A stretch of 64,000 nt of DNA from a virus (lineage: Duplodnaviria; Caudoviricetes), in IMG/VR virus record IMGVR_UViG_3300021387_000161, positions 64,001-128,000 of that record; one strand, 5' to 3'. The notes beneath the pieces are model-generated. The model was not told where the DNA came from and made no database searches. It saw nothing but the letters and a program-made list of their open reading frames with translations. Shown one piece after another: positions 1-64,000 of the stretch; the first letter of the stretch is position 1; the number at the start of each line of letters is the position of its first letter. A program made the translations under genes and the position numbers.

Positions 1-2041
1 CTAATAGGACATCACTTATAGAACCAGGAAGTGTAACTTCTTTATATTCTTTAGCTTGTGCGTCATAATATACTGCTCTTGTATAATAATTTATACTTCC
101 AAAGGAAACTTCTCTAATTCTATCATCACTATTTACTATTATATTAGATAAATAATCAGTACTTATAGGATCTCCAAAGTATACTTGTGAACTATTAACC
201 CCATCATACAGAGCTCTTAATATATTCTTTTGAATTTCTTCTTGTATTTTAGAATTTAAACTATCATAAGTAGATATATTTACAGTCAACGGATAAATAT
301 TTTTAAAGAATACTACATGAGGCATCAATGCTTCTACGTCTAATTCATAAATAGTAACATTTTGAATTGAATCTATTGAACCACCTATTTCGTATTCCGT
401 AAATAATTGATAATGAATATTATCATCAGCTTTTCTATAATAGGCTTTATTTTTTAAGAATACTTCATCTTCTGTTTCTTTATATGTATTTTCTCCTAAT
501 GGTAAAATATCTTCGTATGTATGTTCTAAATGAGCTACATCACTAAGCAGATAATTTAAATCTAATTCATCAGTTGATATTTGAAATGTTTCATTAAATG
601 CTTGCTTACTATTTAAAGAAATAGAGTTATTTAATAAATAGAATCTTAATGAAAATTCAGTCATTGCATCATGTGATGAAGCAACTCTAGAAACAAATTC
701 ATATAGCCCAAGATCTTTAGGATTAGTATTATCTGAAAATACTCTTTCAGTTAAAGTATCATTTTTAATCTCATAATAAGTTTTTCCTGATAATGCTAAT
801 GTATCGTTAGTTAATTGGAATCTATAATCAAAGTTAGATTCCAAAGCTGTTTTATCTATTATCTGTTCTACTTTTACAATAATAGAATCTAAACTTTTCT
901 GTTTACTTACAATCTTATAAACTGTTTGGACATCATTTGTTCTATCACATACAAAAGCATTAGAACAAATATCTAAATCATTTGATTTTATATAATTTAA
1001 ATAATCTCTTAATGTTATTAATGTATGGAAAGTACCTACAGTTTTCTTATAATTTTCGTAAGCTTCATTTATATTTTCTTTTTCAGCATGTCCGGTTGCT
1101 GCTGCATAATTCTGTATGGAAACATTATTAGTAGCTAATATAACACCAGCATCTTCTTTTGGTGAAAAAGGAACTAAGAATTTTTCTAATGCTTGAGCTG
1201 GTATATCATTATATGTTTCATCTATAATCATATAAATTATTTCAATACCATCTCCAAATAATTCTGGATAATTATCAGGAAACTCTAAATAACAAGAATT
1301 AGCATGATTATCATATCCAAACTTATATCTTAATTCATTATATGATTGCTCATATATATTATCAACTCTTTTCCAATCAGCATAATTATTTTGTTTTGTA
1401 TTAGTAATAAATATGCCGTTTTGTGATACCATTGGAGTATCAAAATATAATCTATGAGTTTCTGTATCAACCATCTGTGATGTAATTACAGTTTCTTGTC
1501 CTAAATAAGTATATGTAGCAGGAGTACCCTCCATAGCTATCATTCTTAATTCTTTAGAATCTGTAGTTAATAACCCATCAGAAACTACTATACCGTTTGC
1601 ACCTTCAACACCAATTAAAGCGTAATTAGTATTTTCTCCTTCATCTGTAATTATAGTAAACTTAGGTATAGTATATGATTGTACTTCAGATTCATTAGTG
1701 TCTGGAGATTTAATCCAATTTAATACAACTGGTACAGTAGCACTCTTGTACCAATTCATGTAATATCCTAATTGTTCGTATAATTGCTGTGCATTTGCAT
1801 CTTGTGTAACAGATAATGGAAAAGCTTCTAGTATACTCTTATCAATATTATAATTACATTTATCAGCTATTAATGCTGATAGCTTAACTAAAATAACACC
1901 CGGATCAGATTCATCTGATATTGATGGATCCCATTTATAAGTTAATTTCTTTACTAAATCTAAAGTCTCTGTATAAATAGAAGAGAAATCAAGATTAGTA
2001 TAAGAAATACTTTGGTTGTTATTTACAATGTCTTGAGCCAT
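1..2041 (-). CDS. Baseplate wedge protein (T4 gp6 / baseplate J-like), runs off the left window edge
   Basis: Manual translation from ATG at 2041 (SD AGGAG at 2051-2055): MAQDIVNNNQSISYTNLDFSSIYTETLDLVKKLTYKWDPSISDESDPGVILVKLSALIADKCNYNID. The YTxxDF...W...ESDPG..L pattern is typical of gp6/J wedge N-termini; it follows a gp25-like gene. Confidence 0.8.
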   Translation of the reverse strand, partial: MAQDIVNNNQSISYTNLDFSSIYTETLDLVKKLTYKWDPSISDESDPGVILVKLSALIADKCNYNIDKSILEAFPLSVTQDANAQQLYEQLGYYMNWYKSATVPVVLNWIKSPDTNESEVQSYTIPKFTIITDEGENTNYALIGVEGANGIVVSDGLLTTDSKELRMIAMEGTPATYTYLGQETVITSQMVDTETHRLYFDTPMVSQNGIFITNTKQNNYADWKRVDNIYEQSYNELRYKFGYDNHANSCYLEFPDNYPELFGDGIEIIYMIIDETYNDIPAQALEKFLVPFSPKEDAGVILATNNVSIQNYAAATGHAEKENINEAYENYKKTVGTFHTLITLRDYLNYIKSNDLDICSNAFVCDRTNDVQTVYKIVSKQKSLDSIIVKVEQIIDKTALESNFDYRFQLTNDTLALSGKTYYEIKNDTLTERVFSDNTNPKDLGLYEFVSRVASSHDAMTEFSLRFYLLNNSISLNSKQAFNETFQISTDELDLNYLLSDVAHLEHTYEDILPLGENTYKETEDEVFLKNKAYYRKADDNIHYQLFTEYEIGGSIDSIQNVTIYELDVEALMPHVVFFKNIYPLTVNISTYDSLNSKIQEEIQKNILRALYDGVNSSQVYFGDPISTDYLSNIIVNSDDRIREVSFGSINYYTRAVYYDAQAKEYKEVTLPGSISDVLL

Positions 2042-2083
2042 TTAATTTTTCTCCTACATTAAGTTATAGTTATCCATTTATAT

Positions 2084-2112
2084 ATTATAACATAAAATAA
2101 TTACAATGTAAA
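2084..2112 (-). promoter_or_regulatory. sigmaA/sigma70-type promoter TTTACA-N17-TATAAT with TG extension
   Basis: Minus strand reads TTTACA ttgtaattattttatgt TATAAT, about 40 bp upstream of the baseplate ATG. Confidence 0.65.
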
Positions 2113-2115
2113 TAA

Positions 2116-2487
2116 TTATTCTTCATCAATTAGTATTTTTATATTAAATAAGTTAGATGGAATTTTAGAATCTGCTTTTACTGAAATAGAAGCATTAACT
2201 AGATTACCATCAACTTCAACATCTATATCATCTCTAGTAATACTTACTTGAGGCATATAAGAATATATTGCATTAAAAATTTCATCTTTAAGTAATTCTA
2301 CTACTACTGGTTTAGCTGCTTGGCTCCATAAAATTTGTTTCATATTTAACCCATAATATGGATCACCAAACAACCCACCTCTATTTGACATTAATAAAGA
2401 TTTTAGATTTACCTTTATAGCATCATAATCTTCATTTAATCTTACTTTTGAACCATTAAAAATATTTGGAAAAGCTATTGAATACAT
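2116..2487 (-). CDS. Baseplate wedge subunit, gp25/GPW-like
   Basis: 123 aa; IKVNLKSLLMSNRGGLFGDPYYG...IYSYMPQVSI matches the gp25 pattern (L.T..GER...P.FG...EPR); position in baseplate module. Confidence 0.85.
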   Translation of the reverse strand: MYSIAFPNIFNGSKVRLNEDYDAIKVNLKSLLMSNRGGLFGDPYYGLNMKQILWSQAAKPVVVELLKDEIFNAIYSYMPQVSITRDDIDVEVDGNLVNASISVKADSKIPSNLFNIKILIDEE

Positions 2488-2497
2488 TAATATCCTT

Positions 2498-4054
2498 TTA
2501 TATATTATTAGCCATTACTGGACCTAAATACAGAGCACATAAGGCACAAGAACCATTTATAAGATTACCTTTACTCTCAGTATCATTATAAACGGTCATA
2601 CTAATTTCATCACCAGCTTGTGCAGATAACACTCTTGGTGATATATTTACATCTGTTCTCACTGTAGAACCACTGGTTCTAAATCTAGAACCTTTTATTG
2701 ATTCTTTCTCAACATTTCCAGCATAACATACAGTAGTACAATATATAGCGTTAGCAGAAGACCCAAAATCATTACCGAGTCTTACAGACCCCCATACTAA
2801 TATATTGCCAGCTGACAAGACTTTAATTCTTCTTGTAGTTGTATCAAATTCAAATGCATTACCATAATTATGTTGTAAGTTGGGTAATGGTATTTCCTTT
2901 ATAGTTGATGATACAGAAGTAGTAACATTACTATCACCAGATATCTTCATATATGAATTAATCATAATATTATCTGCAGTTCTATAAGAACTAGATAAGG
3001 TGGATCCATAGAGTACATTTTTTGGAACTTCTTCTGAAACTATGTATGAAATATCCGAGTAGTACCAATACCAATTATTCTGCAGAGTGTAGGAAGTATC
3101 ACTTTCATTTGTTCTCTTCTTTTTATAACGAAGATTCCAATTTCTCCACCCCTCAGTTACATGTTTAGTACGCCATAATTGTAAATCTACAGACATGCCT
3201 ATTTTATTTGAAGAATTATAATAACTAGCAATATTTTCCCATGTATATACAGAATTATCACTAGATGTTAAATCTGTCAAAAAAGATTCAGTTATAGTTA
3301 TAGTAGATAAATTTGAAGTTGAAGGATTATTTTTTGTTATATATGGACTAAAACGTATTTTTATTCCAGAACTACCACAAGATTCTGGGGATAAATCTGT
3401 TGCAAAAGTTCCTACGACATATGAACTGGAACGTCGTGGAAAAGTTGTTCCAGCAGACCAACCAGTTGTTTTATTGAAGAATTTTCTGACAGGTGTGTTT
3501 TCCTTAGAACCAGAAGTATATATTCCTAAAGCTCTACTTCCTGTGCTTGTATTTAATTCCAGACCTTCCTGGGAAAATGTAGCATATTGTATAATACCAT
3601 TATTAAGTGATATTCCATTTGGATTTAATGATACATTAACACCAGTTTCAGACCCTATAGTAGCACCGTTAGATGAAAAAGAAGCCAAGATCTCTTCGTT
3701 TCGCAAAAAAGATAAATTAGAATTTAGTACTGTAGAATAAGTTACTTCTTCATCATCTTCATCTACTAGATTAGAAAATACAGCACCATTAGATGAAAAA
3801 GAAGCAACTGGATTAGATTGATTATTAATAGTATCTACTGTATAAAAATCTAAACTATCTTCATCTAAGCCCATAAGTTGTAAATTTCCAGAATTTAACT
3901 GAATACCACTAGAATTTAATATTATATTCTTATCATAATTACTAGCATTATATCCAGCTTCATGTATTTGAATACCATTATTATTAATGTCAGTAATATA
4001 TTTATTTGAAGAAGAATTTAAATCAATTGATTTACTTATCGTTCTTAAAGCCAT
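2498..4054 (-). CDS. Tail fibre / receptor-binding protein
   Basis: 518 aa; N-terminal repeats (ASFSSNGA twice, ATFSQEGL) typical of beta-rich fibre shafts; C-terminal beta-sandwich-like head (AQAGDEISMTV). Confidence 0.6.
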   Translation of the reverse strand: MALRTISKSIDLNSSSNKYITDINNNGIQIHEAGYNASNYDKNIILNSSGIQLNSGNLQLMGLDEDSLDFYTVDTINNQSNPVASFSSNGAVFSNLVDEDDEEVTYSTVLNSNLSFLRNEEILASFSSNGATIGSETGVNVSLNPNGISLNNGIIQYATFSQEGLELNTSTGSRALGIYTSGSKENTPVRKFFNKTTGWSAGTTFPRRSSSYVVGTFATDLSPESCGSSGIKIRFSPYITKNNPSTSNLSTITITESFLTDLTSSDNSVYTWENIASYYNSSNKIGMSVDLQLWRTKHVTEGWRNWNLRYKKKRTNESDTSYTLQNNWYWYYSDISYIVSEEVPKNVLYGSTLSSSYRTADNIMINSYMKISGDSNVTTSVSSTIKEIPLPNLQHNYGNAFEFDTTTRRIKVLSAGNILVWGSVRLGNDFGSSANAIYCTTVCYAGNVEKESIKGSRFRTSGSTVRTDVNISPRVLSAQAGDEISMTVYNDTESKGNLINGSCALCALYLGPVMANNI

Positions 4055-4072
4055 TTCTATTTATCCTTATAT

Positions 4073-7000
4073 TTATATACCTGTAATATAATAATCAACA
4101 ATACAATTATTTTTTGTAGCACTTCCAGAATTCCAGAACATCTGAGATATTGTCGTTGTTGTGCAAAGCGTTCTCAAAGCCATTGCATACCCACTGCCGC
4201 TAGAACCTTTCATAGTTGCTTGACATGATTCAATTGTTGAAAACAGACCACTTGGAAGTGTTACTGATTGATCGGCTGATCGATAACCTAATTTATCTGT
4301 AGAATTTAACTGTGTTGTACAAGCAACATCTGTCCATGTCTTTTCGCCCCAGCATTCAATTCTCCCGCTGCTCCATTTTCTGTATTTCCATATTCCGTCA
4401 GATCCAGTAGCGGTAACGTAATCTTTATCCTCGATAGTTGTGATTATTTTGGATACTTCTTGTATTGAACCGCTTGAAACCATTATGATGAATCTTCCAT
4501 TTGTATTATTCATACCAAATAAAAGTAAATTACCATAGTTACAATTATCGCCTGATGAGGCTCCATTCACACCCCCGCTTCTATGAGGCATCCAAGAAAA
4601 ATTGTACCAACCAGTAGGTATTGTTACTCCACCAAGAGTATAAGCTGTTCCTATATTAGCTGAACCACTACAACCGCTAGAATATCTTACCTCTCCTACC
4701 AATCCTTCTATAGTTGACTGTGAAGAACCGTAACTACCCATAGCAACTGATTGTTTAAAGGAAGTTTTAAGCTGCCCAGTCATTGTTCCGCCATTGGAAC
4801 CTATGATATTTCCTGTAGAACATTTGGAAAGATTTGATGATGTACCTGAATAAGCTCCGTTCCAAAATGCAAGTGCAGATTTTGCAATGACTTTTGCATT
4901 TCCTTCTGTCGTGCTTGACCAATTCAAGTCACCTGCTGATGACCGAGTGTATTTATCGGACAGAGCTACGGCCCAATCTGAACCATTTATTAAGTATTTA
5001 CCACTAGCTAAATTTGCCCCTGAAGAATTTAAAGTTATACTATTACCAGAAGTATTTTCAGCATGTATTTTTATGCTATTATTATCTATTCTTGTAATAT
5101 ATTTTGAGTCATCTACTGTAACTTCCATAGCAGTCATACCACCATCTGATGCTCCATCATCAAATGTATATGTTACTTTTATTTTATCAGTAAAAACACA
5201 TAATAATCTACCTCTACCAGTATTGCCTGTGTCACCAGTTTCATAAGAACTACTATTATTTCTATACCAATGAAATTTAGTATAGTCTATAGATTCGTAG
5301 GCATTACTAGATTTTGGGTTTTGTGGCGCCGTAGTATAAGCTACATATGTTGATGTTGTACTGTTATAATAATAATATGTTTTACCTGATTGTGCAGTGG
5401 TATCTGAAGTTAATACATAAAATACTTCTACACCATTATGATATAAATGAGGATATAAGTATACATTATTAGATGAAATAGCAGTTGCAGGTTCTGTAGT
5501 TATTTCTATATTATACCCACTTATATTTATAGCATCATAAGCATTATAACTTCCACCAGCGCCATCTATTGTTAATGATTTAGCAGTTATATGTCCTTTT
5601 ATGTTTAAATTACTATTTTTACTATCCCATTGTATACCTTGAGAGGAGTGCTGCCAATCAACACCATTTTTAAATTCCAAATGTCCTGCTTTTATATTGT
5701 TATTATCAGGGTCATCTGTTAATTGTATAAAGTTTTTATGAGTATTACCAGTTTCATATGATTGTATTTTTCCTGTAGTTATCGTAGATCCATTTATAGA
5801 TGTATATCCACTATTAGCTACAGTATTTGTAAATAAAGATAATCCATTAAAAGTATTTGCCTTTGATGGTGTACTGTAATTCCATGTGACAGAACCACCC
5901 GTGGCTATACATGTTCCTTCTCTAACCCACAATTTAACAGATGAGTTTGTTCCAAAGGAACTAACTTCTGGCATATCTGTCGTCCAAGTGGTTGATGCAG
6001 GTATATCACTTGCACTTGTAATTGATGAACTAACTAATGCATATTCTGTTCTAGATCTTACTCTCTGTGCTGCGGTAGAAGCTAGTACCCAATCAGATGC
6101 ACTATAGCTTTGTCCAGTGGTTTTAGAATTTATACAAATACGTAAATCAACACCATTGCTCCATAAATCACCCTCATTGTATGGAGGAGTGATTGGTGAA
6201 TTATTGGTATAATGAATATCTTTTTTACCGTCTATTTGATCAAAAACTTCTTTTGGAACATTTTGTTGCTGCCAAGTATAATTATCACTCCATCTATATG
6301 TAGCATTCTGCTTAAAATTAGCAGTTGTAGTTCCTGTATAATACCATAAGTCACCTACATGCTGTGCTTTTACTTCATTAGTGTTCCAACTACTTGATGG
6401 ATCTGCTGATTGATACCAAGTTTCTATTTTTGCATCGATAATTCCATCTTCAATATCATCTAATATATCCTGAAAATCACCATTAACCCAAGTATTAAGT
6501 ACTATTTGAGAGGCATTAGTAGCTTTGTTCAAATCTATATAGTTTGAAGCTAATGTCCAATCTGTTGCTACATAATCACCACTACTCTTTGTAGTTATAC
6601 AAATTTTTATATCAACACCATTACTCCACAAATCTCCCTCTTTATAAGGTGGAGTAGGTGTAGTTGAACCAGTTGTATAATAAATATCCTTCTTACCATC
6701 TATCTTGTTAAACACTGCATTAGGTACATTTTGCTGAATCCAATCATATGTGGAAGAATTAGTATATTGGAAATACCACGTTGTATTATCTGTAGTATTA
6801 TACCATAAATCTCCGTGATGTATCCTTCTTTTTTCATCTGTATTCCATATACTATAGTTAGTTCCAGAAGGGGCAGATGACTGATACCAAGTTTCTGCTT
6901 TATTATCTAATTGGCTCTGTAAATTTGATATATCTACATTATAATTAGATGTTATCCAAGAACTCAAAGATGTATCAGCAACAGAAATCCAAGATGAACC

Positions 7001-10000
7001 GTTCCATCTATACATTTCATTATCTTTATCTGTTGCAATAAATAAATCACCAGTGTCTAAACCTGTTGTTGGTCTATTATTATAGGTATTAACATAAGTC
7101 ATAATCTTTCTATCAGCTGTAGATTGTGCATTTGAAGCTGCAGTTAATGCTGATTGAATACCTGCGTCTCTAACTGGTTCCCAACTAGTGCCATCCCACC
7201 TTTTAAGCGTATTATCGTTACCAGTATCTATCCATAAATCACCCTTAGCCGTTGCAGTAGGAATATCAGAATCATAAAATGTAGTTATTTTTTGACCCAA
7301 GGTACTATTAGTACTAGTTACAAATTGTGCATAAGTACCATCTCTAAATGATATAAAAGCAGAATCATTTGTGTAATTATTATACTGAGTCCAACTACCA
7401 TTTACATAAGTAAGAATAGGATCATTAACACTCTTGAACCATAAATCACCCTTTCTGGCATTTGACGGAGTTTGTGCTCCAGTAAAAATAGTTGCTTTTC
7501 CATTAACAGTATTCATAACAGCTGATGGAGGAGTTGCGGTTATTTCTTGCCAAGCTGATCCATTCCATCTATAATATTTTTGCACGCCAGAAGTTGAATC
7601 ATACCAAATATCACCTTCATGATTAGAATACTCATCTGTACTCCAATCATTCTTTGGATTATCAGTTTGATAATATGTTTCTATTTTTGAATCTTGTAAA
7701 CCACTTATACTTGTATTAATGGTACTTATACTTGAATTAGTATTAGATACAAATGTATTATACTGGTTTGATATAAATGAAGTAAGTGAAGAATCATCTG
7801 TATAAATACCAGCTTGCCAGTAAGAACCATTAAATGTTAATGTTACTGTTTGATTGTCTTTCCAAGTATTCGCATTATTAACTTGAACTCCATTAGAATA
7901 AATACTATAATAACTAATATCTGCGTCGTTACTAGCACTCTTAATTCCAAGAGTTGTATTAGTTGTAGAAGCATGTTTATTAGTAAATTTACAAAGTATG
8001 GAAGTACCTTTTCTTATAATGCAACCATTTATAATAACATCTTTACCACCTGGTGTACCGGCAGTTGAACAATCAGCTGAATAAGTAATAGGTTGATCCA
8101 TTAATATCCATTTAGTACCGTCATACATAAATGTCATAATAGCTGTTTTAGTCCATACTAATTTATTAGTACTAGATACTATAGCATTATTAATATATAC
8201 ATCTTTAGCAGAAGAACCTCCTACTTGTAGTTTTAACGTGTCTGTTGTAGAATTCGTATTAAATTTAATTGCTATAGTTAATCCTTCATATAATGAAGAA
8301 TTTGATGTTATTTCACTACATGTAATAACTTTTGTAGCAGTACTATAGGATGTACTTGATGTACCCCATAATGTCTTACCATCTTCTCCATCTGTTACAG
8401 TATAATCAAAAGTAGAATTATCATCAAATGTGATTCTATAAGTTTTATCATTACCAGAAGTACTAAGTAATGTTACAGATTTTATTCCTTTACCATCTTC
8501 GCCTTCTGCTTTTACATTGGTACTAGATCCATTAATATACCAATAACCATCGTTTCCGATAGTAGGAGAATATCCTTGAGGACCTCTATCTCCATAAACA
8601 CCAATTATTCTTGCCTTTGTAGAATCACCTTGATCGGCTGTTTTAGAATAATGTATAACTTGATAATTCCAAAGATATTTATTAGTAGCATCAGGAACTA
8701 CTAAAGTATTTTTCTGCCAACCAGAAGACCCTGGATTAGTAGTAGTACGGGTTGTTTGATAGAATTCATCAATAGAAGTTATACTATTACCATCTACACC
8801 ATTAGTACCATTCGTCCCATCAACTCCAAAATGTCCTATTATAATAGGAACAGTAGAGCTTATTTCATTGTCATTTTCATCTAATACAGTTTCATAATTC
8901 CAAAGATATGGTTTATCTTTAGTTATTTGTTGTATTGTAGGTGTCCATCCAGGAGTTGATTTATCAACACCTGTAGAAAGATTAGTAGCTAAGTATGAAT
9001 TTACAACGTCATTTACACTAACACCATCTTTACCATCTTCAACAAATTTTACTGCGTTTCCCCAATCTGAAGTCGATATAGTATCTGTTAGTGCAGTATT
9101 TATAACAGAAGCTGATCTAGCCCAGCAAGGATTTCCATCTACTTGTGGTATTTCTTTAGTCCACCCATTTGAATTATCAGGTGATAATGCTCCGGTTGAG
9201 AATGTATATGTCATAGTACTAGTTGGTTTATCACTAGTAGTTGGAGTAGTAGCAGATCTTTTATATACTCTTACAACAGCTTGATTTAATCCATTTTCTA
9301 TTATTTTATTTGGACCAGACCACTCAGAAGAAGCAATAGTATCTTCAGCTTCTGAGCTTATAGCTGATGCGGAAATTACCCACCCAACATATTCTGGATG
9401 TGAGCTATTAATTGATGGTAATGTTTTTACCCAATTTCCTACTGAATCAGTATAAGAAGTACTACTACCAACTTTAAATTTACCATCTTCAAATCTATAA
9501 GTAACATCAGAAGAAGGAAGTGATGGAGCTGAAGCTGTTCTTTGATATAATGTAATAGAAGCTTGATTTAATCCATTAGTACCGGATACACCTGATTTTG
9601 TTTTAGTAATAGAAGTTTTATTATCGGAAAATAAAACTTTAGTCCAAAGCCAGGACCCCTCTGGAACTTCTGGAGCAGAAGTATATGGAAATTCACTTGG
9701 TTGAGTTTCAGTGGTTGTAACAGCGTATGTTATACTTGTAATGGTAACGCTAGTCCCATCTGTACCTAAATATCTACTCCATTTCCACCCAGAGTTATTA
9801 TATGCTGGGGCTGTTTGCTCTATACCATTATAAACTCCTATATAAGGTCTAGAAGAACTAGGAGATACATCATAATTAGATCCATCTGCATTAGCAGAAT
9901 ATCTTATATGTGTATAATATTGAGTAGCTGATTGACCATTTTCTACAAGCTTAACAGGAGTTGCCCAATTAGAAGAAGTTATATTTACTTCATCATCACT

Positions 10001-12157
10001 ACTTATAACAGAAGCAGTAGTTATATAGCAAGGATTAGAATTAGAATTAGTAGAAGGTATATCTCTACTCCACCCATTTACGTTTGTAACTACAGAACCA
10101 TTTATAGATAAAGTTCCATCACTAAATTTATAAGTTGACGTTGTTGAAGGTTTTGTTACAGAAGTACCATTTGCTATTCTCTTATACAAATTTATTGTAG
10201 CATGATTTAATCCAGGATTTCCATCTTGACCATCTTTAACAAAAATAACAGGTTCAGACCATGCGAGTGTATCTGAAGTTGAAGTTCTACTTACAGCAAC
10301 CGCTGAAGATACCCAGCATTGTTCTGTTCCCTCAGGAATTTCTCTAGTCCAAGATCCTAACGAACCTACAATTTGTTTTGTACTAAAATTATAAGTAGTA
10401 CTAGTTGGAACATCAGAAGAAGATAAAGTAGAAGAAGTTCTTCTATATATATTTAAGGTTGCTTGATTATATCCATCTAAACCCTTTTCACCGTCTTGTG
10501 TCATAATAACCCAGTTAGTACCATTATAAATATAAACTTTATTATTAGATGTATTTCTATAACACCAATTTAATTCTGGGTTATCTGGTGCTGAAGAAGC
10601 TTCACCTTTCCATACTATAGAACTTCCATCTTCTCCTAATGCTTTAATACCTGTACTAGTTCCATCTATATACCAAAAATTATTTTGAATATATGGTGTT
10701 TTTCCATCTTTACCATTTTCAGCTAATATTCTAGGCGTGGTCCAACCACCATTTGGAGTAGTTCCACCGGGTATTGTATATTGTAAATCAGTGGATATAG
10801 CAAGCGCAGAAATAATATAAATAGGATTAGTACCTGAAGGAACTTGCTGAACCCAATTTCCTAATCCTTGCCCAGTAACCGCACCAGTTGAAAATGTATA
10901 AGTTAAATTTTGAGAAGGGGCTTGTGGTGTACTTGCTGCTCTTTGATACAAATAAACTATAGCAGATGTTTTACCATCTATTCCGTTACTTCCTGGATCT
11001 CCATCTTCTCCATTTTCTGATAATATTACAGGAGTTGACCAATCTTGATAAGTAATATTATCTGTATCAGTTTTACTATAAGCAATAGCTGAAGTTATAT
11101 ATAAAGGATCTGTTCCAGAAGGAACTCTATCATACCACCCATTTGGTAATGAAACTAATGATTTATCAGCGAAATCATACGTCAGTGTATTAGTCCAATC
11201 TATTACAGCTGTTGAAGAATTTCTTTGATATAAATAAACTATAGCAGTATTTCCACCATCGGAACCTTTTATTAAACTCCAATTATAATCTTGTGGTCTT
11301 GTTGAATCCGCTGAGGTAGAATCATAATAAACACCTATATAGGCTTTACCAGTACTTACAGATGTACTAAAATCTTGTGTTCCATCTGCACTGTTAGCCC
11401 AAGCTATATGGATATAAGAATTTGTTCCATCTTCACCTGGCTGACCTGGTTGGCCATCTTCACCATCTTCCCCGTCAACAATAGTTACAGTAGAATCTTG
11501 TGTACCATCTGAAAATACTATTGTAGTTGTACCATCAACTTTAGTGCTACTTTTTACATATATACTTTTACCATCTTGACCATCTGTTCCTATATATGAT
11601 TTTGATATAGCAACACTGCCGTCACTATAAGTTGTTTTTATCCATAACCAATCTCCTTTTGAAGTAACTGGTATATCTGTACCAAAACTACTATCTGGAG
11701 GTTGAGTATTTCCATCTCTATTAGTAGCATATTTTGTACTACTAACAGTTACAGATGACCCATTCTCTAATACACCAATAGAAATTATAGCTGCTTGATT
11801 AGTCATGCCACTATTAGTATATAATATACATTTAATAAATTTTGCCGAACTAGTAGGAACATAAGTTTTTGAAAGTTCTCCAGAGGAACTAGAAGTATAT
11901 TTATCTGTCCAATTTATACCATTTATAGATTCTTGTATTTTAAACCAACCAGTATACGCATTATAATTTCCATCACCAACTTTTTTATAACTATAAAAAG
12001 TTATATTTGCTGGATTTAATGTGGTTCCAGTTTTTATAATGCTACTAGTAGAAGATTCTATCATGTATAATACTGAAGAATTTTCAGCAGCAGAATTTAT
12101 ATTTGAATATAATAAATCATCTCTTGTAAAAGAAATACTTGCTTTTTTTCTCATCAA
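4073..12157 (-). CDS. Giant modular tail fibre
   Basis: 2694 aa; short collagen-like GxDG linkers; six repeats starting [N/T]xAxxxLYxR; repeated GDLW modules; C-terminal WKYRKWSSGRIECWG motif common at fibre tips. Confidence 0.85.
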   Translation of the reverse strand: MMRKKASISFTRDDLLYSNINSAAENSSVLYMIESSTSSIIKTGTTLNPANITFYSYKKVGDGNYNAYTGWFKIQESINGINWTDKYTSSSSGELSKTYVPTSSAKFIKCILYTNSGMTNQAAIISIGVLENGSSVTVSSTKYATNRDGNTQPPDSSFGTDIPVTSKGDWLWIKTTYSDGSVAISKSYIGTDGQDGKSIYVKSSTKVDGTTTIVFSDGTQDSTVTIVDGEDGEDGQPGQPGEDGTNSYIHIAWANSADGTQDFSTSVSTGKAYIGVYYDSTSADSTRPQDYNWSLIKGSDGGNTAIVYLYQRNSSTAVIDWTNTLTYDFADKSLVSLPNGWYDRVPSGTDPLYITSAIAYSKTDTDNITYQDWSTPVILSENGEDGDPGSNGIDGKTSAIVYLYQRAASTPQAPSQNLTYTFSTGAVTGQGLGNWVQQVPSGTNPIYIISALAISTDLQYTIPGGTTPNGGWTTPRILAENGKDGKTPYIQNNFWYIDGTSTGIKALGEDGSSIVWKGEASSAPDNPELNWCYRNTSNNKVYIYNGTNWVIMTQDGEKGLDGYNQATLNIYRRTSSTLSSSDVPTSTTYNFSTKQIVGSLGSWTREIPEGTEQCWVSSAVAVSRTSTSDTLAWSEPVIFVKDGQDGNPGLNHATINLYKRIANGTSVTKPSTTSTYKFSDGTLSINGSVVTNVNGWSRDIPSTNSNSNPCYITTASVISSDDEVNITSSNWATPVKLVENGQSATQYYTHIRYSANADGSNYDVSPSSSRPYIGVYNGIEQTAPAYNNSGWKWSRYLGTDGTSVTITSITYAVTTTETQPSEFPYTSAPEVPEGSWLWTKVLFSDNKTSITKTKSGVSGTNGLNQASITLYQRTASAPSLPSSDVTYRFEDGKFKVGSSTSYTDSVGNWVKTLPSINSSHPEYVGWVISASAISSEAEDTIASSEWSGPNKIIENGLNQAVVRVYKRSATTPTTSDKPTSTMTYTFSTGALSPDNSNGWTKEIPQVDGNPCWARSASVINTALTDTISTSDWGNAVKFVEDGKDGVSVNDVVNSYLATNLSTGVDKSTPGWTPTIQQITKDKPYLWNYETVLDENDNEISSTVPIIIGHFGVDGTNGTNGVDGNSITSIDEFYQTTRTTTNPGSSGWQKNTLVVPDATNKYLWNYQVIHYSKTADQGDSTKARIIGVYGDRGPQGYSPTIGNDGYWYINGSSTNVKAEGEDGKGIKSVTLLSTSGNDKTYRITFDDNSTFDYTVTDGEDGKTLWGTSSTSYSTATKVITCSEITSNSSLYEGLTIAIKFNTNSTTDTLKLQVGGSSAKDVYINNAIVSSTNKLVWTKTAIMTFMYDGTKWILMDQPITYSADCSTAGTPGGKDVIINGCIIRKGTSILCKFTNKHASTTNTTLGIKSASNDADISYYSIYSNGVQVNNANTWKDNQTVTLTFNGSYWQAGIYTDDSSLTSFISNQYNTFVSNTNSSISTINTSISGLQDSKIETYYQTDNPKNDWSTDEYSNHEGDIWYDSTSGVQKYYRWNGSAWQEITATPPSAVMNTVNGKATIFTGAQTPSNARKGDLWFKSVNDPILTYVNGSWTQYNNYTNDSAFISFRDGTYAQFVTSTNSTLGQKITTFYDSDIPTATAKGDLWIDTGNDNTLKRWDGTSWEPVRDAGIQSALTAASNAQSTADRKIMTYVNTYNNRPTTGLDTGDLFIATDKDNEMYRWNGSSWISVADTSLSSWITSNYNVDISNLQSQLDNKAETWYQSSAPSGTNYSIWNTDEKRRIHHGDLWYNTTDNTTWYFQYTNSSTYDWIQQNVPNAVFNKIDGKKDIYYTTGSTTPTPPYKEGDLWSNGVDIKICITTKSSGDYVATDWTLASNYIDLNKATNASQIVLNTWVNGDFQDILDDIEDGIIDAKIETWYQSADPSSSWNTNEVKAQHVGDLWYYTGTTTANFKQNATYRWSDNYTWQQQNVPKEVFDQIDGKKDIHYTNNSPITPPYNEGDLWSNGVDLRICINSKTTGQSYSASDWVLASTAAQRVRSRTEYALVSSSITSASDIPASTTWTTDMPEVSSFGTNSSVKLWVREGTCIATGGSVTWNYSTPSKANTFNGLSLFTNTVANSGYTSINGSTITTGKIQSYETGNTHKNFIQLTDDPDNNNIKAGHLEFKNGVDWQHSSQGIQWDSKNSNLNIKGHITAKSLTIDGAGGSYNAYDAINISGYNIEITTEPATAISSNNVYLYPHLYHNGVEVFYVLTSDTTAQSGKTYYYYNSTTSTYVAYTTAPQNPKSSNAYESIDYTKFHWYRNNSSSYETGDTGNTGRGRLLCVFTDKIKVTYTFDDGASDGGMTAMEVTVDDSKYITRIDNNSIKIHAENTSGNSITLNSSGANLASGKYLINGSDWAVALSDKYTRSSAGDLNWSSTTEGNAKVIAKSALAFWNGAYSGTSSNLSKCSTGNIIGSNGGTMTGQLKTSFKQSVAMGSYGSSQSTIEGLVGEVRYSSGCSGSANIGTAYTLGGVTIPTGWYNFSWMPHRSGGVNGASSGDNCNYGNLLLFGMNNTNGRFIIMVSSGSIQEVSKIITTIEDKDYVTATGSDGIWKYRKWSSGRIECWGEKTWTDVACTTQLNSTDKLGYRSADQSVTLPSGLFSTIESCQATMKGSSGSGYAMALRTLCTTTTISQMFWNSGSATKNNCIVDYYITGI

Positions 12158-12167
12158 TTAGTTCCTT

Positions 12168-13934
12168 CTAATAAGTGTAATAACAGTTTATATTTATTGA
12201 ATAGTGAAATGAACTGAAATTTATAGTTACAGATTTACCACTATTCGCTATCAAAATCTCTTCTCCATAAGTATTACTTGAAGTATTTGTATCTATCATA
12301 TACCATGAAAATGCTGAATCTGAACAAGAATTTGTAATATCTACATTATTCTCATATACGTGTATATAAAATGTAACTGTAGAATTTGTTGAGTTAACAG
12401 AAGAAGTTAATTCTGTGTATATAGAATCAGGTAATAAACTACTGTCTATTATAGAATTAGCATTTATACTTCCTGTTATGGATAATGAACTACCGTCCCA
12501 TACAATGCCTTGATTTGTAGTTGGATTTGTATAAGAAAAAGTTCCATTACCCAGATTTATGTAGGAATTTCTATTAGAACTATAAATATTGTCAGTGGTT
12601 AATTGCTGTGCAGTAATTGTACCAGTTTCTATACGACCACCATAAATTAATGTTTCATCTCCAGGAGTTAATAAACTACTTTTAAATCTAGCTAATGCAT
12701 CAATAGCTAATTCTCCACTAACATCATATGTTAATACAGTACCAATAGCTGGTTCATCTGGTAATGAATTTGCTGTTGCCCTAATAGTTAATCTTCCATA
12801 ACTATCATCTGAAGTATCTTCAGGATCTTCTCCTGTATTTCTAACTGTTATATATAAGATGTTTCCAGCTTGAATTTCACCGTTATAACCATTTAATAAA
12901 TCTCTGGACCAAATTCCTGAATACCCTTGTTGACAATAAATTCCTACTTCTGCTTCTGTCCAAGCAACATCTTTATAAAATATTGATGTAGTTGTTATGC
13001 CTATCTCTGCATCTATTTCATCTTTTAAGTTTAATAATCTTTCATTTATATCTAAATCTATGGTTGTTTTTAATTCAGATAAATAATTTTTTAATGAAGT
13101 ATTAAACGAGACCCAATGATAATGTGATGGTATTAAAGAAGGAGAAGGATCTGTGGAAACATTTATGCCTAAATACTCTCCTTGAGTAGAACCTAAAGTA
13201 TCTTTATCTGTAGTTAATGAAACATGTAAAGTATCTAAGTATTCTTTTGAAATATATAATTTATAATCTAAATAAAGATCACCACTTATCTGTGAACTAT
13301 TTGTTATAGGGATAGTAGATAAATTTTCATCTTTATTTACTTTTTTTATTACATTTCCATCAGAATCAAAAACAGTTAATTCTTTATTTATAGTAGAAGT
13401 TATATCTACATTATTATCATCTATTATCGACCAATTTATAACTCTACAAGTCTTATCAATTTGTATACCTTTTATATCTTGATCTTCATCATAATATGGT
13501 CTACAAAATATATTACCGTCTTCAGATGATTCATAATACTTATTAGAGAATAAACTAGTAAATGTTAACCCATTGTCATTAGAATATTTTACATGAGTAT
13601 ATACATTTGTATTATTTATTTTTTCTATATTATCTCTAATGGAAGTTAATGAAGAATCTACATTTCCAACAGAAATATCTGAATCACTAGTTTGATCTCT
13701 ATATAATAATCCTAGTATGATAGGTTTACTTAATTCACCATTTTCGAATGAAATTAATACAACATCATTTACACTATATGCAATATCTATTCCTGGTATG
13801 GTACATACAATACCAGAAGCTAAATCATCTGTTTTTACACTATACGTAGCTGATTGTATTTTATCATATTTCGGTATTCTAACCTTATAATTATATTTAT
13901 CTATAACTTGTGCTATTATACCTTTTTGAATCAT
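12168..13934 (-). CDS. Central spike protein (gpV/gp5-type OB-fold N-terminus) with fibre-like C-terminal extension
   Basis: N-terminus KGIIAQV...KVRIP...YSVNDVVLISFENGELSKPIILG matches the spike OB-fold; directly downstream of the hub genes. Confidence 0.7.
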   Translation of the reverse strand: MIQKGIIAQVIDKYNYKVRIPKYDKIQSATYSVKTDDLASGIVCTIPGIDIAYSVNDVVLISFENGELSKPIILGLLYRDQTSDSDISVGNVDSSLTSIRDNIEKINNTNVYTHVKYSNDNGLTFTSLFSNKYYESSEDGNIFCRPYYDEDQDIKGIQIDKTCRVINWSIIDDNNVDITSTINKELTVFDSDGNVIKKVNKDENLSTIPITNSSQISGDLYLDYKLYISKEYLDTLHVSLTTDKDTLGSTQGEYLGINVSTDPSPSLIPSHYHWVSFNTSLKNYLSELKTTIDLDINERLLNLKDEIDAEIGITTTSIFYKDVAWTEAEVGIYCQQGYSGIWSRDLLNGYNGEIQAGNILYITVRNTGEDPEDTSDDSYGRLTIRATANSLPDEPAIGTVLTYDVSGELAIDALARFKSSLLTPGDETLIYGGRIETGTITAQQLTTDNIYSSNRNSYINLGNGTFSYTNPTTNQGIVWDGSSLSITGSINANSIIDSSLLPDSIYTELTSSVNSTNSTVTFYIHVYENNVDITNSCSDSAFSWYMIDTNTSSNTYGEEILIANSGKSVTINFSSFHYSININCYYTY

Positions 13935-13942
13935 TTATTTTC

Positions 13943-16693
13943 CTAAGTTACAACTCTTCCATCTATAGTTATATATTGATCATCACCAGCAACTCTTAAT
14001 AGACTTAACTTTGTTCTAAATCCATTTCCTGATAATGAATCTTCTTGTCCAGTTACTATGTATACACCGGAAGAATTTCTTTTCTGACCAAAGTAAAAAA
14101 CATTTACTTTTATATAATTTAGCAATAATGTATATGTAGTTAGACCTTTTACTTCTAACGTAGCTTTCACTGGAAATTCAGTAACATTAGTCCACCAATT
14201 TTTATCCGTTGTATTAGCACCTTTAGTACTAGCAATGGATTTTATATTAGAAGTTAATTGTTTTGAAGAAACTTTTCCAGCGTTGTCTATATCATAATCG
14301 TATGTTGTAAATCCACCAGCATATTCATACGCCAATGGCCAATTAAAATCTGTATCTACTGAAAAATTATATACTAAAGAATTTTCGTCTGGATAATTAA
14401 TATCTACTTCATACATAAATGGAAAAGCAGATGCTGATAAATTTGTTTTTATTTGTTTTATTCTAAAGTAAGATTCATTTCTTGAATTATCATCTATATT
14501 CATATAATATATAGAATCATTAAGTTTATTATCTTTACTAGTAATTGGAGTCATATATGAAACTAGTTTATTCATATAGTTTAATGGAGTAGTATTTGTT
14601 ACTGCATCGATATATACTTCCATATCATTAGAAGGAATTAGATTATTTGAATTTACAAATGACCTATTAGCCATTCCAGGAAAATAATCTAATAGTTCTC
14701 CAGTATCATATAACATTTTATTTATAATAGTACTTGGTTTAGCTGTTACTGAAGAATAATTTCTTCTATTTATAGAAGACATAATAGAAGAACTAGTTGC
14801 TTGTAATGTATAGTTAATTCTATTATTAAAAAAATCAAAATTACTTTTAGCATTTACTAATAAAGCATTTATATCTCTATAAGCAACGCCGGCTTCTGAG
14901 TCACCGTATTCTATCTGAATTTTATTATACCCATTTTGTGATATTAAATTATCTATATAATTTGGATTATCACCTGGATAAATTTGGTGAGTTAAATTTA
15001 TTGTATATTCATTTAAAGAACCATTTGTCTTAACAGTATTAATACTATTTAAATAATTTGGATAATTTTTATTTGTATAAGATCCAATAGTCACACCACC
15101 TAAAGTTATTTTTCCGTAAGGTGCTTCTACATAATTTACAGTACAAGGTAAATATGATCCAGATATGTTGCCGTTAACTTTTGTCTGTGGTTTTTTAAAG
15201 TTAGAAGCAGACTGAATATTAGGTAAAATTATATCTGGAATTACTGCTGGTTTTTCTATACTAGAAACATTTATACTTGATAAAAATTGCTTTGTTGCTT
15301 GCTGTCTTGCCCTTAAAGCTTTTTGTTCTTCTGTTTCTTCTTGATCTTCAAGATATTTATAATTATCTGACGAATATAACTGCTCTGGATGAACTTCTAG
15401 AATTAACTCATCAGCAGATGCATATTCACCATCAGCTGAACCGTCTAAACTATATTCTCCTCCAGGCCAATTAGGTCTCGCTATTCCTCCTACGGAACCA
15501 CCATAAAATACTATAAGATCACCGGCTGCTGTTCCTGATGGGACATTAATAGTTCTAGAGCCTACTTTATCACTGTAGTTTCCCTCAACTGTGGTTGCTT
15601 TTCCATTCTTAACAGAAGCGACTATGCCAACATGAGTAGTCGGCCCTCTTGAGGCTTTTTTAATCCACTTCCCACCTTTTCCTACTGCGTCTGCAGCTAC
15701 TAAATAGGCATTAGCGTTTTTAGGTATTATATTATTATTTCCAAATGCTTTATGACAACACCAAGAAACAAATATTGCACACCAAGCAACACCATTACTT
15801 CCAAACCATTCACCATATTTCTGTCTATTAGTTCCAGATTCTTTTGTTCCTATTTCTTTCTTTGCTACTTCTACAAATTTTTGAGCCGCAGTACCTTTAG
15901 TTCCACCACCGCTAGTAGGGGAAGCTGAGCCACCAGAGCCTAAATCTTTATACGTAGGAGCCCAGTCTGTAAAATGAATTGATCTTCTCTGATTAGCTGT
16001 TAGATATATAAAATTACCATTATAATCAAATCCAGCAGATTCAGTTTCTGAATAAGTTACTTTTACTGTACCTATATAAGCTCCGGTTGTATGCTTGTAC
16101 AGATCTATTATACCATGACTACTATAAAATTGTAGTTTATATATTATACCATTGTAACCGGCTACATCTTGACCTTGACCACCAGCACCTGCAGCTTTTC
16201 TAAAATGTTTATAAGATCTTTTACCAGAGCTTTTTGTAAACTCTGAATATGAAAATATATATATATTTTTCCCACTTGTACAATAAAATTTATTTACTGA
16301 TTTATCATAAGCTACTCCAGAAACACCTACTGGCAGATTAAATGTTCTTTGTTGCTTAAAATTTTGATTTAATACAACTATTTGTTTTCTTTGGCTTCCA
16401 TTATTATATCCAGTACAATAAATCATACCATCTTTATCACAATAGGTAGCACCATTGCAGTGCCCTAAACTATGATTAACTGTATCTGAGCCCTTTATAT
16501 ACCCATTCTTCTTTGTGTATTTTCTACAATGAGCAGTATGTCCAGAATTATATTGGTTATGAAATACAGCTACCACCGATCCTGGAAGCACGCACATGGA
16601 CTGCGGAGTACCTGGATTTCCCCCGCCTGGTAGTTTTATATTTTTTATTCCTTTATTAGAAGCTGTAAATGTTTTAATATATTTTCTACCCAA
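13943..16693 (-). CDS. Baseplate hub paralogue 3: beta-propeller + CHAP amidase + hub domain
   Basis: Propeller-like blades (PQSMCV, GHCNGATY, GVAYD, GQDVAG, ESAGFD); CHAP motifs WCAIFVSWC / HVGIV / EGN; C-terminal ~400 aa shared with the two upstream genes. Confidence 0.75.
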   Translation of the reverse strand: MGRKYIKTFTASNKGIKNIKLPGGGNPGTPQSMCVLPGSVVAVFHNQYNSGHTAHCRKYTKKNGYIKGSDTVNHSLGHCNGATYCDKDGMIYCTGYNNGSQRKQIVVLNQNFKQQRTFNLPVGVSGVAYDKSVNKFYCTSGKNIYIFSYSEFTKSSGKRSYKHFRKAAGAGGQGQDVAGYNGIIYKLQFYSSHGIIDLYKHTTGAYIGTVKVTYSETESAGFDYNGNFIYLTANQRRSIHFTDWAPTYKDLGSGGSASPTSGGGTKGTAAQKFVEVAKKEIGTKESGTNRQKYGEWFGSNGVAWCAIFVSWCCHKAFGNNNIIPKNANAYLVAADAVGKGGKWIKKASRGPTTHVGIVASVKNGKATTVEGNYSDKVGSRTINVPSGTAAGDLIVFYGGSVGGIARPNWPGGEYSLDGSADGEYASADELILEVHPEQLYSSDNYKYLEDQEETEEQKALRARQQATKQFLSSINVSSIEKPAVIPDIILPNIQSASNFKKPQTKVNGNISGSYLPCTVNYVEAPYGKITLGGVTIGSYTNKNYPNYLNSINTVKTNGSLNEYTINLTHQIYPGDNPNYIDNLISQNGYNKIQIEYGDSEAGVAYRDINALLVNAKSNFDFFNNRINYTLQATSSSIMSSINRRNYSSVTAKPSTIINKMLYDTGELLDYFPGMANRSFVNSNNLIPSNDMEVYIDAVTNTTPLNYMNKLVSYMTPITSKDNKLNDSIYYMNIDDNSRNESYFRIKQIKTNLSASAFPFMYEVDINYPDENSLVYNFSVDTDFNWPLAYEYAGGFTTYDYDIDNAGKVSSKQLTSNIKSIASTKGANTTDKNWWTNVTEFPVKATLEVKGLTTYTLLLNYIKVNVFYFGQKRNSSGVYIVTGQEDSLSGNGFRTKLSLLRVAGDDQYITIDGRVVT

Positions 16694-16694
16694 T

Positions 16695-19208
16695 TTAATT
16701 TCCTACTCTAAGTAAAGTTAGTGTAGTGGTATAACCAGAACCAGATATAGAATCAGTTTGATCAGTAACTACATATACACCACTAGCTATATCTTTTTGA
16801 CCATAAAATAAAGTATTAACTCTTATATATGTCATAAGCATGGTTGGGACGGTTAATCCCTTTAATGTTAATTTTGCAGATATAGGGAATTCAGTTAATG
16901 ATTTCCACCAATTAGAATTTATAATACTTTCTGTTAAAAACTTATTATCACTATGTAATGAGTTACTTTTTGATGATAAAACATTTCCGTTATTATCTAT
17001 TGAATAATTCCATCTTGGTATTTTATCATTATACTCATATACTAAAGGCCAATACATATTATCACATAATTGGAAATTAGTTACAAAATTATCTCCTGGA
17101 TAACCTACATCTACTTCATATAATACATTAGTAGAAGTCATACCAGAAATTTCAGAAACTTTAAATAACGCGCCATTAGGACTATTATCATAAGTTAAAA
17201 AGTAACTTGAAGTTTTAACATCATTAGTCATGCAACTAACAGCATGTCCTAAATAAGTTAGAGGCGTTGTATTAGTCATACCACCTATAGTAACTACTGC
17301 ATCATTAACTGGAATTAAATTATTAGAAGTTACATAAGATCTATCTGCCATTGCTGGAAAAGCTGTGGTTAATTGTTTACTTATCATACCTTTATTATAC
17401 AGTAAATCATTTATGACTGTTGAAGGTTTCCCAGTTACTTCTTTAAAATTAAAATAAGACTGATTAGAACTTACAACAGATGATATTGCTTGTATTGTGT
17501 AAGATATAGAAGAAGAGGATACACTATCATTCGATTTAACATCTGTTATAACAGCATCTTCTTCCTTAAAAATAAGTCCTGGACTTGAGCAATCACCATA
17601 TTTTATCTTCAATGGATTTAAATAACCAGTGTAACTTACTAAGGAATCTATAAAATTAGGATCTTCTCCTGGTCGTATTTGATAATTTAAATTTATAGTA
17701 TAATAAGTTATCTTACCATTTATTTTCTGAACTGACATAGAAGTTATATAATTAGGAAATTTATCTCCTGTATTACCATATCCTCCTATAGTCACACCAT
17801 TAAAATTTAATTCTATATAAGGAGCCTCTACTAAACTTGGATAAGAAGTTAATGAAGCAGTACCAGATTTTCCTGAGAATAAACTTGGCTTGAATACAAA
17901 ATTTGACGAAGCTACTACATTAGTACCAGTTACTTGTACGTCAGTAGGGATTATACTGGAACCAGAAGATAAATTAACTGACATATTAGTTAAAAATGAT
18001 TTAAGCTCTTCGTTATGTGCTTTTCTAGCTTTCTCTTCTTCCGATTCTACTTCTTCTTGTTCAAACCATTTATACTTTTCAGAAGAAAATAATTGATCTA
18101 TTGTAGTAAGAACTATAGCTCCACCAGAATCAACACCCATTATGGCTTCACCATCTTCTCCTACAACACCACCTCCATCTATTGGATATGATCCACCCGG
18201 GAACTTCGGTCTAGCTACTCTATATATTGCTGATATATCTCTAGTTCCTGATACAACTCTATCTGTAGATGGTCCAGCATTTCCTTCAATAGTATATAAT
18301 GTTTTACCTTTAACTTTTTCTATTATACCTACATGGTCAGCTAATCCATTATGATTAGGATCTGTAGTAAATATATCTCCAGGTTTACATTTTGCAGCAT
18401 TCTGCTCATTCTTTGCAAAACTTCCTTTGAGTACCCAACTTCCACCACATTTAGTTACTGTATATTCTTGAAGATAATGTGCCATAGCAGAAGTTTTTGG
18501 AATTGCTTTATTATTCCCGAATGTTTTATTTGCACACCAGGCAACGAACATAGCACACCATGATTCTCCATCCATACCAAACCATTTTCCATATTTTACA
18601 TGGTTGTTTCCTGTCTCCTTTGTACCAACTTCTTTTTTAGCAGTAGCAACAAATGCTTGAGCGCCTGTACCCATTTTAGTAGTTGCTGAAGTTGTTTTTG
18701 CATTTGCTGAATTACCACTAGAAGGATTTGAAGCACCCCCAACATAAACCCAGGCATGTCCTCTAGACCCATTTTTTCTAACCATAATATCACCGGGTTT
18801 TATACTAGAGCTATCTGCATGAAATGCCATCTTTTTTAATTTACCATTTAAGGTTAAAGCATACATGTAAGTATCGTATGATGCACATCTAACAGCAGAA
18901 ACACCTGCATATTTGCAGATTGCAGTTACTAATCCTGTACAATCTACTGGGACTGATTTTGCCTTGGCACCAGGTCTTCTTAATTTATTTATCTCACCTT
19001 CTTTTACTTTTTTTACCCAGGTAACATTTTTATTTCTATAAAAATATGCTTGACGACCTTCATAAGCTGCAAATGCACCTTTTAAGATAGCATTCTTTAC
19101 TTTCTCAGAAGTTGGTCTAAATACAAAAGCTCTATTAAGTTGTTTCCCATATTGTCTATGTCTGCAACCTTTTCCGGTCATATCAATGACCATTATCTTC
19201 TTGCCCAT
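16695..19208 (-). CDS. Baseplate hub paralogue 2: NlpC/P60 + CHAP + hub domain
   Basis: DCTGLV...PGDIMV...GHAWVYVG (NlpC/P60 Cys/His); WCAMFVAWC...PGDI...HVGII...IEGN (CHAP); shared C-terminal domain. Confidence 0.78.
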   Translation of the reverse strand: MGKKIMVIDMTGKGCRHRQYGKQLNRAFVFRPTSEKVKNAILKGAFAAYEGRQAYFYRNKNVTWVKKVKEGEINKLRRPGAKAKSVPVDCTGLVTAICKYAGVSAVRCASYDTYMYALTLNGKLKKMAFHADSSSIKPGDIMVRKNGSRGHAWVYVGGASNPSSGNSANAKTTSATTKMGTGAQAFVATAKKEVGTKETGNNHVKYGKWFGMDGESWCAMFVAWCANKTFGNNKAIPKTSAMAHYLQEYTVTKCGGSWVLKGSFAKNEQNAAKCKPGDIFTTDPNHNGLADHVGIIEKVKGKTLYTIEGNAGPSTDRVVSGTRDISAIYRVARPKFPGGSYPIDGGGVVGEDGEAIMGVDSGGAIVLTTIDQLFSSEKYKWFEQEEVESEEEKARKAHNEELKSFLTNMSVNLSSGSSIIPTDVQVTGTNVVASSNFVFKPSLFSGKSGTASLTSYPSLVEAPYIELNFNGVTIGGYGNTGDKFPNYITSMSVQKINGKITYYTINLNYQIRPGEDPNFIDSLVSYTGYLNPLKIKYGDCSSPGLIFKEEDAVITDVKSNDSVSSSSISYTIQAISSVVSSNQSYFNFKEVTGKPSTVINDLLYNKGMISKQLTTAFPAMADRSYVTSNNLIPVNDAVVTIGGMTNTTPLTYLGHAVSCMTNDVKTSSYFLTYDNSPNGALFKVSEISGMTSTNVLYEVDVGYPGDNFVTNFQLCDNMYWPLVYEYNDKIPRWNYSIDNNGNVLSSKSNSLHSDNKFLTESIINSNWWKSLTEFPISAKLTLKGLTVPTMLMTYIRVNTLFYGQKDIASGVYVVTDQTDSISGSGYTTTLTLLRVGN

Positions 19209-21682
19209 TAATTAGCACCAACCCTTGTTAAAGCCAACGTAGTTCTAAATCCTTCTCCTGATAATGTATCTTTCTGACCAGTTATTACATACACACCACT
19301 TGTTATATGCTTTTGACCATAAAAAACTACATTTACTAAAATATAATCCATAAGCATAACTGGTTTCATTAATCCTTTTAATGTTAATGAAGCATTTATA
19401 GGAAAATGAGTCATTTGAGTCCACCAATTCTTTTGTATTTCATTTAATACTGACGATGAACTAATTAGATTAGGAGAATAATTTTTTATTTTATTACCAC
19501 TATTATCTATGGAATAAATGTATTCATCTGATACTGAAGCATTCTCATACAATAATGACCATGCTAATTGATTATCAACATTGAATCCCATAACATAATT
19601 ATTATCTGGATAACCTACAGTTACTTCAAATATATTATTCGTATTATATTCATTTAAAACTGTATTATTAAGTTCTCTTATATTAAAATATGATCCACCC
19701 ATAGAATTATCAAAATCATTTTCATAAGATATATAATAAGTAGATTTTCTAATTACATCAGTAGTAGCATTAACTGAGTTACTCATTAAACTTACTAAAT
19801 AATTTAAATATTCTACTGAATTTATATTTGTTTTTGATTCTATATCTAATACAGCATCGTTAGTTGGAATTAAATTCTTCGAGTATACTAAATCTCTATT
19901 TCTCATACCAGGAAAAGCATCCAATAATAATTTAGATGTTTCAGGTATATCATATAAAATAGAATTTATAACATTAGAAGGTTTATTTACTGATGCTGTA
20001 AAATTAACTTTATGAGATGTAACTAATTCATTAGCAGATGTAGCATATATAGTGTATGATATTTTATTACTAACGTAGTCCCTATTCATAGAAACATTTG
20101 TTATAATTGCTTTCTCATCTCCATATACTACATTTGAATTATAATCTCCATACTTTATCCCTATCTTATCATATCTTACACTAGATAATAATTTATCTAT
20201 AAGATTAGGATCTTCACCAGGACGTATTTGATGAACTAAATTAAAAGTATATTTATTTATCTCACCATTTATTTTATCTACTTCTAAACTTGATATATGA
20301 TTTGGAAATTCGTCTACAGAATTTTTATAAGTACCGATAGTTCTTCCATTAAAATCTATCTCAACAAATGGAGCTTCTACCATAGCAGCAGATATAGGAA
20401 ATACTGAATTAGTATTTTTTATTAATCTACCTCTTGCTGAAGAAGTAGAAGGCATACTAATATATGAATCAAATACTGCGACAGTAGAATGAGTATCATC
20501 TAATTTTATATTTTTTAAAAAGTCTTTAGTAGATTGCTGTTTAGCTTTTAATGCTTTTTGTTCTTCAGATTCTTGAGCTTCTGCTTCTTCTAACCATTTA
20601 TAATTATTTGAGGAGTAAAGTTGAGAACTTCTTTCCTGCATATTAACGACAGCTTGAACATACTCATCTTCGTATATTCCTTCACCGTCGCCAGCACCTG
20701 ACATTCTTTCGTCCCATGTCTTTGCATATTTAACTCTCGCAGACATGTTTGGAAGACCAGCTCTCTCAAACTTCTTTTCAAACTGCTCAGTCATTTCCTT
20801 TAAACTGAGCGATTCATTTTTTAGAACTTTATTAGCTGATTTTTCAGAATTCTTTAATTCATAAACTAAGTATGCTACTTGGCCATCAACACTATCCCAT
20901 CTCTTAGCTTTTGAGTGTTCTTTGGCATATTTTTGCATCTTAGTTTTTCTTCCGAAAGTCCATTGACATAAACCTTCAGAACCATTTCCATCAAAGCTAC
21001 CATTAGTCTTTACTCTGATACCAGATTCTTGCTGCATATTTCCAAGTACTGCACAGCAAGCTTTATGTGAATACCCATAACCTTGTAATTCAAAATAAAC
21101 TTCAGCGCCTGTACCATACTTCTTTATATACCATGATTTATCATGAGCCGCTGATCCACCAGCCCCAACACCTTTTCCTGGAAATGTGATATACTGTAGA
21201 CCATAACTACTACTATTAAATCCATGTGCCCAAGTGGAACCAAAATAACCTATTTTATTATCGCAAGGATCTATAATATAAAAATCAGAATCTTTTACAT
21301 TATTCTCATTCTTACCGTCTCTAACCCCAATAACACATACATAATGATTAGCGTATGAGCCTTTAGTTGCTACTACAACTGGTTTTCCCTTTTTTAACTC
21401 CGCTATAATAGCTTTATATCTACTTTTTACAGATCCACCACTATGAGATGTAACTTTCATAGTACCCCATTGACACATTGCAAAAGTGCCACCGTTGTAT
21501 TTATTAGCTACAGCTTGATGTGATGCTGGGTTTCCTGATACTCTACATTTTTTTTCTAATATAGTATACCCATACGCAACCGCATATACCCCACATTGCT
21601 GAGACCCTTGTTTGCCTAATACTTTTTTAATTAATTGCTCATTATAACTTAATATCATATAAGCCTTCTTAATAATGTTCAA
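19208..21682 (-). CDS. Baseplate hub paralogue 1: C39-like peptidase + phage tail lysozyme + hub domain
   Basis: QGSQQCG...KGKPVVV...HYVCVIG...IIDP (C39-like); AVLGNMQQESG...GLCQWT (tail lysozyme); shared C-terminal domain. True start may be a few codons downstream (MILSY). Confidence 0.78.
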   Translation of the reverse strand: MNIIKKAYMILSYNEQLIKKVLGKQGSQQCGVYAVAYGYTILEKKCRVSGNPASHQAVANKYNGGTFAMCQWGTMKVTSHSGGSVKSRYKAIIAELKKGKPVVVATKGSYANHYVCVIGVRDGKNENNVKDSDFYIIDPCDNKIGYFGSTWAHGFNSSSYGLQYITFPGKGVGAGGSAAHDKSWYIKKYGTGAEVYFELQGYGYSHKACCAVLGNMQQESGIRVKTNGSFDGNGSEGLCQWTFGRKTKMQKYAKEHSKAKRWDSVDGQVAYLVYELKNSEKSANKVLKNESLSLKEMTEQFEKKFERAGLPNMSARVKYAKTWDERMSGAGDGEGIYEDEYVQAVVNMQERSSQLYSSNNYKWLEEAEAQESEEQKALKAKQQSTKDFLKNIKLDDTHSTVAVFDSYISMPSTSSARGRLIKNTNSVFPISAAMVEAPFVEIDFNGRTIGTYKNSVDEFPNHISSLEVDKINGEINKYTFNLVHQIRPGEDPNLIDKLLSSVRYDKIGIKYGDYNSNVVYGDEKAIITNVSMNRDYVSNKISYTIYATSANELVTSHKVNFTASVNKPSNVINSILYDIPETSKLLLDAFPGMRNRDLVYSKNLIPTNDAVLDIESKTNINSVEYLNYLVSLMSNSVNATTDVIRKSTYYISYENDFDNSMGGSYFNIRELNNTVLNEYNTNNIFEVTVGYPDNNYVMGFNVDNQLAWSLLYENASVSDEYIYSIDNSGNKIKNYSPNLISSSSVLNEIQKNWWTQMTHFPINASLTLKGLMKPVMLMDYILVNVVFYGQKHITSGVYVITGQKDTLSGEGFRTTLALTRVGAN

Positions 21683-22073
21683 ACTGTAAATTCTTACCCC
21701 TAGAAGGTAAGTATAAAATATCTCCAGGTTTTGGGTTTACAAATGGATCTATAATTCTATTATAATCACAAATAATCCAATACATAGTTGGATTATTATA
21801 TTTTTCTAAAGCTATTGAATCGTATGTATCTCCTTCTTTAACAGTATAAGCTTCATAATCATCTGAATCTTTAAGCCAAGAAGAAGTTGACATATTATAT
21901 TTTCCCTCAAGTCTATATGCTGGTAAACCAGTTTGAGGATCTAATTGTTGTATTCCATTACTATCTACTATTGGAACTTTTTTCTCACTTAACTTATTAT
22001 AATAATATGAAAAACCATTATAACGTGAAAAATAAGAACTTGTCTTTATTGTCTTAGTTGATAATACTTCCAT
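21669..22073 (-). CDS. LysM-domain baseplate protein (gp53/gpX-like)
   Basis: YTVKEGDTYDSIALEKYNNPTMYWIICDYNRIIDPF...PGDILYLP. Confidence 0.85.
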   Translation of the reverse strand: MEVLSTKTIKTSSYFSRYNGFSYYYNKLSEKKVPIVDSNGIQQLDPQTGLPAYRLEGKYNMSTSSWLKDSDDYEAYTVKEGDTYDSIALEKYNNPTMYWIICDYNRIIDPFVNPKPGDILYLPSRGKNLQFEHY

Positions 22074-22622
22074 TTACCATGTCCCCAATCTTCTTCCACC
22101 TTTTCTAGCAGGAAGTATACTTGCTGTTTGTGGTTCTACTTCTGATATAGAGAAATTAAGATTTACTAGAGCATATTTTGACTCACCATCATAATTTAAT
22201 ATTGGTAAATTAAATGTTTTACCAATACCACCAGTTACAACTCCTTTAATATAAATCTCATCTCTTATTTTTAAAGATACTATAGGAGGATTTACTACTT
22301 TATTGGCTTTTTCATAATCAGGCAATACTAATGCTTCTAAATTATTAATTAATTCCTCTACCATATCAGTAGATCCTGGATTAAATTCTTTGCATAAATC
22401 CCTATGTAAAGTAAATGATACTTGTACTGTTCTAGGACCTGAATTTTGGTAAGAATAAATAGGAGCACTTCTGCTTAAAGGGAAATTTGATGCAAAAGAA
22501 GCACTCATATTATCTGTAATAGAATCTGGATCTACTGGTATAACAAAACTCTTACCAGTATGATGAAAAATTATATAATTTTCAGTTGGTATTCTTTGTT
22601 TCTTTGATACCCTTATTGCCAT
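22074..22622 (-). CDS. Tail-tube initiator / tube-like baseplate protein
   Basis: PDSITDN...RSAPIYSYQNSGPRTVQVSFTL...PPIV motif of tube-initiator proteins; lies between tape measure and LysM gene. Confidence 0.7.
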   Translation of the reverse strand: MAIRVSKKQRIPTENYIIFHHTGKSFVIPVDPDSITDNMSASFASNFPLSRSAPIYSYQNSGPRTVQVSFTLHRDLCKEFNPGSTDMVEELINNLEALVLPDYEKANKVVNPPIVSLKIRDEIYIKGVVTGGIGKTFNLPILNYDGESKYALVNLNFSISEVEPQTASILPARKGGRRLGTW

Positions 22623-22631
22623 CTAATATCC

Positions 22632-24719
22632 TTATTCTTCCTCTTCTTCATATGTACCATCATATGCTATATTTTCATTTAATACGTCTCCGTCTAAGAA
22701 ATCACTTCCTACTCTGAGACTCTTTTCTATATCGGTTGTTACATAACCTAAATTATCTCTTATATATTGTTTAGGGTAAGTATTTGCAAAATCAAATATT
22801 AATTGTCTGTATCTATCGCTCCAGTAATTAAATGTATATCTACTATCTAATACAGAAACAACTGATAAATCATCTGATAATCTATCCATATCATTATTGA
22901 TAGTATCTAGATTACAAATTACATGCCATAATAGATACTGTATCAATGTTTCTGAGAATGGCCTTATTTTCTTAGTTTGAGTTTCCATAAGCATTAAATG
23001 ATCTGTAAATAGATGATCTAATCTTGATCTTGAAAATACTTCAAAATTATTATCGTTATAATATTTTTCTTTTGCTATGTCTGTATAATCACCCTCTAAT
23101 ATTATAATATTATGATCATATGATGCTGGAACTTGAATTAACATATATAAATTATCCTCTATATAATCATACATACAACAGTTATCTTCTGTTATATCAT
23201 AATTATAAGTCAAAGGTACTTCTGTTCTTTCTTTTTGATAGTATACTTTATCTGGATGTATATATGTATCTTCAGTGGGTACAAATTCACTATCAATAAA
23301 TTCATACCATCTATTATCATCTTCTTTATCTACGTAATAATAAACTGTATCTTCATTATATACAGTAGAAGATGTGCATTGTATATAAGTATGATTTATT
23401 TCATCGTAAGTATAATATTTTTCTTTGTTACTATTAAAAATATTTCTACCAAAGAAAGTTTCATCTTTTGGACATTGTTTATATGATTTTGTAATATCCT
23501 CAAATGTACCTATACTAGGATCTAAGCTTTCAAATAGTTCATATTTAGGTTTAGGTAATATTAATTTATTATCACCTGTCTCATCTTGAACATAGACATC
23601 AGTATTAGCTTTTAACTCATACTCACTACCATCATCTATTACAAATTTATAACCCGGTATATAATTTTTATTACCTATTAAATATGGATTATTATAATCA
23701 GCTACTATCCATGGACCACTTTTATTTCCATGTTCATCTACTGTTACATCTTCACTTTGTTTTCTAAAGGTAGGATAAGAACCAGCTGATGCTTCTCTAT
23801 AGTATTTAGGATTATAATTTGATGGTATTTCAGTATAAGCAAAACCAGAATAATTTATAACTTTATTCTTTGGAACATTATCAAACCTTATTTTTATAGG
23901 ATGTCTAAATCTTAAGTTAGGTTCATTATGGATAACATCATTATGATTTAACTTTATATATTTATTAGTAACATCTAACCCATTACCGAACCTATTATTA
24001 CTTAATGTTAATAATGTACCATGTCTAATAAATGCAGGAGCAATGGTTGTCATACCAACATTATTCATACAAATAGTATAATCAGTATTAAATCTTATAG
24101 GTACCTTATATACCTTTGTTGAATAATCTGCTGATGTCTTTCTTATCTCATCACTGGTTATATGTATATTTCTTAATAGTTGATTACTAAAACAATTATA
24201 TAGAGGCATTAGATTTAAATCATACATATCTCTAAGACCTCTTAAATACATACCTAAATGTTCATGCGTTTTATAATCATAACCCTCACTACTTGATAAG
24301 AAATTATAACATAGTTTATTATTTCTTTCACCAAAATGATATTCACCCAATATACTAAATGAAGCTACGTTTGGTTCATACCAACCTAGTTCTCTTGGGT
24401 GTCTGTTATCACCATTTCTTCCTACTACTCTTTTATACCCATGTTTAGATTTTTCATAATATATCTGACCAGCTTTAATTTTTTCATCATCTGATTTTCT
24501 TAAAGTAGACTCTGGATATTCATTAAAATCTAAATTAGCATTTTTTACCACTATATATCCACTATTAGTACATTTAATAATATTACACTTATAAATGTAT
24601 ATTCTATCTTTTAATATATAGTCATGCTCTCTTACTGTTCTAAATCTTGGTAAAAAAGTACTATTTAATAAGTTTTTAATAAAATAAGATTCATTTGAAA
24701 CTTTGTTAAATTCTATCAT
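22632..24719 (-). CDS. Hypothetical tail/baseplate-associated protein
   Basis: 695 aa in the tail module; carries TxD...YY modules also seen in other tail proteins. Confidence 0.45.
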   Translation of the reverse strand: MIEFNKVSNESYFIKNLLNSTFLPRFRTVREHDYILKDRIYIYKCNIIKCTNSGYIVVKNANLDFNEYPESTLRKSDDEKIKAGQIYYEKSKHGYKRVVGRNGDNRHPRELGWYEPNVASFSILGEYHFGERNNKLCYNFLSSSEGYDYKTHEHLGMYLRGLRDMYDLNLMPLYNCFSNQLLRNIHITSDEIRKTSADYSTKVYKVPIRFNTDYTICMNNVGMTTIAPAFIRHGTLLTLSNNRFGNGLDVTNKYIKLNHNDVIHNEPNLRFRHPIKIRFDNVPKNKVINYSGFAYTEIPSNYNPKYYREASAGSYPTFRKQSEDVTVDEHGNKSGPWIVADYNNPYLIGNKNYIPGYKFVIDDGSEYELKANTDVYVQDETGDNKLILPKPKYELFESLDPSIGTFEDITKSYKQCPKDETFFGRNIFNSNKEKYYTYDEINHTYIQCTSSTVYNEDTVYYYVDKEDDNRWYEFIDSEFVPTEDTYIHPDKVYYQKERTEVPLTYNYDITEDNCCMYDYIEDNLYMLIQVPASYDHNIIILEGDYTDIAKEKYYNDNNFEVFSRSRLDHLFTDHLMLMETQTKKIRPFSETLIQYLLWHVICNLDTINNDMDRLSDDLSVVSVLDSRYTFNYWSDRYRQLIFDFANTYPKQYIRDNLGYVTTDIEKSLRVGSDFLDGDVLNENIAYDGTYEEEEE

Positions 24720-24727
24720 TTAAAACC

Positions 24728-27139
24728 TTATAATGCAACTGCGTTTGCAGTATTTGTATTAGTTTTATTGTCTTTTGTACTATTGCTAGATTCATCTCCA
24801 GCATACTGGAATAAATTATCTTTAAGAACTTTATTTTCTCCAGTAAATGTAGATTCCATAGCATTCTCATCTGCAAATATTGAAGCAAATGATCTTAATG
24901 TATCATCAGTCATACCAGTTAGGAATACAGCAAATGCTTCCTTACCAGCTTCATTTTTCATTTTTAACTTATCTAATTCTTTTAATTTCTCTAATATAGG
25001 ATCAGCTTCTGCTTCATCGCTATCCCAACTTTTTCCAGAATAAGAAGCATATTCTTTCTGATACTCATTACTAGATTTTATAGAAGACATAGTATTTACT
25101 GTCTTAAAGTTAGAACCATTTGAGGTTATAGTAGCACTTATACTTGTAGAATTTCCTCCATAAGAAGGAGCACCATTTATAAGTGTTTCTAACCCTCTTC
25201 CAGGACCAGTCATTAATGATGGAATAGCCCTTAATGTTGATAATAGTCCTTTAAATTCTTGTCTAATTATATTTAATTCGGCAAGAGCACCTGCCCCTTT
25301 AACAATTAAAGATGCAGGACCCATCTTAGCTGCAGGAGAAGCTGATATTTGATTAGCTACATCTACTATAACATTTGATATTTTCCATGATAAATAACTA
25401 GAAGCATCTTTTGCAATTGAACTACCAAATGTAAATCTAGCATTATCCATAACATTTTGTATTTGTTCTGCTACTACTGTTCTTGCCGTTGATTGAACTT
25501 GCTGCAACTCATTAGATACCATACTTAAAGCTGAACCTTGATTTACATAAGTTAATCCACCCATCTTACTAGATAAATTTTTAAATGCTTGTAAATCAGC
25601 CATACTCATACCAAATAATTGAGTATATGAAGATGTTAATACATTATTATCTTTAGTGTTTGCTTCTATTTGAGTTAAATATTTTACTACAGCAGTTAAT
25701 AGTTCATTTATATCTGAAGTAGATAAACCTTGTTGCAATATATCTGCATAGTCCATGCCTATAGTGTCCATACTTAATAACACTAATCTTTGCAAATCTG
25801 AGTCAGAAGCAAGTGCTGATACATTACCAGAACCAAGTGCGTTTAATGCGTTAGCAATTTTACTAACTGTTCCTGAATCAACACCTGATTCATACATAGC
25901 TCCCATCCAAGTTTGCATAACAGAACTATATTCGGTAACATCTCTATCACCAGAAATTACAACAGCATCTGTTATAGCGTTTTGTATTCCACTAAACATG
26001 TCTTGCATATAAGTAGAATCTTTAAATACTCTATTTAATGTATTCCTTAATGCAATCTCTAAACCAAATTGGGTAGCTGTAACGTCTGTTTGTCTTAATT
26101 TTACTAATCTTAATAAACTTCCTTCCATAGAAGAAAAACTAGAAAGTGTTTTATCCTTTATAGTTTCTAATAATGCTCTTTGTTCTACATTATAGGTTAT
26201 TCCTCTGGAAGTTAAATTTGCTATCTGACTTATATAATCAGTTTGTTTTACAAATCTACTAAGTCCTAATGAATCAACTGTTCCTTCCATAGTGGATTCA
26301 AAAGTTTGACCAGTACCCTCTAACGCAGCATTTATTCTTCCAACATTATTAGCTAATACGTTGGCAGCTTCTTCAACCCAACCATCTACAGATTTTCTTA
26401 CTGCCATTGCAACATCTAAAATTTTAGATGTAGTTTTTGCTATGATTCCTATAGGACCAGAAACTTTTCCTAAGTTTTTATCTATTTCCTCACCTAATAT
26501 AGAAGCATGTTTATCTGATGCAACAGATAAAGCTGCTTGCTGTGCCCATTCAGGGGCTTTACTTGCTTTTATAGCCTCTTCTATAGAATCTTGCTTATCT
26601 TTTCTTCTCTGTTGTATTTGAGAAATAGGTTGATTAGCTTCTGCCCTTTCTAGATCTTGTTGTTCTTCTGCTAACTGATCATATAATTCTCCAAGTTTTG
26701 CCAAATCCTTATTGGATTTTATTTCTTTAGATTCTATATGGGCAATCTCAGCTTTAGTAGCTATAACATTTGCTAATGCGTCATCTATATCATATTGTAA
26801 AGAATTAGTAGCGTCAATAGCTTCTTGTGCTTTAACTATATCCTCTTTACCAAGTCTTTCCAAGGATTTTGCAACCTCAGACTTTCTTGACATAAGCCCA
26901 TTTACAATACGTTCTTGCTGTTCTAGTTGGCTCTTTACTTCATAGTAACCATCATCGCCTTTAGAGAGTTGCGCAAATTGGTTATTAAGTTTTTCACGGA
27001 TTCTAGTCTGCTCAACTAAATTATTAGATATCATAGACAATCTTTTGGCTTCTTTTGCCGCAAATTGTTCCATATATCGATCTTCAGCTTGTCTTTTCTC
27101 TATACTTTTTAATATTTTATTTCCAGGGTTATTAGCCAT
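24728..27139 (-). CDS. Tape measure protein
   Basis: 803 aa, helical/coiled-coil, A/S/Q/L-rich; follows chaperone genes and precedes baseplate genes. Confidence 0.7.
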   Translation of the reverse strand: MANNPGNKILKSIEKRQAEDRYMEQFAAKEAKRLSMISNNLVEQTRIREKLNNQFAQLSKGDDGYYEVKSQLEQQERIVNGLMSRKSEVAKSLERLGKEDIVKAQEAIDATNSLQYDIDDALANVIATKAEIAHIESKEIKSNKDLAKLGELYDQLAEEQQDLERAEANQPISQIQQRRKDKQDSIEEAIKASKAPEWAQQAALSVASDKHASILGEEIDKNLGKVSGPIGIIAKTTSKILDVAMAVRKSVDGWVEEAANVLANNVGRINAALEGTGQTFESTMEGTVDSLGLSRFVKQTDYISQIANLTSRGITYNVEQRALLETIKDKTLSSFSSMEGSLLRLVKLRQTDVTATQFGLEIALRNTLNRVFKDSTYMQDMFSGIQNAITDAVVISGDRDVTEYSSVMQTWMGAMYESGVDSGTVSKIANALNALGSGNVSALASDSDLQRLVLLSMDTIGMDYADILQQGLSTSDINELLTAVVKYLTQIEANTKDNNVLTSSYTQLFGMSMADLQAFKNLSSKMGGLTYVNQGSALSMVSNELQQVQSTARTVVAEQIQNVMDNARFTFGSSIAKDASSYLSWKISNVIVDVANQISASPAAKMGPASLIVKGAGALAELNIIRQEFKGLLSTLRAIPSLMTGPGRGLETLINGAPSYGGNSTSISATITSNGSNFKTVNTMSSIKSSNEYQKEYASYSGKSWDSDEAEADPILEKLKELDKLKMKNEAGKEAFAVFLTGMTDDTLRSFASIFADENAMESTFTGENKVLKDNLFQYAGDESSNSTKDNKTNTNTANAVAL

Positions 27140-27146
27140 TTATTGA

Positions 27147-27410
27147 CTATCCTCTTGCAGCTTTAGCTTTTTCAAACGCTGCATTTTGTTCTTTTAATTC
27201 TTCTGTTATAAACTTTAATATCATCTTCCTTTCTAAAGGAGTTATCTCATCTAAATCTAAAAAAGATGTATGTATTTTATTTGAAATAATATATTTCTCT
27301 TTAGCTATATGCTCCATAAGAATTGTCTTATCTCTATTATAAGGTAGGAGTAGGTCTAAAAAATGATTGGTTGACACGAAAGGGAGCAATAAATGAAGAA
27401 CCACATACAC
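27147..27410 (-). CDS. Small tail/hub assembly chaperone (gp51/gpT-like); true start uncertain (ATG at 27317 or frameshift product)
   Basis: SFLDLDEITPLERKMILKFITEELKEQN resembles the small helical gene typically found between gp26-like chaperone and tape measure. Confidence 0.55.
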   Translation of the reverse strand: MYVVLHLLLPFVSTNHFLDLLLPYNRDKTILMEHIAKEKYIISNKIHTSFLDLDEITPLERKMILKFITEELKEQNAAFEKAKAARG

Positions 27411-28092
27411 TACAATATGCTGTTGAATCTAACTCAATACCCATAGAATTATTTACCTGATCTATTCTGTATAAAATAGCATTAGAATCTGCCATAGGTA
27501 AATCTCTAATCCATTGTTCCAATGAAATTGGATCTACATCTTCATCATCTATTTGTTCTATTGAAGCCATAATAGTATAAAGTACTGTAGCATTCTCATT
27601 ATTATTCTTACGTCTCTTATTATGGTCTCTTACTCTGGCATTAATTCTATCCAACATTCTAGGAGTTTGCATAGTTAATTTTATATGATTACCACTTACT
27701 GGTAAGTTAAATTCTAATAAATCTACTAATGAATCATCATACTCACTAACTGGTAATTCATCTATATTTAATGTTACAGTATTTTCAAACCCACAATAAG
27801 GACATCTACATTGTAATTCATATTCAGGACCAAATGTTACCACTCTTAACTTGTATAATAAATATTGAAAATCTCCTAAGCATAAATCATAAGAACTTAT
27901 ACCTAAATCTGATACTAAACAATCATCTATAATCTGTGCCATTAATTTTTGATTTTCTTCTGTTGCAGATAATCTTAACATCTCATGTTTAGTTTTCATA
28001 CTGCTAAGTTCTACTTCAGGATTTACTTCTTCTTCATATACTAATCCATGTGAAGGTAAATATAGATTTTCAACTATTCTTGAATTTTCCAT
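27337..28092 (-). CDS. T4 gp26-like baseplate hub / tail assembly chaperone
   Basis: LPSHGLVY...DLCLGDFQYLLYKLRVVTFGPEY...CPYC...CSVC; upstream of tape measure; SD AAGGAG. Confidence 0.75.
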   Translation of the reverse strand: MENSRIVENLYLPSHGLVYEEEVNPEVELSSMKTKHEMLRLSATEENQKLMAQIIDDCLVSDLGISSYDLCLGDFQYLLYKLRVVTFGPEYELQCRCPYCGFENTVTLNIDELPVSEYDDSLVDLLEFNLPVSGNHIKLTMQTPRMLDRINARVRDHNKRRKNNNENATVLYTIMASIEQIDDEDVDPISLEQWIRDLPMADSNAILYRIDQVNNSMGIELDSTAYCSVCGSSFIAPFRVNQSFFRPTPTL

Positions 28093-28123
28093 AAATAAAT
28101 CATCTCCTTTTTCAGTTATTATT

Positions 28124-28160
28124 AAAAAAAGTCAACACAAAACTAGGTTCATGTTGACTT
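28124..28160 (-). terminator. Intrinsic terminator
   Basis: Minus strand AAGTCAACA-loop-TGTTGACTT followed by a T-run. Confidence 0.7.
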
Positions 28161-28274
28161 ATTATACTCAACTGAATCTCATAATATAAATTTATCATTT
28201 ATTAGTTATCATCTTAATATCATTCGTTAGTTATCTGGTGAGATTCTATTCTTTAATTATCTAATTATTATATA

Positions 28275-28284
28275 TAATTTAGCA
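28275..28284 (-). promoter_or_regulatory. Recurrent promoter-like motif TGCTAAATTA (candidate late promoter)
   Basis: Identical 10-mer, followed by TATA within 0-1 nt, also at 45361, 54461, 59389 (intergenic) and 14115 (intragenic). Confidence 0.6.
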
Positions 28285-28303
28285 ATATTTATATCTTATT
28301 TTA

Positions 28304-29137
28304 TTATTTATACAATAACTTTTTAAGATCTATATATGCTCCTGTGCAAGCACTTGTTGGTGTGTTATGTAGTTTATTTTTATCTACTTTTATTCCTCTA
28401 TTCTCTACTATTTTCTTAGCTTCATCATATAAACCATTTTTTACAGCTTCATCAAACATGTTTTGGACTAAATGTATATTTGCTTTGGCTTGAGATTCAT
28501 ACAAATATTCATCATCATATTCTTCTTCGTCTCCAAAAGCACCTTCTAAATAATCTATTACATCATTAGCTAAATCTTCATCTCCATAATTATGTACTAT
28601 TTCGCTCCATACTTCTCTTAATGAAATATCATATGGGTATAAGCTACTATATTCTTTACAAACGTCATCAAAGAGTTCATAATCATAAGACTCATCTAAT
28701 CCACTTCCATTTCTGTTTCTACTATATATAATCCTGCCACCGTTTTGTTCAATAAAGTTTAATAGTTGAGATTTATCCATTGCTTTAACTTGTGATACAA
28801 GATGTATAAAGTCATCTGACGAAATACTCTGGCAATAAACTTCACCATAATCTGTATCATCATTAAATATTACAATACAATTTATAGAATTCAATACTTT
28901 ATTCTTATTTTCATCATATATCATTTTAGAACTTGAAAGTAATTTTATTTCTTTTCCATCACCTAATTTTATCCAATTTTTATCATTAAACTTTAACAAT
29001 CCATGTCTGTTATCCGCCATTGGCATTGCACCGTTTATATCTTCCATAAATGATTCATTCAATCTTCTACTCTTCTTTTTTTCTTGCTCTATGCCACTCA
29101 TAGCATATAATCTATCTGTAAATTCATTTAATTTCAT
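28304..29137 (-). CDS. Hypothetical protein, candidate internal head polyprotein
   Basis: 277 aa; LNE, LNES, LDES and LYES sites separate distinct segments. Confidence 0.5.
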   Translation of the reverse strand: MKLNEFTDRLYAMSGIEQEKKKSRRLNESFMEDINGAMPMADNRHGLLKFNDKNWIKLGDGKEIKLLSSSKMIYDENKNKVLNSINCIVIFNDDTDYGEVYCQSISSDDFIHLVSQVKAMDKSQLLNFIEQNGGRIIYSRNRNGSGLDESYDYELFDDVCKEYSSLYPYDISLREVWSEIVHNYGDEDLANDVIDYLEGAFGDEEEYDDEYLYESQAKANIHLVQNMFDEAVKNGLYDEAKKIVENRGIKVDKNKLHNTPTSACTGAYIDLKKLLYK

Positions 29138-29138
29138 T

Positions 29139-29669
29139 TTATTTCTCCCTAATTTGGAATATATAACTATTTATTTTTATACTTTTAGTATCAACGCCCA
29201 CGTTGTTAGGGAAAGATATATTATTATATCTCATCTTTGCAGATGTAATTATCTCCTTATTGGAAAAATTTACAACATCTAGTGTTACTGTCAATGGAAA
29301 ATTATCAAATTTATTAACTATATTTTTCCCTTCATACTGATTTATAGTACAAGTTATATTATATCTTATAGGTACCACATCATAATTTTTAGTGTATTCT
29401 ATAAATATATCACCCTGTGATGATTCTTTTATATTATTTGGATCTATATTATTGTCTATACAGAACTCTTCGGCTTCATCATAATAAGAAAAGGGTTCGG
29501 TAATTATTTGTGATGGATGCCTATCAGAAAAATTAGTTTTAGAAGAAAATTTAAACTTATCTTTTAGCTCTACTCCCTTAGGAAGACCATCAAGATTGTC
29601 TTTTATATTATATTTAATATTCTCATTTATATTTTTACTTTCAAGTAATAAATCGCTTAATATACTCAT
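29139..29669 (-). CDS. Hypothetical protein, candidate internal head protein
   Basis: 176 aa; N-terminal LLLES..INEN. Confidence 0.45.
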   Translation of the reverse strand: MSILSDLLLESKNINENIKYNIKDNLDGLPKGVELKDKFKFSSKTNFSDRHPSQIITEPFSYYDEAEEFCIDNNIDPNNIKESSQGDIFIEYTKNYDVVPIRYNITCTINQYEGKNIVNKFDNFPLTVTLDVVNFSNKEIITSAKMRYNNISFPNNVGVDTKSIKINSYIFQIREK

Positions 29670-30622
29670 TAATCTAAATCCATTTCTACTTGATCTTCAA
29701 ATTCTTTATCTGGCTTTGTAAACCTATATTCGTTATTAGGTTTAAACCTACCTTTTTCTCTCGCTAATTGATTAGCTTTACTAATCCTATCTCCTGTAAC
29801 TTTAGGTCCTTCTTCTGTATCTTCTATATATAATCCTGCTTTTGTTACTTTATCATATGTGGTATCAGTAACTTCCCCATACTCTTCTATATCACTATCT
29901 ACCATATCTTGATATTCATTTATTCTATCACCTAAATTAGAATCACCAGTTACATCTGTAATATCTAATTGAACTTCGGCATCAGGATCATATGGTTGCT
30001 GATATATTGCAGGATATATATATTTTTGATATAATCTTTCATCATGTTCTTTCATATATTCTATATAATTATATATAACAGAACTTACTTTTATTAACCA
30101 ACTACTATCACTTAATGCTAGATTTATATGTTTACAACCTGGACCTTTTGTATCATTAGGATTAGTTATATCAGATGGTCTTAATTCTGGAGCTCCTACT
30201 AATATATTATTTTTTGTAGCCCAATATTTACCTCTATATCTAAAATCAGGACAAGTACAGTTTATATAAACATTATCTGCGTTAAAAGCTCTTACAAGTG
30301 CCCTTGAAATTATTTTTCTATCTAAAGATACTCCACCGTTAAGGAAATTATGTAGTTCATCTAAAAAACCAGAAAAAGATATTCTTACTACGTATATATC
30401 TGTCTCACCTTTAACATCTATATCAACATCAATAATATCATCTTTAAATAATTTATTCATGTCAATAGAATTAAAGTTTTTTACAGATGCAGCAAGTCTT
30501 GAATACAGTCTTCTTTGGTATCTATTTTTTCCTTTAAACTGATTCCATATAACATAAGGATCACCAGTTTTTGATCTTGATAATAATTGACTTCTTTTAT
30601 CTTCTAATAGTATATTCTTCAT
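29669..30622 (-). CDS. SWIM zinc-finger protein
   Basis: CTCPDF...GCKHI (CxC-xn-CxH); N-terminal ILLED. Confidence 0.7.
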   Translation of the reverse strand: MKNILLEDKRSQLLSRSKTGDPYVIWNQFKGKNRYQRRLYSRLAASVKNFNSIDMNKLFKDDIIDVDIDVKGETDIYVVRISFSGFLDELHNFLNGGVSLDRKIISRALVRAFNADNVYINCTCPDFRYRGKYWATKNNILVGAPELRPSDITNPNDTKGPGCKHINLALSDSSWLIKVSSVIYNYIEYMKEHDERLYQKYIYPAIYQQPYDPDAEVQLDITDVTGDSNLGDRINEYQDMVDSDIEEYGEVTDTTYDKVTKAGLYIEDTEEGPKVTGDRISKANQLAREKGRFKPNNEYRFTKPDKEFEDQVEMDLD

Positions 30623-30635
30623 TACATTAATAAAT

Positions 30636-30660
30636 AAGGGTGAGTAATTTACTCACCCTT
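30636..30660 (-). terminator. Hairpin / probable terminator after the tail tube gene
   Basis: AAGGGTGAGTA-att-TACTCACCCTT, 11-bp perfect stem. Confidence 0.65.
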
Positions 30661-30673
30661 AAACTCTCTTTAA

Positions 30674-31243
30674 TTAGGTTGTATATTCTGGGTAAGCTCT
30701 ATCATATTCAATAGTAACTGTAATTTCTCTGCTACCATCTTGATCTGCTGACATATCTTGTTCAGATATACTTGAAATCCAACATCCTTCTAATTTCCAT
30801 GTTCTTACAACATGGTCATAGTCTGGTGGATATTCTAATAAAGTACAATCATACTTATAGTCTTTTTGTAATCCTACATGTTGATCTTTAGGATCGCCTG
30901 ACAGTGCTTGCCAAGCCATAAGTATATCTTTTGTTTCAGCGCCTATAAAATCATAACAAACAAGAGATCCAGATGAATAAGAAATAACTCCTGCGTATTT
31001 TACAGCTGTATTACCTCTTCTTACTTCAATTGCATTTTGTGAGAAATGAGGCACAGAAGTTCCTTTTACAGAAAGTCTTATATAATCACTTGCCTTAGGA
31101 AATGTTTTAGTATCACTACCCCAGGCTGTAATATTATTTAAGGCCGCAGGTATTACAAATTCAAAGTTATTACCTCTCTGAATTTCATAGATCTCTTTGT
31201 TGGCAGCAAAATGATGAGCACCTTGATCTTGTCTAATTGGCAT
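30674..31243 (-). CDS. Tail tube protein (T4 gp19-like)
   Basis: QRGNNFEF...VKYAG...YKYDCTL...RTWKLEGCW...ITVTIEYDRA; directly after sheath. Confidence 0.9.
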   Translation of the reverse strand: MPIRQDQGAHHFAANKEIYEIQRGNNFEFVIPAALNNITAWGSDTKTFPKASDYIRLSVKGTSVPHFSQNAIEVRRGNTAVKYAGVISYSSGSLVCYDFIGAETKDILMAWQALSGDPKDQHVGLQKDYKYDCTLLEYPPDYDHVVRTWKLEGCWISSISEQDMSADQDGSREITVTIEYDRAYPEYTT

Positions 31244-31256
31244 TATTTAATCCTCT

Positions 31257-33296
31257 CTATTCTACTTCTGCGACATCAACTTCATTGTTCTCTATTTGAA
31301 CAGTTAAATCAAATACTTCAACGGAGTTAATAGGTCTAATCTGTATATTGGCTAATATCATATATGCTGGAACAGGTTCACCTGATTCTGGATTTATATT
31401 GAATTTAGTTAATTTGTAATCACTTAATATACTATTAGAAATCATAGTATCAAGTATTGGTGAAATTAAACTCTTAAATTGAATCCAAAGAATATCTGTA
31501 TTTTGCTCAAACAGTAATTGTTGTGAAGCTTCGTATAAAGTCTTTTTAATATCCGAAACAACATTTCTTATATTTAAGAATGAAGTAGCTTTTGTACCAT
31601 TTCTATTATTTCTTAATGTTCTATTACCCCAGATACAATAACCATACTGTCTAATATATGTTATAGGGTTAATTGAAATTAATGAATAATCTGGAACTAA
31701 GTCTGATGGTACAGTTTGATATGAATCTGCTACATTATTTGTTAAAGCATAATTAGTATGTAATGAACCGAAGTAAGGTATTTTACCTCTAGATACACCA
31801 GCTACTGCTAACCATGGAGTTTGATTATTCTTAACCTGTGTTGCTAACGAAGATAAGTAAGCAAGTGATGCTGGCATAAATACATTAGGATTTTGACCCC
31901 TATCACCTGCTATTGAAGAATGAGTACATTCATACCATGGTGTAAACATAGCACCATATGAGGCAGTAATAGAGGACATACTAGAGAATTGATCTCTTAC
32001 TTGACTAATAACTGATAAAGTATCTGATTCATAAATTGTTCTACCAGGATTATCTGTATGGTCTATTAATGCTACTGAATCATGTCTTTCATAAGCCATA
32101 TTAATCATAGCTTCAGCTAATCCTGAGCTAACTTTAGTTACTCCAGTTACACTATCTGTTGATAATCTTCCATATTCAAAAGTAGGATAACCACCAGAAG
32201 TGATATATTTAATTGAATAATCACCCATACTATCGAATGAATAATCTGGATTATCTGGATTACCCATAAATCTTTTTGATAATCCAGTATACATGCTATC
32301 TAATGATTCATCAGCTCCAATATACCAAATAGTATCATCACTTGTTACATCTGCCAATGTTCTATACTGTATTGTAGGATTAGTACATTTTACGTATGAA
32401 TTATTTGAAAAATAATACCAACCCTGATCATATGGACTAATGTATGTATCAGTAGTACCACTTGACTCTGTAGTTGTTCCATACATTGCCAATGCTGAAT
32501 TAAAATCACTAGCTAATTCTACAATATCATAATTATTAGCACTGTTCATTTGTTCATAGTATACAGGCATACCTAATGATAATAGATATAAAGCATATCT
32601 ATATCCAGGATCCATATCACCTACAGCAAACATTGGTGATGTACTTTCTATTACTTGATAATAACTTTTTATAGAAGTTCCATCATTAGCAACGCCTATT
32701 TGTGTATCACTAGATTTATAAGGCGATGTAGTATTTCCACCTTCATACCAATTTTGTTCTAACGGACTTATGTTAGATTCATATACTAAGTTACCTGAAT
32801 CTGGACCATATGTTTCTATATATGTACTTCCATCTTCAACCGGCAAAGTAGAATAAGTTACAGTCCAACCGTCTGTATCAGAACCTGTAACTAAGAAATA
32901 ATTTATACCGTCTTCAGGCTCCCAATCTACACCTACTTCATCTGAAGAAATATCTACTAATCTGTAGAAATGTGATAATCCATCTTCGTTATTCCTATCA
33001 GCAAATTTAGTTAAATTCATTGGAGTATTATCTAACACTAATGCTCTATAATTAGGAATTGCATAGGTTGGAAATCCATTTGATGTTAATGTAGCTTCTG
33101 GATAACCTTGTTCTGACGTAAATGTTATAGGGCTATCGCCAAATAAATTTATAAATTGATATTTTGATGTAACTAATGTTGGAGTTCTAAACAAATCTGG
33201 ATTATTTCCAAATCCTGGGACGTATGCTACATCATAGGAAGATAGTGTTTCCACATTAAATGTATTATCTTCTTCTCGAATTATAATTCTTTCCAT
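31257..33296 (-). CDS. Tail sheath protein (T4 gp18-like)
   Basis: PWLAVAGVSRG...INPI...IWGNRTL...FLNIR...LLFEQN...IQIRPINSVE sheath C-terminal signature. Confidence 0.92.
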   Translation of the reverse strand: MERIIIREEDNTFNVETLSSYDVAYVPGFGNNPDLFRTPTLVTSKYQFINLFGDSPITFTSEQGYPEATLTSNGFPTYAIPNYRALVLDNTPMNLTKFADRNNEDGLSHFYRLVDISSDEVGVDWEPEDGINYFLVTGSDTDGWTVTYSTLPVEDGSTYIETYGPDSGNLVYESNISPLEQNWYEGGNTTSPYKSSDTQIGVANDGTSIKSYYQVIESTSPMFAVGDMDPGYRYALYLLSLGMPVYYEQMNSANNYDIVELASDFNSALAMYGTTTESSGTTDTYISPYDQGWYYFSNNSYVKCTNPTIQYRTLADVTSDDTIWYIGADESLDSMYTGLSKRFMGNPDNPDYSFDSMGDYSIKYITSGGYPTFEYGRLSTDSVTGVTKVSSGLAEAMINMAYERHDSVALIDHTDNPGRTIYESDTLSVISQVRDQFSSMSSITASYGAMFTPWYECTHSSIAGDRGQNPNVFMPASLAYLSSLATQVKNNQTPWLAVAGVSRGKIPYFGSLHTNYALTNNVADSYQTVPSDLVPDYSLISINPITYIRQYGYCIWGNRTLRNNRNGTKATSFLNIRNVVSDIKKTLYEASQQLLFEQNTDILWIQFKSLISPILDTMISNSILSDYKLTKFNINPESGEPVPAYMILANIQIRPINSVEVFDLTVQIENNEVDVAEVE

Positions 33297-33327
33297 TAAA
33301 TTTTAGTCTCCATTTTAATTGTAAGAA

Positions 33328-34035
33328 TTAAGAATTTTGTTGTTTCCAAGATGTACCTCCACAAATTGGACATACAGTAGGAGTTTCAAATGTTTGGTAT
33401 GCATATCCACAATCTAAACATACAAAATTCTTAACCTCGTATGTGTCATCTATCCTTATTTCAATTTCCGCGTTGCGGTGTTGTCTTACATCCCACAAAT
33501 AAGCATCGTCTATAGAAATTATAACAGACATAACTGTTAAATTACCTTCTATAAATCTTTCAGACATATTAGAATTATCATTTATAGTATTACTACCTAA
33601 TGAAATTCTAGCGGTATGTTTCATATCTGCGTCTGGAACGGAAACTGTCATTGCAGGATAATTAACTATGTTAAAAATCAAATTCCTCATCAGTATGTCT
33701 GCTTCTTCTGCTCTTCTTGCATATACATCTATTTGATATGTAAGAGATATTGGAATAGCATTTACTATCTTCATGGAATTCGTTTCTTCATCATATGATC
33801 TATCAATACCATCATATGATAGTGGCCTTCTTGTTCTTCCTTCATTTATTATTTCATAACCCATATCTCTACTGATAGATATTAAAGGTAACTTAATTTT
33901 AGAATCAGCATTTTCATCAGCTATGAGTTCAAATAATCTTCTTGTTTCTGAAGGCCCATAAACTTGAGTTTTAGAACTAGAAGTCCATTTTTTAAATTTT
34001 TCTACTAATGCTTTATCATATAAATATGATGACAT
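33328..34035 (-). CDS. Tail terminator / sheath stabiliser (gp15-like) with C-terminal rubredoxin-like ribbon
   Basis: KLPLISISR...IPISLTYQIDVY; upstream of sheath; C-terminal CLDC-x12-CPIC. Confidence 0.7.
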   Translation of the reverse strand: MSSYLYDKALVEKFKKWTSSSKTQVYGPSETRRLFELIADENADSKIKLPLISISRDMGYEIINEGRTRRPLSYDGIDRSYDEETNSMKIVNAIPISLTYQIDVYARRAEEADILMRNLIFNIVNYPAMTVSVPDADMKHTARISLGSNTINDNSNMSERFIEGNLTVMSVIISIDDAYLWDVRQHRNAEIEIRIDDTYEVKNFVCLDCGYAYQTFETPTVCPICGGTSWKQQNS

Positions 34036-34038
34036 TTA

Positions 34039-34608
34039 TTAATCTCCATCTAAAGTTAATTGACTTTCTAATTCTTCAATCTCTGTAGTCATTGGTCTAA
34101 TATTTTCTGTTCCTAATATATTAAGTTTTTCTGAATCAATTAATTCATCAATGTCTTTACCATTTGCTAATGATTCAAAATCATCAAAATATTCTGGAAC
34201 TATTTCACAAGTTATAGATGATGGATAAACTATTTCATTAACCATCTTAACTACTCTAAATAATCTTCCTTTACCATCATCTAGTCCACTTGGAACTATG
34301 AATAATGCTCCTTGTTGAAGTCCTGGTAAATCATAATCAACATGTATAAATGAAGAATTTTCATTTAACTCTGATACCCAACCTATTTTTCTTAATGTTT
34401 GCTGTGTTGGGTGTTCATCAAATATACACCCAACCATAATTGGATCTTCATAATTAGATTCTAATTCTCTATAAGTTGTATATGTTTTACCAGTTTTGGG
34501 GGCTCTGTATAAAACCCTTATCCCTAAGAGCTTACACATTTCTCTAAAATATTGTCTATTTATCTTTATATCTGGAGTTAATAACTGACCATATTTTTGG
34601 TTTTCCAT
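34039..34608 (-). CDS. Neck / head-closure protein (gp14-like)
   Basis: FREMCKLLGIRVLYRAP...; position upstream of the terminator gene. Confidence 0.6.
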   Translation of the reverse strand: MENQKYGQLLTPDIKINRQYFREMCKLLGIRVLYRAPKTGKTYTTYRELESNYEDPIMVGCIFDEHPTQQTLRKIGWVSELNENSSFIHVDYDLPGLQQGALFIVPSGLDDGKGRLFRVVKMVNEIVYPSSITCEIVPEYFDDFESLANGKDIDELIDSEKLNILGTENIRPMTTEIEELESQLTLDGD

Positions 34609-34629
34609 TTATTATCTCCTGTTGTTATG

Positions 34630-35223
34630 TTATTCACTTATAAATAACCATACTATTGGTTTGTTATTATCATCAAAACCAATAGGTTTAGGATATACCC
34701 AAAAGTTATTAGTAAGTAATTCTTTAGGAATATTTTCTTTATTAAGATATTTGTCGTCTATACTAGAAATATCACATAATGAGAATATATACTCATCCCA
34801 TAAATCAAGAATATTTACAGGCTTTATATCATCATTATAATCACCCATTGGATGTTTAATATAGTTTTGATACTGAAGAAGTGTTGGATCTATTATTTTT
34901 GTATTTTTACGAAAACCCTCACTAAAAGCTTTTTCTGAATTATTTATATGTAATACAGTATGATCACTACTAAATATGTTTACATAACCATCTGTAACAT
35001 CGAATGCTCCAATATAAACATGATTTATAATTTCTAAGCCTAATTTATTTACTATTTCAGGCTCATTATTCATTATATATTCACATACTTCTTCACATAT
35101 AGGACGTTGAAAATAGTCACTAGAAAATTCATCTGCAAGAGAAAATTCTAAATATTCCTTTATATTTTTATAATTGTTATCTTCTAGAATAAAAGCCTCA
35201 TGAATCGCGTTATTTATATCCAT
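34630..35223 (-). CDS. Hypothetical protein, candidate internal head protein
   Basis: 197 aa; N-terminal IHEAFILED. Confidence 0.45.
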   Translation of the reverse strand: MDINNAIHEAFILEDNNYKNIKEYLEFSLADEFSSDYFQRPICEEVCEYIMNNEPEIVNKLGLEIINHVYIGAFDVTDGYVNIFSSDHTVLHINNSEKAFSEGFRKNTKIIDPTLLQYQNYIKHPMGDYNDDIKPVNILDLWDEYIFSLCDISSIDDKYLNKENIPKELLTNNFWVYPKPIGFDDNNKPIVWLFISE

Positions 35224-35236
35224 GATTATTTCCTCT

Positions 35237-35779
35237 TTAAAGGTTGAAATGGTTTAACATATCATCGTATAACTGATCATGGTCGCTGATCCAATTAATT
35301 AAATCTGATAATTGATAATGTGCTAACTCTTCATCACAATACTTATCATTAACATCAATATGGAAGAAATTACATATATCCTCAAATGCTTGGTTATGAT
35401 CACTAAGCCAATCAATTAGTTCACGTTTATTAATATGATAAATAGAACGTGGTTGTCTTGCCTCATCAATCTTTGTTGACTCGTCCAATTCAGGAAAATC
35501 ATCTTTATAATGTTGACTATAGACATCCGTTATATCTTCTATGTTGCTACCTAGTAATTCAACACCCTCTAAGCCATGTTTTAATTCCCACTCAAACCCA
35601 GACATTATATCGTCTGGTTGTGAATTAGGTTCCTCGGAATCTGTATCATACATAATATCAAATGATATTTGTGCTACCCTCTTTGCTCCTTCAGTAAGTT
35701 TTACAGATTCTTTTCCTGTATTACTAGAATCTTCTTCCAATCTTAACGATTCCTGTAATATTTCTGTAATACTTTTCAT
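35237..35779 (-). CDS. Hypothetical protein, candidate internal head polyprotein
   Basis: 180 aa; LQES, LEED, LTEG, LDES and IDEA sites. Confidence 0.45.
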   Translation of the reverse strand: MKSITEILQESLRLEEDSSNTGKESVKLTEGAKRVAQISFDIMYDTDSEEPNSQPDDIMSGFEWELKHGLEGVELLGSNIEDITDVYSQHYKDDFPELDESTKIDEARQPRSIYHINKRELIDWLSDHNQAFEDICNFFHIDVNDKYCDEELAHYQLSDLINWISDHDQLYDDMLNHFNL

Positions 35780-35783
35780 TGTC

Positions 35784-37613
35784 TTATTTCCTTTTTACTG
35801 TACCGTAAACTCTTACAGATTCATTAAGATCATTCTTGCCCTTGTAATTATAATTTAATGATTCACAAACAAGTGATTTATCGTTTACAGAACAATTAAG
35901 TTTAAAAGTTTTTTTGCCCTTACTTATTTGCTTATTATAACCTTCAAGTTTTAATTTGCCATTTTCAGAAGTTTTAGGAGAGAAAACAAATTGAGTATCT
36001 TTTTCATTACCTGAATCAAATCCAATTTTACCTTCTATGATAAACTCTTTACTTTCATTTAAAGAAATATTAGAAGTTTTAAATGAAGTTACATTTTCGT
36101 AACATCTTTTAAGATAAGATTCACCTAATTCATCAAATGATTCCTCATCAAATTCCTCAAAATCTTCATCTGATTCAGGTTCTTCTAAATCAAAATCTTC
36201 GTCTGAAAATTCTTCTTCAGGAATTTCTTCTTCATCTTCTTCGTCATTTAATTCAACGGCATCTTCTACATCAAGCTCTGTATCAGGCTCGATAGGAGCT
36301 ATCATTTCTTCACCTTCAAAAGGTTCTTCTACTGATTCATCTTCTTTAGGAGAAGTTTCAACAACTACACCACCATCTTCTTTAGTGGTCATTGTGATAT
36401 TTTCATCGTCTGTATTTATTGAAACATCTTCAATACCTTCTTCAAGCTCTTTCTTATCTTCACAGCCTTCTGAGAAAGTATCTTGGATCTTATCTCCAAT
36501 CTTACCACCTACAAAACTACCAACAGCACCACCAACAGGACCACCTATTGCAGTTCCTACTGCCTTTCCAGCAAGTTTACCGCCAATAGTTCCTTCAACA
36601 CCTTCTTCAACTTTTTCAGCTGGAGTAATTAATGAAACCATTTCTTTCTGTTCATCTGCAGGAGCTCTTAAGAAAATCTCATCAACAGGTTCTGTTTCAT
36701 CACCATACTTTGACAAAATAGCATACATCTTATCAAAACCAGGATTATTAGCATTATTTGCATCATCATGGTACTTTAGAAATGTATCTACAAGACCTTC
36801 TTCCATAATTTCTGGGTCACCACATTCTTCTAAAGATTCATCTAATTTATAAGAATATTCAACTTTCTTACCTTTTCTTAGTTTTTTATCTTCTCTTTTT
36901 AATTCGGCTATAGTGGCTTTAGCTTCTCTTTCTGTTTTTACCCTTGCTATTTCACCATCTACATCTGATTCTACTACCCATGGAGTACCTTGCTTCTTGG
37001 CTTCATTTAACTCTGTGTACTTTGGCCCACGAATCTCATCATTGCCTTCTAAATCATCAACAGCAGCAATTGGTCCATCAGCACCATTAATTTCTTCATC
37101 CCCACGAAGTTCTTTTACTTCATCAGCTTTAAGACCTTCTTCTAATTCTTCGTCATCTTCAGGTTCTTCGGCTTCTATTTCAATGTCAACTTCTTCTTCC
37201 TCAGGAATTTCTCCAGTTTCAACATCTTCAAGATCAACATCTTCTTCTTCCTGATAAGGTTTTACTTCACCTATAATAGTATAACCTTCATTTGACATAC
37301 AATAAGGACATTCTATTTCTGTGCAACATAATCCATCTTCATCTTCTGTAATATCTTCTTTATTAAAGAATACATTACTATGACATACATTACAATCTAA
37401 TATTACTTTGCCTATATAGGACTGCTTTAAATCTTCTTTAGCTTCAGCTTCTAAATCATATACATCAGAAATTAATTCATCATCCTCTGCAGCATTAATA
37501 GTATCTAAAAAAGATTCTGTATTTTCAGGATTAATAGCATCTAATGAAAGTTCTTCCACATCTTCAGTTAAATAAACTTGTTTGAATGCCTCTTGAATAA
37601 AACTATTATTCAT
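35784..37613 (-). CDS. Acidic protein with zinc ribbon and glycine zipper; candidate prohead core / internal polyprotein
   Basis: 609 aa, very E/D-rich; CNVC...CPYC; GGKLAGKAVGTAIGGPVGGAVGSFVGG; many LxE/EEG sites. Confidence 0.5.
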   Translation of the reverse strand: MNNSFIQEAFKQVYLTEDVEELSLDAINPENTESFLDTINAAEDDELISDVYDLEAEAKEDLKQSYIGKVILDCNVCHSNVFFNKEDITEDEDGLCCTEIECPYCMSNEGYTIIGEVKPYQEEEDVDLEDVETGEIPEEEEVDIEIEAEEPEDDEELEEGLKADEVKELRGDEEINGADGPIAAVDDLEGNDEIRGPKYTELNEAKKQGTPWVVESDVDGEIARVKTEREAKATIAELKREDKKLRKGKKVEYSYKLDESLEECGDPEIMEEGLVDTFLKYHDDANNANNPGFDKMYAILSKYGDETEPVDEIFLRAPADEQKEMVSLITPAEKVEEGVEGTIGGKLAGKAVGTAIGGPVGGAVGSFVGGKIGDKIQDTFSEGCEDKKELEEGIEDVSINTDDENITMTTKEDGGVVVETSPKEDESVEEPFEGEEMIAPIEPDTELDVEDAVELNDEEDEEEIPEEEFSDEDFDLEEPESDEDFEEFDEESFDELGESYLKRCYENVTSFKTSNISLNESKEFIIEGKIGFDSGNEKDTQFVFSPKTSENGKLKLEGYNKQISKGKKTFKLNCSVNDKSLVCESLNYNYKGKNDLNESVRVYGTVKRK

Positions 37614-37628
37614 TAAATTAATCTCCTA

Positions 37629-38363
37629 TTAATCTATAGGGTATGTTAGTTCTGAATTTTGAAGTAACATCTCCCTTAAATTATTTAATTCTTCTCTTCC
37701 TTCAGCAAGGATTGTGTCACCATCTCCTTGCCATAAAGCATTACTTTGTGTGTATCTCGTTCTTATTCTTCCAACTGTAACTTTAGTTAAAGCTATAGCT
37801 AGTCTCATAAGCATATCTATCCAATATGTAGATTTAATTTCATCTACATCATGAATAACAGGAATATATTCTATAGTTATATTTGCTGGAGTCCCATTTG
37901 GAACATTTATATATAACTTATTTGAATCTTTATCAAATCTAAACGCTAAATCTGTAGATGTAGTATTCCTCATTTGTTGTAATGTTGTCCAAGCTCCATA
38001 ATTGTATACGGCATCTTGGAAATACATTATATTACCCATACCACTTAATAATTGCCATTGAGCAACTTGCATAGGATCAACAGAGGATTCACCAGCCTCA
38101 GTAGTACCAGCTAAATCTTCAGTTCTATATACCATAACTACAGAATTAACATCTATACTTACATTATTAGTATCTTCTGGATTAGATAAATCTATACAAG
38201 ATTTATAAGGTATTGTTATCAATCTTGCATGATTTATATATCTTTGAAGTTCTCTTAATGCACTTTTGATAATTTTATTCAACGTATCATCATCTAACTC
38301 AGATTCCAAAATATCCCCAGTTAATTTTAATCTTATCTCATCTCTAAAATCATCAATATGCAT
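37629..38363 (-). CDS. Neck / head-tail adaptor (gp13-like)
   Basis: IRLKLTG...ELDD...ALRE...LAIALTKVTVGRIRTRY...GDTILAEGREEL..L. Confidence 0.8.
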   Translation of the reverse strand: MHIDDFRDEIRLKLTGDILESELDDDTLNKIIKSALRELQRYINHARLITIPYKSCIDLSNPEDTNNVSIDVNSVVMVYRTEDLAGTTEAGESSVDPMQVAQWQLLSGMGNIMYFQDAVYNYGAWTTLQQMRNTTSTDLAFRFDKDSNKLYINVPNGTPANITIEYIPVIHDVDEIKSTYWIDMLMRLAIALTKVTVGRIRTRYTQSNALWQGDGDTILAEGREELNNLREMLLQNSELTYPID

Positions 38364-38383
38364 TATTTTACCTTAATAAATAT

Positions 38384-38920
38384 TTATGGTTGTGTTTGTT
38401 CTTCAGGAGCAGCATTTACTGTGATAGTGAAGCTGTCTTCAAAGTCATATGCTGAAACAACAACTTCAGTGATGTCAGTTGTTAATACTGTACCTGCTTC
38501 TGGAGAAGTTGTATACTCATTATACGCAAGAAGATCAGTTACTTCTTTCGTACCATCAGTTCCAATAACAGTAACAACCATTCCTGTTAAATCTAATTCT
38601 TCACCTGCAGTATAGACTGTCTTTGTAGGAGGAGTGGTAACTTCGATTGCTGTCATTGTAATTTCTGGTTCAGATTCTTCTTCAATCTCTTTACCAATAA
38701 TCTGTGTATCACCAATAAATACATTTACAGCTTTATTATCAGATACTCTATAAATTCCACCTTTACCATCATCTTTATAAGTATCTTTTTCTACTAATTC
38801 TAATTCGGTGCCTTCAGCATCTTTATAAGTTAATTGTACATCGGATTGTGTAGGTTGAGTACCAGTTGCATTACCAAAAAGATGTCTTACACCTTCAACT
38901 TTCTTTTCATATACTAGCAT
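38384..38920 (-). CDS. Ig-like (Big_3-type) domain protein, probable virion decoration
   Basis: IEVTTPPTKTVYTAGEELDLTGMVVTV...SFTITV. Confidence 0.75.
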   Translation of the reverse strand: MLVYEKKVEGVRHLFGNATGTQPTQSDVQLTYKDAEGTELELVEKDTYKDDGKGGIYRVSDNKAVNVFIGDTQIIGKEIEEESEPEITMTAIEVTTPPTKTVYTAGEELDLTGMVVTVIGTDGTKEVTDLLAYNEYTTSPEAGTVLTTDITEVVVSAYDFEDSFTITVNAAPEEQTQP

Positions 38921-38948
38921 TAATTATCTTAACCTTTCACTAGTTAAT

Positions 38949-39704
38949 CTATTCACCAAAATTATACATTAAATCTTCAGCTAATGCTTCTACTAATTTT
39001 TGTGCATACATATCGTAAGAAGTAGTGCCTCCATCTTCTTTACACCAATCTAAATTATATTCTGGTATTTCTGAAGCAACCACTTGTGCGATATTAGTAA
39101 TAAACTCATTATCTAATTTATCTCTTAAAAAATTAACTACTTTGTTATAAATATCATCTTCAATATCTTCAGTTAATTCTTTAGATTCATTTTTGATACG
39201 CTCGTCATGATACTTTTTAGCATCATCAAATACACCACCAGGTTTATAAACATAAATAGAAGTTTGAGGTTTATAGTAGGATCTATTTTTGCCAAACGAG
39301 TTCTTCCATTCATTACATGCCGCTCTTGCTTCTTCCTTTGAATCAAATAAGGTACCATTTAAATCATTACCACCGACGAATCCCCCTCGTGTAGTAACAA
39401 TATATTTTTTCCCTGATTCATCCTCGTTTAAAACTTCATTTAAATCTTCTGAATGACCTTCATCCTCACCATTATCTATAGAATAGAAATATCCATCTTT
39501 TCTTGCCTGATTAATATCTTCTTTTGAACCCATGAATCTATACAAGCATTCATCGCCTTGTCTACCCATTTTTTGACATTCAAGATTATATTCAGCAGCA
39601 AACTCAAATGGATCTTCTTCAGTTTGACCCCACCATTCATCTACATATGATTCATTAAGTTTATATTTTCTTTCTAAACTTTCTACTAAGTTTCTCATTC
39701 TCAT
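38949..39704 (-). CDS. Hypothetical protein, candidate internal head polyprotein
   Basis: N-terminal MRMRNLVESLERKYKLNES, similar to the adjacent gene; internal LNEVLNED and LTED. Confidence 0.5.
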   Translation of the reverse strand: MRMRNLVESLERKYKLNESYVDEWWGQTEEDPFEFAAEYNLECQKMGRQGDECLYRFMGSKEDINQARKDGYFYSIDNGEDEGHSEDLNEVLNEDESGKKYIVTTRGGFVGGNDLNGTLFDSKEEARAACNEWKNSFGKNRSYYKPQTSIYVYKPGGVFDDAKKYHDERIKNESKELTEDIEDDIYNKVVNFLRDKLDNEFITNIAQVVASEIPEYNLDWCKEDGGTTSYDMYAQKLVEALAEDLMYNFGE

Positions 39705-39707
39705 TTT

Positions 39708-40811
39708 TTATATCCAATCTATTGTTGAATTAAATATATTACTTGTTTCATTTTCTACTTTATCACGATAATTATCAAGACGGTTTAACTCATATTGGGC
39801 AATATATTGTAAATCACTAGTTTTTCTATCATCTGTTCTATTAGGATCATTAACAATCCTACCTACAGATCTTACTATATCTGTATATACACTCACATAA
39901 TTACGTAACAGAGAAGCAATATCATTAACTCTTCCGTAGTCATTATAAGAGCTTATATCGTGATCACCTGAATCATCACTAGGTAATATATTAATATTTG
40001 ATGTGTAATTACCTAATTCTTGATATGCATCTTTTATATAAATCTCATGTTCTTTTAAGAGTTGAGGAAGTTTATTAACTTTTAATTTATTTAATTCATC
40101 TGCATATCTTTCGATAGAAGGAATTTGTTCATAGCCTGATTTATCAACGCCTGAACGCCAGTTTTTTCTTCTAAATAAATCTCTATTATCTCTATCAAAA
40201 TATTTACCAGATCTATTAGAACTTTTATCAACATTTGCTCTACTGCGTTGCTTGTCCATAGAAAAATTATTCGGATCATTTCCGTCAATATAGGCAAAAG
40301 ATTTACATTGTGGTAATAATTTATCTATGTCATAAGCACCAAATGTTTTTCTACCACCAAGTTTTTCATCATCATTAAAACCTGGAGCGTATACTTTCCC
40401 ATTATCAAATAATAATATAGGAATATTAGGAGATTGCATCCTAGGATCATTAGATGATTTTGGAACAGGTCCTTCTATAACTTTTACAGTATCTAAACTT
40501 ATACCCCTATCTCTGAATTTAGAAAATAAAGATGGATCTGGATCATATGGATCTAAATTTCTGTATTCCGGCTTGTCACCAAACTCAGGATTTTTCTTGT
40601 CATAATCACCCCTTCTTAACTTCTGTCTAGGCTCATGTGCATTGCCACCAAGATCTCTTTGGACAAGATTACCCGTGTTAGAATATTTTGTGGTTAACAA
40701 TCTTTTTTCTAGCCAATCTGGCATATCATCACTTATCTTTTCTGTTAATGATCTACTTTCATGTAGTTTATATTTATTTTCAAGACTTTCAGTTAAATCT
40801 TTTATTCTCAT
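39708..40811 (-). CDS. Hypothetical protein, candidate internal head protein
   Basis: N-terminal MRIKDLTESLENKYKLHESRSLTEK. Confidence 0.5.
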   Translation of the reverse strand: MRIKDLTESLENKYKLHESRSLTEKISDDMPDWLEKRLLTTKYSNTGNLVQRDLGGNAHEPRQKLRRGDYDKKNPEFGDKPEYRNLDPYDPDPSLFSKFRDRGISLDTVKVIEGPVPKSSNDPRMQSPNIPILLFDNGKVYAPGFNDDEKLGGRKTFGAYDIDKLLPQCKSFAYIDGNDPNNFSMDKQRSRANVDKSSNRSGKYFDRDNRDLFRRKNWRSGVDKSGYEQIPSIERYADELNKLKVNKLPQLLKEHEIYIKDAYQELGNYTSNINILPSDDSGDHDISSYNDYGRVNDIASLLRNYVSVYTDIVRSVGRIVNDPNRTDDRKTSDLQYIAQYELNRLDNYRDKVENETSNIFNSTIDWI

Positions 40812-40825
40812 TATTTATACCTTTA

Positions 40826-41359
40826 TTAAAGTTCTGCTTCTTCGGAGTCATTAGATGTAGGTTGTCTAAATAAATGTTCCTTATACCAAGGTATTTCATT
40901 CTTTTTACATTTTAATCTAGTACCACCTGTTCTTTCTTCAGCATATATAATAACATCATCATTACTACCAAATATTTTTTCTCCAAGTATTCTTACAGAA
41001 TTAGGTAAAAATACCTGTTTAAGTTGTGGACAATCACTAAAAGCGTTATCCCCTATAGTTGATACTGAATCTCCTATATTCACTGAAGTCAAGTTAGCAC
41101 AATTATAAAAAGCTCTATTTCCTATTTTCGTTATATGATCAGGTATAGTTATTGTATCAAACTCAGCACCATTAAACATACCAGCAGGTATTGATTCAAT
41201 ATAGTTAAATACATCTATACCATTCTCCATTAAGAATTGCATTATACGACCTAACATATTACTCTGAGTATTTTTACAAAACCCAACTATATCATTATTT
41301 TTTAAATATTGTTTACCGTCTGTTATTTTCTGCTTTTCATCGTCTGTTAATTTTATCAT
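40826..41359 (-). CDS. BspA-type leucine-rich repeat protein (LRR_5)
   Basis: ITIPDHITKIGNRAFYNCANLTSVNIGDSVSTIGDNAFSDCPQLKQVFLPNSVRILG. Confidence 0.9.
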   Translation of the reverse strand: MIKLTDDEKQKITDGKQYLKNNDIVGFCKNTQSNMLGRIMQFLMENGIDVFNYIESIPAGMFNGAEFDTITIPDHITKIGNRAFYNCANLTSVNIGDSVSTIGDNAFSDCPQLKQVFLPNSVRILGEKIFGSNDDVIIYAEERTGGTRLKCKKNEIPWYKEHLFRQPTSNDSEEAEL

Positions 41360-41371
41360 TTATTACTACCT

Positions 41372-42322
41372 TTAAAAATCAAATATTCTTGATTGTTTCT
41401 TTCCCTTTAAATGTTTTATTAAGTCTAAAGATCTTAATCCGCCTTTAAATAATAACCATACGGCACCAGGAACTTTTATTTCTGGTGCTTCTGCTACATC
41501 ACCGAAGTGATCGAAATCAGCATCAGTCATTACTATAACATTATCAGGTTTCGTTGACATGATATGATATATAAGATCAGCTCCTGCACCAGTACCCCTC
41601 TCTTGTCTAGCTGGCTCTGGAGTATCGTGGATATGATTTGCAAAATAATACAAATCAATTTCTATCTCTCCACGATCAACATAGTTATTTAATATACCTA
41701 TTGCTTCTTCGCCTAGTTTAATATCATTTGAACCCCAACTTGCTGATTGGTCAAAGTAAACATTTATTTTAGGAATCTTTGTATTATCATCAATCATACG
41801 TCCAGGTCTTATAATTCCTGAACCTTCGTAAGACGGATCTTCTCTTTTATAAGTTCTATCTCTTATTTCTTTAACTTGATTAGCAATAAATCTATTTAAT
41901 GACTGTCTAAACTTTTGCATAGAAGAAGAATACTTCTTCCGTTCTTTTTCACTTGCACTCTTTTTATCTCTATATTTTTTCTTTGTTTCTTTATCAAGAT
42001 GATGTTTATCTTCAGATGATATTTCATCTGCCATAGAATCATCACCAAGCATATTTTTTATATCATCTAATCTTTGTTGACGCTCTTCTTCTGTTTCTTC
42101 TTCATACTCATCATCTTCTTCTTTTTCTTTTTCTATTTGAGCATCACGTTCTTCTTGTTCTTTATTTTGAAACTCCTCATCACCTTTATCACCTATTTGA
42201 GGAGTTGTATTACCAATTTTAACTAATTGTGTACCATCAAATATGTACATATCTCCAGTAGCATCATCTACATAAATATGTACATCTCTTTCATTGGTAT
42301 TTTGTTTTACATTATCTGGCAC
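41372..42322 (-). CDS. vWA-like domain protein (MoxR partner)
   Basis: MIDAS-like VYFDQSASW, GTG and VIVMTDAD; RTYKR...IRPG preceding the domain as in DUF2201-type proteins; GTG start with SD AGAGGAG. Confidence 0.75.
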   Translation of the reverse strand: MPDNVKQNTNERDVHIYVDDATGDMYIFDGTQLVKIGNTTPQIGDKGDEEFQNKEQEERDAQIEKEKEEDDEYEEETEEERQQRLDDIKNMLGDDSMADEISSEDKHHLDKETKKKYRDKKSASEKERKKYSSSMQKFRQSLNRFIANQVKEIRDRTYKREDPSYEGSGIIRPGRMIDDNTKIPKINVYFDQSASWGSNDIKLGEEAIGILNNYVDRGEIEIDLYYFANHIHDTPEPARQERGTGAGADLIYHIMSTKPDNVIVMTDADFDHFGDVAEAPEIKVPGAVWLLFKGGLRSLDLIKHLKGKKQSRIFDF

Positions 42323-42324
42323 TT

Positions 42325-42972
42325 TTAAACTCCTCTTGTAGGTACAAACTGACTACCGTCCCACTCGAAAGTTTTTCCAGTAGATATGTCCCTAAATAAT
42401 TGACCCTTATCTGGTACTTTAAATTTTGGACGAGGTTTAGAATCATTTTTTTGATTGTTAGGCGGTTGTTGATTACTTTGATTATTAGATTGTTGCTGAT
42501 TGCTTTGATCTGATGTTTGTTCTTGACCATTTTCATTAGAATTATCTGAATTTGCGTTGGAACTTTCTGATGAAGCATCTCCACTATCACCCTGGTTAGA
42601 ACTACCATCTTCTTGATTATTTTGAGAATTACCTTGTTGAGATCCTTGTTGATTATTATCATTTGATGATTGTTGGCCACCACTTTGGTTATTAGATTGT
42701 TGATTACCCTGGTTGCCACCACCTGATGATTGTTTCCCATTCCCACCAGCACTAGAAGATTGTGATTGATTAGATTGCTTGTTATCTTTATCCTCACCGC
42801 TACTAGAGCTACTTTGGTTATCTTTTGAATCTTCGCCATTAAGACTACCAAAGTTTGATTTCTTTAACTCATAAGGATTTCCATTCATATCTAGAAATGT
42901 TTGAAGATCTTGTATGGACCCATGATGGATATGAGTTCCTTTTAACTTATTTCTAACTTCATCCATATCCAT
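42325..42972 (-). CDS. Q/N/S/G-rich low-complexity protein
   Basis: 215 aa; long polar low-complexity tract; short folded-looking C-terminus; SD GAGGAG. Confidence 0.6.
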   Translation of the reverse strand: MDMDEVRNKLKGTHIHHGSIQDLQTFLDMNGNPYELKKSNFGSLNGEDSKDNQSSSSSGEDKDNKQSNQSQSSSAGGNGKQSSGGGNQGNQQSNNQSGGQQSSNDNNQQGSQQGNSQNNQEDGSSNQGDSGDASSESSNANSDNSNENGQEQTSDQSNQQQSNNQSNQQPPNNQKNDSKPRPKFKVPDKGQLFRDISTGKTFEWDGSQFVPTRGV

Positions 42973-43668
42973 TTAAAATCTCCTCTCAAGCTCATCCAAA
43001 ATTTCTTGTGATGAATATATAGTTCCATCACTACTTATAAATACATCTACACCAAATGATTTAGCAACATCTGCAACGGTTTTATCGTGTTCTGAAAGCA
43101 TATAACCAGAAATAACATTATCTTCTGGTTTTTGATTCTGCCTTTCTTGTCTCAACTTACCAAACATTTCTTCTACAGATAAATCTACCCAATCAGGATG
43201 ATCATCTTCTGTTACTAATCCAGATAATGTTCTACCATTTAACATAATGTTTCTAATGGTTTTTTTATCCCTTTCAGTATAACCTCTATTAGAAATTTCA
43301 TAATCTGCTGCAATATTAAAATCTACATTTTTATGTAAATCTTTTTTAAGCTCGTTTATAGTTAAATCATCTAAATCATCTGGATCTAATCCTCTATCTC
43401 TTGCAAGTTTATCTAATAATCTTTTCTCATGTCTTAAATAGTCATGAAGTATCTCATGTCTTATTATAACAGATATTTGATTCTCATCTAACCCTCTATT
43501 AGCAACAATTACGCCTCTGTTAGGATCAAGATAAGCTACTACACTTGGATCACTTGTAAAGTTAAACTCAAATTTTGAAAATATCTTTGCGTATGTAGGG
43601 TACCCATCTGAAGCTAAAACTCTACCAAGGTAATTCTTTGCTATTTTTTCTTCTTTTGTCATAGACAT
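42973..43668 (-). CDS. Zincin-like metallopeptidase (DUF2201 N-terminal type)
   Basis: HEILH (HExxH) followed by NIAADYEIS. Confidence 0.8.
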   Translation of the reverse strand: MSMTKEEKIAKNYLGRVLASDGYPTYAKIFSKFEFNFTSDPSVVAYLDPNRGVIVANRGLDENQISVIIRHEILHDYLRHEKRLLDKLARDRGLDPDDLDDLTINELKKDLHKNVDFNIAADYEISNRGYTERDKKTIRNIMLNGRTLSGLVTEDDHPDWVDLSVEEMFGKLRQERQNQKPEDNVISGYMLSEHDKTVADVAKSFGVDVFISSDGTIYSSQEILDELERRF

Positions 43669-43685
43669 TATATAACTACCTCATA

Positions 43686-44789
43686 TTACAAAAGATCTGA
43701 GATTTGATCGTATATACTCTTCTGAGCTCTCTGTGCAGCTTTTGCCGCCGCAAATGGATTTTCATCACCATACTTCAATGCATCGTTAGCTTTATCATCT
43801 ACATCTACATAGTCAGATAATATATCTTCCACTACATTTAATTTTTCTGGATTACAGAAACCACTCCAGTTATCAAGTAATGATTCCTTTGTACCATCAG
43901 TAGCAGTTAATAAACGTGAAAAAGATCTAGGATTAAGAACTGGAATACCTTCGTCTTGTGCAATTTCTTCCTCTTCATCACCATCAAATTCAAATCTTGG
44001 ATCTGATAATAACTTTTTAGCTAATTCTAATCTTCCTCTTATTACAGGAATTCTTTCAGGTTTACCAAGCTCTTTTAATTTTTCAATTTGTTTACCAAAC
44101 TTATACTCAAAGTGTTCAATACTTTCCTGAGGATTAGATTCTACTTCTACTGTTTTAAATCTTGATCTCATCGGGTTATCTAAGCTGTTAACTTCATTAC
44201 CTGATTTATTAGGATTTATAGCAGCGATAGTAAATAAAAATCCTTTTAATAATCTTTTACCGGAAGGTTGTGTCTGGTCATTTATAACATGGTCATTAAT
44301 TAATGTTAATAAAGCACCAGCTACATCTTTTCTAGCTCTGTTTAATTCATCTAAGAATAATACAGAATTAGGTTTATCTAATTCATCAAATTCTGTATTT
44401 GATAATTTAGTAACTGTGTTAGTAGCGTTACCTTCATCATCATATCTTCTTGCTACTACACCACCTAAATCTGAAGGATCCATAGTTTTAGCATCTTTTT
44501 CTACTAAGTTAATGCCTCTTTGTTGTGCCCATTTTTTAACGGTATAGGTTTTTCCTGTACCACCTCTTCCAACAAATAGTACATTAACGCCACCAATCTC
44601 ACCAAAGTCATTGGCTTCTCTAGCAGCTTCTAATGCCTTATCTAATTCTCTACCCATCATTCCAAGAGGTTCTTCGCCGTCTATAACTTGGCCTGCTTTT
44701 ATATCTTTAGCAGCAGATTTAACTTGACCCCCATATTCTTTAGCTGCTTGTTCTATAGTAGCCTCATTTAAAGCTTTGTTAATCTTCAT
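43686..44789 (-). CDS. MoxR-like AAA+ ATPase
   Basis: Walker A GRGGTGKT, Walker B LFLDELNRA, AAINP, LDNPMRSRF, NPRS. Confidence 0.85.
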   Translation of the reverse strand: MKINKALNEATIEQAAKEYGGQVKSAAKDIKAGQVIDGEEPLGMMGRELDKALEAAREANDFGEIGGVNVLFVGRGGTGKTYTVKKWAQQRGINLVEKDAKTMDPSDLGGVVARRYDDEGNATNTVTKLSNTEFDELDKPNSVLFLDELNRARKDVAGALLTLINDHVINDQTQPSGKRLLKGFLFTIAAINPNKSGNEVNSLDNPMRSRFKTVEVESNPQESIEHFEYKFGKQIEKLKELGKPERIPVIRGRLELAKKLLSDPRFEFDGDEEEEIAQDEGIPVLNPRSFSRLLTATDGTKESLLDNWSGFCNPEKLNVVEDILSDYVDVDDKANDALKYGDENPFAAAKAAQRAQKSIYDQISDLL

Positions 44790-44797
44790 TAAAATCC

Positions 44798-45313
44798 TTA
44801 TTCCGAATCTTTCTGTTTTAATAATTCTGCTTTTATTTTACTAACTGGGGTATTCTTAAGAGAACTTACTCGTTTAAGTCTCCAATCTTCATGTTTGAGC
44901 ATATCCTCTGTGATTATTTCATCTTTATCAAATCCTGCCCAGTTCTTGTAATATTCTACTACTCTTTGTAAATGTTCATCTGGATCCCAGCCACGTCTCT
45001 TTGGTTCTGACATCTTTTTCTCACACCCCTCTAAGGATTCATTTATATTATCTTCTTTTCCTAATACTATTGCTTTCGCTTTAGCAGGAGGTATATCTTG
45101 CTGTAATAACTCGTAAAATTCATCCATAGCTTCTTCGTTTGTTTTTTCTACTGGTAATTCGTTTGAATCTATCATATCTTCAACTTCACCAGCAGATATT
45201 TTTGCATCGGCTATATCAGTGGATAAATCTTCATTTAATATTTTATTACTATCTTGTAATTCAATATTGTATTTATTTTTAAGGCTTTTATAAATAGCAC
45301 TTTCAAAACTCAT
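44798..45313 (-). CDS. Hypothetical protein, candidate internal head protein
   Basis: 171 aa; ILNED and INES sites; first gene after the TGCTAAATTA motif. Confidence 0.45.
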   Translation of the reverse strand: MSFESAIYKSLKNKYNIELQDSNKILNEDLSTDIADAKISAGEVEDMIDSNELPVEKTNEEAMDEFYELLQQDIPPAKAKAIVLGKEDNINESLEGCEKKMSEPKRRGWDPDEHLQRVVEYYKNWAGFDKDEIITEDMLKHEDWRLKRVSSLKNTPVSKIKAELLKQKDSE

Positions 45314-45360
45314 TAGTTATCCTTTTAAGATAATTTAAAATACTTCATAATATTATATAA

Positions 45361-45370
45361 TAATTTAGCA
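45361..45370 (-). promoter_or_regulatory. TGCTAAATTA motif (candidate late promoter)
   Basis: Just downstream of a terminator and upstream of the 45313-to-neck/tail gene run. Confidence 0.6.
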
Positions 45371-45392
45371 TTATTTGTTAATATTTTATACT

Positions 45393-45422
45393 AAAAAAGT
45401 GACTAAAACTTATAGTCACTTT
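45393..45422 (-). terminator. Intrinsic terminator ending the accessory block
   Basis: AAAGTGACTA / TAGTCACTTT stem with T-run on the minus strand. Confidence 0.7.
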
Positions 45423-45574
45423 AATTCAACCCTAACCCCAACTTTTATATCTTTATTTGTACTATTATATTTTGCTACTTCTGCAAATCTTACAGCAGTA
45501 TTTTCGTCTGTAAACTCAAATGTTTCGTTTTCTATATATACTATATATACAAATTCTTTTTTATTCTTTGTCAT
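45416..45574 (-). CDS. Small hypothetical protein (52 aa)
   Basis: Manual translation MTKNKKEFVYIVYIENETFEF...VRVELK; fills the gap, overlapping the previous stop. Confidence 0.45.
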   Translation of the reverse strand: MTKNKKEFVYIVYIENETFEFTDENTAVRFAEVAKYNSTNKDIKVGVRVELK

Positions 45575-45971
45575 CTTCAATATTTTCTTCTACTACTTCT
45601 AAATCTGGTACTTGTGGTTCAGATTCAGATTCTGGAACTATGATATAATCAGTATAATTAAACCATTCATCGTATACGATATTTCCCAAGATTCTTACTG
45701 GGGCATCTGTATTTTGTACAGCTACTCTAACATATTGATCTGTTAATTCTTTGAACTCTTCTACGTGTAATGTTGACATCAAATCAATAAGAGATCTTGT
45801 CCCATCAAATTCAGTATCATTAAGATCGTAATCTCCATAATTACAACCCCAACCATCACCTGAAATAACTAATCTTAAAATGAGTTTATTTTCTTCATGT
45901 CTTAAAATAGCATTTTCAATTTTACCATTAAGAATAACATAATTTTCTTCATTCAATGTTTTTAAATTCAT
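45561..45971 (-). CDS. Hypothetical protein
   Basis: 136-aa ORF coupled to the phosphoesterase gene. Confidence 0.55.
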   Translation of the reverse strand: MNLKTLNEENYVILNGKIENAILRHEENKLILRLVISGDGWGCNYGDYDLNDTEFDGTRSLIDLMSTLHVEEFKELTDQYVRVAVQNTDAPVRILGNIVYDEWFNYTDYIIVPESESEPQVPDLEVVEENIEDDKE

Positions 45972-46545
45972 TAAGTTTATATTCCTCTCTATATTCTTTA
46001 AATCTTATCTTTATATCATTTATAACAGATTCAATACTAATTGGTTTACATTCTTGTGCATCTAATGACACATTATACATAAATGGTGAATCATCATAAA
46101 ATTTATTTTTATCATGAGTGTGTCCATGTAAATTTAAAACTCTTTGTTTCAATGCCTTATCGTCATAATTAGTTGTTATAGTAGGGTAATGTGAAAGAAA
46201 AAAATGATAACCATTATATTTTAGCATTTCAGCATACCCTATAACATTAAACCCACAATCATGATATATACTAATTCTATTATAAGAATCATGATTACCT
46301 AATATAATATTTATATTCCCTTGTAACTCTGATAACAAATATTTATTTTCTAATAGTTTATCTTGACTTGGTCCTCCTAAACATAAATCGCCAAGTATAT
46401 AGACAATATCATCTTTAGATATAAATTTATTATACGCTTCAATTATTGATTCATTCATTTCTATAACATTATGAAATCCTCTTGGTTTGTATAAAAACTC
46501 TTTATCATGATTAAAATGTAAATCTGATGTAAACCAAATAGTCAT
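45949..46545 (-). CDS. Calcineurin-like metallophosphoesterase
   Basis: SDLHFNH, LGD, GNHD, HYP and HGHTH motifs. Confidence 0.9.
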   Translation of the reverse strand: MTIWFTSDLHFNHDKEFLYKPRGFHNVIEMNESIIEAYNKFISKDDIVYILGDLCLGGPSQDKLLENKYLLSELQGNINIILGNHDSYNRISIYHDCGFNVIGYAEMLKYNGYHFFLSHYPTITTNYDDKALKQRVLNLHGHTHDKNKFYDDSPFMYNVSLDAQECKPISIESVINDIKIRFKEYREEYKLNEFKNIE

Positions 46546-46547
46546 AA

Positions 46548-47030
46548 TTATCTCCTATAATCTATATGCAGTATATCCAAATATGGATTAATACCTAATC
46601 CTACTTCATCATTAGTTGGATCAGTAAATCTTTTGTAAGCATTTTTTATAACTTTCTCAGGAACTCTTCTTATGCCTTCTCTTAAAGAATTTCTCTGTAA
46701 GCAAACATTCAATGGAGTATTCATAACTATAGGAACTATATCAACCCCCTCTAAGTTTAAAGAATTCATTAACTTTAATCTTGATACACCAGTAAGATGT
46801 GTTGCATCAGCATATACGTTTTTACCACTATCCAATTCCTTCTGTATAGTTTCTGTAAAAAGTTTAAATACTTCGTCCTCTTTATCAAAGTACTTATCAT
46901 TATCTTCTAGTAATGAAAACCTTATATCATCTCTAGAAACGACAACAGAGTTTTTTAAATTATCTATATTTCTTAAAAAATAACTTTTACCAGAACCAGG
47001 ACATCCTACCATGATAAAAAGAACTGACAT
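46548..47030 (-). CDS. Polynucleotide kinase-like P-loop kinase (AAA_33)
   Basis: GCPGSGKS, SRDDIR, DATHL, RNSLR; start moved from 47111 to MSVLF at 47030 (SD AAGGAG). Confidence 0.85.
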   Translation of the reverse strand: MSVLFIMVGCPGSGKSYFLRNIDNLKNSVVVSRDDIRFSLLEDNDKYFDKEDEVFKLFTETIQKELDSGKNVYADATHLTGVSRLKLMNSLNLEGVDIVPIVMNTPLNVCLQRNSLREGIRRVPEKVIKNAYKRFTDPTNDEVGLGINPYLDILHIDYRR

Positions 47031-47031
47031 A

Positions 47032-48225
47032 CTATTCTCCTTTACGAAGTAAATACTCTCTAGATACATTTTTAAAACTAAACATCGGTTCTGTAGATTT
47101 ATAATATACATAACCTTCTCTTCTACATTTAGTTAATCCTTCACAAACTTGTGAATCATAATAACCGTCTGCAGTTAATTTAAACTCTTCTAAGTCATCT
47201 GGTAATGTATACAATTCATTTTCAATAGGTACAGATTCCATAAAGTAAGAATCCCAAACCTTCTTAGCATCTCTTATATCATACATACCTTTTTCACTAT
47301 CTATCATATGAAATAGATATAAATGATTTTCTTTTAATTTATGAGGATTACCTTGAATCTTAGGCCCACAAATCTCTCCTTGCCAACATACATAATCTAA
47401 ATCTGTATGCTTTTGAAGATAATCATATAAACATTTTTCTATATTCTTTCGAATAGCCATTTCCCAATATGGATTATCTTCACCAAAAAATGTTTCTTGT
47501 TCTGGTTTTAACATTCTAACATTTCTTGAACACACATAAAATTCAAATTTATTCTTACCTTTTCTTTCAAGAATATATGTAGCACTCGAACCATCACACT
47601 TCTGTGTTCTAATAAACGGAGTTTTATCTTCAAGAACCCATGGCATATTCTCAACTCTTTCTTGATCAGTTTTATGAATATGATCAAATTTAGTAGGAAA
47701 TCTTCTATCATTATCTTTCTTTTTACCATATAAGAAAAACATGATTTTCTTACCAAAAGATCTACGCATCATCCAACGAGCCCATTTTTTCTTAAACACA
47801 TCTGGTCTACGTTGTACCATAGATTGGTATTTATCTATACCTTTTCCTTTTCGCTTATTATCATCAGCTACAGAATATTTAATTCCTAAAATATCTGTAA
47901 CATCTACACCAACTTTATTAGGAACCTCAACATCAAATACATCAATTGGTAATGCTAAACCTTGTGATATAACTTTAAACTTACCAAGCTTCATAGTTTT
48001 AACTTTAAAATGCTTTGGTCGTAGAAACTCAGACCATTCCTTCTCCGGAACTTTAGAATCTATTTCGATATATACACATATATCACCCTCATGGAACTCT
48101 CCAATTTTTGCAATACATGTCCAACCTAACACGCCGATAAGTTCAATATTATCAGCACCCTCGATCGGTTTTACCCATTCAATTTTTTCTGTATGTGCTA
48201 ATGCACGCTTACCATTTACTATCAT
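47032..48225 (-). CDS. RNA ligase (Rnl2 / DRB0094-like)
   Basis: N-terminal PIEGADNIE...YIEIDS...SQGL; nucleotidyltransferase motifs KCDGSS, QGEICG, REGYV, FKNVS. Confidence 0.88.
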   Translation of the reverse strand: MIVNGKRALAHTEKIEWVKPIEGADNIELIGVLGWTCIAKIGEFHEGDICVYIEIDSKVPEKEWSEFLRPKHFKVKTMKLGKFKVISQGLALPIDVFDVEVPNKVGVDVTDILGIKYSVADDNKRKGKGIDKYQSMVQRRPDVFKKKWARWMMRRSFGKKIMFFLYGKKKDNDRRFPTKFDHIHKTDQERVENMPWVLEDKTPFIRTQKCDGSSATYILERKGKNKFEFYVCSRNVRMLKPEQETFFGEDNPYWEMAIRKNIEKCLYDYLQKHTDLDYVCWQGEICGPKIQGNPHKLKENHLYLFHMIDSEKGMYDIRDAKKVWDSYFMESVPIENELYTLPDDLEEFKLTADGYYDSQVCEGLTKCRREGYVYYKSTEPMFSFKNVSREYLLRKGE

Positions 48226-48242
48226 AATTTACACCTTAATAA

Positions 48243-48647
48243 TTATTTATCATTCTCATCTTTTTTATGTTTTATAGTATATGTATAAGTATCTTTATTA
48301 GATTTTAATGGACTCTTTGATATAACTTTATCAAGACAATCCTCATTTTTATTAACTGTAATACAAGTACTGCCAGTATTCAACTTACTGCCATCTATTG
48401 TTATATGATTATCCGCAGTAGATGTAGCCGTTGTAATTGCTGAAGTAGTCAGAGGATCTGTAGCAGTACTAAACCAATTATAATAATATGGATAAGGCTT
48501 ATATCTATAAGGCGTATTATAGTAATAATATCTATTACTACCATCATTAAAACCTTCATTATAAATCTCGTCTAATACTTCTTTTAATTCTGATTCAGTA
48601 AATTCTATTTTTCCATATTTATTTTTCTTAAAAACTTTACTTTTCAT
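48243..48647 (-). CDS. Hypothetical protein
   Basis: Track ORF 48243-48689; start more likely MKSKV at 48647 because the upstream microprotein overlaps. Confidence 0.45.
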   Translation of the reverse strand: MKSKVFKKNKYGKIEFTESELKEVLDEIYNEGFNDGSNRYYYYNTPYRYKPYPYYYNWFSTATDPLTTSAITTATSTADNHITIDGSKLNTGSTCITVNKNEDCLDKVISKSPLKSNKDTYTYTIKHKKDENDK

Positions 48648-48807
48648 TTGGTTTTTTATTCCTTTCATACAACATTTCACGTATATCATCTAATTTATCA
48701 TTATAGAATTCATGCAATTTACATTCTCTTTTATAAGAGATGTATTCTTCTGTTACAAACCCAATCAACCATCCTCCAAAAGAACAAATAATATAATTAA
48801 TGAACAT
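48637..48807 (-). CDS. Membrane-anchored microprotein (56 aa)
   Basis: Manual: MFINYIICSFGGWLIGFVTEEYISYKRECKLHEFYNDKLDDIREMLYERNKKPNEK; TAATG coupling; SD GAGGT. Confidence 0.55.
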   Translation of the reverse strand: MFINYIICSFGGWLIGFVTEEYISYKRECKLHEFYNDKLDDIREMLYERNKKPNEK

Positions 48808-48974
48808 TATCTTACCTCATCATTTTTCCTCAATTGATATAACAATTCAACTGTATCATCTAATTGTTTATCATACTCCATAAGCTTTTCTGTGTATATA
48901 TGATGTGAAACTGCTTCAGCTATAATTCCACCAATACACATACCAGCTAATACACAAATAACATTAATCAACAT
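48807..48974 (-). CDS. Membrane-anchored microprotein (55 aa)
   Basis: Manual: MLINVICVLAGMCIGGIIAEAVSHHIYTEKLMEYDKQLDDTVELLYQLRKNDEVR; SD AAGGAGG. Confidence 0.6.
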   Translation of the reverse strand: MLINVICVLAGMCIGGIIAEAVSHHIYTEKLMEYDKQLDDTVELLYQLRKNDEVR

Positions 48975-49884
48975 GTTTAGTACCCTCCTTATCTAATGTA
49001 AAAAATAATAACTCATATGAATAAGGCAAAGTTTTAAATTGTTCTACTAACCATCTCCATTCTGATAATTTATGATTATGTCTTTGATGAATTATATTTA
49101 ATACATTTTCATAATTCATTGTAATAGTTCTTGTCTGTAACCAAGATTCTGGCAACCATCTAATTAATTCTTTCCAATATCGTTTGTCTTTTGTTTCTAA
49201 ATATGCAAGTCTTAATTCTTCAAGAAATTGTATAATAGTAGGTTCATTGTAAGAATCCATACCAGATGTCTCTACCATATCTTTAATACACATATTATAT
49301 GTATACCAATTATCCCCATGATCATCTACCCCATTAAGATAAATTAAATCAGGATTATAATCATCTATCTCAAAACAATCTAATGTGATTGGTTTAGAAG
49401 TTAATTTATGCATTGTTGAAGTTGAATTAGCTACTGTCCCAACTTTATATGTATCAAATTCTTTCCAAAAGTATAAAGGAGCTGTTAGATCAAATGATAC
49501 AATTATTTGACGAAGAAATTTACGATGTTCGCCTCCCGCTTTTATTAACTTTTGTGCTAATTCTAAATCTTTAGGTCCTAATAAAGCAATGTTTCCTAAA
49601 CTTGGATCTGCTTTACTTCGACTTAATAAACAATTATCAAATAACCAAATCGTATAATTAGACAGTAGTTTTTTATATTCCTCTGATTCTTTATCAGTAA
49701 TAGGATTTTCTCTATACGTATTATAATGATCAATCCAACTACTAGCTACTTCTTCGTAAGTTTGTGTATTATATATTTTTGATATATCAAATATACTATC
49801 ACTTCTATCCCAACTTTCTTTTGGGTTACGCATACCTCTAAATGCGCATTTAAAATTATGTACTTCTAAATTTTTTATTATCAT
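48964..49884 (-). CDS. Divergent ThyX-like (flavin-dependent thymidylate synthase fold) protein
   Basis: GGEHRKFLRQIIVSFDLTAPLYFWKEFDTYK...STSTMH...LPESW...NY...QRHNHKLSEW follows the ThyX layout but lacks the canonical RHRxxS motif. Confidence 0.6.
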   Translation of the reverse strand: MIIKNLEVHNFKCAFRGMRNPKESWDRSDSIFDISKIYNTQTYEEVASSWIDHYNTYRENPITDKESEEYKKLLSNYTIWLFDNCLLSRSKADPSLGNIALLGPKDLELAQKLIKAGGEHRKFLRQIIVSFDLTAPLYFWKEFDTYKVGTVANSTSTMHKLTSKPITLDCFEIDDYNPDLIYLNGVDDHGDNWYTYNMCIKDMVETSGMDSYNEPTIIQFLEELRLAYLETKDKRYWKELIRWLPESWLQTRTITMNYENVLNIIHQRHNHKLSEWRWLVEQFKTLPYSYELLFFTLDKEGTKHVD

Positions 49885-49888
49885 ACAT

Positions 49889-49957
49889 TCACCTATAAGA
49901 AACGAATATTGTAATTACTAATAGTACTGCTATAATAATGATTTCATATATAGTCAT
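49889..49957 (-). CDS. 22-aa single-TM microprotein
   Basis: MTIYEIIIIAVLLVITIFVSYR; strong SD GGGAGG; fills the intergenic gap. Confidence 0.5.
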   Translation of the reverse strand: MTIYEIIIIAVLLVITIFVSYR

Positions 49958-49959
49958 TA

Positions 49960-50409
49960 TTATTTTTCCTCCCAAATATCTATGAGATCTTCAATTTCAA
50001 TTTCTTCTTCTTCACAAATATCTTCTAATGATTTAGGATTTATTTCCTCAACAACATCCCCGTTTTCATCCATATATAATGTATTACCTTGCTGTCTAGC
50101 TTCCAGAGCTCTTATTCCCATTTCAGCATAAGCATCTCTCCTGCCATTTGAATATGCCCTATGTTCATAGGCTTCTTTCTTTCTTACAGGATCATCAAAA
50201 TCTTCAAGAACTTTTTCTGCATTTTTTATAACTTCATCACAAGTTTCTTTAATATCTGCAAGTTCTTTCTTATAAGATTCTGCTACCTGCCTAGTCATAT
50301 TTAAACTTTCTTGTGATCGATCATACAATTTAACATATTTCTTATACTCAGTTTCATATGTGTTGATTCTAAAAATTTTAATAATGATCCTTTGAAATTT
50401 ATTATTCAT
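49960..50409 (-). CDS. Hypothetical coiled-coil protein
   Basis: 149 aa; SD AAGGAGG; own promoter. Confidence 0.6.
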   Translation of the reverse strand: MNNKFQRIIIKIFRINTYETEYKKYVKLYDRSQESLNMTRQVAESYKKELADIKETCDEVIKNAEKVLEDFDDPVRKKEAYEHRAYSNGRRDAYAEMGIRALEARQQGNTLYMDENGDVVEEINPKSLEDICEEEEIEIEDLIDIWEEK

Positions 50410-50437
50410 ATCTTATTCCTCCTTATATTATATAGTT

Positions 50438-50466
50438 ATTATATAATACTATTTTATATTTGTAAA
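50438..50466 (-). promoter_or_regulatory. sigmaA-type promoter TTTACA-N17-TATAAT
   Basis: Boxes read directly, 17-bp spacer. Confidence 0.75.
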
Positions 50467-50475
50467 TAAACAAAA

Positions 50476-50507
50476 TTAAAAGGTCCTTAATATTAAGGAC
50501 CTTTTAA
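50476..50507. terminator. 32-bp perfect palindrome, probable bidirectional terminator
   Basis: TTAAAAGGTCCTTAATATTAAGGACCTTTTAA immediately after the HTH gene stop. Confidence 0.7.
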
Positions 50508-50870
50508 CTAGGAGGAAACAACTGGAGAAAACTTCTTATTCTCCTTCAACAAAAGCCGTTTATAATTGGCAAGTTCTCTTTTTTTAGTTGGATTATATTC
50601 TGTAGTATATCTCATCCTTCTATACAAGTCTCGTTTTCTAAGTTTCTCTGACTCATTATAGGATTCAACACAAGCTCTTTTTACAGTATCCCAGGAAACT
50701 GAAAAATAATCTGCAATATAGCTGATACTCTTACCAGCATTATACATCTGAATCATTCTACGTCTAAGTGATTTAGTAACTTTCCTACGTCTGTCATAAT
50801 TTGTACCAGCAATGTGTACTACCTTATTAACTACAGAATCTGAGGAATTGATAATGTCTTTTCTTGTCAT
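50508..50870 (-). CDS. Basic helix-turn-helix DNA-binding protein
   Basis: RRMIQMYNAGKSISYIADYFSVSWDTVKR; monocistronic between promoter and terminator. Confidence 0.7.
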   Translation of the reverse strand: MTRKDIINSSDSVVNKVVHIAGTNYDRRRKVTKSLRRRMIQMYNAGKSISYIADYFSVSWDTVKRACVESYNESEKLRKRDLYRRMRYTTEYNPTKKRELANYKRLLLKENKKFSPVVSS

Positions 50871-50916
50871 AACTTGTCTCCTTTCAATATCTTGAACTAT
50901 TATTTATTACGATATA

Positions 50917-50945
50917 ATTATAATACACTTTATATTAAATGTAAA
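50917..50945 (-). promoter_or_regulatory. sigmaA-type promoter TTTACA-N17-TATAAT
   Basis: Boxes read directly, 17-bp spacer. Confidence 0.75.
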
Positions 50946-50967
50946 TATTAAACTTAAATTATTTCTA

Positions 50968-51132
50968 TTAACTGTAAAATCCACCTAATATCAACAACCC
51001 AAAAACAATAACAAAACCAATTATGGTATCTTTACAATTCCACGTACCAGTTTTAGGTTGTCCAGATTTAGACAATGCAATTATAAAAGATAATCCTAAC
51101 CAAATGGTTAACAAAATTTTTCCTATAAGCAT
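50968..51132 (-). CDS. Small two-TM membrane protein (54 aa)
   Basis: Manual: MLIGKILLTIWLGLSFIIALSKSGQPKTGTWNCKDTIIGFVIVFGLLILGGFYS. Confidence 0.55.
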   Translation of the reverse strand: MLIGKILLTIWLGLSFIIALSKSGQPKTGTWNCKDTIIGFVIVFGLLILGGFYS

Positions 51133-51153
51133 ATCATTACCTACTTTCTTTAT

Positions 51154-51378
51154 TTATACCTCGTCGCTCCATTTTCCATTTCTTAAGTATACTGGAAAAT
51201 CATCAGGAATTGGGCTACCACAAAATGGACAAAAGTTATACTTCTCATGTACTTCATAATCTTCCCATTGTACTTGTGCGTTTTCAACTACTTTTCCACA
51301 ATTATCACATAAATAATCTACTTTATATAAGATACCACTCCATTGGTTACCATCTGTGTGTCTTAAAAACTTCTTCAT
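51154..51378 (-). CDS. Small zinc-ribbon protein
   Basis: CDNC...FCPFCG. Confidence 0.65.
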   Translation of the reverse strand: MKKFLRHTDGNQWSGILYKVDYLCDNCGKVVENAQVQWEDYEVHEKYNFCPFCGSPIPDDFPVYLRNGKWSDEV

Positions 51379-51383
51379 TATAC

Positions 51384-51572
51384 TTATTCTCCATATAAAG
51401 ACTTAAATTCATCATCAATCTGTTTTAAAAATATATCTTTAAGTCTAGCTTTAACTACTTCTTCTCCACACTTATCACAGCATATTCCTTCTTTTTTAAT
51501 AGGCCAAGGATTATTCCCATACCCAGTAAATTCTTTGCCACATATACAGCATACATGCTTTTTATTATTCAT
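51384..51572 (-). CDS. Small zinc-finger protein
   Basis: CCICGKEFTGYGNNPWP...CCDKC; start set at MNNKK (SD GAGGAGG). Confidence 0.65.
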   Translation of the reverse strand: MNNKKHVCCICGKEFTGYGNNPWPIKKEGICCDKCGEEVVKARLKDIFLKQIDDEFKSLYGE

Positions 51573-51675
51573 CGTCTTCCTCCTCATAAGCTAATGAACA
51601 ATTATCACAATTACAACAGCACATGCTATTCTGTTCACATTTACTTTCTGTCCATGCCCACATACTTACACTCAT
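51565..51675 (-). CDS. Cys-rich microprotein (36 aa)
   Basis: MSVSMWAWTESKCEQNSMCCCNCDNCSLAYEEEDDE; SD AAGGAGG upstream of 51675. Confidence 0.55.
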   Translation of the reverse strand: MSVSMWAWTESKCEQNSMCCCNCDNCSLAYEEEDDE

Positions 51676-51688
51676 TTCTATTACCTCC

Positions 51689-51892
51689 TTAATTCTCAAT
51701 ATAACACTCAACATCACCCATCTGCAAAGACAAAGATTTAGCATCATAAAGTTCTCCAAAGTACAAATGACTCTCAAAAAGATCTTTGTAAATACCACTA
51801 GGAACTTTAGTATATGAATCGGATTCATCTCCTACTACAAATATAGTAGTACCACCCTTCATATTATTAAGTGTCTCCAAAGTCGCTTTCAT
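51689..51892 (-). CDS. Small hypothetical protein
   Basis: 67 aa; SD AGGAGG. Confidence 0.55.
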   Translation of the reverse strand: MKATLETLNNMKGGTTIFVVGDESDSYTKVPSGIYKDLFESHLYFGELYDAKSLSLQMGDVECYIEN

Positions 51893-51903
51893 AATATTAC
51901 CTC

Positions 51904-52101
51904 CTACATAAAATTATCAATAGGATAAACCTTTCCTAAATTAAACCCTTCCTCATACCAACAATGATCCGAAATACTTGGAACATCTATAATTAAATGA
52001 TCATCATAAACTTCTTTTACAGTACTTTCTTCAAAATCACCGTTGTCTAATCTACAATAAACTTTTTGATCTTTATGAAATATATGAGTTAAATTTACCA
52101 T
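51904..52101 (-). CDS. Small hypothetical protein
   Basis: 65 aa; SD AAGGAGG; promoter upstream. Confidence 0.55.
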   Translation of the reverse strand: MVNLTHIFHKDQKVYCRLDNGDFEESTVKEVYDDHLIIDVPSISDHCWYEEGFNLGKVYPIDNFM

Positions 52102-52124
52102 ATTACTTCCTCCTTACATTATTT

Positions 52125-52153
52125 ATAATATACTAAATACATAACATTGTAAA
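52125..52153 (-). promoter_or_regulatory. sigmaA-type promoter TTTACA-N17-TATTAT
   Basis: Same TATTTACA -35 context as the other promoters. Confidence 0.6.
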
Positions 52154-52155
52154 TA

Positions 52156-52692
52156 TTATTCGAAATAATAATATAATCCAGACATTTCTTCAGTAATGAT
52201 AACATCTATAAAACATCCATAGTCATTTCTAACGAAGCTACCAACTACTGTTTCATACTTATTATATTTTTCTTTGTATTCTTTGTAGGAAACAGTTTTT
52301 ACTTCCTTAACATTTGATATTCTACATCTCTGTAAATCACGTTTTATGTCTTGTATATCTTCTTCTGTCAAAACACCATGACTTATATTTTCAACTTTAC
52401 ATCTAGTAAGAACTATCTGTTCTTCTCCTTTGTAGTTTGAAATATCTTTAACACATGCCTTTATAACAACTTTATCTCCTACATCACATGGTTCAAAAGT
52501 ATTATCATCTAATGAAATTCCAAGAGATACTGAAGTCTTCCATACATATACATTACGTTCTGTATCAACAAACTTATAAATATGTCTGCACCCATCATCG
52601 TAATAATGTCTAGGTTCTACACCATAAACTATATCATCTATAAGAACTAACTCCGTTTTTATCTTATCCTTAATATCCAACATTGTTTTCAC
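52156..52692 (-). CDS. Hypothetical protein, possible OB-fold
   Basis: YKFVD..GDKVVIKACVK..YKGEEQIVLTRCKV pattern; GTG start. Confidence 0.5.
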   Translation of the reverse strand: MKTMLDIKDKIKTELVLIDDIVYGVEPRHYYDDGCRHIYKFVDTERNVYVWKTSVSLGISLDDNTFEPCDVGDKVVIKACVKDISNYKGEEQIVLTRCKVENISHGVLTEEDIQDIKRDLQRCRISNVKEVKTVSYKEYKEKYNKYETVVGSFVRNDYGCFIDVIITEEMSGLYYYFE

Positions 52693-52709
52693 CTTCCTTT
52701 CCTATAATT

Positions 52710-52738
52710 ATAATAACATATCCCATTATAAATGTACA
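52710..52738 (-). promoter_or_regulatory. sigmaA-type promoter TGTACA-N17-TATTAT
   Basis: Near-consensus boxes between a terminator and the next gene. Confidence 0.5.
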
Positions 52739-52756
52739 TACTTTTTATAAAAAAAT

Positions 52757-52788
52757 AAAAAAAAACACCTACTTTTTAGTAGGTGTTT
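52757..52788 (-). terminator. Intrinsic terminator
   Basis: AAACACCTACT / AGTAGGTGTTT stem with a long T-run. Confidence 0.8.
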
Positions 52789-52808
52789 CCTATCATACTA
52801 TAGATTAT

Positions 52809-54296
52809 TTATTCTGTTTCTATTTCTTTATGTTTACAAAGTATCATTATAATAAGCTGTAAAGTTAAGAAAGCAATCATTATTAATGTCCATTGATCAA
52901 CTAATACCATCGGAAGAGTCATATCTTCTGTGATTAAGAATACAAATCCAGTTACTATAGCTACTACAATACTAATTATTCTTCCAAGCATTCTATTCCT
53001 TATTTCTAATTCATCGCTTTCTTTTCGTTTATTGATTAAAGCAAATATTAACAAAATAATAGTAATTAAGAAAGTTAGTAATGTTGCTATTAAATTAATT
53101 AATGCCCAACTGCCTTCTTGTTGAATAATACTTCTAGGTGGGTCGTTATTTTGTACTACTTTTGTTTGTACATAATTATCTTCTGTAATAACATGATTAA
53201 TAATTGATGGTGTATTATTCTTAATTATTGGTTTATCAAACAATGATAAATAAGATAGATATTCTAAATATGCTCTTTTTTCTGGATATGATAAAGCATT
53301 AAAAACTTCCAGATCTAATACAGGCATAACAGGTATATTTGCATATTCAAATGGAGTTTTTAATTCATAAAAAGATGTCCATTGATATTCATACACCATA
53401 CTTATATCTTCAAATGACCAATAATATTCATTAGTACTATTAGCATAACTAATTTGATGAGTATCACCATTTTGCCAATCAGTAACTACATCTGCCGTAG
53501 GATATTCCTGTAATATAGAAAATGAATTACTCCATACTCCATAAGTATGATTACTATCTGTATTATAAAAGAATAAACATGATACATCATTTATAACATC
53601 TGATTTAGGTGCCATTCCATAAAAAATAATTGTATCATTAGCATCTATTTCAAAATCAATACTGTTAAATATATTAGCAGCTGGGAAATTATGTTCTAAA
53701 TGAACTGGTATCATTCTACCGGATTTATTTTCAGCTTCTATTATTGTGTATGTATCTGTAATAGTAACTTTAGGGGCATTTGTATTTCTTTGTACAGAAT
53801 TATTTACTGATTCCTCATCAACACCTAAAGCAATGTGATAATTCTTAACTGAAGTATTATATCGCTCTACATAATCATTATAATTTTTAACAGCTTCATT
53901 ATACTGATCTAATGAATCGTATCTAGGATCAGCTAGAACTCGTTCCTCAAAAGCTTTATCCTTATCATATTGTTCTTTTTCAATATCATATTGCTTTTGT
54001 TTTTCTTCGTTGACTTTATCAACTCTTTCTTGTTCTAATTTGTTTTGCTCGTCGATGTCTTTTACAGCAGTATTATATTCTTCATCTACCGCTTGATTGT
54101 ATTCCTTTGCTTGCTCGTTATAATCTTTTACTTCTTCGTTGTATTCTTTTATCTTGTTGTTATCTTTATAATTTTCAACTTTTGGTTTTGTTGGCTCTGT
54201 AGGAGGATTATCCAAATCTGCGTCAGCAAAACTGTAAAAAGGAACTGAAAAAATAAAGATAATTGCAAGACAAATACCTAGTATTTTTCTTCTCAT
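52809..54296 (-). CDS. Exported surface protein with signal peptide, coiled coil and C-terminal three-TM anchor
   Basis: MRRKILGICLAIIFIFSVPFYSFA-D signal peptide; YN-repeat coiled coil; three hydrophobic helices at the C-terminus. Confidence 0.75.
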   Translation of the reverse strand: MRRKILGICLAIIFIFSVPFYSFADADLDNPPTEPTKPKVENYKDNNKIKEYNEEVKDYNEQAKEYNQAVDEEYNTAVKDIDEQNKLEQERVDKVNEEKQKQYDIEKEQYDKDKAFEERVLADPRYDSLDQYNEAVKNYNDYVERYNTSVKNYHIALGVDEESVNNSVQRNTNAPKVTITDTYTIIEAENKSGRMIPVHLEHNFPAANIFNSIDFEIDANDTIIFYGMAPKSDVINDVSCLFFYNTDSNHTYGVWSNSFSILQEYPTADVVTDWQNGDTHQISYANSTNEYYWSFEDISMVYEYQWTSFYELKTPFEYANIPVMPVLDLEVFNALSYPEKRAYLEYLSYLSLFDKPIIKNNTPSIINHVITEDNYVQTKVVQNNDPPRSIIQQEGSWALINLIATLLTFLITIILLIFALINKRKESDELEIRNRMLGRIISIVVAIVTGFVFLITEDMTLPMVLVDQWTLIMIAFLTLQLIIMILCKHKEIETE

Positions 54297-54460
54297 TTTA
54301 TTTTTCCTCTACTTATATTAATCTTTTCAGTATTTTTACACGTTTGGAAAATAACTGCCCTACAATTATATTAAAAATCCTATTTGTATTCATTTATTAC
54401 CATATTAATTAAGTGTTGTATCTAACAGCCATAACCTTACGTTGTAATTGAACAATATAA

Positions 54461-54470
54461 TAATTTAGCA
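54461..54470 (-). promoter_or_regulatory. TGCTAAATTA motif (candidate late promoter)
   Basis: In tandem with a sigmaA promoter upstream of the surface-protein gene. Confidence 0.55.
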
Positions 54471-54484
54471 TATCATTTTAAATT

Positions 54485-54513
54485 ATTATATACTATTATT
54501 ACAATATTGTAAA
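54485..54513 (-). promoter_or_regulatory. sigmaA-type promoter TTTACA-N17-TATAAT
   Basis: Boxes read directly, 17-bp spacer. Confidence 0.7.
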
Positions 54514-54514
54514 T

Positions 54515-54542
54515 AAAAAAGAGTGGATTTCTCCACTCTTTT
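54515..54542 (-). terminator. Intrinsic terminator after the major capsid gene
   Basis: AAAAGAGTGGA / TCCACTCTTTT stem with T-run. Confidence 0.8.
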
Positions 54543-54571
54543 AGTATGTTTAATGTAATTAACTAAATCTT

Positions 54572-55876
54572 TTATGCTACTATAGCACCTTTGATTAACA
54601 GATCTTTATTTAAGATCTTGCAATCATACATAGTTGACCAACCTTGACTCATTCCGCCATCAGCAAATCCAAGTAACTGAGTTGGAACTACTGGCATATA
54701 TGGAGCATAGATACCAGCTGCAGCCTGCATAGCACCTTGGTTAACGCCAAGAATGAAAGTTCCAGCTTCGATATTAGGAGTTACGAATACTTTCATACCA
54801 GCTATAGTTCCTGCAAAGTAAGGACCATTAATGTCTGATACTGAAGCAGCTTGGAATCCAGGAACGAACTGAAGAACTGGCATTACATTTGAAGCAACTA
54901 ACATGAAGTTAGGAGTAAACTTCTTAGTTCTGTCATAAAGTGCCATCTTGTACTCTTCTAACTTAGCAGCAAATGCAGCATAGTGATCAGCTAAGTTAAC
55001 GCCTACAGGAAGAGTTTTACTAAAGTTAGCTACTGCAGCTACTGGTTGTGCGGCATCAATTAACATATTACAAATTTCAGTATCGATTTCATATGATAAC
55101 TGACCAACAGCTTGTTCAGCTAAACCGTCAGCTAAATCGAAACCGTAATCTGTCTTAGCTTGGAAAGCTGCCATCTGGCTGTAGAATACAGCAATTCTTC
55201 TAGCTCTAGCTTCAAGACCGATATTCTTTAATTCTGCCTTTAAAGTAGGAAGAGTTTCTTGAGGAATAATTACGTTGTCATACTTATAAGCAATCTTCTT
55301 AACAGTACCTGAAACTGTAGCAGTTACAGTACCATCTTCAGCTACTGAAACGGCAGTAGCTTCAAGGTCAACACCGTCAGCATCAAGTAACTTAACACTA
55401 TCTTCAACTACTGGCGTAAATGCAACTTTAGTTGTTCCAGAAGTAAAAGTATCAACTGGTTCTACAACTGCTTGACCAGTGTAGTTAACATCTACATCAC
55501 CAAGAGCCCAAATATTATTTGTTAAATCGCCTTCACTTGATTCACCCTTAGTAGTTCCTTTTACATACTCGATATATGCTACATTACCATACATTGAGCT
55601 CATAGGACTTACATGTACTAAATCAAAAGCGATTAAGTTAGGAAGACCAACATTAGTTAAAGCGATACAAAATCTCTTGTAATCTCCCATTGCTGATCTT
55701 TGAGTTCCCATTGAAGAATCAAAAGCCTCATTGAGGAATTTATTAACATTGTCTAAACATTTTGCAACAGTGATTTTTCTCATGTTATCCATGGATTCAC
55801 CGTTGTGTCTATTTTGATATACAGCCTCTGCTAACTGTAATTTTTTTGAATATTTTTCTAATAATCTATTTGCCAT
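54572..55876 (-). CDS. Major capsid protein (T4 gp23-like)
   Basis: PNLIAFDLVHVSPM...ARARRI...LSYEIDTEI...IYAPYMP; FLNEA putative maturation site near residue 50. Confidence 0.92.
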   Translation of the reverse strand: MANRLLEKYSKKLQLAEAVYQNRHNGESMDNMRKITVAKCLDNVNKFLNEAFDSSMGTQRSAMGDYKRFCIALTNVGLPNLIAFDLVHVSPMSSMYGNVAYIEYVKGTTKGESSEGDLTNNIWALGDVDVNYTGQAVVEPVDTFTSGTTKVAFTPVVEDSVKLLDADGVDLEATAVSVAEDGTVTATVSGTVKKIAYKYDNVIIPQETLPTLKAELKNIGLEARARRIAVFYSQMAAFQAKTDYGFDLADGLAEQAVGQLSYEIDTEICNMLIDAAQPVAAVANFSKTLPVGVNLADHYAAFAAKLEEYKMALYDRTKKFTPNFMLVASNVMPVLQFVPGFQAASVSDINGPYFAGTIAGMKVFVTPNIEAGTFILGVNQGAMQAAAGIYAPYMPVVPTQLLGFADGGMSQGWSTMYDCKILNKDLLIKGAIVA

Positions 55877-55918
55877 AATATTTATTTCCTTTATTTAATT
55901 GTCAATATTATTGTAATT

Positions 55919-58705
55919 TTATCTTATAAACGCCTCCGCAACTTTTAAATCATAATCCGTTATTTCATCTTCTGGATTAGCTCCTACTAATCCGTTATTA
56001 ATATTTTTAGCGTTAATTTTAATATTCTCATTTAATACTTGAGAACTAAAAGGCAAATTACTCATATTGAACTTATATTCTTGTAAATCTTCACATATTT
56101 TATCTATATCGTTAAATGAGTAGGATTTAGGAAGTCTATTAACAATTTCATCTGGTTTTACACCAAGTCTAACTGCCTGTGACTCTACATATCTCTTTAC
56201 AGAGTTTTTAGCTACTCTGCGATATTTTTCTATGATCTGATTCTGCTGTTCTAATTTTTTAGAGTAGTTTTCTCTTACTTGTTCTAAATCTTTTTGACCG
56301 TTTTCATATTTTTCTTCTAATTGTTTTATGTCATTTTCTTTAGAACTTAATTGATCTTTATATTCACTTATTTGTTCATTTAAAGATCGTATCTTTGAAT
56401 TTTTCCTGTCTACTGATTCATTTAATATAGAAATATCTTTGTGTAGATCTTTATTTTCTGAACTCTTAGACTGTATGGATTCATTCAAAGTTGAAATCTT
56501 ACCTTCGGCTTGTGCTTTATTATCTTTTAATAATTGTTCAGCTTTAGATAATTTTTCAGTTAAAACTTTTACTTCTTTAGTTTTCTTAGATAACTTAGTT
56601 ATCTTTTGTTTGTAAGTATCTAAATCTTCTTTTAATTCCATTTCTTTTGCATAGCTAACTGAAAGTTTTTCTTGAAGATTCTTTACTTTTTCCTCTAAAG
56701 TTTTATTAAGTTTTAATATATTTTGAAGTTGTTCTACCATAGCCATGTCATTGTCACCTGCTAATTCAACTTTTTCTTCATTACCGGCATTAATAATATC
56801 TAAATTATCAGTACCGAATTTATCAAATAACTCATCACGAGTATATTTTTCTTCTGTTAATGGTTCACCATATTTTTTCTCATAGTTATCATTATCAAAA
56901 TCTATTTGTTCATCTGATGGTTCATCCCAAGGAATATCTTTACTATGAGATTTTACATAATCCATAACTCTTTGAAGATTAGCTTCCTCCATATAAAAAT
57001 CTTCATCTTCATAATCAGGATTAGCATTTTCTTCATTATACATATTTACAGCACCACGTACCGCATCTTCTATAGAAGAACCATTTTTGATTTCTACTAA
57101 TGCTGTTTCAACAGCACTTTGTTCAGTACTATTTAAGTCTTCCCAATATGGAGCGAAGAAATCCATATCTTCTTCGTCTTCACTCTCATTTAAAGATTCT
57201 TGAAAGAAAATAGTACAACCAGGATCAGATGTATGATCATAAATATCATATTTCTTACCCTGTGCTTCTAAATCATCTGTGAAATCTCTTATCATTCCAC
57301 TTTGTTTTTCTCTATCATCAAACTGCTTAAAATTATGATTATATGCTACGTCTAATCTATGAAAATCAGTATCCCAAGATTCTCTTTCTGGTTCTTCATC
57401 TTCTAATGCTTCTTCTACTGTTTCCTCATCTTCTTCATTACTTTGAATAGTATTATTATCTTGTTGATTAGATTGAGTTTCAGTAGTAGCTATATCTTCT
57501 TCATCTTTAATATCTTCTTTATTCTTTAAAATTTCACTAGGTTTCTCCGTTGGTTTAGTTTCTTCTCTACCTACTTGCTCTTCATTCAGCTTTCCTTCTA
57601 TAATATTAACAATTGGACCATCTTCAGACCAATTATCAGATGTTGAAGGTGGATAAGCAAAAGCATGCCAGTTTTGATAATTAGTTCTAATATAACCATT
57701 ATCCTTATCAAAATTAGCCCTGTTGAATTCTGCTAATGAAGCTGGAAGACCATTATATTTAAGGGCTTGCTGTAGTTCTTCAATAGTATCAAAGTTCTCA
57801 TAACTCTTGTTGCTACTTAAAGAGAACTCCCAACCATCTTCAAATGGTTTATAAAGATAATAGTTTATTTCATAACCGCCTTCTTTAAGCAGGCTTTCTT
57901 TGAAGAACTGACCATTTGGATTAAATCTATCAATATATTCTTTAGCATTTTTTAATGAATTAAGTGTAGTTTGATTATCAAGATCCCCAACTATATATTT
58001 CTTAGTATCTGGATCATAATATATATCTTCATCATGATATGTCTCTACAAATCTCCAGTTGTCATCAATATCTAATTCATCGAGAGCTTCTTCCATTATT
58101 CTTCTATCTGTATCAGAAGCATTTTTAAGAGCTTCACTTAATATAGTTTTTAACTTATTATTCGATTTAGTGTTTAAGCTTTCATTAAACTGTAATCTGG
58201 CATCTTCACACGCCGGAATTAATACTAAATCAAAGGCATTTAATGTATAAGTATCAGGATCTACTGATTCCTCACCGGAAAAATCTTGAATTAAATCACC
58301 CTCACCTCTTGAAGAAATACCAAATTTAAATCCATATTTACCAAGCTGATAGGCTATTTGACCACATGGAGTATCAAGTATATCTACTGATGCTACTAAA
58401 TGTCCATTTGAATCCTTTTTAGGAGGTTCTGGCATCATAATAGCAATCTTAGTAGGATCAGTTTCTGATCTATTCTCTGGATGCTGCAACTCCCCAGGAA
58501 GTCCACCATTTTTAAACATTTCCTTAACTAAAGGAGAGTCAAATGCTTTTTCCCATAATTTATCTGAATATTTCCTACCATTTCTAGTTCCTTTAGTAAA
58601 ACTAGCAATAGGACCAGTCAATCTGGCTAGTATACCTCTAGCTTCTTTTTCTTCTGGGCTCAATTCTTGAAATTGTAAATCTTCGTGTTTTAATGATTCT
58701 AACAT
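55919..58705 (-). CDS. Prohead protease (T4 gp21-like) fused through a long insert to a coiled-coil scaffold
   Basis: RNGRKYS, GELQHP, ILDTPCG, FGISSRGEG, FDLVLIPA; C-terminal ~275-aa coiled coil. Confidence 0.88.
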   Translation of the reverse strand: MLESLKHEDLQFQELSPEEKEARGILARLTGPIASFTKGTRNGRKYSDKLWEKAFDSPLVKEMFKNGGLPGELQHPENRSETDPTKIAIMMPEPPKKDSNGHLVASVDILDTPCGQIAYQLGKYGFKFGISSRGEGDLIQDFSGEESVDPDTYTLNAFDLVLIPACEDARLQFNESLNTKSNNKLKTILSEALKNASDTDRRIMEEALDELDIDDNWRFVETYHDEDIYYDPDTKKYIVGDLDNQTTLNSLKNAKEYIDRFNPNGQFFKESLLKEGGYEINYYLYKPFEDGWEFSLSSNKSYENFDTIEELQQALKYNGLPASLAEFNRANFDKDNGYIRTNYQNWHAFAYPPSTSDNWSEDGPIVNIIEGKLNEEQVGREETKPTEKPSEILKNKEDIKDEEDIATTETQSNQQDNNTIQSNEEDEETVEEALEDEEPERESWDTDFHRLDVAYNHNFKQFDDREKQSGMIRDFTDDLEAQGKKYDIYDHTSDPGCTIFFQESLNESEDEEDMDFFAPYWEDLNSTEQSAVETALVEIKNGSSIEDAVRGAVNMYNEENANPDYEDEDFYMEEANLQRVMDYVKSHSKDIPWDEPSDEQIDFDNDNYEKKYGEPLTEEKYTRDELFDKFGTDNLDIINAGNEEKVELAGDNDMAMVEQLQNILKLNKTLEEKVKNLQEKLSVSYAKEMELKEDLDTYKQKITKLSKKTKEVKVLTEKLSKAEQLLKDNKAQAEGKISTLNESIQSKSSENKDLHKDISILNESVDRKNSKIRSLNEQISEYKDQLSSKENDIKQLEEKYENGQKDLEQVRENYSKKLEQQNQIIEKYRRVAKNSVKRYVESQAVRLGVKPDEIVNRLPKSYSFNDIDKICEDLQEYKFNMSNLPFSSQVLNENIKINAKNINNGLVGANPEDEITDYDLKVAEAFIR

Positions 58706-58712
58706 TTATATA

Positions 58713-59075
58713 TTACCTGTATATTAATTCTCTTACTTGGTCCCAATTATATTTTGAAGAATCCCATGCAACAACGTCCAGTATATATATTAAATAATCT
58801 TCAGAGTCATAATTTGAAAGTCTAGTGAAATGATAATCGAAATCATTAGAATCAGCATATTCTCTAAATTTCCAATAAGTCCACCCGTCGAAATCAACAG
58901 GCCTTGGAACTTCTAATTGAAATTGAGTTATAGTATCATTGGCAAGACCTGACTTTACCTTATTTACGAATTCATTAAAAACAGTATCTTTTAATTGATG
59001 AATATCATATTCTTCATTTATTATTCTATAATCAACTTCAGTAACTCTATATAAACTTTCTTCTATTCTACTCAC
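58713..59075 (-). CDS. Hypothetical protein
   Basis: 120 aa; N-terminal IEES and INEE. Confidence 0.5.
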   Translation of the reverse strand: MSRIEESLYRVTEVDYRIINEEYDIHQLKDTVFNEFVNKVKSGLANDTITQFQLEVPRPVDFDGWTYWKFREYADSNDFDYHFTRLSNYDSEDYLIYILDVVAWDSSKYNWDQVRELIYR

Positions 59076-59084
59076 TCTTTATCC

Positions 59085-59342
59085 TTAATCGTGATAATAT
59101 CTTCTTTCTTTATACATCTTTTTCAGTTGCTTTCTTCTTGCAACTTTAGCTGCTTTTCTTCTTTTATCACCTTTACTTACGTAATACATTCTATCTTGAC
59201 ATTCTTTTAAAATACCTTCATTTATAACTTTTTTTCTGAATAATTTTATAGCAGCCTCGACATTATCTGCACATGCATCTTTATATTCTGCATATGATTT
59301 ATAATCATTCTTATTAATTTTCTTTACATAAACTTGTGCCAA
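59085..59342 (-). CDS. rpsU: Phage-encoded ribosomal protein bS21
   Basis: NVEAAIKLFRKKVINEGILKECQDRMYYVSKGDKRRKAAKVARRK matches the bS21 pattern (E.ALRRFK......G...E.R.R..YEKP...RK.K...AR); TTG start. Confidence 0.85.
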   Translation of the reverse strand: MAQVYVKKINKNDYKSYAEYKDACADNVEAAIKLFRKKVINEGILKECQDRMYYVSKGDKRRKAAKVARRKQLKKMYKERRYYHD

Positions 59343-59388
59343 GTTTAATCACATCCTCTCTTAGTTGTTATTTTTAATATTTATATAT

Positions 59389-59398
59389 TAATTTAGCA
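59389..59398 (-). promoter_or_regulatory. TGCTAAATTA motif (candidate late promoter)
   Basis: Upstream of the bS21-protease-capsid run. Confidence 0.6.
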
Positions 59399-59437
59399 AT
59401 AAATTTAACTATTTTATTATAATTATTTTATTATTAA

Positions 59438-59902
59438 TTATTTACTTATTTCCTCTAATAGTTTTAGATCTATCTTAAATATATTAAGAAGTTTTTGACA
59501 AGGAATTATATCCCCTGTCTTATAATAATTTAATAAACATCTAGATATAGAATCAAATCTTGCTTGTTTTAAAAATGAAATATCATCTAACATTTTATAA
59601 TATAATAATATTTGTTGCTGTAATGCTCCTAAACAACAAATGAGTTCTTTTGGCTCTAACTCTGTTTCGTTAACTATATTTTTATATAATTTAGAATGAC
59701 CTGAGTTATAACTCTTTCTTAGTTTTTCATAAAAGCTTCTAAGATTTAATTCTTTGTTATCATTTATAAACTTAATAATTTCTATTGTAGGTTCTGAAGA
59801 AATTATTAATCTCTTTATGTGACCTTCTATTTCTTCTCTTTTATCTGGATATAATTCTTTTAAGTCTATCAATAATAATAAACAATCATTTTTAGTTATC
59901 AT
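59438..59902 (-). CDS. Hypothetical helical protein
   Basis: 154 aa after the portal; SD AAGGAG. Confidence 0.55.
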   Translation of the reverse strand: MITKNDCLLLLIDLKELYPDKREEIEGHIKRLIISSEPTIEIIKFINDNKELNLRSFYEKLRKSYNSGHSKLYKNIVNETELEPKELICCLGALQQQILLYYKMLDDISFLKQARFDSISRCLLNYYKTGDIIPCQKLLNIFKIDLKLLEEISK

Positions 59903-59938
59903 TAATTATTTCTCCTTGGTATAACCAAATGAATTAAA

Positions 59939-61825
59939 CTACATTTCAGTAAAATCTCCTGCACCTAAATCAGATGGGGTTGGAAGTTCATCTCCACCAG
60001 ATTCTTCTGAACCAAAATCATCTCCTAGATCTCCAAAATCATCACCACCGTCATCAAAATCAAAATCTCCATCAAGATCTGATCCACCAAAATCTCCACC
60101 AAGATCATCACCGAACATATCATCATCGAAAGAATCATCACCGCCTGTGTCTTGTTCTTCCGCATCTGATTCTAACCCGTCAATAGTATCTTGAATGAGC
60201 TGTATAACTTCTTGATTAGATATTACTTTTGATAGTAATGATTTTAACATTTTAAGCTTAATAATTGGATCCTCTATATCTCCAACCATTCTCATAATAT
60301 CATCAGTTATTTGTATTTCAGCTGATAAACTATCTCTCTTATCTAATTCTTCTTGAGTAACTGGTTCTTGCATCTGTAAAGTAAACTTATTTACATAAGA
60401 ATCAAGTCCTCTATCTATTAATAAAATATTAATGCAGTCTGTTAACATTTGTTTTATAGTAGATTGTATTCTTTTTACAGTTTTTGCATATCTAGATGAT
60501 ACTATTGATAATGAAGTACCACCATTAAATCCAGTTGCATCATCTGTATCGCCTAAATATTGTTTAGGAATTTTTAAACTACCATAAAATTTATTCTTAA
60601 AGTAATCAATATCTGCAATATCTCTTACATTAACATCACCACCAATTTGCTGTGTATTAATAGCACCAATACCATTTCTAGTAGGAACATAAATATTATT
60701 TTCCATAGCACCTGGATTAGTGTATTCAGACATCTTATCGTTGTCACTAATAGAAGTTTTCTGTTCTACTAATGATTTAATTCTTTGTAAATACGGCTGA
60801 ACTCTTTCTTTTGGCATGTCCGCTACTTCAACTTCTATCACTCTTAAAATAGATGACTTAGTTAATCTATTTAAAAGTAATGCGTTTTCTAAAAGCATCA
60901 TCTGTCGCCATATTTTATAGGAACTATATAGTAATGATTGACCTCTATTTACAGAAAATATATTAACATCATCTGTTTCTAAATCACCATCATTAAATAT
61001 TTGTACTTGTTCTGGTATTCTAGGAGTATCATCTAACAACGCAGCATGTACATAACTTACAGCATTATAAATTTCTATATCTTTCTTTCTTAATTTATAT
61101 AGATAATAAGAAGATATTAATGGATTATCCTGCTGCATCATTGTAGGAAGTTCATTTGTTTTTATATAGGCATAACTTTTTCCAAACTTAGTTAACTCAA
61201 ACATCTCTCCAGGATTTGGCACCATTTCAACAAAATTGACTAGTCTATCATCTGAAGAATATCCCTTTAATACAACATTTTCCTTCAGTTGTTCTGGTTC
61301 TGGTTGATCCCCCAACTTTGTAAATGCTTCATTTAATTTACTCTTCTGATCTTTTTCTAAAAGACTATCTTCAAAATCTGATTGTCTGAAGAGCTTTAAA
61401 TATAAATCTCCATATTTACATAAAGAATATACCCATCTATAAATATTCTTTTCTACATTCAAACTTTTTAATAAAAAAGTTATATAACTAGAAACATTAG
61501 CATCACTTGATTCTACCCAGACCGTTTGTCCTTGTTCATTTGTTTCTGTAGAATCTTCTGCATATATTTCTAGTATTGCAGCAACTGTAGAATCTTGTGC
61601 CATTGTATCAAGTACTTGATACAAGGACTCTCTACTATGTGACAGTTGAGAAAAACTATTTATTGATGTTATATCAATACTAGTAGAAGTTGCTGCTTCT
61701 ATAATATCATTAAAAAATTGATTATTAGTATCTAACCCTGTCGGTGTTTCTGGCACAGGCTGCGCATTTATTTTGTTACCTATTTTAGTATTATCTTTAT
61801 TAAAGATAGTATCATTATCTGGCAT
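59939..61825 (-). CDS. Portal protein (T4 gp20-like)
   Basis: KYGDLY, GQSLL...WRQMMLLENALLLNRL, DIDYFKNKFYGSLKIPKQYL; after terminase; acidic D/G/F tail. Confidence 0.92.
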   Translation of the reverse strand: MPDNDTIFNKDNTKIGNKINAQPVPETPTGLDTNNQFFNDIIEAATSTSIDITSINSFSQLSHSRESLYQVLDTMAQDSTVAAILEIYAEDSTETNEQGQTVWVESSDANVSSYITFLLKSLNVEKNIYRWVYSLCKYGDLYLKLFRQSDFEDSLLEKDQKSKLNEAFTKLGDQPEPEQLKENVVLKGYSSDDRLVNFVEMVPNPGEMFELTKFGKSYAYIKTNELPTMMQQDNPLISSYYLYKLRKKDIEIYNAVSYVHAALLDDTPRIPEQVQIFNDGDLETDDVNIFSVNRGQSLLYSSYKIWRQMMLLENALLLNRLTKSSILRVIEVEVADMPKERVQPYLQRIKSLVEQKTSISDNDKMSEYTNPGAMENNIYVPTRNGIGAINTQQIGGDVNVRDIADIDYFKNKFYGSLKIPKQYLGDTDDATGFNGGTSLSIVSSRYAKTVKRIQSTIKQMLTDCINILLIDRGLDSYVNKFTLQMQEPVTQEELDKRDSLSAEIQITDDIMRMVGDIEDPIIKLKMLKSLLSKVISNQEVIQLIQDTIDGLESDAEEQDTGGDDSFDDDMFGDDLGGDFGGSDLDGDFDFDDGGDDFGDLGDDFGSEESGGDELPTPSDLGAGDFTEM

Positions 61826-61836
61826 TTAATTACCTC

Positions 61837-63864
61837 TTAAATTACTAAACAATCACCAAACAAAGCATAATCAGTAGTAGAAGCCCCTAAACCAAAATCA
61901 GTATACATAGTATCTTTATTTAAACTTTGTCCAAATGCATTAGATACTCGTTTAAGTTCTTCCTCAAAATCTACTGTTATTTGCTGTTTATTATCTGCTA
62001 TTTCTGATGAACTAGATACATTTATGATTGTATCAATAGTTTCACCAAATTCAAAATTAAACTCTTCTCCATGTTGGGATGCATTCCATATAGCACCACA
62101 TAATGCGTCTGCTGAGTCTTTTGAATTTATCCCAGAAGGAGTATGATCTATTTTTCCATTAGAATTATTTCTTTCTAACCCTAGTAACTCTTCTGTTAAT
62201 AAAGTATTTTCAAACAATTCTAATCGTTCTTCATATATTGTTGATTTTAAATATTGATAAGGTAAGCATATATTATCTTTAACCCTATCTACAGATATTG
62301 TTTCAGCTTCATACCCTTTTCCAATTAATTGCTGTTTCATATCTGCACTTTGGTATGTATCAAATGATATGCCTTTTATATTAAATCCATTTTCTTTGAG
62401 CCAATAAATAAACTGTCTATTCTTTTCAAAACTTATTTGATAGCCTTTAGGTGCTTTTATAGATACAACAAAAGCCGTTCTATAATATAATTCTTTTGAA
62501 GGTGGTTGACCTTCTACGGGAGGTTTTTTACCTCTTATCCAAACACCTGCTAATCCTGTTTTGTCCCCTGATATAGACATATCTAAATGTATATATAATG
62601 GATATTGAAGTAATGTTTTATCAATACTTTCTAAATCAAAGAAATCATAATATTGATTTTTATCCTCTGGATTATTCCCTATTTCTAATATATCTGAAGA
62701 AAATGGATTTTTAAATTCTTTGTGTTTTATTGCTGCTATTCTTGGTCCAGATAAGTATCTACTGCTACTAGTAGTAGATATTCCAGCTATATCAGTTAAT
62801 GCAATATCTATATCATCAATAAAGTTTTCATAATATCCCATTGGTACATCAATAACTTTAAATCCTCTATCACGATATATTTGTACATCATTTTCAGTAG
62901 CAGTTAATGGTATAACCTCTGAAGATAAAAATTTATTCCCTATAGCAACTTTAAATTTGGAACTGCTGTTTTTATCCTCTCTAATTACCCATTGTGGTTC
63001 ATCTATTACTAATGTAGTTTTACTTTCATTCTGTTTCTTACTTTCAATGAAAGTCTCCATATAAGATTGTTCTGTTCTTTTAGATGAAGCTAATATTAAT
63101 AATGTAGGATTTTTATCACCCTTCATAAATCTGGACTGCATACGAGCAGAAGCAGTATTTACTAAAGCTTTCGCTTTTTCTTTCTGCTTTTCTACATCTT
63201 GATTTGGTTGAAATGAAATTTCATCGAAGAATGCACTAAATACAGCACGACCAATTATATGTCTACTTAATGAACCAGCTATTAACTCTATATTTTTACT
63301 AGGACTCCATTCAACATTAATATCTCCTCTAACAGTACCTTTTGATAAAAACCAATCAGAGGATTGTAATAGTTGTTGAAGTTTATCCCAAGCTACACCT
63401 TTACTTGCATCTAATGTAATATTCATTACTGCAAAAGTTATTTTATCTATTGGCTGTAATCCATAATATACATACGGATCTTTTAAGCATAACATTCTGT
63501 ATAGTTCATATAACATACATAATACTGCCATAAAAGATTTACCAATACCAATAGAACCAGTTAAAGCAAGAGTATTATAACTAGCTGGTTTTAAAGGATC
63601 TGGAAAAATTTGTTTTAACGTATTTACCCAAAATGGAAATACAGTAAATTTTCCTTCATCGTTTATTAACCCATTTCCAAGATATTTCTTATCTTTTAAA
63701 AAAGTTTCAATATCTACTGGTATTTCTTCATAATCTTCTAATATTAACTTATTATATTCTTCCGATTGACCAGTAGTAGATAATTGTGTTATTATCTTTA
63801 AAACTTCTTCTTTTTCTTCTCTGCTTAAACTATTTAATTCTTTAAGGTTATCTAAATTTGTCAT
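61837..63864 (-). CDS. Terminase large subunit
   Basis: Walker A GSIGIGKS, Walker B FFDE, RNase H-like HLDMS, SFDTYQS, KIDH...SKDSADA. Confidence 0.92.
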   Translation of the reverse strand: MTNLDNLKELNSLSREEKEEVLKIITQLSTTGQSEEYNKLILEDYEEIPVDIETFLKDKKYLGNGLINDEGKFTVFPFWVNTLKQIFPDPLKPASYNTLALTGSIGIGKSFMAVLCMLYELYRMLCLKDPYVYYGLQPIDKITFAVMNITLDASKGVAWDKLQQLLQSSDWFLSKGTVRGDINVEWSPSKNIELIAGSLSRHIIGRAVFSAFFDEISFQPNQDVEKQKEKAKALVNTASARMQSRFMKGDKNPTLLILASSKRTEQSYMETFIESKKQNESKTTLVIDEPQWVIREDKNSSSKFKVAIGNKFLSSEVIPLTATENDVQIYRDRGFKVIDVPMGYYENFIDDIDIALTDIAGISTTSSSRYLSGPRIAAIKHKEFKNPFSSDILEIGNNPEDKNQYYDFFDLESIDKTLLQYPLYIHLDMSISGDKTGLAGVWIRGKKPPVEGQPPSKELYYRTAFVVSIKAPKGYQISFEKNRQFIYWLKENGFNIKGISFDTYQSADMKQQLIGKGYEAETISVDRVKDNICLPYQYLKSTIYEERLELFENTLLTEELLGLERNNSNGKIDHTPSGINSKDSADALCGAIWNASQHGEEFNFEFGETIDTIINVSSSSEIADNKQQITVDFEEELKRVSNAFGQSLNKDTMYTDFGLGASTTDYALFGDCLVI

Positions 63865-63867
63865 ACC

Positions 63868-64000
63868 TTATAATTTCCACCCATCTTTTGTATATACATA
63901 GGATAGAGCCATATTCCATTTACCATTATAATAAATATACGGCATTGCTAATTTCCATGTATTGTCAACATATATATAAATTGTTGTGTAGTATTCATAA
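63868..64000 (-). CDS. 3' end of an upstream gene (partial)
   Basis: Manual: ...QFIYVDNTWKLAMPYIYYNGKWNMALSYVYTKDGWKL*, with three [YF]xYxxxxW repeats. Confidence 0.5.
   Translation of the reverse strand, partial: YEYYTTIYIYVDNTWKLAMPYIYYNGKWNMALSYVYTKDGWKL

Follow-up and report, generated by a model that had tools for sequence, protein, structure and literature searches.

The baseplate core owes its three-fold symmetry to the hub trimer. To our knowledge, the hub of every solved contractile tail, tailocin, and extracellular injection system is a homotrimer made from one gene. Here, we compare these systems with an uncultured phage in which three adjacent genes, called A, B, and C below, each carry a predicted hub domain.

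Hub homotrimers with lytic domains have been solved for phage 812 gp110 (PMC13433997) and cyanophage A-1(L) gp15 (PMC10966104); both are encoded by one hub gene per genome, whereas there are three here. Like the proteins of our locus, Staphylococcus phage 812 (Kayvirus) gp110 is of the gp27 hub type, belongs to a myophage with a Gram-positive host, and bears a fused CHAP-type peptidoglycan "cleaver" (PDB 9euf_E; PMC13433997). The protein lies between the tube initiator and the central spike, it crosses the wall on the tube tip, and it aligns to a model of the B hub domain with a VIA Z score of 13.7. In contrast to the present case, a single gene encodes gp110, and every subunit of its homotrimer has the same single enzyme, whereas A, B, and C are diverged genes with different modules and a LYSSxNY linker. 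HMMER found no sequence similarity between the hub domain of A, B, and C and 812 gp110.

A-1(L) gp15 (PDB 8kea_A; PMC10966104) is the best structural match (Z 15.2) and, as here, combines a hub with several hydrolase domains, namely, lysozyme, endoglucanase, and peptidase domains, of which two have been proved active (PMC10966104). However, gp15 combines all of its enzymes in one 900-aa chain, where they form insertions and a C-terminal domain, and it acts as a homotrimer. This one-chain layout is that of the single-copy sister clade of our hubs (genes of 889 to 1260 aa) and not that of the triplicated clade. T4 gp27 and Mu gp44/P2 gpD (PDB 1k28_D and 1wru) share with A, B, and C the four-domain hub fold and a gene position before an OB-fold spike, but they are homotrimers of ~380-aa chains without enzyme domains, and the T4 lysozyme is carried on the spike, gp5.

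Mixed trimers have been described for the VgrG proteins of type VI secretion systems, for instance, VgrG1, VgrG2, and VgrG3 of V. cholerae (PMC8668125). As may be the case here, hub-spike paralogues, some with different effector domains, are thought to combine so that one firing delivers several activities. In VgrG, however, the hub is fused to the spike (a gp5-like OB domain and a beta-helix), effectors are C-terminal, the genes are scattered and variable in number, and trimers are mixed only facultatively. In our phage, the 588-aa OB-fold spike has its own gene, the modules are N-terminal (the hub domain reaches the end of A and B, and C adds a 12-aa tail), and the tandem genes are fixed in number and order, with signatures of their own. 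The need for mixed VgrG trimers in type VI secretion turned out to depend on effector loading and not on the trimer itself (PMC8668125), and the analogy is therefore loose. No heterotrimeric phage hub is described in the literature that we searched, where "heterotrimers" are wedges or accessory fibers.

The three-gene block and its neighbors

The window that we analyzed is a 64,000-nt stretch (positions 64,001 to 128,000) of IMGVR_UViG_3300021387_000161, whose record of 145,522 bp has direct terminal repeats and is a complete genome. Its source is an uncultured contractile-tailed phage of gut Firmicutes. A preliminary description of the window, made from its letters, had reported three tandem genes for proteins of 824, 837, and 916 aa that share a linker and a C-terminal domain and lie between LysM and tube-initiator genes on one side and the spike gene on the other. 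The reading frames are exactly where it had placed them, adjacent on the minus strand (Table 1), and the flanking genes and the position of the hub bear out its account as well: the neighbors are a 134-aa LysM protein, a 182-aa protein with a weak likeness to CIS tube proteins, and a 588-aa protein that weakly matches the gp5/gpV OB domain. Public gene calls shorten A to 816 aa, with an ATG start preceded by an AAGAAGG ribosome-binding site.

Each protein consists of variable N-terminal wall-hydrolase or binding modules, the LYSSxNY linker, and a common C-terminal domain of ~380 aa. The linker and ~470 aa of the C-terminal part can be aligned among the three; with conservation of 90% or more required within each paralogue, 53 columns remain, and 50 of these have the same residue in A, B, and C. 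The whole 145,522-bp genome contains exactly three copies of the hub domain, all in the tandem block. The stop codon of A overlaps the start codon of B (TAATG), 1 nt separates B from C, and the block contains no invertible repeats, internal terminators, promoters, or switch above chance. Such overlapping or abutting codons point to one operon, from which A, B, and C would be made together.

Table 1. Features of the hub block and neighboring baseplate genes (window coordinates)
Feature	Position	Strand	Remarks
T4 gp26-like baseplate hub subunit, 251 aa	27337..28092	-	PF12322, 69.7 bits; phrog_150, E 5e-23
Probable tape measure protein, 803 aa	24728..27139	-	inferred from the slot of the annotated HSE3 tape measure
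Tyr-rich conserved protein, 695 aa	22632..24719	-	conserved in L004, L006, and L019
Tube-initiator-like protein, 182 aa	22074..22622	-	PF19266 CIS_tube, weak (E 0.0013)
LysM baseplate protein, 134 aa	21669..22073	-	PF01476 LysM, 24.1 bits; baseplate wedge PHROGs
Hub paralogue A	19208..21682	-	824 aa from TTG, more likely 816 aa from ATG at 21658
A, C39-like peptidase	~21266-21511	-
A, tail lysozyme	~20711-21100	-
A, LYSSxNY linker	~20498-20623	-
A, hub domain	~19211-20380	-
Hub paralogue B	16695..19208	-	837 aa
B, NlpC/P60	~18732-18950	-
B, CHAP	~18279-18569	-
B, linker	~17970-18095	-
B, hub domain	~16698-17840	-
Hub paralogue C	13943..16693	-	916 aa
C, propeller-like	~15914-16693	-
C, CHAP-like	~15542-15889	-
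C, linker	~15251-15376	-
C, hub domain	~13982-15127	-
C, C-specific 12-aa tail	~13946-13981	-
Probable central spike, 588 aa	12168..13934	-	N-terminal OB domain, then beta-rich domains; PF04717 (gp5/gpV OB), weak (E 0.0028)
gp25-like sheath initiator, 123 aa	2116..2487	-	39% identity to a 123-aa L019 protein matching PF04965 GPW_gp25

The gp26-like gene opens the central-baseplate gene block and has the same place in all relatives. The putative tape measure is rich in Ala, Ser, and Leu, lacks Cys, and is conserved in relatives; neither it nor the Tyr-rich protein has a match in Pfam or PHROG. The tube-initiator-like protein is 34% identical to gp077 of the cultured Bacillus phage HSE3. On the far side of the hub genes, the N-terminal ~80 aa of the 588-aa protein are conserved in the post-hub gene of all relatives. 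The OB part of a 300-residue AlphaFold2 model is weakly like the spikes of P1, PVC, A-1(L), and R2 pyocin (all E > 1e-3), and a look-up in the ESM Atlas gave weak OB-fold matches only. We regard the protein as the probable central spike, mainly because of its position and the sub-threshold Pfam match. The gp25-like gene is displaced and lies downstream of giant fiber genes.

The order of gp26-like, tape-measure-like, tube-initiator-like, LysM, hub, and OB-fold spike genes is that of HSE3 and of L019, a related metagenomic genome, each of which has a single hub gene. In HSE3, one "baseplate protein" gene is followed by a "baseplate hub and tail lysozyme" gene. A, B, and C thus occupy the canonical place of a hub gene, with the LysM gene preceding them and the spike gene following.

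Hub domains and their tethered modules

Sequence searches with the common domain returned nothing from Pfam or PHROGs and, at best, an E value of 1.2 from PDB sequences, so the domain was identified only by fold search. An AlphaFold2 model was made on the B copy (37-sequence alignment; pLDDT 69.6). Foldseek matched it with probability 1.0 only to VgrG, T4 gp27, Mu gp44, and the hubs of P1, diffocin, pyocin, and PVC, with E values of 2e-11 to 1e-6 over ~400 columns. By VIA-align, the highest score was that for the A-1(L) hub (Z 15.2), followed by those for the hubs of P1, phi812, pyocin R2, and Mu gp44 (Z 12 to 14), over model residues 93 to 472. The fold of the model comprises four domains, two of which (I and III) are tube-like beta-barrels; these ring-forming domains are noncontiguous in the hub chain, and domain I alone resembles tube proteins (VIA Z ~8). 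In hubs of this superfamily, the tube initiator is bound by the pseudo-sixfold top face of the trimer. Modeled fold and gene position together assign the common domain to the gp27/gp44/VgrG-type baseplate hubs. The preliminary description had proposed such a hub, to be abandoned if the domain proved to have another fold, and the matches to hubs and VgrG alone uphold that proposal. As judged from sequence, the domain lies outside the curated hub families (Pfam Phage_GPD and others) and appears to represent a family not yet described. Metagenomes of gut and rumen commonly contain this family, which has 603 cluster representatives at E <= 1e-3; when 50,697 phage records were searched by tblastn, just one unannotated 6.9-kb fecal fragment and no cultured member turned up.

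The N-terminal modules are predicted peptidoglycan hydrolases fused to the hub chains, together with a putative binding domain. A has a phage tail lysozyme (Phage_lysozyme2, PF18013) at 98.4 bits, far above the Pfam gathering cut-off of 28.2, and a borderline Peptidase_C39_2 (PF13529) at 23.6 bits against a cut-off of 24. The latter family is clear at the same position in relatives (B of L015, at 28.6 bits, L048, and L051). B matches CHAP (PF05257) at 47.7 bits, against a gathering cut-off of 26, and NlpC/P60 at 25.6 bits, with an ELLD match too. C has no Pfam match; its residues 269 to 384 match CHAP-type endolysin PHROG families (E 1e-13), and the ESM Atlas has beta-propeller clusters that resemble its residues 1 to 260 (score 0.94, TM 0.8), which we treat as a lead only.

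Among relatives, enzyme modules move between the A, B, and C positions, and metagenome matches to the hub domain show many different N-terminal combinations. All 12 triples examined have exactly one Phage_lysozyme2, which A carries in 8 triples, B in 1, and C in 3; this count is limited to recognizable domains because several N-terminal modules have no family match.

Copy number and ancestry

Approximately 18 related metagenomic loci with enough contig always carry exactly three tandem copies in constant order, and the deepest-branching lineage is among them. The triple loci are L003 to L007, L011, L012, L015 to L018, L029, L033, L034, L038, L039, and L051, and those carrying the triple span 40% identity. 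A single hub gene is found in L019 (a complete 138.9-kb genome), in the TAG-recoded L022 to L025, in L049, in the P0186 contig, and in HSE3. L048 also has one hub gene, but its short contig ends 430 nt after that gene. No two- or four-copy state was seen among the related loci compared, most of which are metagenome contigs, a few cut at the triple, and genomes with two or four copies could exist unsampled. The preliminary description had asked whether relatives keep three copies while exchanging N termini, and this is the pattern found: three copies in every genome of the clade, one in outgroups, and modules exchanged.

In a phylogeny with hub-only single genes at its root, the triple clade has a support of 100. 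A, B, and C copies form one monophyletic group each (SH-aLRT 98 to 100), with congruent internal topologies, and they therefore derive from one ancient triplication. In the sister of the triple clade, the hubs carry fused enzymes; contigs were read for three of its members, all of them single-copy, with the long genes mentioned above. Branches leading to B and C are longer than A's. Identity between paralogues in one genome is 37 to 40%, versus a median of 44 to 49% within a paralogue across genomes, and A, B, and C show no homogenization. Each also has signatures of its own. At the variable position of a YGQK-x loop, His is present in 12/12 A copies, Asp in 12/12 B copies, and Arg in 11/12 C copies. 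The 12-aa C-terminal tail, which ends in DGRVxT, occurs in 12/12 C copies and in 19/20 C-class metagenome proteins, as opposed to 0/102 A- or B-class proteins.

How three hub paralogues might assemble

Based on comparative genomics, we propose that A, B, and C co-assemble 1:1:1 as an ordered A-B-C heterotrimeric hub, a reading to which we give a probability of roughly 0.55. In its fuller form, for which we consider the odds to be even, this hub would be obligate and would stem from the triplication of one lytic hub. The central baseplate would lose its three-fold symmetry, the C tail and the His/Asp/Arg position would form an asymmetric contact or gate, and the tethers would allow modules to be swapped one by one. 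Movement of modules between positions, with one lysozyme per triple, fits one assembly that pools complementary activities. A complex prediction for the A and B hub domains (782 residues, own alignments) scored 0.12 versus a mark of 0.32, which weighs neither for nor against binding.

The co-assembly, subunit order, enzyme activity, and infection behavior that we infer would work as follows. A trimer of anciently diverged gp27/gp44-type paralogues would cap the tail tube and hold the spike, and each paralogue would bear its own wall-degrading or wall-binding modules on a long N-terminal tether. One tail tip could then carry one glycosidase (the A lysozyme), several cysteine peptidases or amidases (C39-like, NlpC/P60, and two CHAP-type), and a propeller-like binding domain. 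Sheath contraction would drive the tube tip, with the hub attached, into the thick Gram-positive wall, where the tethered enzymes would cut glycan strands and peptide stems locally.

If correct, the hub would be the first of a phage or contractile-injection system to consist of three different chains. A hub gene kept as three distinct copies since the origin of its clade would be a natural example of how fixed paralogues break symmetry right at the axis of the machine. The clade and its sisters also show two evolutionary routes to a multienzyme drill for thick Gram-positive walls: one long chain, as in the sister lineages, or three chains with shuffling. Moreover, for the engineering of phages or tailocins, such a layout suggests a scaffold whose three payload positions could each be exchanged independently.

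In our view, it is unlikely that each paralogue assembles into a homotrimer of its own, or that the three mix at random, with one kind of tip per virion and bet-hedging of enzyme sets across the population. All solved phage hubs are homotrimeric (PDB matches; PMC13433997; PMC10966104), the 50/53 shared columns imply that each paralogue could dock to the same partners, and differing N-terminal modules suit alternative tips. Fixed copy number and paralogue signatures would also be expected if each paralogue were its own homotrimer with a distinct essential role. Nevertheless, separate homotrimers made from one coupled operon without a switch would require mutually exclusive interfaces. Redundancy or bet-hedging predicts loss and gain of copies, yet the ~18 loci keep three in one order, and with one lysozyme domain per triple, two-thirds of the particles would lack a glycosidase. 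Random mixing leaves unexplained why the hub domains are paralogue specific while their enzyme modules are swapped. Interchangeable tips, which the preliminary description had offered beside a heterotrimer, are less likely because all three copies are strictly retained and bear paralogue-specific signatures.

An ordered heterotrimer would place A, B, and C in one ring. It is improbable, but conceivable, that one of them, with A the candidate, is the true hub and that the other two form extra trimeric rings or accessory baseplate parts stacked on or beside the channel, for a total of nine tethered enzyme sets. A keeps the His found in the one single-copy hub checked (L023), and B and C have the longer branches and derived features (Asp or Arg at the loop and the C tail). 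Hub domain I is tube-like, and such rings stack in tails. Yet single-hub relatives share the core neighbors (gp26-like protein, two large proteins, tube initiator, LysM protein, spike, and gp25-like protein), and the triple clade has therefore lost no component that B or C would replace and gained no visible partners for extra layers. In addition, the conserved columns are common to A, B, and C, a pattern to be expected of subunits that take equivalent places in a single ring but not of subunits in three different environments. We find it very hard to credit a triplication without structural meaning, in which the genes would be redundant tail lysins with a shared anchoring domain. Tail-associated lysins are often modular and duplicated, and the varied N-terminal combinations in metagenome matches recall this; however, the common domain is the predicted hub itself and not an anchor, and the genome has no other hub gene. 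Furthermore, the copies were already separate before the clade's deepest split, and they have remained so, intact and in order, ever since.

Fold of the shared domain and its N-terminal modules

The C-terminal domain common to the three adjacent paralogues (A, B, and C) found no match in sequence searches of Pfam, PHROGs, and PDB sequences, and its sequence family is absent from curated libraries. An AlphaFold2 model of the B copy, folded with an alignment of 37 diverse relatives, had a pLDDT of 69.6, with a poorly defined linker and a domain mostly at 70 to 90. At probability 1.0, a Foldseek comparison with the PDB returned hub proteins exclusively (E 2e-11 to 1e-6 across ~400 columns), and the matches were type VI VgrG and the T4 gp27, Mu gp44, P1, diffocin, pyocin R2, PVC/AFP, 80alpha, and phiCD508 hubs. 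VIA-align, a fold search independent of Foldseek, gave its best match to gp15, the lytic hub of cyanophage A-1(L) (Z 15.2), and placed the P1, diffocin, phage 812, pyocin, and Mu hubs at Z 12 to 14, covering model residues 93 to 472. Taken alone, the first sub-domain resembles tail tube proteins (Z about 8), a likeness that hub domain I should show. Both searches therefore indicate that, by the fold of its model, the shared domain is a gp27/gp44-type hub, as the preliminary description had proposed.

The paralogues begin to align at a LYSSxNY motif, and the alignment runs via an acidic helical linker into the C-terminal domain of ~380 aa. The six N-terminal domains first ascribed to the triple differ in standing. 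Phage_lysozyme2 in A is clear, and B has NlpC/P60 (also ELLD) and CHAP; the C39-like peptidase of A is borderline, the CHAP-type region of C was detected only through PHROG endolysin families, and the propeller of C is a lead only, suggested by ESM Atlas clusters of beta-propellers, some of them phage receptor-binding propellers, that residues 1 to 260 resemble. In every genome, LYSSxNY and the acidic helix mark the junction between enzyme module and hub in each of the three paralogues, the motif is absent in hub-only relatives, and the junction could be a processing or docking site.

Exactly one recognisable tail lysozyme occurs in each triple examined (12/12), on A in 8, on B in 1, and on C in 3, and in most triples other chains than the glycosidase chain bear cysteine peptidases. 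Enzyme modules switch between paralogue positions, in contrast to the marks of the hub domains, which are fixed. The residue after the YGQK loop motif is His in 12/12 A, Asp in 12/12 B, and Arg in 11/12 C copies. Also, a conserved 12-residue tail (ending DGRVxT) closes each C copy and is missing from A, B, and single-copy hubs; among metagenome proteins, it is present in 19/20 of the C class and 0/102 of the A or B class.

Copy number and descent

The search for hubs covered 5.8 billion proteins, IMG/VR, JGI metagenomes, GTDB genomes, and 1.84 billion cluster representatives, and contigs were fetched around matches. Whether relatives keep three copies while exchanging N-termini had been posed as a question, and they do: every clade locus with a long enough contig (L003-L007, L011, L012, L015-L018, L029, L033, L034, L038, L039, and L051) carries three hub genes, never more or fewer, in tandem and in constant order, with the lysozyme variably placed. 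Where two hub genes are seen, the contig stops at the triple, and no two- or four-copy genome was seen among the loci fetched. The source genome, a complete virus record of 145,522 bp with direct terminal repeats, holds exactly three hub domain copies. A single hub gene is found in the complete 138.9-kb genome L019, in L022-L025, where TAG codes for glutamine, and in L049 and the P0186 contig (889 to 1260 aa, with CHAP or lysozyme modules). In L048, one hub of 973 aa bearing C39 and lysozyme modules was seen, a minimum count, since only 430 nt follow it before the end of the 4.2-kb contig.

In a maximum likelihood tree of hub domains, A, B, and C form one clade each (SH-aLRT 98 to 100) with the same internal branching, and support for the clade of all triples is 100. 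The three genes of L051, the deepest lineage, lie at the base of this clade, either beside B and C or without a resolved position. The sister clade of the triples comprises enzyme-fused hubs, 3/3 members with contigs read showing one hub gene, and the root is occupied by hub-only single genes. The likely history, as read from these sequences, is that a plain hub was fused to wall hydrolases and then underwent one triplication that has been kept since. Identity is 37 to 40% between paralogues of the same genome and a median of 44 to 49% between orthologues across genomes; because orthologues are the closer, gene conversion between paralogues is, on this measure, absent.

Several observations accompany these relatives. 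Hub A of L004 (1231 aa; L004:6316-10008) carries a 400-aa extension beyond the hub domain, with a Big_2 Ig-like domain, and single-copy hubs of the sister clade have C-terminal extensions of 40 to 450 aa too. In L023, the hub gene (L023:9965-11215) contains seven in-frame TAGs as sense codons, two of which fall where Gln is invariant (YGQK and TGQxD), and ORF lengths in L022-L025 nearly double with TAG read as Gln. L038 and L039 are different contigs (72 kb and 50 kb) of one "uncultured Firmicutes" MAG, each with its own triple-hub block, and two phage genomes probably make up the bin or part of it.

The gene block and the composition of the hub

Features of the hub block and its surroundings, in window positions
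Feature	Position	Strand	Remark
gp26-like hub subunit			first in block; PF12322
803-aa protein	24728-27139		second in block; tape-measure-like composition
695-aa protein	22632-24719		third in block; Tyr-rich, no family match
182-aa protein			fourth in block; tube-initiator-like
134-aa LysM protein			directly before A, B, C
Hub A	19208-21682	minus	824 aa ORF
Hub B	16695-19208	minus	837 aa ORF
Hub C	13943-16693	minus	916 aa ORF
LYSSxNY linker, A	20498-20623	minus
LYSSxNY linker, B	17970-18095	minus
LYSSxNY linker, C	15251-15376	minus
588-aa protein			directly after C; N-terminal OB domain, probable spike
2694-aa fibre protein	4073-12157
gp25-like sheath initiator	2116-2487

The minus strand encodes every gene in this part of the window. 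In public gene calls, A begins at the ATG at 21658, behind a good ribosome-binding site, and is 816 aa long. The A stop and B start codons overlap (TAATG), the gaps are 1 base between B and C and 8 bases between C and the next gene, and a scan of the A-B-C block found no internal terminator, promoter excess, or invertible repeat. From this layout, A, B, and C should be made together.

The gene series is matched in L019, where a small OB protein and a gp25-like gene come after a single 420-aa hub, and in the cultured Bacillus phage HSE3, where one 549-aa "baseplate protein" precedes a "baseplate hub and tail lysozyme" gene. Judged by this shared order, A, B, and C together fill the single hub slot. 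Each tail carries a single hub made of three subunits.

We propose, with a probability of roughly 0.55, that the hub is assembled from a single copy each of A, B, and C, whose hub domains have become specialised for their respective ring positions. This reading draws on a hub gene present either once or exactly three times, on copies predicted to be co-expressed, retained without loss or homogenisation in an unchanging order, each with its own conserved signature, and on one recognisable glycosidase per triple, joined in most triples by cysteine peptidases on other chains. Next to predicted co-expression and a constant gene order, alternative or randomly mixed tips seem unlikely. That one copy is the true hub and the other two form extra rings or accessory trimers is doubtful, and plain redundancy is highly improbable for copies never lost and never homogenised.

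In the 1:1:1 hub, the N-terminal tethers would be exchangeable payload positions, and infection might be modelled on phage 812 for the hub on the tube tip and on A-1(L) for lytic hub enzymes. In phage 812, the hub remains on the tube tip, and a CHAP domain is proposed to cut peptidoglycan while the tube is driven in (PMC13433997); hub enzymes of A-1(L) lysed host cells in vitro (PMC10966104). The nearest functional analogy to an A-B-C hub is the mixed VgrG trimers of type VI secretion (PMC8668125). Lytic hubs are already known; no description of a conserved three-gene hub was found in the literature searched, and no cultured member of the family in the phage record collection searched.

Neighbouring genes and relatives of the phage

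The phage belongs to the myoviruses, and its capsid module is T4-like (terminase, portal, prohead protease, major head protein, and sheath). By capsid protein, its closest cultured relatives infect Bacillus, Listeria, and Streptococcus (27 to 30% identity), and one related protein is labelled as from a Romboutsia MAG. The slot of the 1286-aa HSE3 tape measure is occupied by two genes throughout this group, encoding the Ala-, Ser-, and Leu-rich 803-aa protein and the Tyr-rich 695-aa protein.

The gp25-like gene, directly after the spike in L019, is located downstream of two fibre genes (2694 aa and 518 aa) in the window, so the giant fibre genes look like an insertion in the core baseplate block. 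In the close relative L003, the gene after hub C is one 3642-aa ORF (L003:14614-22139), the first 300 residues of which share 65% identity with the 588-aa spike; from its size and this likeness, the spike and the giant fibre protein appear to be fused there.

Follow-up and report, generated by a model that had tools for sequence, protein, structure and literature searches.

The question raised by this locus is whether proteins encoded among the neck and tail genes of an uncultured phage, away from its head genes, are packaged in the head and cut apart there. The window analyzed is a stretch of 64,000 nucleotides within a genome of 145.5 kb, and an earlier note on it had pointed to about ten otherwise unrelated ORFs between positions 28304 and 45313 that carry a hydrophobic-x-Glu motif in a short leader and, in several cases, between segments. 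Judged from sequence, some ten late orphan proteins probably enter the head and are cleaved into pieces inside it, and the reading that we favor, with fair rather than high confidence, is that a capsid-cargo system of the T4 kind has been expanded into polyproteins.

The phage has a T4-type head, with Portal_T4, Peptidase_S77 and Gp23 genes all found. The following genes bear on head maturation; arrows mark the position in the motif at which a cut would fall.

54572..55876, minus strand: major capsid protein of the Gp23 type, 434 aa (PF07068 5.2e-29, phrog_138).
55919..58705, minus strand: protease-scaffold fusion, 928 aa (PF03420 Peptidase_S77, phrog_207).
58713..59075, minus strand: 120-aa orphan between the portal and protease genes, with the class-1-like leader MSRIEE↓SLYRVTE↓V.

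The capsid protein carries FLNE50↓A51 in the same alignment columns as FLTE65↓A66 of T4 gp23, whose propeptide of 65 residues is cut after residue 65 (PMC5694885), and a maturation cut after E50 (FLNE↓AFDSS) is predicted. This site, which the relatives G1-G4 and the 300-kb L040 phage retain, served as the reference for the joint motif described below, which resembles it. The fusion scored 33.0 bits with PF03420 (cut-off 27) and matched phrog_207, 'head maturation protease', at 7.8e-31. His75 of GELxHP and Ser131/132 of SSRG, motifs that we take to hold the catalytic His and Ser of gp21, do not vary across the alignment with T4 gp21 and the protease of L040, and structure 5jbl_A aligns to aa 40-175. 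The gp21-type protease and the FLNEA-bearing capsid protein claimed for the window were confirmed, the latter motif aligning with a known cut site. The protease occupies approximately aa 1-175 of the fusion and is followed by approximately 450 aa of acidic passenger modules, delimited by FNE↓S, FKE↓SLLKE↓G and FQE↓SLNE↓S, and by a C-terminal coiled-coil scaffold that holds several LNE↓S sites; LNE sites number six in the fusion as a whole. In the slot equivalent to that of 58713, G3 has a non-homologous ORF that starts MSRIVE↓ALNKLCE↓D.

All of the motif strings quoted in the earlier note were found in the ORFs to which it had assigned them, every one on the minus strand. These ORFs, with one neighbor, are given below and are named hereafter by their first coordinate.

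28304..29137, minus strand: polyprotein, 277 aa; 28-aa leader MKLNEFTDRLYAMSGIE...RRLNE28↓S, module to LDE149↓S, module to LYE214↓S, C-terminal module.
29139..29669, minus strand: orphan, 176 aa, starting MSILSDLLLE10↓SKNINE16↓N; motif only, a weak candidate.
29669..30622, minus strand: conserved protein, 317 aa, with a SWIM-like CxC...CxH motif and the N-terminus MKNILLE7↓DKRSQLL; an uncertain member.
34630..35223, minus strand: orphan, 197 aa, with the class-2 leader MDINNAIHE9↓AFILE14↓D.
35237..35779, minus strand: 180-aa protein; leader to LTE30↓G, module 1 to LDE100↓S and IDE106↓A, module 2.
35784..37613, minus strand: very acidic protein, 609 aa, 29% D+E, with the class-2 leader MNNSFIQE8↓AFKQVYLTE17↓D.
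38949..39704, minus strand: polyprotein, 251 aa; class-1 leader to LNE18↓S, 'WWGQ' module at aa 19-90, joint LNE90↓VLNE94↓D, middle module, joint LTE179↓D, C-terminal module.
39708..40811, minus strand: 367-aa protein with the class-1 leader MRIKDLTE↓SLENKYKLHE18↓S; body conserved in G1 and G2.
40826..41359, minus strand: BspA-type LRR protein, 177 aa (PF13306 4e-21).
43686..44789, minus strand: MoxR-type AAA+ ATPase (AAA_5/AAA), 367 aa, with a clade-specific 46-aa N-terminal extension containing ALNE9↓A; a weak candidate.
44798..45313, minus strand: acidic ORF, 171 aa, with leader-like SLKNKYNIE..KILNE28↓D and a C-terminal module after NINE92↓S.

Support is strong for 28304, 35784, 38949 and 39708, moderate for 35237, 34630, 44798 and 58713, and weak for 29139, 29669 and 43686. 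These last three entries in the earlier list of ten have hardly more than the loose motif in their favor. No homologue of 29139 was found in G1-G4, and it belongs to no leader family. Homologues of 29669 begin MNLFE↓L in Bacillus phage SP-15 and MILFE↓M in Listeria phage LIS04, a likeness that could reflect a conserved cut site or merely a conserved N-terminus. Homologues of 43686 in rV5-like phages align from aa 47 on only, and the position of its motif is held in G1 (VLNE↓A) and G2 (RIVE↓S) despite the divergent extension.

The joint between modules has the consensus (E/D)(S/D)L(N/H/T)E↓(S/A) and sits at the starts and ends of homology blocks; modules are inserted, deleted, permuted and fused at it. 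The chains comprise 2-4 or more modules per protein, and up to about ten in relatives. Homologues P0002-P0012 of 38949 have modules inserted, deleted or swapped exactly at its joints, and P0014-P0016 keep the leader of 28304 with modules added or replaced at the same joints. P0063 carries the two modules of 35237 in reverse order and P0064 combines its leader and module 2 with a different module, the joints being kept in both; 35237, like 34630, is absent from G1 and G2. For the three ORFs described in the earlier note as punctuated (277, 251 and 180 aa), relatives gain, lose or permute modules exactly at the sites named, and the search for segment shuffling that it had proposed found all three to be module junctions in independent metagenomic relatives. 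The WWGQ module was present in 48 cluster representatives, at any position in the protein, and in P0039/43/55, which have the leader of 35784, it was inserted in the body. Protein 35784 itself has LNE↓A/S sites, a glycine zipper at aa 341-375 and a Cys4 motif. Only aa 99-168 of 44798 are in common with G1_87125, where this conserved C-terminal module follows KLKE↓A, and G2_9598 is an in-frame fusion of a 40826-like protein to a 39708-like protein, the product of the next gene, through the joint YLYE↓KYKLKE↓A. Among 150 internal homology-block borders, 45% lay no more than 3 aa from a motif versus 25% expected (maximum 39% in 2000 randomisations; p < 0.0005), with the caveat that the joints resemble one another and so partly attract HSP ends. 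The proposed AlphaFold check of linkers gave a mixed result for 38949: AF2 modeled the WWGQ module confidently over 58 aa (module aa 1-58), followed by a disordered joint, DEGHSEDLNE, but the full-length model was poor (pLDDT 51.5), and site exposure was thus weakly tested.

The same modules and joints are found inside the protease-scaffold fusion, and this raises the question of what the pieces would be for. They may be disposable core or scaffold filler, which would build or size the core and be chopped and cleared before DNA entry, as are T4 gp22, gp67 and gp68, with nothing useful delivered. We consider this explanation unlikely, and it is as live as the reading of the modules as anti-defence or takeover cargo. 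The candidate proteins and their modules are acidic, which is scaffold-like, and multiple cuts help to clear core proteins (PMC5694885); the pieces predicted to be released are nevertheless folded domains of 60-120 aa, and T4 retains proteins of that size, IPI-III of 8-20 kDa being retained in its head (PMC9026906). The absence of effector domains among the modules would also fit filler. No module matched a known effector family in Pfam or PHROG searches, Pfam searches of the polyproteins and large relatives returned nothing except DUF2213 in P0044 and a sub-threshold match to LPD26 in 29669 (E 0.01), and none of the cultured phages in the phage collection had these modules. Against filler, module sets are hypervariable between close relatives and occupy gain/loss slots, which is typical of arms-race cargo and not of essential scaffold.

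The reading of these proteins as head cargo is further supported by their N-termini. Three leader families of 10-28 aa occur on otherwise unrelated proteins in this phage and in related phages. Among 62,575 ORF pairs without body homology, 11 N-terminal windows scored at least 40, compared to 2 and 0 in two internal control windows. The leader of 38949 and 39708 is common over aa 1-19 only (68% identity); its codons differ synonymously and the DNA upstream is unrelated, indicating that leaders are conserved as peptides and not as DNA. Similarly, 28304 and G1_102007 have aa 1-22 alone in common (73%), and the body of G1_102007 stands under a different leader in G2_21289 and P0008. Leaders like that of 34630 stand on 35784, on G1_96564 and, outside the window, on a P-loop kinase (G1_39606 starts MLYDFINEAFILE↓S), and the 35784 leader is conserved in G1, G2, L040 and P0039/43/55. 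Leaders were seen at ORF starts only, with the exception of the 39708-type leader that is internal in G2_9598. Two features of the T4-type capsid-targeting sequence (CTS) are present: one leader on otherwise unrelated proteins, as in T4 IPII and IPIII, which both start MKTYQEFIAE↓A, and a short leader ending in (L/I)-x-E plus a small residue, found in 28304, 34630, 35237, 35784, 38949, 39708 and 58713 and present, but trivial, in 29139, 29669 and 43686.

The type of joint was compared with the family of head protease. The shuffled WWGQ module, 74 aa, also occurs in an unrelated lineage with E217/PB1-like head modules, in which the protease is DUF2213 (phrog_530, 'head maturation protease', an annotation-level assignment) and every joint reads (I/V/L)-K-D↓(S/A/G). 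The K-D motif of that lineage is also found after the protease domain and at the N-terminus of the capsid protein (SLRD↓S), and its polyprotein gene adjoins a Phage_Mu_F gene. On the 300-kb L040 contig, an E-type polyprotein lies beside S77 and Gp23 genes. Since the same module has K-D joints in the DUF2213 lineage, joint type follows protease family, a covariation based on one shared module and on four D-type genomic contexts from one phage type.

The switch bears on whether the leaders and joints are cut at all. They might instead serve modular virion or accessory proteins as conserved spacers or as recombination joints, and the resemblance to the capsid site would then be a by-product of a composition rich in E, L, N and S. 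Composition, however, offers no explanation for a change from x-N-E↓S to x-K-D↓S that accompanies the protease family while the module is unchanged. Near-identical joints alone would favor in-frame shuffling, the genes lie within the tail-gene block, and the loose motif is compositional, all in keeping with uncut proteins; such an account nevertheless leaves unexplained the same short peptide at the capsid propeptide boundary, the restriction of leaders to ORF starts and their conservation as peptide rather than DNA. We judge it quite improbable.

The loose motif was present in the first 10 residues of 12 of the 20 ORFs of 28304-45313 and of 25 of the 138 in the rest of the genome (Fisher 2e-4, for a region picked post hoc). 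Approximately 1.75 occurrences of [LIFV]xE are expected per 100 aa, and 18% of unrelated ORFs have one in their first 10 residues. The enrichment check proposed in the earlier note was negative for the 3-residue motif, for which no candidate was significant after correction for its own composition (best p about 0.03-0.1). With [LIFV]xE[SADG] enrichment was modest (p 0.002-0.02 for 35784, 38949, 35237, 28304, 55919 and two ORFs beyond the window), but none survived correction for 158 ORFs. Sheath and hub proteins cannot serve as prohead substrates, and the claim that they lack such leaders failed under the loose rule, the N-termini being MERIIIRE↓E (sheath) and MENSRIVE↓N (hub). Composition mostly accounts for the loose rule. 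P3 at the sites here is L in 44% and otherwise I, V or F, and the strict joint L[NHTD]E[SA] occurs 15 times in 4,203 aa of candidates versus 7 times in 40,926 aa elsewhere, a post hoc count. The leaders, the joints and the match to the capsid site hold, but the loose-motif enrichment and the sheath/hub control do not. Chance alone, through a permissive motif of 3 residues in a proteome rich in Glu, Leu, Ile and Asn, would fit the motif density and the non-significant per-ORF tests but is a very improbable explanation, having been largely refuted for leaders and joints by leader families on non-homologous proteins (11 high-scoring pairs versus 0-2 in controls), the border test and the independent module junctions, and it is still viable for 29139 and 43686 individually.

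In the mechanism that we propose, late proteins would bear a short N-terminal leader, of at least three families, that docks them onto the assembling core. The 928-aa fusion, itself with passenger modules, would be the main core component, and the Gp23-type shell would close round it. The gp21-type serine protease would cut after Glu in hydrophobic-x-Glu↓small-residue sites, namely the capsid propeptide FLNE50↓A51, the leader ends and the stereotyped joints, and the released folded domains of approximately 6-15 kDa would remain in the head and most likely exit with the DNA at infection. We infer docking, cleavage, head retention, ejection and the host function of the modules from patterns in sequence. 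Because the joint peptides are nearly identical, the joints may double as recombination points, which would account for different module sets in the same gene slots of related phages. The interpretation given in the earlier note is strengthened by the S77/Gp23 head, the portable leaders, the shuffling of modules at the motif and the change of joint type with head protease, but not by effector-family matches among the modules.

It is conceivable, and we suggest it tentatively, that cargo loading of this kind is general in many uncultured tailed phages, whatever the family of their head protease. Small domains, drawn from libraries, would be strung as polyproteins, addressed to the prohead by short leaders and split by the head-maturing protease, with a joint 'code' that co-evolves with it (x-N-E↓S with S77, x-K-D↓S with DUF2213) and joints that serve as recombination sites at which injected domains, plausibly with counter-defence or takeover roles, are swapped at high rate. 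Should the joints prove to be cut, a single late gene could deliver a swappable set of small proteins at DNA entry. The repertoire of phage proteins known to be injected, T4 IPI and Alt among them, would grow greatly. For uncultured phages, sequence alone would suffice to predict which proteins are packaged in the head and where their mature ends lie, and the joint-protease link would make protease specificity readable from genomes. The T4 capsid-targeting sequence has already been used to load foreign proteins into capsids, and the leaders and joints may find similar use.

Among known systems, T4 internal proteins with a CTS and polyvalent proteins come closest. This phage has in common with the system of T4 IPI, IPII, IPIII and Alt its head genes (portal of the T4 type, protease of the gp21 type, capsid protein of the Gp23 type). 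In both, otherwise unrelated proteins have a common short N-terminal leader that closes with hydrophobic-x-Glu↓small residue, and mature products are small (approximately 8-20 kDa in T4, here predicted). It has been suggested that the CTS offers evolution a means of loading varied proteins into the head (PMC9026906). The candidates have no homology to IPI, IPII, IPIII or Alt and matched no Pfam or PHROG family. They also differ in having several leader families versus one in T4, in that many are chains with a stereotyped internal joint whereas the T4 proteins are single bodies, and in having acidic modules where the T4 internal proteins are basic; the protease here is, unlike that of T4, fused to scaffold and passenger modules.

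Polyvalent proteins of phages and conjugative elements carry recognisable enzymatic or effector domains and are predicted to be self-processed by embedded zincin-like or other peptidases (Iyer, Burroughs, Anand, de Souza and Aravind 2017, PMC5512222). Mosaic multidomain architecture among virion/late genes, a mark of polyvalent proteins, is present here. Both groups are multidomain and heavily shuffled, and are encoded by late or virion genes, and for both, packaging, delivery with the DNA and processing into domains are predicted. In contrast, the modules here are small orphans in which no effector domain or embedded peptidase was detected, and processing is predicted to fall to the head-maturation protease, which would act at a short joint that recurs.

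In the processed ejection and inner-body proteins of the giant phages phiKZ, 201phi2-1 and SPN3US, the cleavage motif has a small P3 (A/S/G-x-E) and propeptides are mostly >100 residues; SPN3US gp53 and gp54 are diverged paralogues with identical N-termini, read as CTS-like (PMC5694885). There, as predicted here, many head proteins are cut after Glu by a prohead protease related to gp21, in many cases at several positions, but P3 here and in T4 is L, I, F or V rather than A, S or G, and leaders here are 10-28 aa long whereas those propeptides mostly exceed 100 residues. We know of no bead-on-a-string architecture with a fixed joint described in giant phages. No MuF domain was found in this window. 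MuF-fused effectors (MuF polymorphic toxins, Mu gp30 / SPP1 gp7) likewise combine a head-addressing part with variable cargo; their address, however, is a MuF domain of approximately 100-300 aa that stays attached, whereas the leader that would serve here is short and its removal is predicted.

The source record is a complete genome of 145,522 bp with terminal repeats, from which the window takes bases 64001-128000; its G+C content is about 30%, and the minus strand carries nearly all genes. The sheath, tube, hub and Ad2-type adaptor genes all lie within 28304-45313, where an earlier note had placed a family of candidate polyproteins cut at [LIFV]xE sites. The gp21-type protease and the capsid FLNEA site on which that claim drew are both present in the window. 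The head genes are listed here.

Head genes of the window
Portal protein, T4-type (PF07230, 1e-45)
55919-58705, 928-aa protein with a gp21-type protease at its N-terminus (PF03420 above threshold; phrog_207, 8e-31)
Capsid protein, Gp23-type (PF07068, 5e-29)

The closest cultured phages, Bacillus SP-15 and HSE3, Listeria LIS04 and Streptococcus GXN1, are distant (capsid identity 27-30%). No match to cultured phages was obtained with the region in a near-identity DNA search, or in tblastn with 39708, 35784, 38949 (ORFs are named by start coordinate) and a 499-aa carrier. Relatives used for comparison were G1, complete at 144.9 kb and with a capsid protein 84% identical, and the fragments G2, G3 and G4. 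A phage-encoded bS21 ribosomal protein gene (PF01165, 1.6e-11; 59085-59342, minus strand) lies between the portal and protease genes, and a 300-kb relative carries one at the same place (L040:5211-5423). The capsid gene is split in G3 and G4 (L029:17154-19504 and L031:14530-16976) into a 59-63-aa N-terminal ORF, with its start just before the FLNE↓A site (arrows mark predicted cut bonds), a 238-276-aa inserted ORF and the remainder of the capsid protein. This order suggests an intron or homing-endonuclease insertion, and the capsid gene of SP-15 is annotated with such an insertion. On the coding strand, exact copies of the motif TGCTAAATTA occupy the intergenic gaps 45361-45370 and 28275-28284 (minus strand) that bound the 17-kb block, and further copies (54461, 59389, 14115) lie upstream of other gene blocks; with one mismatch allowed, their count was not above that in shuffles. 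The motif may be a phage late promoter, which would make 45313-28304 one transcription unit.

Every peptide string quoted in the earlier note was found in the sequence. The [LIFV]xE rule is very permissive, with an expected density of about 1.75 per 100 aa, and 18% of unrelated ORFs carry it in their first ten residues, compared to 12/20 ORFs of the region (Fisher 2e-4, for a region chosen post hoc). When composition was corrected for, the three-residue motif was significant in no candidate, for which reason per-ORF enrichment was dropped as main evidence, and the four-residue form reached p values of only 0.002-0.02. The sheath and hub, said to lack such leaders, failed as motif-free controls: they start MERIIIRE↓E and MENSRIVE↓N, respectively, and both motifs are kept in relatives. 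Because the rule is permissive, the enrichment null and the controls failed, motif density alone does not carry the claim. The joint, the short peptide between modules, is longer than LxE, with the consensus (E/D)(S/D)L(N/H/T)E↓(S/A). Serine occupies P1' at 20% of candidate sites versus 6% of background, and the strict joint form is about 20-fold denser in the candidates, a set chosen post hoc.

Metagenomic homologues confirmed each of the three proteins (251, 277 and 180 aa) described as punctuated by the motif. Homologues P0002-P0009 of 38949 (251 aa) retain the leader, the WWGQ module (aa 19-90) and the C-terminal module, and their middle modules are inserted, deleted or replaced; P0005 lacks one module present in P0004, and its junction falls precisely at EDLNE↓SKELNE↓S. 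The leader of 28304 (277 aa) is kept in P0014-P0016, and modules are added or exchanged at the position of LNE↓S, LDE↓S or LYE↓S. For 35237 (180 aa), module order is reversed in P0063, P0064 joins the leader and module 2 to a different module, and LTE↓G and (I/L)(D/E)E↓(A/V) are retained before the same modules in homologues. Two gene fusions occur in G2: 40826, the LRR gene, forms one ORF with 39708 via YLYE↓KYKLKE↓A, and 42973 is fused to 41372. Homology-block borders lay at most 3 aa from a motif in 45% of 150 internal cases versus 25% expected (maximum 39% in 2000 randomisations), a test subject to the caveat that joints are alike and HSP ends are thus drawn to them.

Joints were expected to fall in disordered linkers, and a model of the WWGQ module agrees with this for one joint; the full-length AF2 model of 38949 was poor (pLDDT 51.5). 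Low-confidence stretches of the latter (1-23, 74-97 and 151-177) include the leader and first joint, which is only suggestive of an unstructured state for both. The WWGQ module model, built from 23 sequences, is confident at residues 1-58 (beta-alpha-beta-beta-alpha), and residues 59-74, containing DEGHSEDLNE, are disordered. Foldseek of the confident WWGQ model against the PDB returned no match below E 0.1, leaving a generic beta-alpha-beta-beta-alpha fold only. Pfam and PHROGs searches of all candidates were uninformative except for an AAA domain, an LRR, a glycine zipper and a sub-threshold LPD26 match; a LysM match in one relative was also sub-threshold.

N-terminal leaders were compared across 62,575 ORF pairs without detectable body homology. 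N-terminal windows scored at least 40 ungapped in 11 pairs, versus 2 and 0 pairs for two internal control windows, and two leader families accounted for nearly all top-scoring pairs. Class 1, R-(I/L)-(V/T)-E-S-L-x-x-K-Y-x-L-x-E↓(S/A/D), is carried by 38949, 39708, G1_91543 and three tandem unrelated ORFs in G2, with weaker versions on 58713 and G3_12664; its regex matches at ORF starts only. The second leader, of 28 aa (MKLNEF.DRLYAMGGIE...LNE↓S), is found on 28304 and G1_102007, which are 73% identical over aa 1-22 and have unrelated bodies, nothing aligning past that point. In G2_21289 and P0008 the body of G1_102007 recurs behind a class 1 leader, so that leader and body assort independently of each other. 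The third family (class 2), (F)I(Q/H/N)EAF..L(T/L)E↓(D/S), stands at the N-terminus of 35784, of 34630 and of a P-loop kinase encoded beyond the window; homologues of 35784 retain it, even in the 300-kb phage. Conservation lies in the peptide, since the leaders use different synonymous codons and have unrelated DNA upstream. A portable leader is the hallmark of the capsid-targeting sequence (CTS) of T4, where MKTYQEFIAE↓A is the shared N-terminus of IPII and IPIII (PMC9026906), and CTS-type logic has likewise been applied to SPN3US gp53 and gp54 (PMC5694885). Elsewhere in the same genome, a 503-aa DUF2828/DUF7788 protein (L038:13176-14687, minus strand) starts MKHFMDYIEE↓A, and a 307-aa P-loop kinase-like protein (L038:15974-16897, minus strand), whose G1 orthologue has a class-2-like leader, starts MIYDYIVE↓ANLLE↓SEELLE↓D; head addressing may thus extend to enzymes encoded at a distance from the structural genes.

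The joints were then related to the protease. FLNE50↓A51 of the capsid protein occupies the alignment columns of T4 gp23 FLTE65↓A66, and T4 gp23 loses a propeptide of 65 residues (PMC5694885). The histidine of GELxHP and the serine of SSRG in T4 gp21 are both retained by the protease, whose 700-aa extension contains six LNE sites and has the same joints around aromatic-rich passenger modules. A phmmer search of the 74-aa WWGQ module against 1.84 billion cluster representatives identified 48 proteins of 82-1065 aa, in which the module takes any position. Flanks and other joints are Glu-type in about 38 of these, typically ESLNE↓S. In eight (P0037, P0044, P0046, P0047, P0049, P0051, P0053 and P0054), which come from another phage type, every joint is instead the Asp-type (I/V/L)-(K/Q)-D↓(S/A/G), for example DSSIKD↓G. 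Genes for Phage_portal_3, Mu_F and a capsid protein of PF09950 are present at their loci L035, L036 and L044. In L036 there is, in addition, a DUF2213 protein labelled head maturation protease by PHROGs (7e-52), an annotation that is the sole source of the protease role, as a literature search on DUF2213 returned no functional study. In L036 an x-(K/R)-D↓S motif is found after the DUF2213 domain, again near the C-terminus of that protein, and in the capsid protein at residue 13 (SLRD↓S). P0044 consists of a DUF2213 domain with passenger modules fused to it; the P0047 and P0037 contigs are too short to reveal a protease. The E-type polyprotein P0052 lies on a 300-kb contig two genes from genes for Gp23 and an S77 (gp21-type) protease, and the capsid site there is FMNE↓A. 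This apparent covariation of joint with resident head protease is the strongest argument of the analysis, on a small sample: a single shared module, and four D-type contexts that all belong to one type of phage. One module whose joints differ to match the resident protease is what cleavage sites would predict, and neither composition nor simple spacers would.

Support for membership varies among the ORFs. Strong members are 28304, 38949, 39708, 35784 and the passenger part of 55919; 35237, 34630, 44798 and 58713 are moderate; 29139 (motif only), 43686 and 29669 are weak. The MoxR ATPase 43686 has a clade-specific 46-aa extension that retains the motif in G1 and G2. The N-terminal x-L-x-E of 29669, kept even in SP-15 and LIS04, could be simply a conserved N-terminus. 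This virion-module protein (29669-30622, minus strand) has a SWIM-like zinc-finger motif, CTCPDF...GPGCKH, and is common to SP-15, LIS04, HSE3 and GXN1; its gene follows the tube gene here and sits amid neck genes in SP-15 and LIS04. More carriers, the genome ORFs 131218-132717 and 132740-134376, lie just past the window. A gene for a 297-aa DUF3990 protein (4.5e-22; L037:6376-7269, minus strand), about 6.4 kb beyond the window end, adjoins carrier genes upstream of the terminase.

The 609-aa protein 35784 (35784-37613, minus strand) was ruled out as the tape measure: acidic residues make up 29% of it, and the slot after the hub, where SP-15 and LIS04 carry a tape-measure-like gene, is taken by an 803-aa ORF. 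Within it, a hydrophobic glycine-zipper segment (aa 341-375) resembles segments of tape-measure and ejection proteins (weak PHROG matches) and may be a membrane-active piece; akin hydrophobic NP..AAA modules occur in polyproteins of relatives P0006-P0008. Proteins encoded in the block 40826-44789 (minus strand) are the MoxR AAA+ ATPase; one of 231 aa, with weak PHROG matches to HNH or metalloprotease families; one of 215 aa (42325-42972), of low complexity and rich in S, N, Q and G; one of 316 aa; and the BspA-type LRR protein. In G2 they are fused into two large ORFs of 648 and 540 aa.

On these sequence comparisons, we lean towards the candidate proteins being prohead-protease substrates; an effector role is considerably less probable. 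A literature search found no published description of bead-on-a-string cargo cut by a head protease. The motif class of phiKZ-like phages (PMC5694885) differs from the one here. Polyvalent proteins (PMC5512222) share the idea of injected, shuffled multidomain proteins, but the candidates are without recognisable effector or autoprocessing domains. In mechanism, the proposed scheme is that of T4, a CTS with gp21 processing (PMC9026906); the candidates are not homologous to T4 internal proteins. Departures from T4 are the multi-module substrates with a fixed joint, the presence of several leader families, modules that are acidic, and the fusion of protease, scaffold and passenger modules.
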